DNA of 63,872 nt, filler included, from Perkinsus chesapeaki ATCC PRA-425 (GCA_013115145.1; 10 parts of 10 records of this genome joined end to end with filler, not necessarily neighbours in it); one strand, 5' to 3'; positions 1 through 63,872 are shown, numbered from the whole stretch's first letter. Notes: a model not told the origin generated them from the sequence alone. Program-made: numbers and translations.

Positions 1-2585
1 AATGTAAGCTGAATAAGAAGAAGCCTTTGTAGACTCCCTTCTCGCCTTGTGTTCGTCCATATGAACGAGGAACTAGCAACAACCTTACTAATAAATTCGC
101 ACGCCTTACGAGCATCCAGAGGATGGCCCTTTTTTTGCAGCACCCTGTATGTCTTTCGTCGACGACGAATCGTCGTTGCGCAGTAGTTCCTCCCTATCAT
201 AGGGACCCTATGGGCAGTTCGGCCTGTTCGGTTGTTGAGTTAACAATGTCGCCGCCCCAAAGGCGTTGCAGCTGCCCTACGCTGGCAGCTGCAAACAATC
301 TACCGCGCAGTGGGCAGCCTGCGTGCTGCAATATCGACATTGCGGTAAGGCTTAATGGTTTGTGGTACCTTCAGGAGTGACCCAGGTTCATTGCTAATGA
401 ATCATTGGACCTACTAGAGAGTTAGCTGACCTGGTCGTATCGCATGACTCGTGCGAATAACCCGAAACGGTACACAGTCCACTGAGTTCACTCCAGCAGT
501 TATGAACCCGTCGTGGAGGATCTCTTCGATTTCCTGAATAGGTCCAATACAGTAGAAGTCGAACTACCGCCGTACCTATCGTAGCATACGATTTGTACTA
601 GGTAATCTGCCCCTGGACCTGCTAAAGACACAAGATCTGAAGAAGAGTTTTTTATCAGATTGGGTTTTGATTTTCCGATTTTCCCGGCATTTTCAAGTAC
701 CGAATAAATAGTCGCCGGCATGAAGTGGGCAAAGCCCTGTTACACCACACAAGCCGAATTTGTCGTCACGCCAATGTGTAACGACTCATAGCACATACGA
801 AGGAGAAGGAATTACGAAGAGAATATCAAATACCAAAGACACAATTCGTATGCGTGACATTCGTGATATTGCTGCGCTAACCGTTACGCGTTGAGGCTAG
901 TGAGAAGGCTACTATAAGCACTAGTTGAATGCATTTGCTACTTGAAGCTCGTATCGGTACTGCTTTAAGGATAAACCCTCAAGATCATCTGTCACTGTAT
1001 TGGTAAACCTACCCTATCGTCTGTAGTGAGACGTGTATTGAGTTATTCTAGTACTTGGTCCGGCACAAGGAGCTCGTGCATAAACTAAACCTTAGCGTCA
1101 AGCAACAATATTGAATCGTGTTACCAGATAATTTTCTGATCTTCGGGTATGCGTGGGTGAAATTGTAACCGCCCGATGGTTCGACTTGAACCACTACAAA
1201 ATACCTCACTGGACGATCCTGGCGTTGTTGAATGGTGATCGGCGTGTACTCTGCTTAACTGGTATCCTCTCCCTTCTGTGGCTCAGATTCAAACCAATGC
1301 CGGAACACCGAAGCAGGCAGCATTCAATAAGTATATCGAGGAGCATGACTCGCGGGAAATCGACCAGCTAAAAAACGAGGTAAGCAGGTGGCATGTCAGG
1401 GATAAGTGAATGGGAAAACTCAATGAAAAGTTATTGATTCACTCTTGGGTTCATTAACTCAGAGTACACGAGATTCACTGGGATATGGGGCCGTTGGTTA
1501 CCTTGACCTTCCCTTTGTGCTGAAGAGCCTTTTCTTCATTGAGGAGAAGTTCCCGTGGTCCACGGGTCATCTAGTTCTTAAGAATGTTGAGTTAAGATTG
1601 TGCCACTGCGTTGCCCAATCTCAGGTCGAGACCTTCGCTTCTGGTTTCGAGCAGATTGGCAAGGCTCCGCATTAGTGTTTCTCGCTCCCTCGTCGGAGAT
1701 GGCCATACGATTTTTTATCCAGTCACCCGCCAACTTACGTCGTAGTCATTCTACTTACGGCAATCTGTGCTAAGAGTGTGGTGCTGTGTTGAGTAAATTA
1801 AGAAAACGTCATGCAAGACAGCATGTCTGTCGCTAATACTGTACCTACTGTAGTATCATAGGATTCGACGTGACGCACGACATGATGTTACCTTATTGTG
1901 GCGTGAACCCTTCAGGTAGCCTGAATCAGCCTGGAATAGTACGTGTCGTTAAGCTAGCCTCATAGGCCTACCGGACTCCACGCTATTATCTACGACTACA
2001 TTCGGGGGTGGTATGATTTGGTCTATAAGTCTCGGTTCAGTGGAATACCTTGTGTGATGCTTTGCTGGCGCGTACGTGCGAAGTGTTGTAAGGTAGCGGA
2101 GTTGCCTGCCGTGTAAGTCCCTCTGCTGCAGAGGCTCTCCTGTGTCCTGCTACAGGGCTCCTGTAAGTTGGAGGTAACCCGCTTAAGTCTTCAATCAATG
2201 GTGTAACACTAATACAATTTGGCGAGTAAACTGAAGGGTCTGAAAGTCTGCGATTAGTCGAGGCTATTCCTAATAGGAGCATCATTTGGCAACTCTGGAT
2301 TTGAATCGAACCATTTGTTAGTATCTAAGTCGTGGTCCACTCTTCTAAGTGTTCCCTCCAGCGTTGTTTTTTTCATATATGAGCCTCAATCCAGCTCCCT
2401 CAGTGCGAAACAGTAAACAGCGCAAACCACGGGCCCATGCTGGCGGTAGGCTTCGTCAGGAATCGCTTCTGCCATTTAATTTCATTCCAAGCTTATTGCA
2501 CAATGTGCTCTTCGCTTGCCATTGAGCCTTGATATCCGAGGNNNNNNNNNNNNNNNNNNNNNNNNNNNNNNNNNNNNNNNNNNNN

Positions 2586-2597
2586 TTAATTAATTAA
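2586..2597. other. Artificial contig linker (N-run + TTAATTAATTAA + N-run); also at 7403, 17141, 23106, 24830, 48094, 58155, 60959, 62663
   Basis: Identical palindromic six-frame stop 12-mer inside N runs, nine times. Confidence 0.98.
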
Positions 2598-2796
2598 NNN
2601 NNNNNNNNNNNNNNNNNNNNNNNNNNNNNNNNNNNNNNNNNAAAGTAATTTTGGGGCGAGCGAGGTATTTTTGGGGCGCCGGTAGCATTTTCCGGTGCCC
2701 AGTAAGCTTATGGCCTCCATACACTGGCAAGCTGTGTGAAGGGTACTATAACGTATCTTTATAGGATTGAGGTATTCACCAGCTGCTGCTGCCATA

Positions 2797-3587
2797 ATGT
2801 CCGCTACTAACTCTGAGTATCACGAGGCTGCTCGTAATGGTGACATGTCCACTATTAATGCGTAAGGGTGGTTAATCCTAGAAGGTGGCCTATTATTACT
2901 GATCATGGCTTCAGTGCCCCCAACCCGGAGGTCTTCAATCAGTTGGATAAGTTTGGTCGAACACCGATGCATGTCGCTGTTGCCAATAACCAAATGACTT
3001 GTGGTAATATAGCTGTATATAACCATTATACCATGCTCTGGCTTAAGCCTCAATGATGGCCGAGTGTGGAGCAGATCTTAACATACAAGATGTTAATGGT
3101 GATGCACCTTTACATATAGCTTGCAGAGGTAACCTACGGATGATGGTCTCCATGGTAATAACAGATCATTGAATGGTGATAAGCATTGTTGTTGTGGCAG
3201 CTTTTATGGGCTGGTTGTGATAGGAATATTACCAATAAGGCTGGTGATACCGCCCTTCATGTTGCAGCTAAGGGGGGATATGAAGATATTGTATGGCTAC
3301 TATGTGAGAATGGTGCTGAGGATAGCTATACTATCAAGAATAATGATGGTAATAGATTAGGTTTAAGGGGAAGGGTTCTTAACAATGGAAGCTACCGATG
3401 GGAAGGGGATTATGCGACTTTTAAAAAGCATCGACATCACATGCTCAAAACTACAGAACTGATGTCTAATCATTTAGGTAAGTTAGCCATTGATCTGGCT
3501 CGTGAAGCTGGACACACTGACGTGGCGGATCTACTAGAGAAGGAGATGGGCTCTGATGGCAAGCCAATCGAGCATCGCTCTCATTAG
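2797..3587 (+). CDS. Ankyrin-repeat protein, multi-exon
   Basis: Exons read MSATNSEYHEAARNGD, DKFGRTPMHVAVANN, QDVNGDAPLHIAC, NKAGDTALHVAAKGGYEDIVWLL and GKLAIDLAREAGH, separated by short GT..AG introns. Confidence 0.9.
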
Positions 3588-3686
3588 AGGTCCACTGTTT
3601 ATTCGTACTGAATTGCTCTTGTTTCTTTATGACCCTAGTGTTATGTTGTATAGTTATTATACTGTATAGTACCATACTCCCAACTC

Positions 3687-5780
3687 ATGCAGCTATCCCG
3701 GTCCGCGTGTGCTGCATTAAGTGGGATTAGAGCGCCGTCAGCCTTTCAAGGTCGACTATCGGAGCCGTCACGGTTCATATTGGGCATGACAGCTTTTGCA
3801 GGAGTGTCACTATGGGCAGTTACGAGTACTCGAGATGAAACTATATGTGAAGAGAGGTAGTATAGTGGTGAGGTATATAGGGTGTAGCATAGACGCAGAT
3901 CTAAGGCAGCAGCAGCAGCAGCAGTGGTTGCCAGGGATGTTAACACTCAGAATTTAGTAGATATGATGGTTAAGGAGGGAGGTAAGGTACATTCGGCGGT
4001 TACTATCACAGATAAAGGTCCGAAAGGTAATGATGAACTATGGTAAAGAAGGGGGGCTGAGTGGCGGTTAGGTATGGGATTGGTAGTCAACCAGTCTATA
4101 CCAACCGGGACAGCTTTAATAGCTATACCTAAGAAATCAAAGATACTTATCAATATTGACACTATACGTGATGATCCCGACTTCGGCCAGAGTGAGATTC
4201 CCTTTTTGTAATGGTGATTGATTGTGCATGTTTAGTTATATGTTTTTTGAAAGGAGCTGGACTGGATGAGCGTGGATGTCTGGCATTCTGGCTGGTATGT
4301 CAGAAATTAGTAAGACTAGGAGTCTATGGGGAAATATAAGATATTACAGGCTGCGTTAGAAGGGTCGACAGTTAAGACTAAATGGGCTCCATATGCCACC
4401 ATGCTACCTACTGCACGAAAGCTAAGGTAATAGCATTAATGGTGTGTAGAACTGAGGCTCAGGAACCATCCTTTATTGCTGGACGAGTCGACGCTGGCAT
4501 CTCTAGATGGTACTGCTTTGTATGCTTCAGTCACTTCTATGAAGGATAATGTCTTGAGGCAGCTTGGGTGTGTTGGATTGAAGGAGAATCGTCGGTATAG
4601 GTTTGGTATATAGGCACCTTCTAGACATACTTAGCAAACTAGAACTGAAGGGCCCTCCTGAAGCATTTACACGACATACAAAGGTTAAGCAATTATGGCT
4701 ATGGGCACATGCTGTCCTACTTAGTAGGAGTGGTTTTGGGCTTACTGGGGAGCCAGGTGATAGGGGTGTTATGGCTGGTGAGGGTAATACATAATATAAA
4801 GCTGCCAACGTACGTAGAATTGATCCGTCTTAGGCCTACTAATACTCCCCTTTGTTGACTTTGCTAATCATGACAGTAAAGGAGGGACTGCTGAGATTCG
4901 TGCTTCCTCTACATTGGGGTGGTTTGGAGGTAGATCATGTTAGCTACCTGAGTGCCATCAACTTCTTTGTAGGCTCATCTGAGACCATCTCCCTAGTTAC
5001 TAAACGGGACCTACCCGCTGGAGAGGAGGTAGGGATAGGCATTCTGATGCATCGGATTTACACAGCTGATAGGTTCTTATTTCCTATACTGGTGGGGATA
5101 TCCTTTCGGCAGAACAGAGCATGTTCACCTACGGCTTTCGTATGGACCGTAATGGGCTCCCGGACAAGTTTGCTGTATGAAGGTGTGAATGTCAGCTGCT
5201 TTGAAGAAGAGTGTCAGGTGCCCAGTGTGAGCAAACCTGGTGGTAGCGATATGAGAAATGTTATGAGGAGGCTGGTTCATATGGATATTACTGGCGATGA
5301 TGAAGGCGGCGGCGATCAAGCCGATGTTATAACTATCCAAAAGGATACGTAGCGGGGCTTCACTACAGGGATTTACTTGATTGTTATTAAGGTACCCGGA
5401 GGCATTGGTTGCTTATATGGCAGTGGATATCCTGGCTGAGAGGAAGGGAAAGCTTGAAAGTCTGTGTCAGGCATATTCCTCCACTGATCGTCATCAACAA
5501 GGAATGCCACCGCAGGTATAGCCAGTACTGCAGACCGGGAAGTCAGTTACGAACAGGTTAAAATATTGCTATCTTCTGTGAGAAGCGAGGCCGAAAGAAG
5601 GGCTGAGGCATTACTGCTTCGATGGTTACAATCACTCAACTCTAAATCTGCATCCCATGCGGATAAAATGTAACTATGTCTGAGATGGTTTGTCGTCGAT
5701 AGCCTAGCAGGTACCAAGAGTATCGAGATGACCTAGTTGAAGCTGTGGAGTCGGTTATGATGATATTACATAAAGCATGA
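3687..5780 (+). CDS. SET-domain lysine methyltransferase, Rubisco-LSMT/SETD3/SETD6-like, multi-exon
   Basis: ILPFVDFANHDS at ~4842, ISLVTKRDLPAGEEV at ~4990 and MFTYGF at ~5120 match LxPxxDxxNH / RDIxxGEE / YGF; the helical C-terminus ends ..MMILHKA*. Start and exon limits approximate. Confidence 0.75.
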
Positions 5781-5904
5781 TGTTACTAGAATGTTTCTTG
5801 AGTACCCAAATCTACAGTGTTCGACGAAAGTTAAGACACTACTACGCAACATGCACGAGGTGAAATGAAAAGCTCAAGGGTACACGGTTAAGTGAATTGA
5901 TATA

Positions 5905-6768
5905 TTACACCTGTTGGCTCATCAGCTCGAGAGCACGCTTCCTGTCGGCTGTCGATGCTACCTGGTCTTGACCGCCATTTTGGAAGAACTGTGTCTGGTT
6001 CAAATCCCTTACCAAACCCATCACTGATATACTACCCTGCAAAGTGCTTCATATTCTCTAAGTTGATTTTTAAAACCTTCATGTGGGGCACAGCAATGTC
6101 GTCGAGTTAATATATAAGCCAATGCTTCATCAGTAGTGATCCTATATCTGCTGCAGCATCCAGCCTCACAGTATAGATGATGCCAACTTACCTTGCCATG
6201 AGATAGGCAGCAACTAGCGTAGACGACCGAGAGAGCCCTGCGTTACCATGAACCTATATCAACATCAAGATATTATTCTATATAGATATTAACAACTTAC
6301 CAATACTTTGTTAGAAGAGTTAATTGATAGGGCTGAATGGATGAATTCACTAACTGGTTTAAAATGTCTTATCATATTTTCAAATGGGGAATCACGTGCT
6401 TCAACAATAAAGTACTGACAGAAAATGGGCTGTTACTGCAGCCAAGATTAGCCCTTTACTACCGTTATGCCTTGGTCCGAGAATTTATCCCTTAAGAATC
6501 GGCTCTCCTCAGCGCTACGTACAACTACCACCTAAAACCTGTGTAATGCAGAATAGCATCATACATCAATCACATGGGTGATGCCGGCTTGCTGGAGGTT
6601 TGATAAATTACGTGCACATCCAAAGGGGCCAAGATAAAGATTCGGTATTATCTCCTGCGCCTATGAATGATCCATTATTAACAAGGTATCCTAACAAGCT
6701 ACTACCTCCCGTTTCATATCGTAATCCCAGGCTTTAACAGGGGGCAATAAAGGGAAGTCATCAGCCAT
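5905..6768 (-). CDS. STYX-like dual-specificity pseudophosphatase, multi-exon
   Basis: Exons give WDYDMKRE, QEIIPNLYLGPFGCAR..QQAGITHV, EARDSPFENMIRHF, VHGNAGLSRSSTLVAAYLM and EALAYILTRRHCCAPHEGF; further 5' exons up to ~7100 are possible. Confidence 0.85.
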
Positions 6769-7199
6769 ACTTAAAAACTGCTAAGAATTTATCAATGTAT
6801 TCTGTCAGTTCATTAGGACGTAGTTCCAATCTACAAACAGTTACCTCTTTAGTATTATACCCAATTCTACCCTAGCTGCTGTTGAGCTTGATATTAGATT
6901 AAAATGCCTATCATTTCCAACCGTGGCTGTAATATTGTTAATATAGTAAGATAATAATAGTTGATCGACGAACCCCAGATTAAGATGTAATAGAAATGAT
7001 GAAGATAATATTTTAGAATACCAATGCAGGTGCAAATCTTGAAAGCAGCTCAAACTTCCATTAAAGATCACGGCATACCGCCATAGAGTACAATGTCATA
7101 TCCCCACCCACTTGACGAACGCGGTGACCAAAGTTGTACTAAAAGTTTCGCTCGCCGTCGACGGCGAAGTTCTACACCTTTTCAACGCCTATTTCGACA

Positions 7200-7358
7200 A
7201 TAGTAACTTCTATTTCGACAGGCGAGCGACATTTATGTTAAGATTCTCGTTTAGTAACTTCAATTTCACCGGGGAGGTGGTTTAGTAATTTCAAATTCAT
7301 CAGGTAGGTGGTTTAGTAACTTCAATATACCCTGGGAGGTGGTTTAGTAACTTCAATA
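7200..7358. repeat. Degenerate ~31-bp tandem repeat at contig end (core GGGAGGTGGTTTAGTAACTTCAA)
   Basis: TAGTAA(C/T)TTC occurs five times; the last three copies share GGTGGTTTAGTAA. Confidence 0.75.
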
Positions 7359-7460
7359 NNNNNNNNNNNNNNNNNNNNNNNNNNNNNNNNNNNNNNNNNN
7401 NNTTAATTAATTAANNNNNNNNNNNNNNNNNNNNNNNNNNNNNNNNNNNNNNNNNNNNTA

Positions 7461-10400
7461 GGATCCCCCTCTACACCATCACACCATACGCCTTTACACC
7501 TATCTACGACCACCGATTCAATTCCCGTACATTCTACCGGGATTTCCTTCCGAACCTCTGAGTTCAATGGCTCGTCATCTACGTCTAGACATGCTCTATC
7601 TGGCTCCTTATCTAATCCGGCTTGCTCTCCTTCCTCTACAAGGTCTGCTATGTTACGCCGACGTTCTCTACCTCCGAGAACACCATCTTCGTTGTGTGAT
7701 CTAACATCACCAACACAAGTCGATCGCTCTAGATCGCAACCTTCGGTATCGCCTTCTATATTGACATCGAGTATATTCATGTCGCCCATGGGTTCTAGTG
7801 TCTCTGAACCCACTAGTCAGTGTTCTGTATCACTGCATGAGGCTACCGACCAATCTATACAAGGAGCTCAGTATCAGTCTATTATCGACGATAACTATGA
7901 CGACGCTGCTATCAATGGAAATCCTCTAACACCATCCCGTACTAGTGGTGATGATTCTCAACTACCCTATACAGTTGAGCAATCAAACGGTGTTGAACCC
8001 CTATACGGTTCAGCTTATTCTAATCCTCTATCGAATTGTGGTATCACTCTATCTAGTGGTGGTCACAATGAGGTCTACGTTCCCAACAAGGATGGCAATA
8101 ATATATCTACAGTCGTTGCACTCTTCAATCACCGAGGTCCTAGTGATCTACATTCCCTCCAAGGTCATTCTAACACTTCTGGTGATAATCATCTAATTCC
8201 TTCTGTTGTACGTCAAGGGCAGTCACCTCTATTGGCCAGTCCTGCTCGTGCTAACAGTTGTACTTCTACGCCCACCTTTGGTACTACTCCTCCGGTGGCG
8301 CATATTTCTATCAGTTGCCCTCTATTGGGGACTGTCTATATGACCGGTACCACCCCCTCCAACAAGACCTCCAAGGGTAAGGAGAAGGATACTGGTACTC
8401 CACGCTTCTCATCTAGAATTGCTAGTAAAAGTGGTGGTTCTGGATCTTATGCGTCTAAGTTCGCGCAATCTATTGCCGATAAGTCTAACACTGGCGACAT
8501 CAAGTCTAAGGTTCCTCCTGCTGACCCTACCCAGGAGGATTCTATATCAGGTGGTCATGTTGAGACCTCTGAGTCATCTACAAGCCGTCTATCAACTACC
8601 GTTGTTTCTCTAACGGCTGACCCCAAGGCCTCCTCTACAACACCTACTGATAACTCTAACGGTGTTGATCCGTCTAGGAATGGTTTTACGAGCTCAGCCT
8701 CCGAGGGAGGTGGTCTAATACCGCCTTCAACTGGCAACGGTCAAGACGGCACTCTCGATGATCTAAAGATACCATCTATTCCCCCGGCAGGTCATGGTTC
8801 TATTTCCAGTCCAACGGGTGCCACTGGCTCTACTGTCACTGAGGTTCCTCAAGTATCCTCTAATATTTCTGGACCTACTGTACCCTATCCGGTTCCTGCC
8901 AATCCCCTTGTACTAGGAGGTCATCTACAACATGTTGATGGTACTTCTAACTTTCAATGGGGCTATGTACAAGGCCCACATGGTCTATCGCTTGTTCCTT
9001 ATCCTGTTACCACTACCCCTCCTATGGTGCCTTCTATGCCGTCTACTATATCTAGCATGGGTGATATCTACGGTAACGTTATGAGATCTCAGCCGTCATT
9101 TAGAGATGCTCTACCTCTTAAACAGCGTGACCACTGTTATTCTAGTTCTCGTCGTTCTAGTTGCTCTCGTCGCGAGGTTTCTAGGAACGAGAGGACACTC
9201 GACTCTCGCCATTCTAGTCGTTCTTCTGATAAGGCCTCTAGGAATGGGAGGGGCCACCGTTCTCGCCGCTCTAGAGATTCGAGTTCTGAATCCTCTAGGA
9301 GTAGGGAGGTCTGTGGTGTCTATGCTTCTAGTTCTCGCCACTCTAGAACTTCTAAGTCTTCTAGGGGTGGAAGTTCCAATGGTTCTCGGCGCTCTAGAGT
9401 TTCGCGTCCTGAATACTCTAGGAGCCGGGAGGACCACTATTCTACTTCAAGTGGTTCTCGTCACTCTGGAGGTTTAAAACCCTCTGGGAGTGGGAGTTCC
9501 CCTAGTTCTCGCCACTCTAGGAATTCTCGTAATGAAGCCCCTGGGAGTGGGAGGTCTAGTGGCCGACATCGTTCTCGTCGTTTGGAGCCAGCACATAGCT
9601 CTAAAACTTCAAGGTCCTCTACATCTTCTAGGCGTTCGTCTCTACTGTCTGAGGACCCTAATGATCAACCCCAAGGCCATGTTCGCCTCTCTGATGGTTT
9701 CGGTGTTCTGCCCGATCCACATCAAGGTAACCGCTTCTATCAACCCCCTAGTCGAGCTCCTCCATCCTATGGTTCTATCTGTCCCGGTTGTGGTTCACAA
9801 CCATGTAGGACTAGGATATCTATGAAGGACTTCGATGTCGCGCGTTCTATTTCTGAGAAGAAACCTCTCAAGCCGCGCTTCAAAGGTGAAGGTGATCTAC
9901 GAAGTGGCTCTACTATCGTTAGAGAGATCGACACTGTCCTCGAGGGTCACGATGCTGTCACTAGATATCTATGGGCCAATAGCAATATTGAGCCCTCTAC
10001 TTGGCGCAAATTGATCAAGGACATGCCCCCTCCGGCTAAGTGCTACCTCGACTATGAGAAGCATCTAGATCATCTATTGCGCCGGATTCGCTCGCTCTAC
10101 GATAACGATGACTCTATCGCCAAGGCCAAGGTCAACTTTGTTATGTGCGAGCAGGGTAAGTCTGAGAGTCTATCAGACTATATTAAACGTCTCGAGTCTA
10201 TTGTCACGGAGCTTCATCTAATGGGTATCATGACCTATGAGTATGATATGAAGCGCCGACTCTATGATGGTCTACAGTCTGATTATCTACGTGATAAGGT
10301 TGACAATGAGCTTGGCAACTCTAAGGTTTCGTTTGACGACTTCACTGAGCTACTTTCTAGTTACGAGCGTCGACGTCGAGGCCGTGTTCAACGACAAGTG

Positions 10401-13400
10401 CTCTATGACCAAATGGCTAAGTCCCACTCAGCATCTATTGGTGCGACTGAAGGCACTACACACACTGCTATTGACAAGAGCTCTAAGCCCAGGACTTCTA
10501 ATCAAGGTGGTTCACGATCTCAAGGAGTCCACTCTATTGCTTGCGCAGAGGATGATGTTGACTCTAATCCCTTCGATGCTCATGTCTATGCAGTGGGTGC
10601 TGACTCTATGTCTATACAGTGTTATAGGTGCCTAGCCTCCGGTCACCCCGCACGACTCTGCCGTGGCAAGATAAGCAATCTACGGTCTAGATGTTCGAAG
10701 TGCGGCAACCCTAACCATTCATCTAGCGATTGTCAAGTTCCTGATAAAGCCCTCTACTGTCAACGGTGCAGGACAAAAGGGCACTTGCCCTACGTTTGTC
10801 CCGCTGGTCAACCCATCCTGGACAATTCTAAGGCACCTTCTAAGGAGTCTAGACGTCTACCTCAACAACAAGGTAAACCTAATGCCAAGCCTAAAGCTTC
10901 AAACGGTCCTTCTACTCCGACCACTAATGCTAAGGTTTCTAATCAGAAAGGTGCCGCTAACCTGGTGTCTAGCAAGGACACTAGTTCTTATCTAAAGGTT
11001 TCAGCTGCTGATGGACCTGATCTACAGCTTGCTCATCCTAATGTGCTACACTCTTCGACTCAGCAGAGTTCTAGCTCGTACTCTACACCTCAGCCTTCTA
11101 AGGTGTCTATGGTTGTCGGCGACTTATCTATTTGCGGTGTCACTAGACCTGTGCTCTACGACACTGGAGCAGATGTTTCTCTCATTGCTATTAGTACTCT
11201 ACAGAAGATTACTAAGAAGAATTTGCTCTTTGATGACCCTTCTATTGTTGGTCATATTAATGTCGCTAACGGCTCTTCTCTATCTATCCTAGGCAAAGTT
11301 GAACTAAATGTAGGTTTCGGTTCTACTTTTGTTAAGGATACCTTTCTATTAGCCTCTAATGAACTTAGCACTCCGGTGATTATCGGTTGTTCTACTATGG
11401 CTAAACTCCGGACTACTATCTCTCTATCCCCAGATGGTGTCGAAGTTCTCATTGGTGACTATCGAGATATTGCTCAAGTGAATGCTATCGAGTCTAATGA
11501 TGGTCAACCTTCTATACGAGAACTAGACTGGGCACGTAAAGTTATGATTATGCACGTTGGTCACTATTCTAACGTTGTACCCAACCTCTATGAGGCCCAT
11601 GCATCCAAGTCCGGTACTCTATCTATGACTATTGAGCCCTACAACAACGTCGACTTCATGGGTTGTCTACTACCCCTCTACGAGGACCTCTATGATGATG
11701 CTGTGATCTACCCTAAGGACAGTGATATGATCAACCACGGTACGGTATCTACCTTTGGTTCTCTCATCACTGACGTCGACAGTGGCTCTCATGGTCACGA
11801 TCTACTTCCTCCATGGGAGGCTATCTCTAGGAGATGGGTTGAGGACTCTGCTGCGCCTCTAGGCCGTTCTCAACCTGAAGTTCCATGGAAAGGCGATGCC
11901 CGCCCACCGTATAACTTCTATTATGCGGCTAAGCGAGGATTAGCCTCTATTGCCCGACTAGATCAAGAACGTCAATCTATGTTCGAGGGTGCTCTAGCCC
12001 AGCTCTTGGACAAGGGTTTTTGTTCTATTGTCTGTGATCTACGTGAGGGTATCAAGAAACCTACGAAATCTATGTGCTCTAAGGCATGGTCTACCTTAGT
12101 CAAAGGCACTATCTATGAGGGTACTACTGCTCCTCTCCCGGAGCACTATACTCCCTCCCATCTAGTGTTTAGGCCCTCACACCCTTCTACTCCTTGTAGA
12201 ATTGTATTCGACTTTAGGGCTCTAAACCGCTTTTCTCTACGTGGTGGCTATCCCCAAAACCATCTAGTTGGCGCTATATTGGGGATACGCTCTAACCGTT
12301 TCTTTGCCGCGGGAGATCTATCTAAGGCGTTTTGTAGGATGTCTTCGAGTTCTAGCGACGTTCCCTTTGTAGGTTATACCTGCATAGGGCCATATGTCGT
12401 CTTATGGTCTAGAGTAGCATTCGGCTCTAGTGCTGCGCCTTGTCAACTTGAAGCATCTATGGAAGATGTCACTACGGAGATCGACGCCCTGTCTAAGCTG
12501 GCGGCTGCTTCATCTCTACCTATTGTTTTTATTAGTGATTTGCATCGAGACGAGGTAGAAGCTTGTCTTCTACGCTCGTCTGATGCGGCCTATCACTACT
12601 TGTCTAAAGCACCCTCTATACCTAAGAAGGTTGTACTCATCAAATTTGTGGATGATATCTACGCTGGTGGGTCTACTAAGTTAGAGGCTGCTAATAACTA
12701 CGATCTAATCGCCTACATCTGCAATGGTCACGACTTTCCCCTCGAGGATCTAAAGCGCTATGACAGTTGGACTATCGCTCTAGACTGTGATCAATCTGAA
12801 AAGCGCCAACATCTATTGGGCTATGACTTTACTTCTAGCAATGACTCCCTCTACTGTTCTTACTCTGGTTCTATTCCTAGTGGAGAAACTATGACTAAGA
12901 GACAGTCTTGCGGTATACTAGCTAGTTTCTATGATCCGCTGGGTCTAATGATCGAGCACGACATGTTTGCTAGATCTATTTGGCGCGATATCAACAAGTC
13001 TACTCCTACTGATTGGGAGGCTGTTATTCCCTCCTCTCTAACTAAGGCGGTTGGTGATTGGTCTACTTTGTCTAGATCCCTTTCTATGGCTACTCCTACG
13101 CCAAGATATGTACCGCTAGATCAACCTCTAGTACTGAGCACTGATGCTTCAGCTAATGCTTGGGGTGCTGATCTACGTTCTCAAGGCGATCTATCGGTTC
13201 GAGTTGCTGCTAGAGGCGGATTATTTAATTCTAGTAATCTTTCTTGGAGTATTCCTAGAAAGGAACTAGATGCTCTACATAGGGGGCTTATATGGGTGAA
13301 ATCTCTATCCCCATATCTTCCCTTGGTAACTCACTACTCTGAGTTTCAAGCACCTCTCAACGTGCTCTTCCCTCTATTTCCTGATCAACCTCTAACAGTC

Positions 13401-16295
13401 GTTACCGATTCTGAAGTTACTGTCTACCGACTTAGACGCCCCTCTAATGACGACAAGTTGCCCGCTCCTGAACGGCGACGTCTAGCTGCTGTACGACAAT
13501 TGTGTCTAGAGCTGCATGCCCATGTTAAGCATGTAGCATCTAGTTGCAATCCTGCTGATTCTATATCCAGGTGCAATTTGTCCAAGTCGTTTGACAGTTC
13601 TAACCTCTCTTCGGCTCTAGATGCTCTATCTGTTACCTACCGCCCTGACGAGAAGCTCTCTTTTGAGGACGTGGGGTACGCTCTAGACCGAACTAATGAC
13701 TTACCTTCTACTTCTGAGGACGTGGGGTACGCTCAAGACCAGACTAATGATGTCCATCCTTCTATGAAGGACGTGGGGTACCCCTCTACGCCCTTAGACC
13801 CTCAACTTCATTGCTGTCATGATTCTAATACTTTGGTATATAATAAGGTGGCTTCTCTATTAGACGATGACTTCCTCTACGAGAACTCTATAGCTATTGA
13901 TGATTTCCCGGTGACACCCCCGGAGACAACAAGTCATGACAGCTGTCTACATCTTGCCGGTACCTCTATGCTCGTTAACAGTGATGGTCTAAACCTACCC
14001 AGTATTCCTGGTTTGAATCTATCCGATGACGAGAAGGAGGAACTATGGCTTCTTCTAGAGTTTGTTGACACTACAAGAGGTGTTCCTACTTCTGAGTCTA
14101 CTCTAGATAATATCGAGTTTCAACGGCGCCTGACTGTTTGTGCGCGTCGGTGCCAATCTAATGACGTCGATCTTTCTAAGTTTCGAGACTATCTTGAGGG
14201 TAAAACCTCTCGTGCCTCTGTTGGCTTACGGCAAACGGTCTTCCAGCGTCTATCCAAGCATTGTTCTCTAGATAATGATGGTCTAATTCGTCAACGACGC
14301 TGGTATGGTTCTAGCTGCGAAGCCGACTCTGATGATAATGGCACTATCTACCTTGGCAGTTCTAGTTATGCCTATCAAGTGGTGTGTATCTTGGCTGCTA
14401 TCTATCATTATTCTTTCGGACACCCTGGTCAACGCCGACTACGATCTATCATCAAGAGGCGGTTCACTGCTAGGGGCATCACTACTGCTGTCCGTAAGAC
14501 TACTTCTAGTTGTACACTATGTCTGCGTGCTAGAGCTTCTAAGTCTATTCGTTACTTGAACTCCGATGTACAAGACATGGTTGTTACCCAACTGTGGCAA
14601 CTAGTGGGAGTCGATGTGGTAGGTCCCTATGGTCGAGGTTCTCTACGACAACGCTCTCAATTATCTTCTAATATCTCTACTACCTCTTCTGGCTCTCAAG
14701 GAGATTCTAATCTGGACCAGTCTAAAGACTACTACGTTCTTGTTTGTCAAGATGCGGTTAGTGGTTATATTGCGGCGAGGTCTATGAGAAACTCTAAGGC
14801 CACTACTATTGCTATGGCTCTTCACTCTATCTTCTGCGAGCATGGTAGCCCCAGTGTTCTGGTGAGTGATCGAGCTGTTACTTCTATATTGTCTAAGCCT
14901 GTGAGGTCTATTTTGATCAAGCATGGTACTAGGCAATATAGCCTACCCGGTTATAGTCAACATCTATCATTTTGGGAAAGATCTCATAGAGATCTGGCTC
15001 AAACTTCTCGAGCTATTATGACTTCTAGTGCGACGCCTGAGGACTACATCTACAGCTATTTATTGGCTATCCGGAGTTACAATTCTACTCCTCGGCACTG
15101 GTCTACTTTAAGTCCTAGCACTCTACACTATGCCTACCGCCAACGTCTACCAGCGGACCCTCCTACTAACTTCCCTTCTGTTGATTGGGATAAGTTAGAG
15201 ATTAAGTATCTTAATGTTGACTATCTACCTTATGTTAGGTCTCTTCTACCTACCTTATCTGATCTACAGGAGAAGACTAAGGCTACGGTACAGGAATACA
15301 TCGATAGTTGGCGCTCTAAGCAGGCCGACCTTCGAGAACGCTCTATAAAGGAGACCCCTCAAGACTATAAGCTCAACCTCTACGACTTGGTTTATATGAC
15401 TGAGTCTACTGGCAATATTGGTCGCCATCTAGACACCAAGTGGCGTGGTCCACTCACTGTGGCACGTCTAGCTGGAACCTCTATGGCTTATCTATTTGAT
15501 GGTATTTTATTACCTAATGATTACGGCGGTAATCTACGAGTCTCTCAAGATGGTAACTGTATAGAAGGTGGCCTTGATCCTTCTACTCTGGTCTACGCCT
15601 CGCTCAAGAACTTGGTGCCTGCTAAGGCTCTGCAAAGTCTAGTCTATGATCATCTCGAGAAAGGTGTTCGTGTCTATCGAGATGCAGACGGCGGACTTTC
15701 TACTATGCCGGCTAGTGTTGACGGCTCGGATCAGTCTAAAATTCTTCTTCGTCAAGCTCGAGGTAAAGTAGCTTCTGACCGAGGCCGTCGACAATCTATC
15801 ATCTTGCCTGGTTGTCAAGATCCCCCGCTAGAACCACTACAAGGCTCCTCTTCTAGTTCGTCTCAACTACCGGCCGAGGAGGAAATTCTAGCTTCAACAA
15901 ATGAGGATGTATCTTCTGTCGAAGTTAATGCTCCATCAACGGTGAGAAGGGCTAGTTCTAGCAGTTCATTGAGGCCACCTACTACGCCAGCATTGACATT
16001 TGGTTGTTCTATTCCTTCCTCTAAAGCTATTAAGCCTGGTTGGTTGGTTATTTCTATTGATGCATCTACTTATCGAGGTTTAGCCGTAACTGGTGAATCT
16101 GATACTATGGTAGATCTAGTTCCTCTTCAACCTCTTTTCTTTGCGTCTATTACTGGCGTTTTGTCTGTATCGGATGGTGATGTTCTACATCATGTTCCGA
16201 GGTCGCAGATACTCTATGTTACCTCGTCGATTCGACCGCTTACTCGTTCCCTACTAGAGCGTACTCGTAATTTACTTGAGCGTTTGGGACTTTAA
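7461..16295 (+). mobile_element. BEL/Pao-like LTR retrotransposon, single gag-pol ORF (>2,900 aa, open to contig edge)
   Basis: Three CCHC knuckles (CYRCLASGHPARLC, CSKCGNPNHSSSDC, CQRCRTKGHLPYVC); protease LYDTGAD; RT FDFRALN, DLSKAF, FVDD; Pao-type RNase H ASFYDPLG, STDAS, IPRKELDAL; integrase H-x4-H..CxxC, VGVD, SD, WE. The frame stays open upstream of ATG 7650 to 7461. Confidence 0.95.
13664..13790 (+). repeat. In-frame 51-bp (17-aa) repeat, ~2.5 copies, between RNase H and integrase
   Basis: EDVGYALDRTNDLPSTS / EDVGYAQDQTNDVHPSM / KDVGYPST. Confidence 0.85.
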
Positions 16296-17346
16296 GCGAT
16301 CGATATTGAATTCTATTCGCCTTATCTAGTCGATAAAGCAATTATTTGTTGTGCGGCTTTCGTCTATGGCGCGGTTCTGTCTCCCCTATATATTACTATC
16401 TGTATTAGTTAGACACTTCTCTAATTAGATATTATGATTAATTAACTACTTGTGAGTACTGGTTATATGTTTATCTTCCGTAATACTCTTGGTGTGTATT
16501 ATTCTATCATCTACACTAATTTATCACGGTAGGCAACCCTTTGTGCTGCTTGGCACGCATGCCCGGTGACGCGGGATTGGTGATTGAGCCTTTATCTCAT
16601 TATTTTATCTCTGCGGCTTATTCATCCTGCGATTATTTATACGGTGAATCGTTCATTCTACCATGCTCTAATCCCTGTATATCTTGCGCTCGTTATGACA
16701 CAATACTTGCCTACGGTCGCCTTATATCTTCACTAGCATGACTGATCAACATTAGCTATAATATCCCGGTTCTACCTGCTATTGAACTCGATGTCTATGA
16801 ACTGTATGGAAGTGTTCACTGGAGTTATCTATTGGTCTGGTTATGACTATGCCATTATCTAAGATGAAAGTCGAAGACTTCAGCTCGAAGTTATGAAGAT
16901 TAAGTCTGTGATGATGATGACTCTTTGTTACTTACAGATATTGTCTACTGCTGTGATTTATTAATCTCTAAGTACCATTTTCTATTTTGAAATGAGCTCT
17001 ATGTAGTGCTCATTTGTGGGGTATGTGCTGACCAGCAGCGCTACTGAGGGCTCGCTCGCCCTAAATCTATTAAAACTGTCACAATATCTGAAACTGNNNN
17101 NNNNNNNNNNNNNNNNNNNNNNNNNNNNNNNNNNNNNNNNTTAATTAATTAANNNNNNNNNNNNNNNNNNNNNNNNNNNNNNNNNNNNNNNNNNNNGTCT
17201 TTCAGCTGTTGTTAGCGACAACCGCTGTTTTTTGTTGATAGTTTCTGAAATCAAGAATAACAATACACCGTGTACTTCCATTATCCAAGTCAGTTCTCAT
17301 TCTTACATTCTTGTGTGGTAAAACTAGTAATGAACAACCTTCTAGC

Positions 17347-18477
17347 ATGCTTTATATCCTTATTGGTAAGCCACCTCGGTGATGCACGTGAATCAGGGGC
17401 AGCAGCGCAGGTGAGTCCAATAGGGGTCCAAATGCATTTCCATAATCATCTTTTTGCTCAGGATATTGACGTGAAGGTAAGAGTGCTGCTACATTGGCTG
17501 CTCCATTGGCACACTTGGTTGAGCTTGGCGCCTCTGCTTCTATCACTTGAAGAAATATGTATTCCAGTTTCATTACCCTGCCGCAGCTGACAGCATCTTG
17601 TCTGGAGAGATCGGACGGTCGAGGTTAAAGTCGGAGATGAAAAATTTGGCAACCATCATGGCGAAGCAATCTGCCGCCTTAAAACGCGTGCTTTACGAGA
17701 AAAACAGGTAGCTCAACGAGCAAATATTAATTGACAGTTATCGGAGTCTGATAACCTGGAATACTAGACGACATCACTCATTATCCGCTGTAGTTTTGCG
17801 AGCTTCCGTGCCGATGAGAAAGATGAGCTTTCAACTGCTGAAGGTAAACTCATCTGGCATGATGCGTGTATATGAGTTCTTCTCTCACCAGCTGTGACGG
17901 ACTTCGTCATGCGGCATGAAATCGATGCGTCAGACTTGTCGTGTACGCGGGACTACAATATGTTATGTAATAGATTATTGAGGATCCTGCCTGAGTCAGG
18001 TAACCTGATAGTGAGTTTTTATGTACCTCCGGTAGGCCCTGTAAGTTTCTCCACCTGGAGGAGGCATATCTTTGCTGTCTTGTCAACAGAAAGATTGGGC
18101 CGATCAAGGAGACGGTGAACATTGTCGGGCTCCCTACTACTACTCTGGCTCATGCTCCGAAATAGTCAGATTTGGTGGACTAGGCCCCCTCGGGAAGGGT
18201 AGACTTGCCAGGCATTGCGATGCTCGTTATCCTTGCACTGACGAGTGCAACCAAAACTTCGATCTCCCTTGCCCAGTAGTGCCGCTCGCAGCTGGAAGAG
18301 ATTGATCCGCCTTTTTTCGTTCAGGAGGCATGGAATCAGCTGGGTGATGGCAATTGCCAGGCTCCTACTGACTATAGCGGCAACTGTCCACCTGTTTACG
18401 ATTTAAGGGATCACAGCCGGGTCATGAAATATCGATTTGCCGAGTTGTGTGACGTTGCGTGGCCCTGCTTCGCATGA
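17347..18477 (+). CDS. CPW-WPC domain protein (copy A), multi-exon
   Basis: CTRDY, CRAPYYYSGSC, RHCDARYPC, CNQNFDLPCP, WNQLGDGNCQAPTDYSGNC and ELCDVAWPCFA*; the start codon is uncertain. Confidence 0.8.
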
Positions 18478-18611
18478 GAGATCGGGCGTGCGCTTCAGAA
18501 CTTCTAGTTTCTCTAGAATCAACTGCCTTGATTTGGAATCAGACTCTGATTATCGGAGTAGATATGCATATCCTCCGCTTCACTGGGTCCAGCTAGCTCC
18601 AAATTCTCCCG

Positions 18612-19975
18612 ATGATCCGTCTGTTATTCATCTCCCTGCTTTCAATTCTAGCGTCTGGCAGCGTTCCAGATATTGTCCTCCACATCGACACTCCTCTAGG
18701 TGTATATACTAAACGTGTTTTGCGAGGTATGCACCCGCACTTCTGTCACATAAGTTCTGTGGGAATTTCCAAGCTTAGGTTTATAATGGTTACCTCCATC
18801 CCTTCCTTCAGGTCTGAAATTCCGACATATCCCCAAGTCCTTAGAATTGTCACTCGCTGAGCTATCACAGTCTCCTAGAATCAATATTTTTATCGAAGGA
18901 AGGCCCAAGATTCCTTCGGCGGCTCTCGTTGATTCAGCACGTGAACCGATTCGCGAACCTAATACCGCAATCAACGTGCATGTAGAGTCCGAAGTTCCGA
19001 GAGATTCTCTTTTAAACACTGGAAAGCTGAATGCCCTTCTACGGGCTGGGGAGACTCTTGAACGACGTACTTGGCAAACAGGTGAACTTGGAGAAATCAG
19101 TTGAAGTTGTATTGTCAAGAACCTTCGCATAAAAATTCCTTTCTTGTCAACCTAGGAAACGTCATTGCAGCGATTGATCCGACTGTTAGGATGTAGAACA
19201 TGCCTGAGCGGGCCAGCTAGCGATCTCCGATCTACCACGCTGTTTCTTCCATTTCATTGCAAGGATGCTCCATCTCCTTTGCTAGTTTTTCGAATTGGTC
19301 AACTAACTAATGCAATATACTGGGATACTATCGTTGGCTCTGGTGGGTAACCACCACACCCGTAACCTTGGATTTCCCCTCAGCTACACTGGCCTACTTC
19401 GAGTGTCGTTTTGAATTCTGTTGAAGACCAACTAACAAGCTACTTTTTCACGGGATTATGTGAACGTGAATATGGGCCTGAGGTATGTCCCCACTGAAGA
19501 ATTCCCAAGGTATAAGTGGGCAAAATAGACGTAGTTATTTCAGTGCCCGGTCAATTGGAGCAACCAAGGGGGGCTCTGCGCCCCTCCGCATGAATATACT
19601 GGTCCTTGTAGCGCATTCGCTTGTCCTTCTAGTAAAGCAGAGAAACAAGAGATTGCACGTCACTGTTTTGTCGATTGGTATTTGACTTCGGAAATGAATG
19701 TGCTTTTAAAATCGATTTGTAGGCCGTGTGCTGGCAGTTGCCAAAGGAAGTTTACTGGTTGCCCAAAAGGCTGGGCCCAAGGCGGACGAATGTGTACCGC
19801 TCCTCCTTCGACACGTGGCAACTGCATGCGCAGCATCGATTTTGAGGGTATGTCTAGTCAGGATAAGGCATCATGGGCAGCGATGTGTGGAGAAGAGTGG
19901 TACGCTCTATCGAAAGTTCTTACGAGGTGGTCCGTGGGCTGTACTCGCACCATTTTCAGGCCATGCGTCGAATAG
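18612..19975 (+). CDS. CPW-WPC domain protein (copy B) with signal peptide, multi-exon
   Basis: N-terminus MIRLLFISLLSILASG; CPVNWSNQGGLCAPPHEYTGPC, RHCFVDW|PC, CQRKFTGCPKGW..CTAPPSTRGNC and MCGEEW|PCVE*. Confidence 0.82.
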
Positions 19976-20403
19976 CGTGGTGCACGGCATATATGTACGT
20001 ATAATGCGACTTTTTTCGGAAATGTACACTCGCTTTCCACAGTGTTAGTGATTTTCCGTCCCGGAATGTATGATGGCGTATACTCTAATCTTGCAGAATG
20101 TCTCTTGGTGCCACTTAATTCCATGCCTCCGTGAACGATTCATAGGACCAAGCTACAGCCTTTCGGAAAGGCCCTTCCCAGGTTTCCAGCTCGACACTTC
20201 CCGGAAATTGTTCCGACACGGCGTTAGCTGTCGTCGACGACACTAAGGTAGCTATCTTACATCGTCAGGATCATGCACATTCTCGCTCGATGCCGCCAAA
20301 ACGCTTTCGTGCTTCCAATAACGGTCACGCGAGTTGTACAAATTTCTCAGCGTTCGTTGCGTTTGTCTAATTTATCCTGCAGCTTTGCCGTCCTCTTCAG
20401 TCA

Positions 20404-20826
20404 GTGATGAATAGAGCCGCCTTCCTTGCCTCTATAATTGCAGTCTTTAGCCACGGAAACAGCCTTTCGAACTTTAATAGCCAAATAACCAAGATGCTCC
20501 GAGAATCGTGTGGCACCGCTTGTACTACTGCGTGGACTAGGAGTATATCTCCAATGCTGATAGAGTCGTACGCAGAGTTAAAGGATCGCCACAGAGCTGA
20601 TTCAAAACTGGTAATTACGAGTCGATCGACCACCTCCTACGAAAAAAATCTATAGGATCTAATCCCGCTAGCGGTGGCTCACCTAAGTTCCACGTTTACA
20701 GGGATGTTAGAAGAAGATAGACACATGCTGCTGGACAAGGTTGATACGCTCAATAGGATGTTGGCACATTCAGCAGAAGCTCCGTTGCAATCAAACCCCG
20801 TTAGTGGCATTCAAGGTTTGTCTTAA
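20404..20826 (+). CDS. Hypothetical secreted protein
   Basis: Signal-peptide-like MMNRAAFLASIIAVFSHG; a probable second exon ends ..GIQGLS*. Confidence 0.4.
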
Positions 20827-21934
20827 TGCTCCGTCTTTCGCGTCTGTCGCACGCAAGTACAGCATCGCGTTCTGATCGCAGAGAACAAAAACCACTGCAC
20901 GACCGTGCGACATGCGGCCCTCGAAGCTTATGATTCTTCAAGACAAATTGTAACTTCACTGATAATGTATTACTATGTTTGATGTGCGGTAGCGCTAGGT
21001 GAATGCCATGGCATCATCCGTAGCGGTACTCTGTGGATGCGTTTTCAGTACGATAACGGCAGAGTGGTGGGTTCCTACCAGTCAAACGAAAACAGTTTAC
21101 TGCTTCAGCTCTCTTAGCAGCAATCCCTACACATGCGGATTCCCAGTAATCACACAAATTGCCGTGTAATTTCTGAGACTGTGCGTTTAACGTTATAGTT
21201 CCGAGCATACGAAGGTCTGTTCTATACTTCGGAGACGCTTTGGGAGGTGGTTAAATACAGTAAGGTGTTAATGACCTCTTTTGGTCATCTGAAGAATATT
21301 CGCCTGCATTTTCAGCAACAAATCTCTGCCGCATCAACTAGGCTTGCAGATAAAGTTGATCCATAGACACTTCCGGTTTTGCATTACGAAAAACCTGGTA
21401 GTTTTCAGTTTTCTTGGAGAATAGGCTTCATTCTCATAATCAATGGTCCAGCAAGTCAACATGAAACTCCGCTTCCTCGGAAAAATCAAGACACACCAGT
21501 TTACCGGATCGCCAATGGGAACTTTCCAGTGAAGTCTCTGCACCAGCGGCGGGTGGGTCATTGGCTATATAAATTCGGACTCCTTTGGGGTCACTCCGAA
21601 CGTCAGAACTACAATGAGGGGCCATCCATACGGTACTGTGGCTTAATCTCAGAATTATAAATACTGTTCTCTGTTTTTAAAGCGATTGCTGGGTCACTTC
21701 TCGATCATATTCACCAGTATTCCATGGTTTGCAAACTCGTGAATCAGCCCTGAGCTATCTAGTTCGTGGACACTCTGCAGGGTAAGTGTCGGTGTTGATG
21801 ACTTTGATTTATAAGCTGTGTCAAAACAGCATGGGCTTAACAGTGTTTAGTAAAAACCTTGTACCAGTCAAGATGACTGTTTCATTATTATTTATATAGC
21901 TTACAGTGCTTTCAGTTAGTTGTTTACTCATACA

Positions 21935-22237
21935 ATGCGGATTCTGATAGCGTTCATCGTCATGGTAGATTATGCGTGCTGTAGCGAGCCTCTTTTGCAG
22001 ACTCCCAAGTCGCTCTTGAGGGTGGTGAATGAAGAAATAAGTCGCCGGAAGATTAAAGATGGCGACAGTAACCAGATGACAGTACCAAGACTCATCCCGG
22101 TTAATCAGCTTACGCTTTCAGATCACTTCACCCAGTCTCCGATGGTTTGGACATTCTTGAATCAACCGAGAAGAATTGCGTTTTCGGAGACAGGGTTCAA
22201 CCCCGACGTGATCCGAAAAGGTAACGGAGAATCCTGA
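21935..22237 (+). CDS. Hypothetical secreted protein
   Basis: Signal-peptide-like MRILIAFIVMVDYACCS followed by a ~100-aa ORF. Confidence 0.45.
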   Translation: MRILIAFIVMVDYACCSEPLLQTPKSLLRVVNEEISRRKIKDGDSNQMTVPRLIPVNQLTLSDHFTQSPMVWTFLNQPRRIAFSETGFNPDVIRKGNGES

Positions 22238-23161
22238 AATTACCGGAATCGCCCGTCCCATCAGGTCTGCTTTCCTCGAAGGTACCTTTTTTTTCTTAAT
22301 AGCGCAACTTGTTCTCGTTCCCCTACAGTCCGTCCTTCACCGGCCGCAAGCTGTAGTTAACATAATCGCCACACGGAACGAGGTCTAAAAATGCGCCGCT
22401 GCTCTGCTTAGTCTTGTCCGGCTGAATCTTCTCTGCTATCGATCTAGTGTCTGTTATATTCTCTCTATAGTGGATACCTTTATGGTCTCTTTAACCTGCT
22501 CAGGACCATATTCTCCATTGCATAATGAAAGATCAGTTTGTCCCTGCAGCCTTGGCCTATTTGCTCGTCTCTGCTGTAGTGACGACAGCAATACCCTGGA
22601 CAAATTCACGGGATGCGAAGGCAACTTTTTACGGTATGCTAGTTTAAGTGCGCGTTTCATATGGGTCGCTGGAAGATCCGAAACTGACAGAGTCACCGCA
22701 TGCATGTAAACGAGACTACTCAGCACCTTGTCCGCAAAATCATGGTTAGTGGATCCTGGCTCTTGTGAGATTGCTCTAGGACTGTTCCGTAGTCCATGAC
22801 GATTCTGGTGCGTGCATTCCAAGTGACACGGACGGCCCCTGCGGTAGATATTCCGTGGTCCTTTCGTTACTCGGCGATGACTCAAAGTCACGATGGGCTG
22901 AGATTTGCAGAGTCAACTGGCCATGTGAGGGTACGCCACGTGATACTGCGAGACCTATCTTGAACTACGGTATCCTCCTTCAGAATGTCCGCGAGTTTAT
23001 ACTCAGGCAGTACGAACTTGGTCTTTTGCTTGTGCTCTTCTCGCCATCTCAGTGTCCAGAANNNNNNNNNNNNNNNNNNNNNNNNNNNNNNNNNNNNNNN
23101 NNNNNTTAATTAATTAANNNNNNNNNNNNNNNNNNNNNNNNNNNNNNNNNNNNNNNNNNNN

Positions 23162-24746
23162 GTGGTGGACGCAAAATAACCGCGTCTGGTGGATTATCAT
23201 CCAACCACTTCCACTCCATTGTCCAAATGCCCTTATTAATTAGTCCGTCCCACGTGCGAGTAAGAGTGAAATCGTCTTCTTCAATTCTGACTGTTGGCAA
23301 CACATTCGATTCTTGCTCAGTGGCACTTGCAAGTATAATTTCATTATCCTGCGAGTTTCTGATCTACAGCAGCCATGGAACTGTGGTGTTTGTTAAACTA
23401 TTGATCGATATATGGGCCTCGCCTGCCCTACACCAGTCCATTCCCAGTATACCGTGGATTGGCAACTCTTTTATACACAATAGTTCCGGAAGATCAGAAA
23501 CTAATAGTTTAACTGATGAGCCAAATAAACTGATTGGGCTACGAACTTGCGGCAAACTGACGTAGCCACGCAGAGTTCGAATACGGACTTGCTTATCCAG
23601 AAACGAAATGTTGTCAAGACCAGTCTCTTTGAGAAACGAATTGCATATTATCGTCAATGTTGAACCAGAATCCACGAGAAATCGGAACTCACTAATTGGT
23701 ACCGTTAGGCTTGCCGGGAGTCTGACACGAACAACGAGATGATCACGGATCTCATGATCAGGCTGAAGGTCAAGTCCACCGCCATCCAAACTTACTGTAT
23801 TCTTCTGGAGAGACGGACAGTCCCTGCGCAGATGTCCACGACCATTGCAATTGTAGCAACGAGGTCCACCCTTATGTATAAACTTCTGAGTACGATTGAC
23901 ACCTTTGCCAAACTTTCCTTTGCCTTTCCAAGATTTACCCTTGGAGTAGGAAGCAGCACCAAAAAACGCGACCTTTTCTTCGGCAGTCTCGGCCCTAACA
24001 GACTTAGCCAAGTGAAGGGCTGTGTTCACCAAGGGCGCCCCATCCTTAACCTGTGCGCGCCAGGTGGAGCGGATTGTGTCCAAGCCAGAGATGCCTTTTG
24101 GAATAGCCTCCCAGAAAGACATGGTAACCACCCAATCTAGGCTCTTGCGGGAAGACCTAGCGACCTCAGGAAGTGCATAAGTGACATATTTCTGAATGTC
24201 ACCCATAAGGTCAGCTGGGGACTCGCCAGGACATAACCTGCGTTCACGAACCAAAGACCAGAGTTCATGGATGCCTAAGCCGAAACGCTCCTGGAGGACA
24301 TCAGCACCAATGGTGAACGCCTTGGGATAGTTTACACCGCAACGGACATTGTTAGTCAGCACATTATAAGCCTGACCTCTGGTGTTGAGTAAGAGGTACT
24401 GGTACCACTTATCCTTCGGAACACCAAGTAGTCTAAGATGGGCCTCCATTCGGCTCAGAAACTCGAACACCTCGAGACTACCACTCTGGGATTCACCACC
24501 GTGGAATTTTTCACCGAGGTCGAAAGACTTGACTGAACGTCGAACCGAGTCTTCTGGAGGTGAGGACTTTTTGTCATCTATGGGATCATCTGTTTCCTCC
24601 TCGATCTCATCATTATCTTCGACCTCGCCAGTTTTCTTCTCAACCTCTTTGTTCTTATCATCTTTATCCACGACTTCTCCGTCGCCTACAGCCATAGCAA
24701 ACAGTGGCTCCTCGTCGTAGTCAACTTCATTGTCGACTTTAGACAT
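23162..24746 (-). mobile_element. LTR retrotransposon gag-protease fragment with an in-frame TAG; truncated by contig edge
   Basis: Acidic N-terminus, capsid-like FLSRMEAHL..W region, CCHC knuckle CYNCNGRGHLRRDC, protease FLVDSGS; the same frame continues after TAG 23364-23366 to the gap. Confidence 0.88.
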
Positions 24747-24885
24747 TTTAACGGATGCCTCAACGGAAACTGAGGATTGTATTCCNNNNNNNNNNNNNNN
24801 NNNNNNNNNNNNNNNNNNNNNNNNNNNNNTTAATTAATTAANNNNNNNNNNNNNNNNNNNNNNNNNNNNNNNNNNNNNNNNNNNN

Positions 24886-24995
24886 AATAATATATAAATG
24901 TAATGATATAATAATAATATATAAATGTAATGATATAATAATAATATATAAATGTAATTATATAATAATAATAAAATATAAATGTAATAATATAA
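24886..24995. repeat. 27-bp AT-rich minisatellite (~4 copies) at contig edge, inside a DXS intron
   Basis: ATAATAATATATAAATGTAATGATATA repeated. Confidence 0.85.
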
Positions 24996-25029
24996 TAAAT
25001 ATAGTGTCTTGAACTTTTTCCTTTACTTC

Positions 25030-28000
25030 TCATACCAGCTTCGGCTCTACGTCCGAAAATATAATAATTACACATCAAATAATAATATACATAACCTTTC
25101 ATCATTACTCAGCAGCTTCCTTGCACTCCTTTAATCTTGCCCCAAGACTCAACAACACTATACTAGCCTCCTTCTCAGATCCATCGTACTCCTAAATGAC
25201 AGATAAAGCCTCTCACTCCACCATCGCCACAGAATTACCTTAACCACACGGCCTTTGCCTGGCTCGAGGAACTCCGGGACAACTGGTAGAGGAACACCTG
25301 AGACGTGGAATAATATAATAGTAATACGTAACCAACAGTAATAATTAAAAAGTAAGTAAAAAGTAATAGTAATAATATATAATTAATAATAATAGTAATA
25401 AAAAAGGTAAAAAAAGGTAGAAAGCCGTACGTAACAAAACCTATTTAAATTCTATGATGATAGCTAACAAATGAAACTTCAGTCCGAATATTAATACTAA
25501 TTATTTTTATCAATTATATCCCATCTCCACTACCTTCGCCAGATCCCCTCGGGAACCTCACCGCACTTGGTCCATCATCCAGCTTTGACATAGTGTAAAT
25601 CATATTAGCTAATTCAGCCTGAAGAACAACATAACACTTCGACAGGAGCAATTAAATGATATGCATCGGTGATGATAATCCCCACCGCCCGACTTGATCC
25701 TAAGAAAGTAGGAGCACCGCGGAGGAGCACCGAAATCTTCGGTTATCATTTCATCAGTAATGTATATCTTGCTGATCACCGACGGTTTGCGAGTCGAGGA
25801 AGTTGCGACTGTCCAGAGAAAATAATAATCATAAAATCATCAAGGAAATTACTTATTACGGAAAACAGTTTTGCAGGAAAAAATGTCACGGAAAATATGA
25901 AAATAAACGAAAATAATTTTATCAACAGTCTCCCACCTGCACGTACCTCATCGCCAGGAGCGCATATTTTCATATCGGGGATGCAGCCCAGCATGGCGAG
26001 GTCGAACTGACCGTGGTGAGTTGGACCATCAGCTCCTACGAACCCTGCTCTGTCCAGAACAAATCTAACCTAAAATGAGAAAGGATGAAAAAAAGAAATG
26101 GAACAAAACTTTTACAAGAAAATATGGGAAACCTTGGAAAGGTATGGCAAGGTTGCAGAGGGGCACAAAATGCTGGTTGAATTCATTGCTGAATACTTTA
26201 CCATAAAAATTAGTGAACCAACTGGAAAGTAGAAAAAAATATTATTTATTATCATTATAAACTATTTATATTGTCCTTCAATCGAACAAGCATATTTTTG
26301 GTTTCGAGTAATAACAGCGGGCCAACTAAACATTTCCACACCAATCCACCAACCACCGAATATCTTCACAACCTTACCGGTAGTTTCTGCAGCGCCACAT
26401 CGTGAACAATCTGATCGATCGCTCTCTGAAAAAAACAACACTTTTCAATCCTCTCCCACCCCTCCCCTCTCACCTGCATAAAACTGCTATATATCGCCGC
26501 GTACGGCACCAATCCCTCCGCTGCCATACCAGCTGCCATCGTCACCGCGTGCTGCTCACAGATACCCACATCGAACATGCGCTCCAGCCCAAATCGCTTC
26601 TCGAAATGATGCAATCCAGTACCTTTTCAATATCGATCAACAGGGCGCGCGCTTTTTACAGGACACTTACCGCCAGGCATAGCGGCAGTAATTGCGACGA
26701 TGCGACTATCCCGCTCGGCAGCGGCAATCAGTGCCTTTGCGAAAACGTCCGTGTAGGCCATTTTCTTGGGGGCGGCTGGCTGAGGCTTGGCCGTCTCAGG
26801 GGCCTTCTTGGGAGCCTCTTTCTTTCCTGAAAATAAAAACGTTTGATGGTAAGGCGGTTTTTTGCCTGATACGCTCATGCCTTCAGCCATTATGCTTAAA
26901 TATACTGGAGCTTAATTTCGTACGAGGAATAGAAAGATAGTTGAAACAGTTTAATGTTATATTATTTTTTTCGTGAAAAAAATATCGAACGAAACAAGCG
27001 ATAATGGCACGGGTCCCAAGTTATTTTCGGATGGATAATTTCCCATTGTCAATGACAATTTGTCGTAAGTAATAGTCAAGCAGTTCTGCAATTACCGACA
27101 CACTTCCGGCGGAAATTAAATATAAAAAAATTCGAAAATTCAGAACGGTCTTTCTGAATAAATTTGCAAAACGTCATCACCACACCATCGCCTTCGCTTA
27201 CCACAGGAATTGATAATTAAATAAATTAATCGTACGCCTTCCGCCCCTGGGAATCGAACCGGCGACCTCCTCACTTACCAGTTTTAACGTCAAACTGCGT
27301 AACTCCGTGCAGCTTATCGAGTGCTTCTTCAGCTGGTTTATACCCATACCCTTTTCTGGTCCTAAAATTGCCACCACAATTTAGCTAATTTAGCTTTTGA
27401 ACGCGAAAATCCTTACTTGACATGGAGCAAGATCGGCTTGGTGATCTTCCCTTCATCCATCGATTGCTTTAAATTGCTCAAAACCGTCACGAGCGTCTCC
27501 AGGTTGTGACCGTCCACCGGGCCGACATAGTAAAACCCGAGCTCCTCAAACATGGTACCTGACGGAAGTAGGAGAGGGCAAGCGGAAGCACGCAAACCCG
27601 AAACAAGCATTAAGATGATCTTCCGGGAAGGAAAAAATCATCTACCTCTCTCGGAGACAAGAAAGCTTCCCAATACGGACGAAAAGAAGCTATGCAGATT
27701 TTGCAAAAAAATCCCCATAACAAACGAAAATATGAATTGGTTTATTCTGGACCCAACATCTTATGGTGCCCTATATTTCCTCAATTGCGGATTTCTAGAA
27801 TCTGACGTATCATTACAAAATGAGTTACTACTGAAAAAATGTGAACGACAAGGGGAAGAACCACACAAAACCAAAACATTTTCCCGGAGTTTTTCGACAA
27901 TTTTTGCTTCACTCTTTCCCCACCGAAATCTCAGAAAACACGTAGAATCTAAGAAATTTCCTAAAATTTTCCCTTTCGATTCTTAATTCCAACCCTTACC

Positions 28001-31000
28001 TCGACTATAACTGGTCAATAAGCCTCGACCGTACTCCTCAATCCTTCCCAAACTGTCAGCCAACTGCGGTGGACAGAGCGCCCTACAAAACCACCAACCA
28101 TAATCGATCACCAGGGCGCGCGCTCTTTACTTCACTGCGAGTTTTAAAGTGTTTCTAGCATCCTGGAAGCTGGGAGATGATAATACCTGAGAGACCTTGG
28201 TGCAGCAACCAAGGCGTTGACAAACTATTCGAAATAATGGACGGAAATTTTCGTTTTTTTTTCACAAAAAAATCCGAGTACAAAAATATGAATGATTTTA
28301 CGGAAAATGCGAAAAAATTTTCCCATGATGCCCTATCGCGAATATGATAAAAAATAAAAATATAATGCAAATATTTCCGAAACAAATTGGGAATCAAAAC
28401 TCCAGCTCGTGATAATTCCGCTTTTTCTGGCCTCCTCTGAGCACACCTTAGATACTGCATCAGGTACAGATGAATCCATGCCACCCATCTTGCTGAGCGT
28501 CTCCGATAGTGCACCAACCTGAAGAGATATGCGGACGGAGTTACACAATATGACATAATCTATTTCACTTGCACGTTGACTCCAACTCAGTAAGAGTTAT
28601 CCTCACATTTGGGAAATACCAATGTGAGATATAAAAGTAGAAAGGCAATAAAACGGTTTCATATACCATCTATCGAAATTTTTGAAATTCTCAGGAATAA
28701 TCGATCACGCGATCGATTTCCACCAGCCTCACCGGAGTATGAACCTCATTGTAAGCCGTCGGCAGCGACACCTGTCCGTTGTCATTTAGTATGACCAGGA
28801 ATTTACGTAGCTTGAGCCATCCTGCGTGATTCATAGCTTCGTACGCCATACCACCTAAACAGAGCAATATGACCACCGCGGGAAATTTACCAGGAGAAAT
28901 ATTTTTTGCGTATTGGAATAGGAACAACTTCGTGAAAAAAAACCGCTATGGAGTTCACATGAGATTAAAATTTCCGTAAAATCTATGCAGAAAATAGATC
29001 TTCTTCACCGAAAGGGCGCTACACATTTCTCTGACACCTCTAGCCATACCTACCAGTAATAGCTCCATCTCCCACCACTGAAACAACAGTATAGTCATCC
29101 TCTGGCGTAAGTGGCAGCATGTCAGTGTCCCCTTCTCTCACCGCTTTATTATGGATACGCTTTTTAACCTGAACAAAGATACAGACTTCATCACTGTAAA
29201 ACAGCAACTCCAAGGGATAATATAAACCACAAGGGGCAACCAATCGAAGTAAGAACGGTCCGGGAACCAGGAAGTGCCTAGCAGGCACTCTTAGAATCCG
29301 GAAACAGCGGTCCAAGGATAATGAATTTATAATAGACATGTCACATGTACGCTAGGCCCGGAAATGGATATACCTTCGATATCGTTTTGGTAGAATATTA
29401 TTAAAATAGTTGCACCTCTACAAGATAGATAAAAATACAGAAAAGCGCGATAGCCAATCAAAAATTCACGAGATATTGCTCGAGGAATTATCTTTGGAAA
29501 TTTTAGATAACGGAAATTTTCCGGAAAAATTTGGGAAATTTTTATGAGCTTACATCTCTGGCGACAGCAAAACCAGTAGCGGCCGACATGGCCGTGCCAC
29601 TGTGACCAGCTCCGAAGGGATCATAAGGAGACTCTTTGCGCTTGGTGAAGCCGGACAGACCTCCGCCTTGACGGAGAGTCGACATACGTTCACGACGACC
29701 AGTAAATATCTTGTGAGGGTATGCCTGAGGGAAGACGAACATTGCGGAAATACAGTTGGAAAGTTGTGAATGGAATTTGGCAAAATAAGGGAAAATTGGG
29801 AAAAATTGAGAAAATGGGAAAAACTGGGAAAAATAAAAAAAATGGGAAAATTGGGAAAAGTAGGAAAATTTTTCAAATTATTTTCCTTCGAAATCTACGG
29901 AAGCGACGAGAACCGAGATGAGAACCCGTAACAGTATTAGATACTGAAAATATAGCAAAATTTAAGTATAGAAACAGAAAACCTTAATAGATAGGAAGGC
30001 GATATCATTTGCGAGGATCACCGTTAACTGGCTAGATGAGATCAGCGTTCCACTCTCCCCACCTGATGACTAACATCCCAGATAAGCTTGTCGTATGGTG
30101 TGTTGAATACATTATGAAGAGCCGCGGTAAGCTCAACTACACCCAAGTTGGAACCGAGATGGCCTCCGGTCTTGGAGACCGATCTTACCAGAAACTGAAA
30201 AAATGATAAATAATGACTTCGAGAAATAAATTACTGTTGCGAGGACGAAAGAAAGGTTTAGATGAAACGATTTGACGGCTTACCTTTTCATTAAGAGGTA
30301 CTGAACGATATTAGGAAAATTGGTTTTGGCAATCATTTGGAATGATTTAAAAGAAAACTGATACTATTTAGCAATAGTAGAGATTAAGTGACATTTAATA
30401 AATTAGATATTGATAATAAAAGACGAAATGAAGAACGTTCATATTATATCAAATATGCTTTATTACATCTCAATCAAGCTTTCATATATTCGCCATAAAT
30501 CAACAACAGTGACAATCGACTTGCCCCCAAACTAATGAATTTGACAAGATACTCGACCAGTACCGTATGCCGGTGGCGACGAGCACTCCACAGTGACAAC
30601 CGAAACACATTAATGAGATCCATCTTAGTCCATATCCTATCAAAACTCACTTTTCTGGTATCATGGCACAACTCTTTAAGTTCTGGGATCGACATACGTC
30701 TGATGTCCTCGGGAGAATGCACTTTATCGAGAGTTGGAGTCGCACCGTTCATAACCTCGTCAACAAGCCTGAAAAAACACGGAAAAATTTTTCCTTCTCC
30801 GAAGTAATGATAACAAGAATTGTAGATAATAAAGTACCGAGTAGGCGACAATACCATCGATCAGCTTACGCGTCATCGAGCTCCCTGGGAGCATCGTAAT
30901 CATCACCCGGTTGAGATATGTCCCTAGTGGCTTTAGTAGTGGCAGGGGGAGGGGGGACAGTAGCAGCTGCAGCGGCGCGTCTGGAGGCGGAACGACCGAC

Positions 31001-32107
31001 CTGGAAATAGAAGCAAATATTATTCAAATGATGGGTTGATGCGATGAATAGGGTTTCGGGTTTTTTTCAAAACTCAAAACCCGAATTAAATTGCGCTCGA
31101 AATGTGCCGAGTTCGTAGGACTGAAAATGGGGTGGGCAATGAGCAAGTAAACTCACCTTCCTAGCTCTTCCGGCAACACCGAACATAGCGGAGATGACGA
31201 TGCTCATTAGAGCGAAGCCGGAAAGACTACCACCAGTGAAGATCGTAGTGGGGGAACCATATTGCAAAGCTGCAGCAGCGACCTCGGGGGAAAGAAAACC
31301 AGAAGATGACAAAGCACCTGATGCAGAAGTAGAAGTATGAAGCGGACAAATATTAAAGGTAAGGAGTTAGGTCGATAATAGTGTTAATGAGGGGAAGTCC
31401 TTGCGGAGCTGTTATGCAAGTCATGAAATAAAATTGAGAAGAGTATATTATAGGGAAATAAATATAGCATAAACTACGCTGAACACGCAAACCAAACAAC
31501 TACGCATAAACATACGTAAATTACAGCTAACCAAACTAAGGGAGATATGACAAGTAGAAGTGCAATGAAGGAGTGAGCTGATGATTAACTTACAAGGCTG
31601 AGTTGGATGGGGAGATGCGACATAATGTAATGAAAGGTAAGTAATGTTGTCACTAGATAATCGAATCAATATATAAACGAAATAAATATAGTTTATTAAT
31701 AAAAACAAGAAGCAACGTAATACTATATATAATCAGCAAATGTTTTACTAAACACACCAATTGCTCAGTCGAGGCACCATCAGTCTAGTGACTTGCACAC
31801 GATCGATTAGGCCCAACTTGCAAAAAAGAAACACATAAAACATTGTTTATGAACGTCGATCCGATGACGGTATCAGTAATGATACAATTACAGATAAGCT
31901 TGATATCATATATAGATAATAACCAAATTCCAAATGATCTACCGTAGGCATATACACGACGGACTTAACCCTACTTTGAACTGTTGGAGGACTGGGTTGA
32001 ACGAATAATATATTAGTGATCATAAACAGTGACGAAATAGATAGGGCACCGAGGGCTACCAAAGCAAGCCTGGCCAAGGACTTGCTTGGAGGGGGGGAAG
32101 CTGCCAT
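25030..32107 (-). CDS. dxs: 1-deoxy-D-xylulose-5-phosphate synthase (MEP pathway, plastid-targeted), many exons, 3' end lost at contig edge
   Basis: [14 protein letters not shown]; [27 protein letters not shown]|AYPHKI; [19 protein letters not shown]; VVGDGAITG; ILNDN; [17 protein letters not shown]; [12 protein letters not shown]; [12 protein letters not shown]; VRFPRG. Joining the 31944-32107 exon to the rest is inferred. Confidence 0.95.
27238..27278 (-). other. tRNA 3'-half-like fragment (B-box GGTTCGATTCC) at the start of a DXS intron
   Basis: ..FDVKTG|GTAAGTGAGGAGGTCGCCGGTTCGATTCCCAGGGGCGG; no D-arm, poor T-stem. Confidence 0.55.
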
Positions 32108-32799
32108 TTAGGGGAAGTCAACCGAGCTGGAAAATGATATGGAAATAGAAGAAAACACAATTCGAATTAACAATGTGAATCGAACTGGGTTAAATCCTAC
32201 TGAGTGGCAAAACGCTCACTCACCAGAGGTGATTGAAGCATGATATAAATAAAAGAGATAAGCATCCCAAACAGGATACCATTACACAAAAAGCAACTGA
32301 TGGTTAATTGGTTACAAGTGACAGGCAAAAGATGTACTACAGACGGCGACGTACCAGTAATATTGATACACGTAATCGCATCAATTATAAACGTTTACTC
32401 TGAAAATACCTGATTTACGCGTACAACAATCTTTCATTAGCCAAGTATAGATTTCGAAACTAACTACTATCCGAGACTCCGACCAGCAAGTGCGCACTAG
32501 GGACATTCAGCACACAAAAATGTGCAATTGTGCAAATAAGATGTCTCCCGTGGCGAACACTCTGAAAATCACCATAAAGGTAATTATTACGATCAATTAG
32601 GTCGAGCGTGAATCATACACCCTGAAAAGATATTCACTATACTTATTTTTACAAATCTATCAGATGTATAAGAGTCGCTGCATTGCTCGTATAGCAGTCG
32701 TGAGCTCCGAAAATGAGCGTCGAATCATCAGCGCCGCCAGACATCAAAACACAACTTTTTCTCCTTGTAAAATCATTTTACAAGGAGAAAAAGTAATAA

Positions 32800-34181
32800 A
32801 TGAGCAATGAGCCTTTATTCAAGGCAAGGCAATGGGGGGGGCGCGACTTTGCAAGTGTACGCACACACACGCGACACAAGTTTTGCGGAGCACCGCACAA
32901 GTTCGCCAAGAGAGCCTCCGAATCAACCGCGAAGCTGGACCTTACAGCGAAGCTTCTGGCTCGAGGTGAATGGATTATGCACCTTAATAAGAGGATGTAT
33001 TCGAGGTGTTTATGAAGCTCCCCAGAGCCTGCGAGGAGACTATATTACTCCACCTCCACCACTGGTCAATGACCATTGGGAAAAACACCACGATCATTGT
33101 GCCACGGTGAGAGTGAACAGTTAATCGGACATCGCCACTGCATCGGTCCCAGCGAGGACTAAGATTAGTATATGAAAGAGAACCTGAGCAAAATAGATTT
33201 TTAATAGTACGTGGATACTACCGAATCGAATCATCAACACCGACAGCATCAACAGTGCTACACTGTATAAACAAGCTCAGAAGTGTGAATACCGGCAAGC
33301 AGCAGCTGAATGACAGAAAGTATCTGCTAAGGGTAAGCTGAATTGGGACACTTTAGTATCTCATTTCGGTGTGCAACCAATCAATTCCGAAGGAGACAAT
33401 TGAAGTGCTGGCGCGGAGACAGCGCCTTCTCGATTTTTATCAAACCCATTTTTTCAGGAGCATCCCTCCGACAGACAGTGAGTTCCACGTGATGCTTCGG
33501 CTCGCAAACTCACTTCCCACGCCTTGAAGGCGATAGGATCCCGCAGTCAGAATGTGTTAAGAAGGATGTGCTGTTACACTGGTTTGTTAGCTCTGGCGCA
33601 AAGTGATGGACTATAAACTGTGTTATAGATCGCAGGAGACAGAGGGAGTTTTTTGGACGTTTTTGAAGTCTTCACTGATTCCAACTGGAGTGACATGAGC
33701 AGCTGGTACGTGACCATGCACTGTAGACACTGTACCATCGGCACGGTGTGTCACAGCGTCACACTGACTCAGTTACCACTCATTGGTGTCGCTTCCCGGG
33801 CCCAACTCTACAGCGTCCAGGCAACACGCGGAACTGTGGCCCAAGTATGCCCAGCGCTCTCCCCTCGCTTGTGAACTTTGGTGAAAGCGTATGTCATTTA
33901 GCTCAGTTAAGTCTCGTTTAAGCATGCCTATTGGTTGGAAATAAAGACTCACGTTGAGTTTGAGAAGAATGAATCTTTTTTGACTCTGATTGGTAGACAT
34001 CGGTGCCAACGCTGAAACAAACCCTTCAGTGATACGAGCACAACTTGCGCTGTACAAGCTTGCTCATAGGTGTCTTGAAAAGTCGGTCGACTGTCGAAAA
34101 GATCTTGCTCAGAGACTACTAGAGCCGCTTTGCTGGCAACCAGTAGAACTTCACCGAAGATCTCGGATAGGGACCTTTTAG
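32800..34181 (+). CDS. Hypothetical multi-exon protein
   Basis: Chain of GT..AG-bounded open exons (MSNEPLFK, WILPNRIINTD, LPLIGVASRAQ, DIGANAETNP..RIGTF*); no family recognised. Confidence 0.45.
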
Positions 34182-36849
34182 AAGGATCGATCCGACGACC
34201 TTCCGCATGACAGACGAACACTCTCCCTACTCAACTAATCCAACGATAATAATCTAACCCGTGAAATAACCAGCCGGACTTGCGAATCAATAACATACGT
34301 GGACTTCCCAAAGCTCTGTATACTCTCCCCCAACTACTAAACGCAATTCAGTAAATAATGTAAACTCAGATAATCGATTGGCTCCTAAAGGACATTTTAA
34401 GACCGACACCATCTCACACCATACCACTAATGACACTTGGCGAAGTTGCCCAGTCTGTTTAGGCGATCCCCTGGCACTGCCAAGCATCAGCGGTGAGGCA
34501 GGAGCATCATCACACCGCCGCTCTCTTACAGTGCTCATCAGAAAGCTTCTAAAGTGGAGGCCGTTTGATTACGACCAAAGAGCCTCCACCGAGGAGCCTC
34601 CATCCAGATGAGGATGGGAATGAATTCACTCATGACAAATAAATCAATCAACGACATAGTCGTTTAGTACGTAATGACTCCTCCACAATGTCTCCGGTAG
34701 AAAGTTACCAGCTTCCGACCGGAGACACTTGAAGGAAGTCAACGGAAATGATATAGTCTAATTCGCCACCCGCAGGCCGATCAGGAAAATATCTTTGCCT
34801 CGTCGAATCACCGAGAGCCTCCAGAGGTAATTGGCTCCGATAAACTGGCCTCCCGGAAAGTACCTGAAAGCAACCCAGTAATTTCATGGCGCGTGACTTT
34901 CTCTTACCTCGGGAGGCACTCATATTCGCCGAAGCGATATAATTTCCTATTGGATGTGACAGTCCGGAGGCCATCGGTCTGGCCAGCGTCCCGACTCGAC
35001 CATCGGCATACGGCACGGAGGTCACCGTTCTGGAAAAGGGACAGTCACACAATTACGTGAAATATGTTAGAACACTAATCTGATTAGTCTAATCAGTCTG
35101 TTGGTGACGAGAAAACACTGGGAAATATTTCAGAAAGTTTCCTTTTTTTCTGAAATTTTTCCGTGTACTATTTCAGAACTCCCCGGTGAGATACATATTC
35201 AGAGACATGCCGACAAACATGACAAACGGTACTCACCTTGGATGGCTCAATTCGTTTGAAAAAGCACGTGCCGAGAATGCCATCGTCATCAAGAAGGGCT
35301 TGAACCGATGAGTGCGGGGGATCGTCAACTGAAAGGAGAGATGATAATGGCAAATATTTACCATCGATGGACAAGGGGGACAGCTTTGTGTCGCGAGGCG
35401 GGGAAAAGACGTAATTGGCTTCAGATCGGAAGGATTGACGAGGACCCAAATACTAGGCAAACTGAGATTTTTTCACCAGCAAGTTATCAACAAGCTATAC
35501 AATAAATGGCCTCGTAATTTCCTCATCGGCTCGTCATGGGAAATATATTCTTCAATGCCGGGGCACAAAAAATTTACCGGACTTTCGTAAAATTTTCACA
35601 TCACAACACTAATAATAAATAAAAGATACATAACTAATAACGAATATGAAGGGAAAATGTATATGATTGATATATAGTCCATAATGAGTACAGCTCTTCG
35701 AGCCGCCCCCCACCCTCTTTACCATTATGACACACCGCAACGGCCTCATCCATCAACCGATGCACGACCTCCTTCGCTCGGTTCCTCACCGGGGTGAAGT
35801 ACCCGGTGATCAGCGATTCGACGAGATTGCAATCGATATTTGACATTCGCAAATCTAACGCCACTTCCATAGATACACCATAGCTCATTATCGATCACGT
35901 GATCGATTAGCCCGCACCATAACTCCAACCAAGAGTCTGCTTGATCTACAGCTTCCCAACTCTCCACTACGCTTATTCATTCCATCGAGGAAAAATCCAG
36001 GTGTTTTTCATTTTTTCCCGAATTTTTTCCGAAAATTTTCCAAAAAACCGGATTTTCCTGAAATTTTGCCAGTAGAAAGTCAACCAAATGTTTCACTTTA
36101 CTCAACAGCACTCGACAGCACAATAACAGTCACAGAAGACATGGGTGAACAAAGGCACTCATTCCTTACTCGGCAATAGGGAACTTCTAAAATCCTAAAA
36201 AACTGAGATAACCCTGATGAGCATCACGACATCACCAACTACGTAAAGCTTTTTACAAGCCGCTCAAAAGGCCTGTGGAGAAACAAAAGACTCATCGAGC
36301 CCCACGGGCAATTGCTCCTCGGGATTCCAAAAAACTATTCCTAGCGCGGAGGAAATATAATAGAATTTTCGACTCGAAATATGCTCCTAGAACCAAATGC
36401 ATTCGGAACACTCGCCGTTCCTTTATGTCTCCTCCTGATGAGCACTAACACCACGGTGCCCATGGAACTTCTTACTAGGCCATTAACGGATGCCAGGTCC
36501 TCTACAGGCACCGGGGGGGAACCCCTTAAAGTTAAGAAATACACTATGTCAAAAAGGTAACGAGCGCACTACAAATATTTCTGGGATATGCGGAAAATAG
36601 AGATTATTCTTCATCGCGATTATATCTCTTAGACTCTGCCCTTTTAACGGTACTTAACTTCTTTATTCATCACGGAGGTCTTCGAAACGGAGTAGAATAC
36701 TAGGAATACTTATTATATAAGAATACTGTAAAAGTAGGTATATGTTTCCCGCTAAACGGAAAATTCGACCCGTTTTTTTCTTTCATCAGCTCAGAACCCA
36801 GTGCCCAAATTTTCCCGAAATTTTCCCGAAATTTTCCCGAAATTTTCCG

Positions 36850-38045
36850 CCCATCCCCCATCCTCTATTACCGCCCTATATTTATTGCCCGAATGATAAC
36901 CAATAACCGCCACCATCGCAGCAGCAAACAACACCGTAATGATCCAACAGGCTGTCATTAATTCAACCATAGAGGAATAGACCTCGGTGAGGACAACGGG
37001 GAAGGCTCGGCACCATAGACCACCCTGAAAAATGAAAAAAAAACTCTAAAATCTTTCCTTTTTTTCTTTTGAACTGCGGGATGGAACGATAAAAAATTAA
37101 TAAGAACATCAATTCCTTCTCACCGAAGAGAGCTTCAATTTCTACCCTTAGCGATGAAAATCACTTCCAGTTGGTCAGGAAAACGCTTTGAAGAGTCCAG
37201 AGTGACCGAGAGCGTTTCGCTTGAAAATATTATTGTTAATTGCCGATAGGCATCACCGAAATGAGTTTTGCGCGGCTAAGAATTTTTTCCTAGTGCATCG
37301 ACACGTACGCCTGTTTCTGAACCAAAATGTAACAAAAAAAGCGTTTCTACTGGGCTTAAGCATTTGATGAGACTCTAGGACTAATGCTAGTGTTGGGCTG
37401 ACCACCGGAGAAAAGTTGGAAACCAAATCCAGTGAGGTGTTCAGCACTCTTCTAGTTCGAGCCTATTACTACCTCTCCCTCCGCCGTTCCCTCACTAACC
37501 AACACACATTCTCGCCACATCTCCATAGTAACATTCTTGGTCTCGGCTAAAATATCATTTATAGTGTCCTGCGTTTCCTTATCTCGGCAAATCACATCCG
37601 TGAATTCACTCAGCCCCACCGGACGACCCCCTCCGACACATCCACCGTCCTCGTAGATCGAGTAGAAATCATCTCGAACCCGTCTAACCGTCGGCGACAT
37701 TTTCAGCTCGCCTTTGGCAGATCGTCCAAGCTCCGGCAAATGATATGAAATCCAAATTGAAACCACCGAGAAGATCGCGAAGATCATCGTCGCGCAGAAC
37801 CCGTATGCCACTAATATTGCGGCGCGTGACTTATTCGACGAGCTTATTATGCATCCCATCACCGCAAATATAACAAGTATCCCACTTCCTATAATTCCCA
37901 CCAGAAGCAGCTTCATCGAAAACACCGCCGGCGACTGAGCCACCGCTGTGACCCCAAATGAACCAGCCAGATAGAGTCCAATTAGCAAAATAATAATATT
38001 GAACGTAAGCAGATAAATCCTGCTTGCTGCACTGAAGATTGCCAT
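36850..38045 (-). CDS. Tetraspanin-like four-TM membrane protein
   Basis: Three hydrophobic helices (IYLLTFNIIILLIGLYL; LLLVGIIGSGILVIFAVMGC; ILVAYGFCATMIFAIFSVV), a Cys-containing large loop, and a fourth helix ACWIITVLFAAAMVAVIG at ~36900-36960; 3' end uncertain. Confidence 0.55.
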
Positions 38046-38329
38046 TACTGCTAAGAAGAAGAGGCCTGCAAAATCTTGCCCATCTTTCTCCCACTTGCAT
38101 TTCCTAAACGCAAACCCCAACTTTTCAGGCGACTATAAAGAAGCTTTCTTTCACCTATACAGACCTAATTCATCACTAATTACTACAACGAGGACGCCAA
38201 CAACAGTAACGCTCGCCCAGTTGATCGATTATCGTAATATATCGATTGTGACTATATAAATGCACATTATTCTTAAAAGCCTATAAAGATTATGTTCATC
38301 AGACATTACTTAGTAGGCAGCAGCGGCGG

Positions 38330-39453
38330 GGGCGGTGATAACCACTACGTCAAAATGGGCTCTTCCACCGTTCACCAGCACTTAATGCCTTTCGGTCTTT
38401 CCGATTTCGAATCTGACAAACGCACGTCACAATTTGGGAAAATTGTGAAATTTCACTCAAAAACTTCCCGGAAAATTATATCGGTAGGGAAAAGAAAAAT
38501 TGTCGAAAAATTTCATCGGTAGGAAAAGGAAAAAACTCTAGAAAATTTAAAGGCTCTCCATGTGTTAATCGAAGAGCCCACACGCTATTCGCAGATCTTA
38601 CCTGCAGTGAAAACCGGAATAATCACTCTCAGAAGACGTTTTCCCGATTCCACAGAAAACAGTATTCGCTTCAGAACTTACCATATCAGCGCTGACATTT
38701 CCTAGGCCCGATCTCCAAATTTTTGGGCAAAACATTACTGTTTAATGGTAACTTATTATCAATAAATAATAATATTATTAATTAACAATTATTAATATTA
38801 TCAATTTTTTCATAAATTTCCTACTGAATTTTACCAACAACGGTGGCTATAGCTGAGATGCCATTGCTTGATCGCAATTCCGAGAAAATGTCATCAAACC
38901 GATTTCAAGTGATCAAGTGGCAAATTCCGAAATTTAGAATGAAGGGAATCTTCCAAGGTTCAGTACGATAGATAATAAAAATGTTACACTAGAGGTTCGT
39001 TTTTAAACATGAGCCGATTTTCATAAGGCGAGATACACGCCTTGTTCCCTACACCCTTACCGGCACATGGGGATTTCACTTTAAAGATTTTCCCGAGCAT
39101 TTTCCAAATATGTTAAAACAAAGACTAACAAAGAATAGGTTGATAAGGCGATCCAGTTTCGGTATCGATGCAGCTAGAATGCCAAAATAATTGAAATTTA
39201 ACTCTGAGAAAATTACTTCTTTCGCGCGGAGAGCTCGAATAGAACCTCCCTTTACTTTATTACTATCATGCTTGTCCCTGCTATTTCTGCCTGTAATTCT
39301 TTCACAAAGCTCAGACCGTCTAAGTCTCGCCTCGGTGATATCATCGACTAGATAACTATCATCGGTATCACAACGAGTTGACAGCGTGTCGCTTGACAAG
39401 GATGAGAATGGCTTTGGGGAAGGACAGCAGAAGGAGGAGGAAGAAGCACCCAT
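38330..39453 (-). CDS. Hypothetical protein with N-terminal MGASSSSFCC acylation motif
   Basis: First exon in ORF 39076-39465; downstream exons poorly resolved. Confidence 0.35.
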
Positions 39454-39789
39454 CGCGCGCCACAAAATTAAGCTGAGAGATAAAGGGGCTGGAGGGCAGT
39501 CACTGAAATATATCGAAAAACTTAATAGATATATATTATTATATCATTACACTTTTATGGTACAAAAATTCAAGAGTAAAGGAGGAACGATCGAATGATA
39601 ATCGATCAGGATGGCGCACGCTAACTAGAGCGCATGCGTGCACGTTGTGGAGCGAGACTGTCAAGCAGTTTTTGGCCAATTGGACTGTGGCGATGACTTA
39701 ATATTGAACTCAGTCGATTCCATATGATATTATAAGACATATACGTGGCTTTTATTTGCTATTAATTAATATATACTACATGTCTATTA

Positions 39790-40075
39790 TTATATATATT
39801 TCATACCGACACTTCCTTCGTTAATTATTATATATCTCATACCGACACTTCCTTCGTTAATTATTATATATTTCATACCGACACTTCCTTCGTTAATTAT
39901 TATATATTTCATATCGACACTTCCTTCGTTAATTATTATATATTTCATACCGACACTTCCTTCGTTAATTATTATATATTTCATACCGACACTTCCTTCG
40001 TTAATTATTATGTATTTCATACCGACACTTCCTTCGTTAATTATTATATATCTCATACCGACACTTCCTCAGTTA
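39790..40075. repeat. 36-bp minisatellite, ~7.5 near-identical copies
   Basis: TTCATACCGACACTTCCTTCGTTAATTATTATATAT head to tail, no spacers. Confidence 0.95.
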
Positions 40076-40759
40076 TTATTTTTCCAAGCCCTCTAATGGG
40101 CTGCGTTGCATCACACAATACTGATGATATGATTGGGCATACAAGCATTATGTAGGTTGCATATTTTTGACCGGCCCAAGATACTATCTGACCTGTTTTG
40201 AATCTTGCTACTGTCGGACGGCGTATCTTTTTGGCTTATCAATTTCGCGGATGGCGGAAACGCAGTTTTCGGAATTTTTTGGGTACATTTGTGCCAAATT
40301 GCGACTCTCTAGCGAAAAATTCAGAGAATTTCGGGAAGTTTCTGGGGAAAAATTGTTGTAAGGGCCGAAGTACAAATGTTAGATGTCATTGAAACTTTCC
40401 GGTGAAAAGTGTCCGAGTAAAACGGCGCCCTCAGGTTGCCCAGAGAAGATAGAGTTGAAGGCACGCAGGTTCGAACCGCGGCTGAGGGAAGTGGCGAAAT
40501 TGAGCTGCTAACTGAGGATCAGCTTATTCATAAAGGAATTGCCTGTGTAAGAATGCGGTAAAGATTTGCACGCATGCGCACGGCAATCAGGCGCAAGCTG
40601 CCTCGGTTACTAAGGACGAAACAAAGCGGGTTAAGCAATTGAAGGAGGCGAAGAGGTTTTTGATGGCAGCACTCGATCGGCAGCAGAAAAGCGACAACGT
40701 AGTAGGCCGTGGAGGAAGGGGAAACATTAGTAATATAATATTATGGCCTCGAGAATTAT

Positions 40760-40972
40760 ATACCTTTACAACATACCTTTACAGTATATACACTTATAAT
40801 ATACTTTTATAATATACTTTTACAACATACCTTTACAGTATATACACTTATAATATACTTTTATAATATACTTTTACAACATACCTTTACAGTATATACA
40901 CTTATAATATACTTTTATAATATACTTTTATAACATACTTTTATAATATACTTTTATAACATACTTTTATAA
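40760..40972. repeat. 54-bp higher-order repeat (x3) built from ~13-14-bp monomers
   Basis: TACAACATACCTTTACAGTATATACACTTATAATATACTTTTATAATATACTTT x3, then monomers TATAA(T/C)ATACTTT. Confidence 0.9.
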
Positions 40973-42661
40973 AATAATTTCTAATATACCTTGTATTAAG
41001 ATTTACTTATATTCATATGAAGGCGCTGTTTGGTAATTTCTGAGGTTTTCATTTCATAGCGGTCTAACTATTCGGCCCGACTATCTTTCCGCGGCAGTCT
41101 TCCTCCCCCCCCCCCGACTATTGCTTTGCAAAATACTCATCGTGGAGTCTTTCCAGCGACTCGAGCGGGGAGCCCTTCATTTAGGTACTTCACCGAAGTA
41201 CGTCCCGAGTTGGGATGTAGAGTAAAATATAGTGTGCAAAAAACTTGCGAAATTTCCTCCTTATTTTCCCAGTAGCTTGTATAAATTTCAGCAGTTTTTT
41301 GGTCGTAAATATTTCATGAACAAGTATCATATTATTGTCGGTGTTTCTATATTGAAATGTTAATGCTTCCTTTCCCAGTCCCGTCTGCAGCCGTCATCTG
41401 CGGATGCTGTCTCGTTCCACTTGGCTGCTGTGTTGTTGTCCCTTGGTGAAGATCCTGTTGAGGTAGAAATGGTATCTTAGGTTGATGCTGGTAAGATTCG
41501 TTTTAGGTCCGTAAGCGGCTCTCTATCCCACCTTTAAGTACGCCTACGAATAATAACGATAAAGAGTCGGGCATGCTTATGGTGAGTGGCGCGTCGGAAA
41601 ATAATGAATGCTATTCCCTCCTATCTCGCAGAAAATATCTTAACAATTCACCGACATGCGCACTCTAAAGAATATTTTGATAAGTATCTTCTGGCAGTTT
41701 CATGCGTCACCATAACCCAATTTGGATAAGATGCATATCAATATATTTCGATAACAAGGGGAAGAATCGCAGCGACTTGAGAATTCCTGAGATTGCGAAA
41801 AGTATCTTCGGAACTTGGTTATTCTCCTTTTTTAGAGCCCTGGCTTCTGTCCGACCCCAGCGACCACCGCAGAGTCGTCGCCTGGCCCGGAAAGCGACGT
41901 GTACGGCGAGCAAGGTGGCGAGGTGGGAGGCAATAGGGAAATAGTAATATTGGGGAGGAGGCTGGGATGGGTATAATGAGCGATAACAAAGATAGTTGTG
42001 CTGGATCTAGGCATTTAGGAAATTTATAAATATCCATCGGCTCTATGAAACAATGCACCGCAGATTATTGAATTAATATTTGTATTAATATTTACTGTAT
42101 ATAACAGAAGATAATTAATCTCAATAGCATGTGTTAAAATGTTCATCTCGATATTCGTATAAGTAACTAATCTTGATCGATCGCTCTGCATATGCTCAGC
42201 GGATCACAGGAAGGAGCAGAGGGTCGCAGTATAAAGTGGTATAATATTTCTATAGGGGCGGTGTAAAGTATCAATTATCGAATCATACCTGATAATTATC
42301 ATATTAACACAGTTATCATTATTGACTTTTTAATTGTCGTATCGACTTATATAATTGTCTTGGCCCCCAGTCATTTGGGGGCCTTCCGGGCTTGTGCTTT
42401 GTCCCAACTGCCCGGCCGCCCACAACAGGTGTACTCCGATGAAAGCATTTTATAGCCTGCTTAAAAGTGTGGTGCATAATAGGGAAGAATGTGCTTCCGA
42501 AATTTAGTTGGGGATCAGTGGAGGTACGGGACAGCCAACTTTGTGACGGGATTTGGGGGGTGAGAGGAGGAGGAGATATCTTCACCGTAGGTATCGGTAC
42601 AACTACTGGGAGACACCGAGATGAGTCCGGAGCAAAGGACAATATCAAGAACGCAAAATGT

Positions 42662-42706
42662 AAAAATGGACGTCCCAGGGATCGAACCAGGGACCTTGGG
42701 GTTACC
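42662..42706 (-). other. tRNA 3'-half-like fragment with T-run terminator
   Basis: GTAA CCCCA AGGTC CCTGG TTCGATC CCTGG GACGTCC A TTTTT has canonical 3'-half spacing; no 5' half upstream. Confidence 0.6.
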
Positions 42707-43034
42707 TCAGAGCTGCATTATCGAAGCGGTGGGAAGTAAGGTGTCGTACAGGCCGGCTGTTATGCCGGAGAAGTCACCACCGTTGCCGAGTTGTGCTCCG
42801 GATGTGCTGGTAAAGTATCATAGCTTCATGCAAGTAAGTTGGGGGGTTGGTGGAGTTCACGGAATGATACCAATGTTACTGGCTGATCTATTACGACTGT
42901 CGATAGGATTGCATCAATAATGCATTGACTGATACTATTACGTACTACTAGACTGTGTTATTGAATGTTTGTCGATTCTCTTTCTTCTCTCGAGTCTCTT
43001 TGACTTTATTGATAATAGACTTTCATTTTGGGAC

Positions 43035-44949
43035 ATGGGGGAAACTTTCGAGTTCGCCAGTATACATAGCTTATGTTACGTAAGCCAGCACGGGCATATA
43101 TTACTGTAGCACCTTCAAGAAAGACCTTCGCAGTGCATTTAGTATTATCTCTCTCGGCAACTAGCCCTGTCGAAGATGATCTTTGCTCAGGCCGTCCCTT
43201 CTCCTGCCGCATTCTCACCAGTGCCGTCCCAGCAGGGGTCGGAGGTCGGCTCGCTGCAGATCAGGGTAGTCGTCGGGTCAGGTCCGGAGGTTGCTGAGAA
43301 GTTTAATTAGGTCGACAGGCGGCATAGAAGTCTTTCTCGCCAGCACAGTGGGATGGTGGCTGCCGGTTGTGGAGGATACGATGATGATTGTTGTATCGAT
43401 TCAGAGTGCGGGGATAACTCGGTCATTGATTTCGACCCTGATAATGACGAACCACTTTCGGATGAGGTGAGCCGAATGAACCCGTCAAGTTGGAGATACG
43501 GCTTTTCCAGAAATGTGACGAGTTGTTGTCGGAAATAGTTAGCGAGGCGGGAAGCTCTTTGGGGCATTCACCAGGCACTACACCAAGTGAGTCCAGCTCA
43601 TGGGTATCTTGCATGCTTCAAGCTAAGATATGCCTGCAGGTTCTGAATGGAACATCTCTGATTTCAATCCTCTATTGAAGGGTAACCGCTCTCGGTCTCT
43701 GACTGTCTTCATGCATAGCGGCATAACCGGCGAAATGATTTCTAAGTAGCCACCACCACTTTCGCATCGACTTAAACAATTTGCTCAGATTTGAGATCTC
43801 TCTGGTGGACAAGAGCTCAATAGACCAGCTTTATGCGGCCTTAGAGGCTTCATTGCAGCGAGAATGCGGCTTGGGGATATCAGAAACCCATTGGGTTAGG
43901 GGAAACAGAAGGATTCGTTGTGATAAACGAATGTTATTGTCGGCTTTAGCACCGGTATTGACCTCTGGAGTATCTTGCACGCTTGAAGCTAAGATTTCTC
44001 CTTTTCAGTCTGGAAACTGTGAACTTCGTATGTGCACAGTTCCCAAGACGCCGCCAGCTGAGATGGATATCTACACGTCACGCGCCGCCCCAGAGGGCAG
44101 CATTAGACTTAAGTCCCTCACACCCCACACTTTGTGTCCAGGTCGCATAGGAATGCTCAACACCAAGTAAGATACTCTCCTCCTTCTCAGCCTCGATACC
44201 TTGTATATTACCGTTGATCTCCATCAGCCATAGCTACCTTGATAGTTGTTATGAGAGAAGACTACCGTTTTGCAAAGGGTCCCTGTCAGTTCTATTTTGG
44301 GCAGTTTCCTTTTGGTTCTGTGAAATCAACATCGAGATATCGGTGGGTTCGCAATCTTAGTTAGGCTATGCAATTCCCTCACCGTAATATCACGATCTAA
44401 GGGAAGTTACAGTGTTACTGTGGAAAAATGACTCAGTTTTGGGGACATGCAAGAATCTCTCGGAAATGTGTGAAGATTTTCCCATGTGGTGCGCTCTGGG
44501 CGCTGATGGACGTAGCTGTTATTGGTGGTTGTTGTTGTTTCAGCCCACTTCGTCGAGGTTTGGATTACTCTGTTGTTTTGGTATCTCAAATGGATTCTGG
44601 TAATTCATGTTGGTTATCTGGTAAATCTCTTCTCATCGACCATAAGCTTGGGGTTATACAATTTGCCCTTAGTGATATGCAAATTAAGAGTTTGCTTAGA
44701 CGAACTCAAGATGGGTAAGAAGAAAGATCATTTGTTAATATTATTATTAAAATCAGATTATTTGATGTTTATCTGGTTGTTGATGGTTCACTTCGCAGTG
44801 AGAATCGTCGTACAGTTGTTGTCGTTGATAATTCTGGTGTCACCCCAAATGCTCAAACTGGTGATGGAGATGTTAGTGATGGAGATAGCAGTGATTCCTG
44901 TGATACCTCTGATGTTGCCTCCTGGGCAGAGTTCGATCCTATTCTATAA
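43035..44949 (+). CDS. Hypothetical multi-exon protein
   Basis: Open exons such as LEIRLFQKCDELLSEIV, FEISLVDKSSIDQLYAALE and LFDVYLVVDG..AEFDPIL*; may be more than one gene. Confidence 0.35.
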
Positions 44950-46299
44950 CGTACATTAACTTGCTGACTTTTATTACTCCTATTGTTCCGCTCTTCGATA
45001 TCCGGCTCGGCTGCCTCTGCGCTAGGCGCCACACTGCACTGAGAATTCTTGATATTTGTATTTTATCTGCACCAATTCCCGCCACCGCAAGTTATTATAA
45101 TGCTATTTGCAACAGTCATCACATGACAGCTAGAGGTGTCAGAATAATACGGCATAACGCCTGGGCATCACTGCCCGCGAGCACAAGGTGTCATTTTCCC
45201 ACTATTCTTGTTAGACTACAATAGTTGTGTAAGATATCATCCCCTGTCATATTTTGCTTTGCAAGTCCAGTGCAACTGCCGTGACAGTGTTGGACATTAC
45301 CTGCTTTAAAGCTGTCGGTTATTGAGTGTATCATTACTGTCTCAAATAGCAGTTTCGTCAATAACAAAGTCGCTATTAGATGCAGCCTTTTGAGTTTACT
45401 AGTGGGAGACTGGGCATGCTAAAAAAGCTGTATGGAAAAATGGCGGAACGGTATTATAGCTTGTTGGCATTTCGAAGGTTGTGGGTTCGATCCTCAGCAA
45501 TGTTGTATTGTATTTGTTAGCGGTTGAAGGTAGAGAGATTTTACTAAGTATTGTCCTTTCTATTAATGGAGGATCATCAGGATTCAGCGGAGCTCAACTT
45601 CGACCCGGTAAGCGCTCCCTGGTGTTATCGACGGACGCAATTTACTTCACGTTTGTGTTTTTGTGGGCTCTTCGTTACTTCGTTACGGCTTTGCATTATT
45701 AGTTCTCCGCTCGAACCCTCACTTAGAGCTCGGCGTAGTTCCCATTGATAGGTGTGGCAGAAAGCACAGTGTTTAAATATCTGTGAAGTCGAGCAACTTT
45801 TACGGCAGCCTTACGCCAGGTTGGTCGAGTCTGGTAGGAGCAGTTCGAAAACCCAGTGTTTGGAGCAGAGTTACAAACACGCACTCAGGTGAGCGATTCA
45901 CACCAATAAAATGCCCGGCAGGCTACACTGTCATAGCCGTATTCACACTGAATGGCATGAGCCTAAAATTGGAGTTATATATACTAGCGTGTGGTCAGAA
46001 TTTCCTTACTGACTTCTCCGTCCAGTGGCATTAGAGGTCTCCGCTTATCTTCTACCCGTTTTGTGCGCAATCCCCAAGTCTATCCATCAGCCTTTTTATG
46101 TTAGTATACAGTGCCCAACACTGGGCATTCGTCCAGTCCGGCGCAGATGTCATTTCGAGTGTTAAGAATTTTTTGTTGATGTGAATGTATAAAACGATGC
46201 TTAGGAAAATCGCTTTCCTCGTGAAGAGCATTCCTTCTGAGAGGGTTCGGCGTACTTCTATGACTGCCTGTTCAGATTCTCCAAGATAACCGATCCCGA

Positions 46300-47966
46300 A
46301 GCCCTAACGGAGCTTCGAGCAGCCCTCGAGGATTGGGAGCCTCCGACGGCGACGCAGGGAGGAAAGCTTCACAGTTTTGAAATGGTGAGGCATAATAGTG
46401 GTTTTCGAACAGATCTGCGATTTCATTCGTAACGTAGTTTCTATCGAGTTTACCATTGTCCCGAGTAGCTTACAATAACATTGGTTGTACTCATTACGGG
46501 ATTTTAATCTCCTCTGCTGCACTGCGATGATTTGCCTGTCGTTCAGGCTCAACTGGTTTCGCTACTCCCGGAGAACGCTAACGTGGCCAAATCATTGATA
46601 CCGAGTATGTCGAGATATAGTGACAAGTAAGACAATGAAGAGCGGTTTGAACTTCATCGCGGTATGCCTCAAATGTTGACTGAATTTCGATGAACGGGAT
46701 TACCATATCCAGGACGCTATTGTAATGTTGACTTTTCTGTGTGAAACGGTTGATCGATTTATACGTTATTAGTGGGACACTTCACCAAGGGAAATTCTAT
46801 CCCTTAAAGTAAGGGGTCGAAAACTGTCGAAATCAACTTAATCAAATGCCTGTTTAAATAATTCAACCCAACTCGATATTCCCGACTTTGTTTAATCAAG
46901 TTAACGTTGATGATATTTTGTCGCATTTCAGCGACCTCGACCAGCTGTTAGCCGACATCGCCACTTACAAGAGTTTCGGTGGAGGTATGGCGTTTGATGA
47001 CGATGTCCAGGATGAGTTAATGTAACGATTTCACCAATGCATTGTAGTTGCGTGTATGTGCACTGTACGACTAGCAATCCACCCCGAAAACAATGGCTCC
47101 GAGCCATAGAGGAGGAACACCAGATGCCCCAGAAGGAGCTCTTTTGTCCTCTGCGTCTAGTATAGTTAGTAACAAAGTTCCCGCTGTATCTTCGCAGTAG
47201 GATCACTTCCTACTTATCGAAAAACACACTTACGTGGCTGCCTGATCTTTGTTTGGTACTCCACTCAGCATACAACACAACACCTCTATCTACACGGATG
47301 AACGTGCAACTGCTGCATTCATGCATTAACCGGCTGCTACGACAGCAGATCTTCGTTCAACTTCTTCTAGAATTGCTAGAACCTATCAGAAGTCTTTACA
47401 AACGGCAAGGATGCGCTCCTACAGCAGTGAGGTGGATTATTCGGGTTTGTTCCTCGGAGTTGTCATGCCCCGAGTGAGCCTCGAAAGCTCCCATTAGGAT
47501 TCCTAATGAAAACAATCAAATGGCGAGATCGGTGTGCCTCACCTCTGGCCGTCAACTCGAACTTTTCGTAAGAGCTACTTCGCACCAACTTCAGCCTGAC
47601 CACACCAACGCTGCGTATCGCTCTCGCCGAGTGAGCTTACATTTTATCCAGCAGTCGCCCGTTCCCCATAAGCTTCTTCAAAAGAACCTTCCGAACGCAT
47701 TCGGGGTGTCCAGAGACGTCCATGGCTGGGAAGGGGTATTTGGTGGCTTTTCGAGGGACGCCAGGTGGATGGGAAGTCTCAACAGGTTTGATGGGGTGTT
47801 GCTGGGGGTTAACTGAATTGTGAAGTTAAAATTGGTTCATCAAAAGTTGATTACCTCCTCTTGTGCGTCGACGTTTGGGTGGCGCCTTGGATGAGCGAGG
47901 AACCGAAGGTTGTTTGGGATGATCTGAGTGAATGGTGAAGTCAGAGCATCCAAGTCTTATAAGCAT
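46300..47966 (-). CDS. Hypothetical multi-exon protein, head to head with the tRNA
   Basis: Exons ..SKAPPKRRRTRG|VNPQQHPIK..VRKVLLKKLMGNGRLLDK and KELLLGHLVFLLYGSE; limits uncertain. Confidence 0.3.
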
Positions 47967-47977
47967 AGAAAATATAA

Positions 47978-48049
47978 GCCACTTTAGCTTAGTGGTAGAG
48001 CGTCTGCTTCGTAAGCAGAAGGTCGTCAGTTCAATCCTGGCAAGTGGCT
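47978..48049 (+). tRNA. tRNA-Thr (anticodon CGT)
   Basis: Full cloverleaf: acceptor GCCACTT/AAGTGGC, D-arm GCTT/GAGC, anticodon arm TCTGC-TTCGTAA-GCAGA, T-arm GTCAG-TTCAATC-CTGGC; ends at the contig edge. Confidence 0.97.
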
Positions 48050-48149
48050 NNNNNNNNNNNNNNNNNNNNNNNNNNNNNNNNNNNNNNNNNNNNTTAATTA
48101 ATTAANNNNNNNNNNNNNNNNNNNNNNNNNNNNNNNNNNNNNNNNNNNN

Positions 48150-48444
48150 ACATAAGTAAAGGCGCTGAAATAACGACGATGATAATTTGTCAGATGTTTA
48201 CATTTTATTAAATGAATAAATGTCATTAGATAAATAATATCCCTGCCGTTTCCAATATAACTCCATTATTAACAACACAACAAGCTTTATTATTATTTAC
48301 AATCCGGAAAGGGGATTTTCACGAAGAAAGTTAAATATTGGATTAAGGAATTGTTGACGCTCATCATCAGTTCTAAAATATAATTATAATATCGTATATA
48401 TGTTGGCCCAATCTAGCTCACCTAAAGAAATGCCCTCCCATCGG
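48150..48444. repeat. Left arm of a ~295-bp inverted duplication (partner 57552-57846)
   Basis: The reverse complement matches 57552-57846 with only a handful of substitutions. Confidence 0.93.
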
Positions 48445-49460
48445 TAACTTCATCTTTACACATTTCGCGCAGTCTTCTGGCCGATTATTGTTATAAACGT
48501 CAACAAAACTATCGAGGTCGGTGACGGGTACCTTTTGAGGATCGACAATTGTGTGACAAAAGCGATCCACTCAACCTTACAACATCATCATCAACAGCAT
48601 GAATAAACATCATTCTTGTTTCAATATTTTCTGCACATCTCTTCATCACCGGTGACATGTTAATCAATGATAACTTATTTAAAGATTCCTTCTTCCATCT
48701 GTACACCTTTTCACCCTCAGCAGTTGATCGAATGACATTACAGTATCCGATACTATTAAGGGAGGCAATCTAAAAGAATAAATAACCGTTGTTGATTCCA
48801 GACACCATGTCACATTTTCGGATGTGAATCTATTGGTAGGGCTTTGTGACATATCAAACCTGCCACTAACTGATATAATTAATGGAACTTTGGTAACATG
48901 GGGATTGCCGGCAAACATACTTACAACCGTACCACCTGAGGAGGTTATAATTCACCAGCAGCAGCAGCAAGACAACTGGTTGTTAATAAGGTACCTTTAG
49001 AATGACCCATTACACATACTGTTTCTAGTTCCCTATCCTTCTTCAACATTTTGATAGCCGCATCAATTTGGATGACCTGCAATAGTAGTACTGTTGTCGA
49101 GTTTGAATACTTGCCTCTTCATTATAGTCTGCACAGTCCCACTCACCAATTGAATCACCATTTCCGATAAAGTCAAATCGAAAAGATGCAATATTCAACG
49201 AAGATACCCATGCCTCACTCATGCTTGATATTAGTGCTAAGGAGATGAAGGTATAAAGGCAAGGCATTATCATCATAATCATAACTCTTACGTGTATTCT
49301 TATCGCAGTACAATCCATGACATATAATAGCAACATAGTTAGATGTTGATGGATGAGAAGGTGTTGTGAGTATACCACTAAGTTGGTGAATTGTAGCATC
49401 ACCACCGAATGTTGGTGATGCTACACAGTGAAACTTGATCGCCTCTTCTTTACTCGTCAT
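48297..49460 (-). CDS. Alpha/beta-hydrolase (paralogue 1), multi-exon
   Basis: VAIICHGLYCDKN, FRFDFIGNGDSIGEW, nucleophile elbow GHSK|G, SGRFDM, FIHAVDD, PMGGHFF|RTDDERQQFLNP..GL*. Confidence 0.85.
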
Positions 49461-49596
49461 TGCATTAAACAAGTAATGCTAAAACCTTATGAGAATTGAC
49501 ATTCCCGAATTGATCTACTCAAAACTACATACAGAAGGAAACGGTGGAAAGCAAATAAACAAACACTTGTCGGTGAATAGAGGTAATAAATATAAA

Positions 49597-51047
49597 TTAA
49601 CTCGATGAGTGATGGTGATATTGACCAATATTGAATCTCTTTACGAGACCGACGGCCAAACCAAGTGCAGCAAAGCCTCCAACGGCTATACCAATACCGA
49701 GGAGTAAATCATCTTTGTTCCATTTTGGTGATGCTGGAATATCTTTATTATAAATATTATCAACTCTTTGAGTAGGTGTTAGAGGTACACCATGGGCAGT
49801 GGCAGGATCAGTGCTCATTTCTGACGATTCATCATCATCATCAACACCAACTTCACCAATATGTGCTGTAGGTGTTATTGGTACATAACCTTCTGTTTTG
49901 GGCGACCCCTCCAATAATAATTCTCCTTCTACTGGTGCATCATACTCACCACTAGTCATAGTAGGTGTTATTGGAACAGTTACTGCTCTATTGCATCCCA
50001 CTTCATCATCTTCTATAGAATGGCTTCGATTTGGCATCACTAATCCCTCCTCCTCTTCATCAGTAACAGTAACTTCAATTACTTCCTGCTTCTTCTTCTG
50101 TTCACCACCACGACCATCTACTATCATTTCAGCTTCGGCCAACTCCTCTGTCTTTGGGGCATCCATCTCATAAAATTCAGATACCTTTATTTCCTCTTCC
50201 CCATTCGGTGTTACATCAGCCTCAGCCACCTCAACACTCTCACTTTTATTCCTCTCACACAGTTCATTATCCTTTACATCGACATCAGTATGGTCAACAA
50301 TTGGCTCCTTTTCAAGCTTCTCGATAACTTCTTCCTCCTTCGCAGTCTCATTAATGGATCCATCGACGGCAGCTTCGTGATCAATCGTTATTTCAGCGGC
50401 TACTTCCACAATATCACTTTTTGCTGTTGTTGCTTCCCCTGCAGCTGCCTTCTCTTCAGTTGCTGTTGCAGCTTCCCCTGTAGCTGCCTTCTCTTCAGTT
50501 GCTGATGNNNNNNNNNNNNNNNNNNNNNNNNNNNNNNNNNNNNNNNNNNNNNNNNNNNNNNNNNNNNNNNNNNNNNNNNNNNNNNNNNNNNNNNNNNNNN
50601 NNNTTGCTGTTGCAGCTTCCCCTGTAGCTGCCTTCTCTTCAGTTGCTGTTGCAGCTTCCCCTGTAGCTGCCTTCTCTGTAGTTGGTGTACTTCCTACGTC
50701 CTCACTAGATGTACTAACATTAACTCCAGTACTAGTTGCCTTCTTCTTTCCATGTCTATGATCTAAAACATCAACCCCTCGACTACATGGCATCACCACA
50801 TTACTATTACTTCTTCTTTTTCTATTCTTACCGTTACTATTCCCTTCAGCCGGTTTATTCTCCCCCTCTTCTTCTGCTGCTTGTTTCTTCTCCTCCTCCT
50901 CCATTTTCCCTGATTTTCTCTCATCAAGCTTCTTCTGTAATCTAGCCCTAGCAGTAGTGGCCTGCGGAGGGGGTACATCAGTCACTAATGATGCCCTTGA
51001 TGACGATGATGCTGATGTTTCCTCTGACGCCTGTGGTGGTACAACCT
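49597..51047 (-). CDS. Acidic low-complexity protein with C-terminal TM anchor; possibly the last exon of the TPR gene
   Basis: 462-codon ORF, Glu-rich, with ATEEKAATGEAAT repeats, ending LLLGIGIAVGGFAALGLAVGLVKRF..; preceded by a TTTTAG acceptor. Confidence 0.75.
50420..50690 (-). repeat. In-frame 39-bp (13-aa) tandem repeat spanning a scaffold gap
   Basis: ATEEKAATGEAAT units on both sides of Ns 50508-50603. Confidence 0.85.
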
Positions 51048-51129
51048 AAAATATTAATAAACCTTTACTTCGCCACTTTTATCAAACCCATTGTTATTGT
51101 TGCTATGTTACCAAGGTAACATGGCATGT

Positions 51130-53310
51130 CATTCATCGAATCTAACCTCTCTATATGTCTTAAATCCGAGAGATGTCGAAATTGTGAAAAGCTTTATAAG
51201 ATACCTTGGCTTCATCCACCAAGTAGACTAACGGATGACGAGTCGTTCTAGAGCACAGACTTGTCAGACAAAACAAAAGGGAATCGAACCCACCAGCACT
51301 AGTACCAAATCAGGGTTTTTAAGAGTCTGCCGCGCCTCCTTAAGATAATCCTCATTGATGACGCCAGTCTGCAGCATTCTAAGCCTCAACTCCATAACGG
51401 CTCTATCCATTTCACGATCCTCTAGCTTCTTCTCTTCCTGTTCCGCTGCTAGCAGAAATCCTGCCTGGACAACTTCGCTTCCATACTTCTGTTCAAGTGC
51501 GTTAACCTAACAAGGATCTTTCATGGTTCAACCTGAGATACGATGGGTCACCTTCACGTTTATTGCTAGCATCTTCAACATCTCCTTATTAGACTCTTGA
51601 GTTTTCTCATCCTTCGCTTCAGGCACCTAATATTTAACAAATATACCTCCACCAGGAATCGAACCCGCATCATTACCTGGAACTCGGTATCTCCTTCCTT
51701 AGCAGCAGCCTTTAGTATACTGCAAAACTCTCTAACATATTTTAACATCTGTCAATAATAAGTGATATTGAAATGTGAAATGCTCGTAGTTACTATATCT
51801 CTATCAGATAGTCCTTTAAGTTCCTCTAACTCTGGTGCTTCTATCCATTGTGTATCATCTTTATTAACCTTCTCTCCTTTATTTATCTACAACTACTACT
51901 ACTACCATAGTAGCTTTCCCCTTTAGTGATAACATTACTCTATCCATTCTAACAAATCCAGGACCATCAAATGTTTTAGGTATATCATTGGTTAGATAAG
52001 GGCAGGACATATCTAGTGTATCCTCATTAGGGAACCGTACTATATACCTAATAAACAACAATAACATACCTAGTAAATAGACAATATTATCGACATTATT
52101 ACGATACTGCATTTGAGTTGTCATCTTTTCTCATTTCATGACCCTGCGCTAGATCAATATGTAATACCATCGGATCAGCAGATGTATCCAATTTATATAA
52201 AGCATCTTGTGCTTTACCCATCACAGCTACTCTCATATCACCATTATCGAAGAACTCCATTATCTAAAATAATAAACAACACCACATCACCTTTGAAATG
52301 GGCCATTTTTATTCCCCCACCACCTCTTTCTTATTACCTGTTGATATCCTCCAAGCTTTTCTGTCACTTTACCACGCCATCGTCCAATAAGCAGTTGCTT
52401 ATTTAAACCCTCTCGACAACTAACTAGAGCATCTTTCAATAGTCCTTCTGAATCCTAAACATCTCTACTTATTATTCTTATACTAAATAACTTATAGCTA
52501 CTTCACAGGATTTCTGCGCCTCTTCAAGCTCGGATATAGCCTCCTCGTATCTTAACGTATCCATGACCCCTAATATTTATTTTTATTATTACTTATTCAG
52601 CCCTTCTAACGCTTTAGCTACTCTGAAATATCCCTTGGCCCACTGTGGGTTGAGTTGTGTACATTGTTTGCCATCATTAAATGCCTCGTTGAATTTACCA
52701 GCTAGAGCGTATGCAGCTGAACGATTAGACCTAACACCAGTTTTCTTATTACAACACAATATCGATTGATAGGACTTCTTCTTCTTCACATTCTAAATGC
52801 GACCCACCCATACTCGGCTGCGGATTACTTAAAAGTTGCTTTATAATACACTTCGGTGTTCAGCACGATTCACACTCACTGTAGGTAGTTCACCAAGGTA
52901 GAAGATATCAGCTAATTTTATTCTTACCAAATAAGATAAGTAATTAGACATAGTCAAATTCGACCGTCGCTCGGATGGTCCGCAATGTATGTGTACGAAT
53001 AAGCATGTTACTCCCTAAGCTGCTGCTAGGCACAAAGAAAGGTAATACCCAGTCGGATAGTAGTTCTGGCAATTTATTGATAACCATGATAAAGCCAACC
53101 TATCATGTACCCTATTACCAAGCTGTGGCATCCTGTGGGGACTGGTCTATTGCTTTAGTATAACTATTGATAGCATCATTAATATCTCCTTTTTCCTAAC
53201 CATATATTGTGATCTAATATAATATAACATATTACTAATTGTTCATTGCCTAACTTCCTCCATTCTGTGGAAGTGTTGTCATCTGTGGTAACAGCGGTCA
53301 TCGATGACAT
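51130..53310 (-). CDS. TPR-repeat protein (STI1/SGT-like TPRs plus an unrecognised domain), multi-exon
   Basis: WRKLGNEQL, GDINDAINSYTKAIDQSPQDATAW, RSNRSAAYALAGKFNEAFNDGKQCTQLNPQWAKGYFR, RYEEAISELE. Confidence 0.8.
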
Positions 53311-53537
53311 TTCGGAATAAGGAACTTTATAGATGTGAAGTATTAAAAACCAGAAAAACAGAGCGATAACCGAAAAAATGAATGAATAATGACTCTGCCT
53401 AGTATTGAACTCACAACCACCTGGGACAATAACTTAGTGTCACGTCGCATACCCCTTGGATGTTGTTAATCAATGTTAGTCTTGGTTGATGTTGATTGTC
53501 TCCGTTTTGTGACACTCTATTTTTAATATGTAGTAGT

Positions 53538-55247
53538 ATGCTCCTTTTTGAAGTATCCTCTCACTTGGCATGTGCCACAGTCGCACTTTCAAGGGTTTAC
53601 TCGCGTAGAGTAACTTACTGTGAAGAACAACAACAACAACAACAAGTGAGAGAAGAGGCGGAGGAAAATAGCAGCAGCAATACTCCATCTGATAGATTGA
53701 AAAAGATAGCTAATGATTTGGAAACGGAAAGCTTAAGACTGTCGGATCGTGCTGCTGAATTGAAACAGGAAGCATTTGATCTAGCAGCTCAAGAGAGTGA
53801 TATAACCTCTCATAAAGATAAGATTCTTCATGCTGCGGAGGAGGTTGGAAATAGAGTATCTGAAACGGTCGACCAAGCTGTAACGGTCGCCGAATCAGCA
53901 AAACGAGCAGCTGAGGCCGCTAGAGTAGCGGCTGATTCAGTAACATCTGCTGCAAGAGCTCAATGGGATGAATTCGGTGCTACTGCTAGAGCTGCTGTTG
54001 CCAATGCTAAATTAAAAGCAGCACAGGCCAAGGTAAAGTGAGGTGGTGTAGAAGATGTATTAATAGCATGTTATTAGGAGCGTCAACGTGAAGCACAGGT
54101 TAATATCGATATGGTACAGAGTGTATGGCGGAGAATTGGTGACTATGGGAAAGAAGATAAAGGGCCTCAACAAGTTATGTATGAGTTTGTCAATATGTGC
54201 CGATCTAGACCATCTAATACACCAGATTGGAGCCCTAATAAATTTGGACGTAAATTGGTAGACATCAACCCTTCAGCCACATTATCAACCCTTGCTTTAG
54301 CAGAGGCGGCTTATGAATGTGATGCTATATCTAAAGAACCTATGAGCCGTGAAGAATACGATAAACTATCAGATAAGTCAGAAAGGTCTATATTCTCAAT
54401 CTGTCCAGATATTGATGAGGTATTGTTTATGTCTCCTGAAGGAGGGTTTGAGGGTACAGATCCCCTCAAGCCTCGGTTCTTCGTTGCTCGTCGTAATGAT
54501 GGTGTTGTTGTGTTATCTATACGTGGTACTGCTACTGTAGCTGATGCTATAACTGATATGTTATGTGATGATGTTGAGGTTTATACCGGTGATGAGTCTA
54601 GTAAGTCTAATAATCTTAGAGTTCATAGGGGCATAGGTGCTGGTGCTGTTTGGGTGGCTAAGACTGCCATGCCATACATAAGAGAAGGGCTGTCACGAGC
54701 TGGTAGTCGTGGACGTTTACTCATAACCGGTCATTCTCTTGGTGGCGGAGTTGCACTGGTAACTGGCCTCCTTATGGCATCACAACTAAGTCCACGGGTA
54801 TGGGTTCAATCTATTGCATTTGCACCGCCACCAGTCCTCTCTGATACATTAGAAGGTTTCCGTGGATTAGGAAGCTCGACGATTGTACCATGGAACTTAA
54901 GGTTGATATCATATGTTAATGATGGTGATATAATAGCTAGAACATGCATGCACTCATTAGAATATTTGGTAGCTGGTTGGAGGGTAAATAACAATACATC
55001 ACATACTGTGCAAGAGTCAGTTCCTTTAGTAATACCAGGTAAAGTGTATATAATAGGTATGGATCATTTACATCCCAATAAAGCAATACTTACTAATGGT
55101 ATGGATCCTACATTTGGGGAGACATCTCTAGTGGACTTCTTTTGTGAGATTGCAAGATCGAATCGTCCTATGGTCCCAAAGGCTGGTTTTGCCCACTTAA
55201 TCGAGAGTTATAAAAAAGCACTACTAGGCGAATATGCTGATGAATAA
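53538..55247 (+). CDS. Class 3 lipase with N-terminal coiled-coil/LEA-like segment (2 exons)
   Basis: LSIRGTATVADAITD lid, ITGHSLGGG, YVNDGDIIAR, FAHLIESY; the intron at ~54033-54077 joins ..AQAK|ERQRE.. in frame. Confidence 0.9.
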
Positions 55248-55395
55248 GTTATTACTTTCAATGACTTTCGAATAGTTTATCCTTTCAAAGATGTTGGGTT
55301 TCAATAGTCAACCAGAACCAATTTATGGGCGCGCGCGTAATTATGTGGCGCAGTGACGATGTGTGTGCATGTTTGATTTTCCGGAGGATTGTTGA

Positions 55396-56133
55396 ATGAC
55401 GATTCTTGTGCGATTCACACGGCCCCCATACGAGGGGAAGGATGACGGTGTTGGGGAGGATAATGTAATAAATGATAAAGTGGGGTATTGATGATGATAC
55501 TGGTTAGGGTAAATTGAAGCATACATCACAGCAAGTTAGAAGGAAACATCGACGGTCAACATCGGTGAAGGTAGGGAATATATACTAATATCAGCCATCT
55601 TGGGTATATAGAGGCGAACGGTGAAGAAGGAAGGCATTAATAATAAAAAGGAGGATGTGTTGTCATCATCAAGAACAGGTTGTGTGGATATGTAATAATG
55701 ATGTGTGTTATGGGGTGGTGAGGGGGGATTTTTAGGTCTATAATAGATTCAACTGGTGTAGGATTAGAAGAGATAGATGATACCACTACATGTTCAGCAA
55801 TGCTACCTGCAACAGTGGATGATAGTGGATTGTCTTTAGGGTTATTTGAGGTTATAAAGAAGGGGGAATGGTAATGTTAGGTGTTAAATTTAGGCTCAAG
55901 AATACCTAGTGAAGAATACATTTTTAACACTTTATTCTCCTGTACGGGATTTAATACCAATACGTCGATCTTATTCTGCACCTCAATTGACATCATCATC
56001 ATCATCATCATCGAACCCTACAATAATTAATATAAGCGAGAAGTCCGAGATAGATCAGCAGCCAGTGACTAGTGGGCGACGGGGGGCTCCGGCATGGGCA
56101 CCGTCACTGCGCCATAAAAAGACGAGTCGTTGA
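55396..56133 (+). CDS. Hypothetical multi-exon protein
   Basis: Exons MTILVRFTRPPYEGK, QVRRKHRRSTSVK and RSYSAPQL..KKTSR*. Confidence 0.35.
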
Positions 56134-56286
56134 GATGATGGCATGATAATGAGATTGTATCCTTTTAACCTACTAGTGTGTGGCATAAAGTACAATATTA
56201 AAGCATATGAGAGTTGTTGTTATTATTATCAAACTACTACCAAGCGGGTTTTGTTCTTAATAGCAATTATTAATTAGTTTGCATTT

Positions 56287-57541
56287 ATGAAATCGACTCC
56301 AACAGAGGAGACAATTGTTTTTACTTCGCCACAGAAGGACTCGCATAATCTTGTTGGTACATTATGGTCTCCTACTCCTCCTCCTCATCCATCCCCATCA
56401 TCATCACCGTCCTCCTTGTCGTCCACCTCCAATAAAGTTGTCATACTCTGTCATGGATTAATGAGTGATAGAGAATCTCGTAATAATAAGGAATGTATTA
56501 TCACATGGTGGTCTGTCAGCTCTTTTAAAGTCGATCGCATATCAGTTAACTACACAACTAGGCCTCTCGACATTTCGATTTGATTTCTCTGGTAATGGTG
56601 AATCCAAAGGTGTATGGGATTATGGTGCATACAATGAAGAGGTATGTTAGGAATACTGTTAATAATAATATTATTATTAGGCATCGGAGTTGGAGAGAGC
56701 AATTGAAATGTTACAGGACACACGTGCATTATCAACAATTGCTATTATAGGCCATTCTAGAGGTGGTTGAGAGAGACTAATCTTAAATTAGTAATATTTT
56801 CAAGTTGTTATCATTTTGCTATCAGGTGCTACGGTGGTTTGCCTTCACACTGCTAATCCTCATTATACTAAAGTTCCATTGGTAGTATCACTTAGTGGTC
56901 GATACGATATGACTAATAAACCGAATAGATTCTCAGATTCTGAGGTGGTATTATTATCATCGCGCACATGAATGATTTTATTATTATTTGTACTTTAGAA
57001 ACATGAATTAGAGACTATTGGCTATTGTGATTGGGTATTACCAACTCGCATGAATGGTAAGAGTAAGAGACGGTATAGATGGAAGAAGGATTCGATTGAT
57101 AAGATAATGGCAATGGATACTAAGAATATGACTGAAGAATGCGCGAAAAGAGCAAGTGGATCTAAAATGATGTTTATTGGAGCTATGGATGATACTGCGG
57201 TAGTAGCAGGATCAGGATTGATATTAAAGATTAGGGGTATTAATGAATGATAGGTACCGATAAGGGATCTACATTCATTCCAAAGAGTCTATAATGATGC
57301 GGTAAAAACGTCGTCGTCATCCGACAATAATAATTGCATTGTTGTTGAAGTAGGTAAAGGAGGGCATTCATTCTCGTAAGTGAACACATAATTATTTCAA
57401 TATTAACATTCTATATACAGAAATGTTGAAGATGTGGTGAATCCTATACTTAAAGAGTGTCGAGTAATTGCTGAGGAAATTATATTGAAAGAAGAAAAGA
57501 ACAACAACAAGAACAAGAACAAGAGCAATTGTTGTTTATAG
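56287..57541 (+). CDS. Alpha/beta-hydrolase (paralogue 2), multi-exon
   Basis: VVILCHGLMSDRES, FRFDFSGNGESKGVW, IGHSR|G, SGRYDM, FIGAMDD, GKGGHSF, ending KNKNKSNCCL*. Confidence 0.87.
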
Positions 57542-57551
57542 TGGTTTATTG

Positions 57552-57846
57552 CCGATGGGAGGGCATTTCTTTAGGTAAGTTAGATTGGGCTAACATATAT
57601 ACGATATTATAATTATATTTTAGAACTGATGATGAGCGTCAACAATTCCTTAATCCAATATTTCACTTTCTTCGTGAAAATCCCCTTTCTGGATTGTAAA
57701 TAATAATAAAGCTTGTTGTGTTGTTAATAATGGAGTTATATTGGAAACGGCAGAGATATTATTTATCTAATGGCATTTATTCATTTAATAAAATGTAAAC
57801 ATCTGACAAATTATCATCGTCGTTATTTCAGCGCCTTTACTTATGT
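57552..57846. repeat. Right arm of the inverted duplication: orphan copy of paralogue-1 terminal exons and 3' UTR
   Basis: Encodes PMGGHFF|intron|RTDDERQQFLNPIFHFLRENPLSGL*. Confidence 0.9.
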
Positions 57847-58228
57847 AACATATGATGGTGATAATGATTCTGGTAGATTATCCAACAAATCAAATAAAAG
57901 TAAATTAGTCTTAAAGTTGAATGGAATAACTGTTTTTCAAATTATTAGATTTAACAAATGCAACAACACTGGCTTTTGAGAGTATCGATCCATTCAGACG
58001 AGATTGGACTAAGAAGTAGGCGGTGGGTTTATTCCTGATAGATGATAATTAATTATAATTCTTGTTAGAGCCAAAACCAAAAAGGATCGAGCCATTCGGG
58101 ATAAAAGAGCNNNNNNNNNNNNNNNNNNNNNNNNNNNNNNNNNNNNNNNNNNNNTTAATTAATTAANNNNNNNNNNNNNNNNNNNNNNNNNNNNNNNNNN
58201 NNNNNNNNNNAGCTTTTATATATTTTAA

Positions 58229-60914
58229 ATGACTTCTGATAACCTTGCGTTAACTCAGGGAACGGCTACTAGCAGCTCTAACATGGCTCCGATGCGTACT
58301 GCTTCTAACGTTCCTCTTGAGACATTGTCTGCTGTTTGTGATACCCTACGTCACTGGGTAGATATGGTTCCCGACCCCAATACGTGCTTGCAGGATTCTT
58401 CTAACGAGCTGAAGGCTATTCCTGGTAATAGTGCCGAAGCTGTTGATGAGGCTCTGAAAAAAGAGTTCATGGATGATGATGAGTATGAATCTAAAGTTAT
58501 TGATATGATTAGAGTTTTTATTCAGTGGGCTCAATCTAATGATCGTCGCTCTCAGTCTCGTTTGCGAAGGGAGCTACTTGGTTCTTATTTCTCTCCATGG
58601 TGTACAAACCCCATTATTTGTAAGGAGTATGGATCCAGTTTGCAAGCTCGTCTCGATAATGTTTGTTATGGGGAGTTTCTGCAAACTGTCCCAGTTAAGA
58701 AGTCCGGTATCCAAAGAAGACCTGAGAAAGTACCATTAGAAGATCATTTAGACGACAACCTACTGGAGTTGACCACTACCGACTCATCTTCTCTTGTATC
58801 GCGTAAGGATATTGCTGAGGCGAGGAAGCTGGCGTCTTCTTTGCCTACTATGATGTTTCTGGGCACTGCTGATAAGTTACCTTTCCCCACTTGGCGCCGT
58901 CATTTTAATTTGCAATGTAAGCAATATGGCCTTGTAGGTGACCCGGTTGCTACTTACTATGCTTTGGTACGCGACCTGTCTCAGTCACTCTTGTTGTCCA
59001 TTGATCCTACCCCACCTGGTGTTGGTCCTATTCAAGGTTGGGTCGATGAAGTAAAACGTATTTATTTGAGGTTAAGTTCAACATGTAGTGGTATAAGTGA
59101 CGATGTGGCCAAGCTTGCTGCAGACCAAACCTTCTCAGCCTTACGTCAAAATGAGAATGAAACTGTGTCGTCGTTTGCAGCTCGGTTCTTTGATGGTGCG
59201 GCTGATTTATCGGCTTATACTGGTACCGATGTTTCTGACGAAAAACTACGAACTACTTTTCTGAGAGCTCTTGTTCCGGCTTGGCGTAGTGTAGCCATGG
59301 ACTTGCTGCCCCGTTGTTCTTCGTTTCCTGTATTAGTCCAGGAACTTACTCAACGAGAACGCTTAGAGCAAGCAGTTACTGGTGATAAGGTTACCAATCC
59401 ATCAACTACAACCCCAAATCTTCATTCTGTGGAAAGTACTGGGTCTATACTACCTCCACATGTCTCTACTGTAGACGATTCTTCAGCACCGTCTAGAGAT
59501 AAAGATCGTCGAGGTTACCATAAAAGTAAAAAGCTTTGCTACCAGTTCCAGCGAACAGGTAGCTGTAAATATGGTAGTAAATGCCGTTTTGTTCATGATG
59601 GTAAAGGTGCTCCTAGTGATACTGCTAAAAATGGCTCATTATCATTTACTCAAGACTTGTTATGTATTAACGACAAACCAGGAAGTCCTGGCCCGGTTCT
59701 TCGTCTTGAGGATAAGTCTTACAGTAACACATATTTATATGTGCTCTTGGATACTGGTGCATATCATAATTATATACGTGAAGACCAGGCTAAGTTACTC
59801 GGTCAACCTATAGAAGCCCTAAATGATAGTAATGTACAAGTACAGTTAGCTGATAAGACTGTAGTGCCTGTACGTGGTCAAGTTATGTTTGCAGGTTACT
59901 CTTTTCGAGTACTTCCAGCAGTACATCCGAGTACAACAGTCGATTCATCAGTGGCTTCTTTATACGGAGAACCGTATGCTATCATGGGCGTCTATTCGTT
60001 ATGTCAAAATGGTATTGGTATGCAGTTCTTCCAAAACGATGGCTCTAGAAGTGTCCGTGTTTCGGTGAAGTCACCCGAAGGAGTATCTGTCCCATCAACT
60101 AAGACTAATGCTAATATGAGTAATCCACCTGTAATGGATCAAGTGGGAAATGTGCTCGGTGAAGTCATTGGTGACTTCAACTTATCAGAAGCTGTTGATA
60201 CTAGTTTACATGATGACTCATGGGGTTCTGTGTCATGGGTTCCTAATTTAGGAGAGTCCCCTGGCATTTCTGAAACACCATGGCGAGCCATGAAAGATGC
60301 ACCCGGCTTTCGGTGGCGCGTTGAAAAGCTAAGTTCTGAAGATAGTGCTGATACTCCTACTCAGGCGTATAAATTTGTCATTGACCTTCCTGATACTGAT
60401 ACTAATGGTAGGCCAAGTTATGATTACACCAAACCTCTATTTGATGGCCTCAACAAGTCTGAGATGTCCGCTTACGACAACGAGATCTCTAGGTATCTTG
60501 AACGGTCTTGGTGGCAGCCATGTAACGACTCGGGTGAAGCTAAGACTGGTGTATCGAGATTGCACTCATCAACGAATGGTTTATTAGTATTTCCCCTACC
60601 CTCTCCTGGCCGCACCACAGCCTGCCGTCCAGTGGTGGATGCACGCCAGGAAAATCGGGGTCTTCCACGGGCAACTTATCACGGCCCAACATGTAGTCAA
60701 ATCTTACAGTCAGTAAGATTAAATTGGCGGTCACGAGAGAAATCTCGTATATTAACTTTAGACGGGGCTCAGGCGTTCTACCGCCTGCATACATCGAGAC
60801 CGTTACTGCTAAAATCTAATAGTCGGACGTTCAGTTCATCCCGATTGGTGTTTGGTCTAAATGTAGGGCCCTGTAGTCTGTTTGTTTGCCTTAACGACTA
60901 CCTGCTGCAGAAGG
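58229..60914 (+). mobile_element. LTR retroelement gag-protease-RT(5') ORF with CCCH finger; truncated by contig edge
   Basis: Capsid-like FPTWRRHF..LRQNENETVSSFAARF; CYQFQRTGSCKYGSKCRFVH; protease LLDTGA; RT PVVDARQEN, LDGAQAF, RLVFGLNVGP. Confidence 0.9.
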
Positions 60915-61014
60915 NNNNNNNNNNNNNNNNNNNNNNNNNNNNNNNNNNNNNNNNNNNNTTAATTAATTAANNNNNNNNNNNNNNNNNNNNNNNNNNNNNN
61001 NNNNNNNNNNNNNN

Positions 61015-62618
61015 CTTGTGTCGACTCCCTTATCGACGAAGGTATCGTGACCCCCCTCTACGGCCCGCCTGAGATCGACTCCTACTTCATTCCCGCGGTC
61101 CCTATATTTCGGCAATCTGCTACGACTCCGGTGCGCATATGCCTGGACGCTAGAGTCCTGAACCACTACATTGAGCCCATCTCTATCCGCGGTCGAGCTT
61201 CCGGCAGCCTATGGTTTTTCCTACTGTCCTGGCGTACTTGTCGATTCTATCAGGTATGCGATCTTCGTCAAGCCTTCTTGAGGGTCCACTTGGACGGCGA
61301 TGACCAGCCCTTCGCTTCAAGTATCATCTGTTCACGCTCTGTCCGGTACCTCCGACTGCCCTTTGGTCTCAACTTCAGCCCCTATGCTCTCCACTCGGTC
61401 ATGATGTGGCACCGATCGCAGTGGGAGCTAGAGGTGGGTACTCACGCCGGTGCACGTGCACAGCCCCGACCGTTGCCTTTCAACGACACTGCTACGTTCG
61501 GCCCGGTATCTTCGACTGAACTCGGCCCTGAAGTTCCCCACAAGCTCGATATTGTGCTCTATGTCGACGACTACTGTCTACGGGGCGATACTTTCGAAGA
61601 GGTCATCGGCCAGCACGAGTACACATCTTGGCGTCTCCGGCGTCACGGCGCCGACTGTACTGACGAGAAGGTTTTCAACAACGCCACTCCGTCCCCGGCC
61701 GGCAATTACCGTGGTGTCCTTGGCTACTCGACCGACACCGGCGTCGACACTATTTGTTTTCGGTACCCCGACCCTCTGCCCGAGTCCCTACCAGTTCGAA
61801 TCACCCGTCGGCAGGCTGTCTCTCTGATTAATCGCTATTATGATCCCCTTTCAGTTTTCATGGAAGGCAGCGCCGCCAGTAGGTTTATCTTGGCTAACAT
61901 CAACCAGACCACTGCCGATTGGGAAGCCCTTTGCAACCCGGATGACACCAAGGCCCTTTATGATTGGCTAAGTGCCGTTAATGATCAGCAACCGGTATCC
62001 CGCTTTGTCGACCTGACCGAGAACCTCAACGTCTTCTGTGATGCCTCCCAGCTCGCATTTTGTGTCGATATGCGAGGCTGCGGTCCGTCCTATGTCCGGC
62101 TATGCGGTCGCTATGGTCTGTTCCCTCCTGCTCAGCGAACTGGTCACACCATCGTCCAGAAGGAGCTCTGTTCCCTACATCTTGCCCTACAGCTGCTTGC
62201 TGAAGTCGACCTAGTCCTACGAGAACATGCACCTCGGCCCGCTACTTATACCGTCTACACTGACTCCGAGATCAACCTCCATCGACTTCGTCAAGACCCT
62301 GCTAAGGACGATAAACTAGGACGCTATGAACGACGCCGACTCCGCCTGATCCGTGCCGAGGTGGCCAGACTTACCGCCTCCGGCACCCCTGTGACTGTCA
62401 GGCATATCAGTGGTTCCTGCAATCCGAGTGATGCCTGTACAAGACCCCCTTCGGCTGGTAACGTCCTTCAGCCGACTGACGCCTCCGTTATCCACAAGGG
62501 CGTATTGCTGAGCTCCGACTCCTTTGTCTACAAGGCCCCCCCGGAGGGATTGGTTGGTCCCCACCAAGTTAATTTAGTTCAAACTGACGACGGCGTGTTC
62601 GACGACTTTGTGACCGTA
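61015..62618 (+). mobile_element. BEL/Pao-like RT-RNase H fragment (both ends truncated)
   Basis: VRICLDARVLN, DLRQAF, RLPFGL, YVDD, TRRQAVSLINRYYDPL, FCDAS, QKELCSL, YTDSE, HISGSCNPSD. Confidence 0.93.
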
Positions 62619-62719
62619 NNNNNNNNNNNNNNNNNNNNNNNNNNNNNNNNNNNNNNNNNNNNTTAATTAATTAANNNNNNNNNNNNNNNNNNNNNNNNNN
62701 NNNNNNNNNNNNNNNNNNC

Positions 62720-63013
<294 letters not shown>

Positions 63014-63014
63014 T

Positions 63015-63035
63015 TAAATGAATCTGAAAAATACA
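63015..63035 (-). promoter_or_regulatory. Putative splice/trans-splice acceptor upstream of the beta-tubulin ATG
   Basis: TGTATTTTTCAG about 19 nt before the ATG on the minus strand. Confidence 0.5.
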
Positions 63036-63207
63036 ACATTCCACCTCAACAATTCCAAACTTCGATACCAAAGGAGTTCAGTACAACCCAACACAAATAT
63101 TTAATATGCAAAATCGTACCGGATTCTTCCATGATGGAGATGCTACTGCAGTGATACTCCACATACCGATACAATAGTTGCTTCTCACACATAATCATTG
63201 AATTCAA

Positions 63208-63872
<665 letters not shown>

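Follow-up and report, generated by a model that had tools for sequence, protein, structure and literature searches.

tRNA-derived SINEs, which are frequent in eukaryotes and retain the 5' part of the tRNA, and tRNA retropseudogenes both disperse decayed tRNA sequence in either orientation. The origin of new introns, by comparison, is a long-standing question, and for most gained introns a traceable source is absent. Among the systems closest to the case described here are the introners (PMC9860276, Gozashti et al. 2022; Amoebophrya, PMC7789003), which are inserted DNA acting as a whole short intron, maybe with splice signals of its own; terminal inverted repeats or target-site duplications are found in only part of the known introner families, and neither 'tRNA' nor 'Perkinsus' occurs in the main text of PMC9860276. 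Intron gain through double-strand-break repair is a known route (PMC13685798), in which foreign short DNA likewise chances to be spliceable. Extra-TFIIIC (ETC) sites have a B-box but neither an A-box nor a tRNA that could be transcribed, the B-box by itself binding TFIIIC tightly and defining the site (PMC12409998). In Perkinsus marinus, Dada transposons are mobile elements that act on tRNA genes, in a genome with very high tRNA gene numbers (outlined in PMC3706591).

In three Perkinsus chesapeaki genes, four introns hold decayed 3' halves of tRNAs. With moderate confidence, we interpret these relics as descendants of 5'-truncated copies of tRNA gene ends, inserted either way and persisting where they could be spliced. 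They differ from tRNA-derived SINEs and retropseudogenes in being 3' halves only, apparently of several isotypes, with no shared body and tied to splice sites. Unlike introners as outlined in the papers above, they form no near-identical intron family and have no terminal inverted repeat or target duplication, and their source would be the host's own tRNA genes. The passages of PMC13685798 on break-repair gain do not mention tRNA genes as a recurrent donor. Compared with ETC sites as sketched in PMC12409998, the boxes, as putative binding sites, retain variable-loop and stem remnants and lie at splice sites in introns of Pol II genes. Dada (PMC3706591) enters the A-box of intact tRNA genes, whereas the relics start at tRNA positions 37-46 and have no transposon adjoining; a term search of the supplements of that paper, as far as these are searchable text, found no Perkinsus tRNA text. 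A literature search of mainly open-access articles, with this species' genome paper outside it, found no description of tRNA-derived introns in Perkinsus. The relics suggest that tRNA DNA likely seeded some introns in this P. chesapeaki DNA, a source for which we found no description in the literature searched. Such a route would need no dedicated transposon, and, in a genus of which three species are sequenced, recognisable tRNA pieces of known position would make individual cases traceable and datable.

Gene models and intron mapping

The window, that is, the whole stretch of 63,872 nt that was analysed, filler included, consists of 11 pieces of DNA of P. chesapeaki, a clam parasite, mostly joined by N-TTAATTAATTAA-N linkers; given these linkers, the host genes lie on different contigs. 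Queries of exons against proteins showed that the window encodes the P. chesapeaki proteins P0001 (a TPR protein) and P0006 (unknown). The DXS exon model comprises 628 aa and is stop-free, and the exons flanking its intron 27278-26827 match TIGR00204 positions 273-299 and 297-338. Its start is apparently at 32105, with a long hydrophobic leader (32105-31975) like that of a plastid-targeted protein, upstream of which a donor-acceptor pair encloses a weak B-box-like word at 32185.

Intron borders were placed by protein homology throughout, as GT-AG borders with colinear protein across the gap, and all four relic introns show both features. The three host genes yielded 44 mapped introns (18 DXS, 14 P0006, 12 TPR), which total 8,134 bp and have a median length of 55 nt, 23 of the 44 being at most 60 nt. 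This is 44 of 45, with DXS introns upstream of 31000 outside the count, because P0006 intron 43895-44008 was excluded where P. olseni suggests a wrong model: the P0006 model omits 20 codons at this place that are present in P. olseni (WVHDNRRIRCDKRMLLSALAP), and the true intron is probably shorter, with a start near 43955.

Both TPR introns (51676-51627 and 51305-51046) fit P0001 exactly when spliced, and the P. olseni TPR orthologs run uninterrupted over both junctions. The 51 nt of the P0006 intron 42660-42710 are in frame and without a stop, so that the splicing call rests on the gene model and on an exact gap against P. olseni, in which the 17 codons are missing from the 7 models that span the place (9 models in all).

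tRNA relics in the window

The relics and the other tRNA-like features of the window are as follows, with E values from a gapped profile covering tRNA positions 32-73.

26827..27278, minus strand: DXS intron, 452 nt, whose 5' end bears a tRNA 3' relic in sense orientation (profile match 27273-27248, E 1.5e-4; B-box 27260-27251; variable loop AGGTC)
51627..51676, minus strand: TPR-gene intron, 50 nt, with a sense relic that covers tRNA positions of about 40 to 73 and is followed by a T-rich end and AG (profile match 51674-51651, E 0.066)
51046..51305, minus strand: TPR-gene intron, 260 nt, with a short sense relic at 51293-51278 (5' side of the T-stem and B-box), then a T-run (E 0.37); the weakest of the four
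42660..42710, plus strand: P0006 gene-model intron, 51 nt, with an antisense relic (profile match 42705-42677, E 1.3e-3)
45466..45498, plus strand: tRNA 3' relic in sense orientation, some 80 nt before the ATG at 45566 (E 2e-3)
53399..53423, minus strand: weaker relic in sense orientation, some 100 nt before the TPR-gene ATG (53310), with one B-box mismatch (profile match from 53423, E 0.16)
34178..34212, minus strand: tRNA-like stretch with A at position 54, inside a 93-codon open frame (profile match from 34212, E 0.1)
47978..48049, plus strand: intact tRNA-Thr(CGT) gene, lying at the end of a contig

An initial annotation had reported an excess of the B-box word GGTTCGATYC; all the sequences that it quoted are present in the window where it placed them, and the excess is real. 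The word occurs six times in the whole window (2312, 27260, 42688, 51290 and 51665 on the minus strand, 45484 on the plus strand) against 0.16 expected from 100 dinucleotide shuffles, none of which reached six, and 0.15-0.29 under Markov models of orders 0-4. It lies inside 4 of the 44 mapped introns, a rate that overstates the genome-wide one because the three genes were picked for containing hits, and it is absent from their exons (5,079 bp), which hold three loose B-box matches. It is also absent from about 13 kb of retroelement-like long open frames, identified by eye and without a profile test; these intron-free frames (7459-16300 and 58211-62618) resemble LTR retrotransposon gag-pol.

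tRNA likeness was scored with a matrix of 115 distinct tRNAs, weighted by isotype, which had been retrieved through a pattern in the D-arm and so without reference to the T-arm; they come from viral contigs, are unrelated and not from Perkinsus, and over-represent Thr and Asn. The four relic introns scored 17.4-23.1 bits, with p at the floor of 0.005 set by 200 shuffles, against at most 11.3 bits for the remaining 40, and p was at most 0.02 for 6 of the 44. Window-wide, eight matches reached 15 bits or more, the real tRNA included, compared with 0.6 in shuffles. The gapped profile ranked the real tRNA first and the DXS relic next, and gave an exon site at 35311 an E value of 0.27. In three of 17 non-tRNA hits selected on the B-box alone, AGGT(C/T) stands precisely where the variable loop is expected (binomial p 4e-6). 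Likeness past the B-box, in the variable loop and T-stem, is clear for 27278, 42660 and 45466 and weaker for 51676 and 51305. Since the pieces reach past the B-box into the variable loop, they are very probably derived from tRNA, in agreement with the ancestry first proposed for them. Chance matches would be a scarcely credible explanation: loose B-box matches do exist in exons, among them 40469, 35305 and perhaps 34192, but the excess of the word, the variable-loop result, the matrix hits and the profile E values of 1.5e-4 to 2e-3 all speak against it, and for the strongest three sites chance is ruled out.

ARAGORN and Rfam, run over the window, found a functional tRNA only at 47978-48049, the relics having no full cloverleaf, and Rfam left the relic fragments undetected even at E 10. 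Their profile matches begin at tRNA position 33 or later, with an intact B-box and no A-box. Folding z-scores lay between -0.56 and 0.64 for all nine pieces, no relic folding better than shuffles; the test has little power, as the real tRNA half also falls within this range. In pattern scans of viral and metagenome contigs, ARAGORN recognised a tRNA at 14/18, 37/42, 14/17, 119/120 and 1/2 loci, and because these patterns include the B-box and mix isotypes the scans were not used for naming parent tRNAs.

Several candidates were set aside. The sixth copy of the word, at 2312, has flanks that are not tRNA-like (profile E 3.5); 35305, 44931 and 37455 are exonic by frame reading; and 32185 and 5998 are too weak for counting. 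The open frame at 34192 has no match in Pfam or Atlas.

Placement relative to splice sites

For the introns beginning at 27278, 51676 and 51305 the initial annotation was right, the box lying 11-18 nt inside the 5' end of homology-supported introns. Its general rule, a box just inside the 5' end on the sense strand, is not supported, as one copy is antisense and spans its intron. This is the piece at 42706, which had been listed behind a minus-strand donor with the strand of the host gene left undecided; it is no such donor, the host gene being on the plus strand, and the piece fills intron 42660-42710. On the minus strand, tRNA positions 37-73 (42703-42667) and a T5 run (42666-42662) make up 42 of the 51 bases, in the order anticodon-side AA, stem, AGGTC, T-arm with one mismatch, seven-base acceptor strand, A73 and TTTTT. 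The supposed GC-donor case at 40461 falls, because this site, like 40469, is within a coding exon of the P0006 model (EGTQVRT). The proposed intron 45478-45520 precedes the start codon, which the P. olseni ortholog P0009 places at 45566; its GT at 45478 is that of the variable-loop AG|GT in relic 45466..45498, and the segment is a possible 5' UTR intron. Relic 53399..53423 may possibly lie within a 5' UTR intron as well.

A link to the donor is supported for the sense copies. The B-box is at most 20 nt from the donor in the 452-nt and 260-nt introns (chance 0.045 and 0.08), and the joint chance of donor-end placement for the three sense copies is 0.002; in introns of 45-55 nt every insert falls near an end. 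The donor corresponds to different tRNA positions, about 34-35 at 27278, 37 at 51305, 40-41 at 51676 and 46 at 45478, if the latter is a donor. Such variation would be expected if the copies were truncated to different extents at the 5' end and a usable GT was then selected for.

One family or many

The pieces had also been suggested as possible relics of a SINE or introner, and tRNA-derived SINEs are common among eukaryotes. Moreover, one record of the source run has at least 23 letters in common with the window from 42678. Descent from a single such family is nevertheless very improbable. The flanks of six relics share only 4-13 of 26 bases pairwise within the window, no more than with the unrelated tRNA-Thr, and the comparison across the window revealed no shared body, A-box, terminal inverted repeat or target duplication, so that neither the head with A- and B-box nor the common body and tail of a tRNA-derived SINE is present. 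The longest end repeat in the relic introns is 2-4 nt, and boundary repeats are 0-4 nt in the four relic introns versus 0-5 nt in other introns. A DNA sequencing run compared with 42620-42760 at 80% likeness returned the source contig alone. Finally, the relics retain the 3' part of the tRNA, while SINEs retain the 5' part. As the relics differ from one another, they do not represent a single SINE; the differences between them in variable loop and stem suggest that several tRNAs were parents. No parent was found among the matches listed when one DNA run, possibly the source, was compared with 26100-46000 and 42620-42760, and the window's own tRNA-Thr(CGT) was rejected as a parent, having only 7-13 of 26 flank bases in common.

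Origin of the introns

The sequences, their tRNA likeness, their placement in homology-supported introns, the two orientations and the broken stems are seen directly. That the insert created the intron is about as likely as not. We propose that 5'-truncated tRNA gene ends were copied to new genic places in either direction and that, within coding sequence, only inserts removed by splicing would persist. The source would be a tRNA gene or its raw transcript: in the one clear case, 42660-42710, the T-run comes straight after position 73 with no added CCA, which argues against a CCA-ended tRNA. Copying might proceed by reverse transcription primed at a DNA break or by DNA-templated break repair from the many tRNA genes. 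At the exon end beside the antisense copy there is an A-run in which the first bases of the insert recur; priming at a break would leave such a repeat, although this is a single case. Substrate would be plentiful in the genus, given the more than 500 copies among five tRNA types counted for P. marinus (PMC3706591).

The 3' half of a tRNA is suited to splicing. In the window's tRNA-Thr(CGT), the anticodon loop reads GTAAGC, a donor-like word, and AG|GT occurs in the variable loop, and the terminator is rich in T. In the sense copies, a GT of the anticodon arm or variable loop may have turned into the donor and the T-rich tail into the acceptor side; in the antisense copy, a GT after the complement of the T-run and an AG at the anticodon side could have served. 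The long introns would have been lengthened later through downstream insertions.

Later insertion into old introns is a serious rival to gain, though we consider it somewhat unlikely overall. The tRNA pieces would have entered existing introns or replaced their sequence, deletions trimming them to about 50 nt, and introns would merely tolerate inserts in a gene-dense genome. In the P0006 gene, several of the other exon borders coincide with the start or end of partial P. olseni models, so that many intron positions, apparently common to both species, predate the species split and could have received inserts. Two relics sit upstream of start codons rather than in coding introns, and other repeats also gather in introns. 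In one DNA run, probably the source, the matches listed contained no joint skipping the four introns and no intron-less allele, which also counts against gain. On the other hand, the relics adjoin the donor in both long introns, and one relic occupies its intron nearly end to end.

Possible retention of the B-box

Outer T-stem pairs are intact at 6 of 12 places in the relics versus 332 of 345 in real tRNAs. In contrast, exact boxes in the 44 introns number 4 against 0.37 expected, with one-mismatch boxes (6, one of them the other strand of 42660) showing no excess over the 8.8 +/- 3.3 expected. Neutral decay of 10-20% would add 4-9 one-mismatch boxes, and the Poisson p is about 0.03-0.01 for 10-15% decay, by a hand calculation on four sites, post hoc and with a substitution-only model. 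In this small sample there are hints that the B-box is better kept than the stems, which would suggest selection on a DNA word rather than an RNA fold, as at ETC sites; an intact B-box with no A-box is also the sequence make-up of such sites.

Whatever their origin, the B-boxes may have been selectively kept as TFIIIC docking sites inside Pol II genes, a tentative suggestion, raised already in the initial annotation, that is compatible with tRNA gene ends as the source of the introns. It would agree with the box counts, with the broken stems and lack of folding, with the irrelevance of orientation, as for a DNA site, and with tight TFIIIC binding by the B-box alone as summarised in PMC12409998. 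Against it stand the few sites and the post hoc, substitution-only test, and truncation or small insertions could account for the broken stems. If the boxes bind TFIIIC, introns of a compact genome would have a second use in anchoring chromatin. The combined scenario, in which Perkinsus builds spliceosomal introns from its own tRNA gene ends, tRNA anatomy giving splice sites either way and the B-box then being kept as a putative TFIIIC docking site, is more doubtful still.

Other repeats in and near the introns

Repeated pieces underlie at least 7 of the 23 short introns, a pattern in keeping with introns that small inserts seeded or overwrote. A 24-nt element whose ends are inverted (ATCTT...AAGAT) occurs at 41474-41497 on the minus strand and at 43606-43629, 43972-43995 and 51516-51539 on the plus strand, four copies versus 0 expected (three of them having served to build the pattern), and every copy lies in an intron or a likely intron. 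They lie in short introns of two genes, in both orientations relative to the transcript, and many contigs of the source run match 43595-43633 and 43970 among the matches listed. Two 48-nt DXS introns have a 28-nt motif in common (26632-26659 and 28103-28130; 26/28 bases, 93%) with a GCGCGC core and ATCGAT, possibly an introner-like family; a third copy is intergenic (39601-39628).

Short motifs at 28718, 35890, 35908 and 45126 each occur in at least 7-9 other contigs of the source run, with joints near 34900 and 38232, and those near 28719 and 35888-35909 are ATCGAT-bounded palindromes. AT-rich tandem repeats at 39793-40075 and 40755-40950, with periods of 36 nt and about 13/54 nt, lie upstream of and inside the P0006 gene. 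Lastly, an inverted duplication of 298 nt (48150-48447 and 57549-57846), its two copies 97% complementary, lies downstream of two paralogous genes that look hydrolase-like by eye and face outward on one contig.
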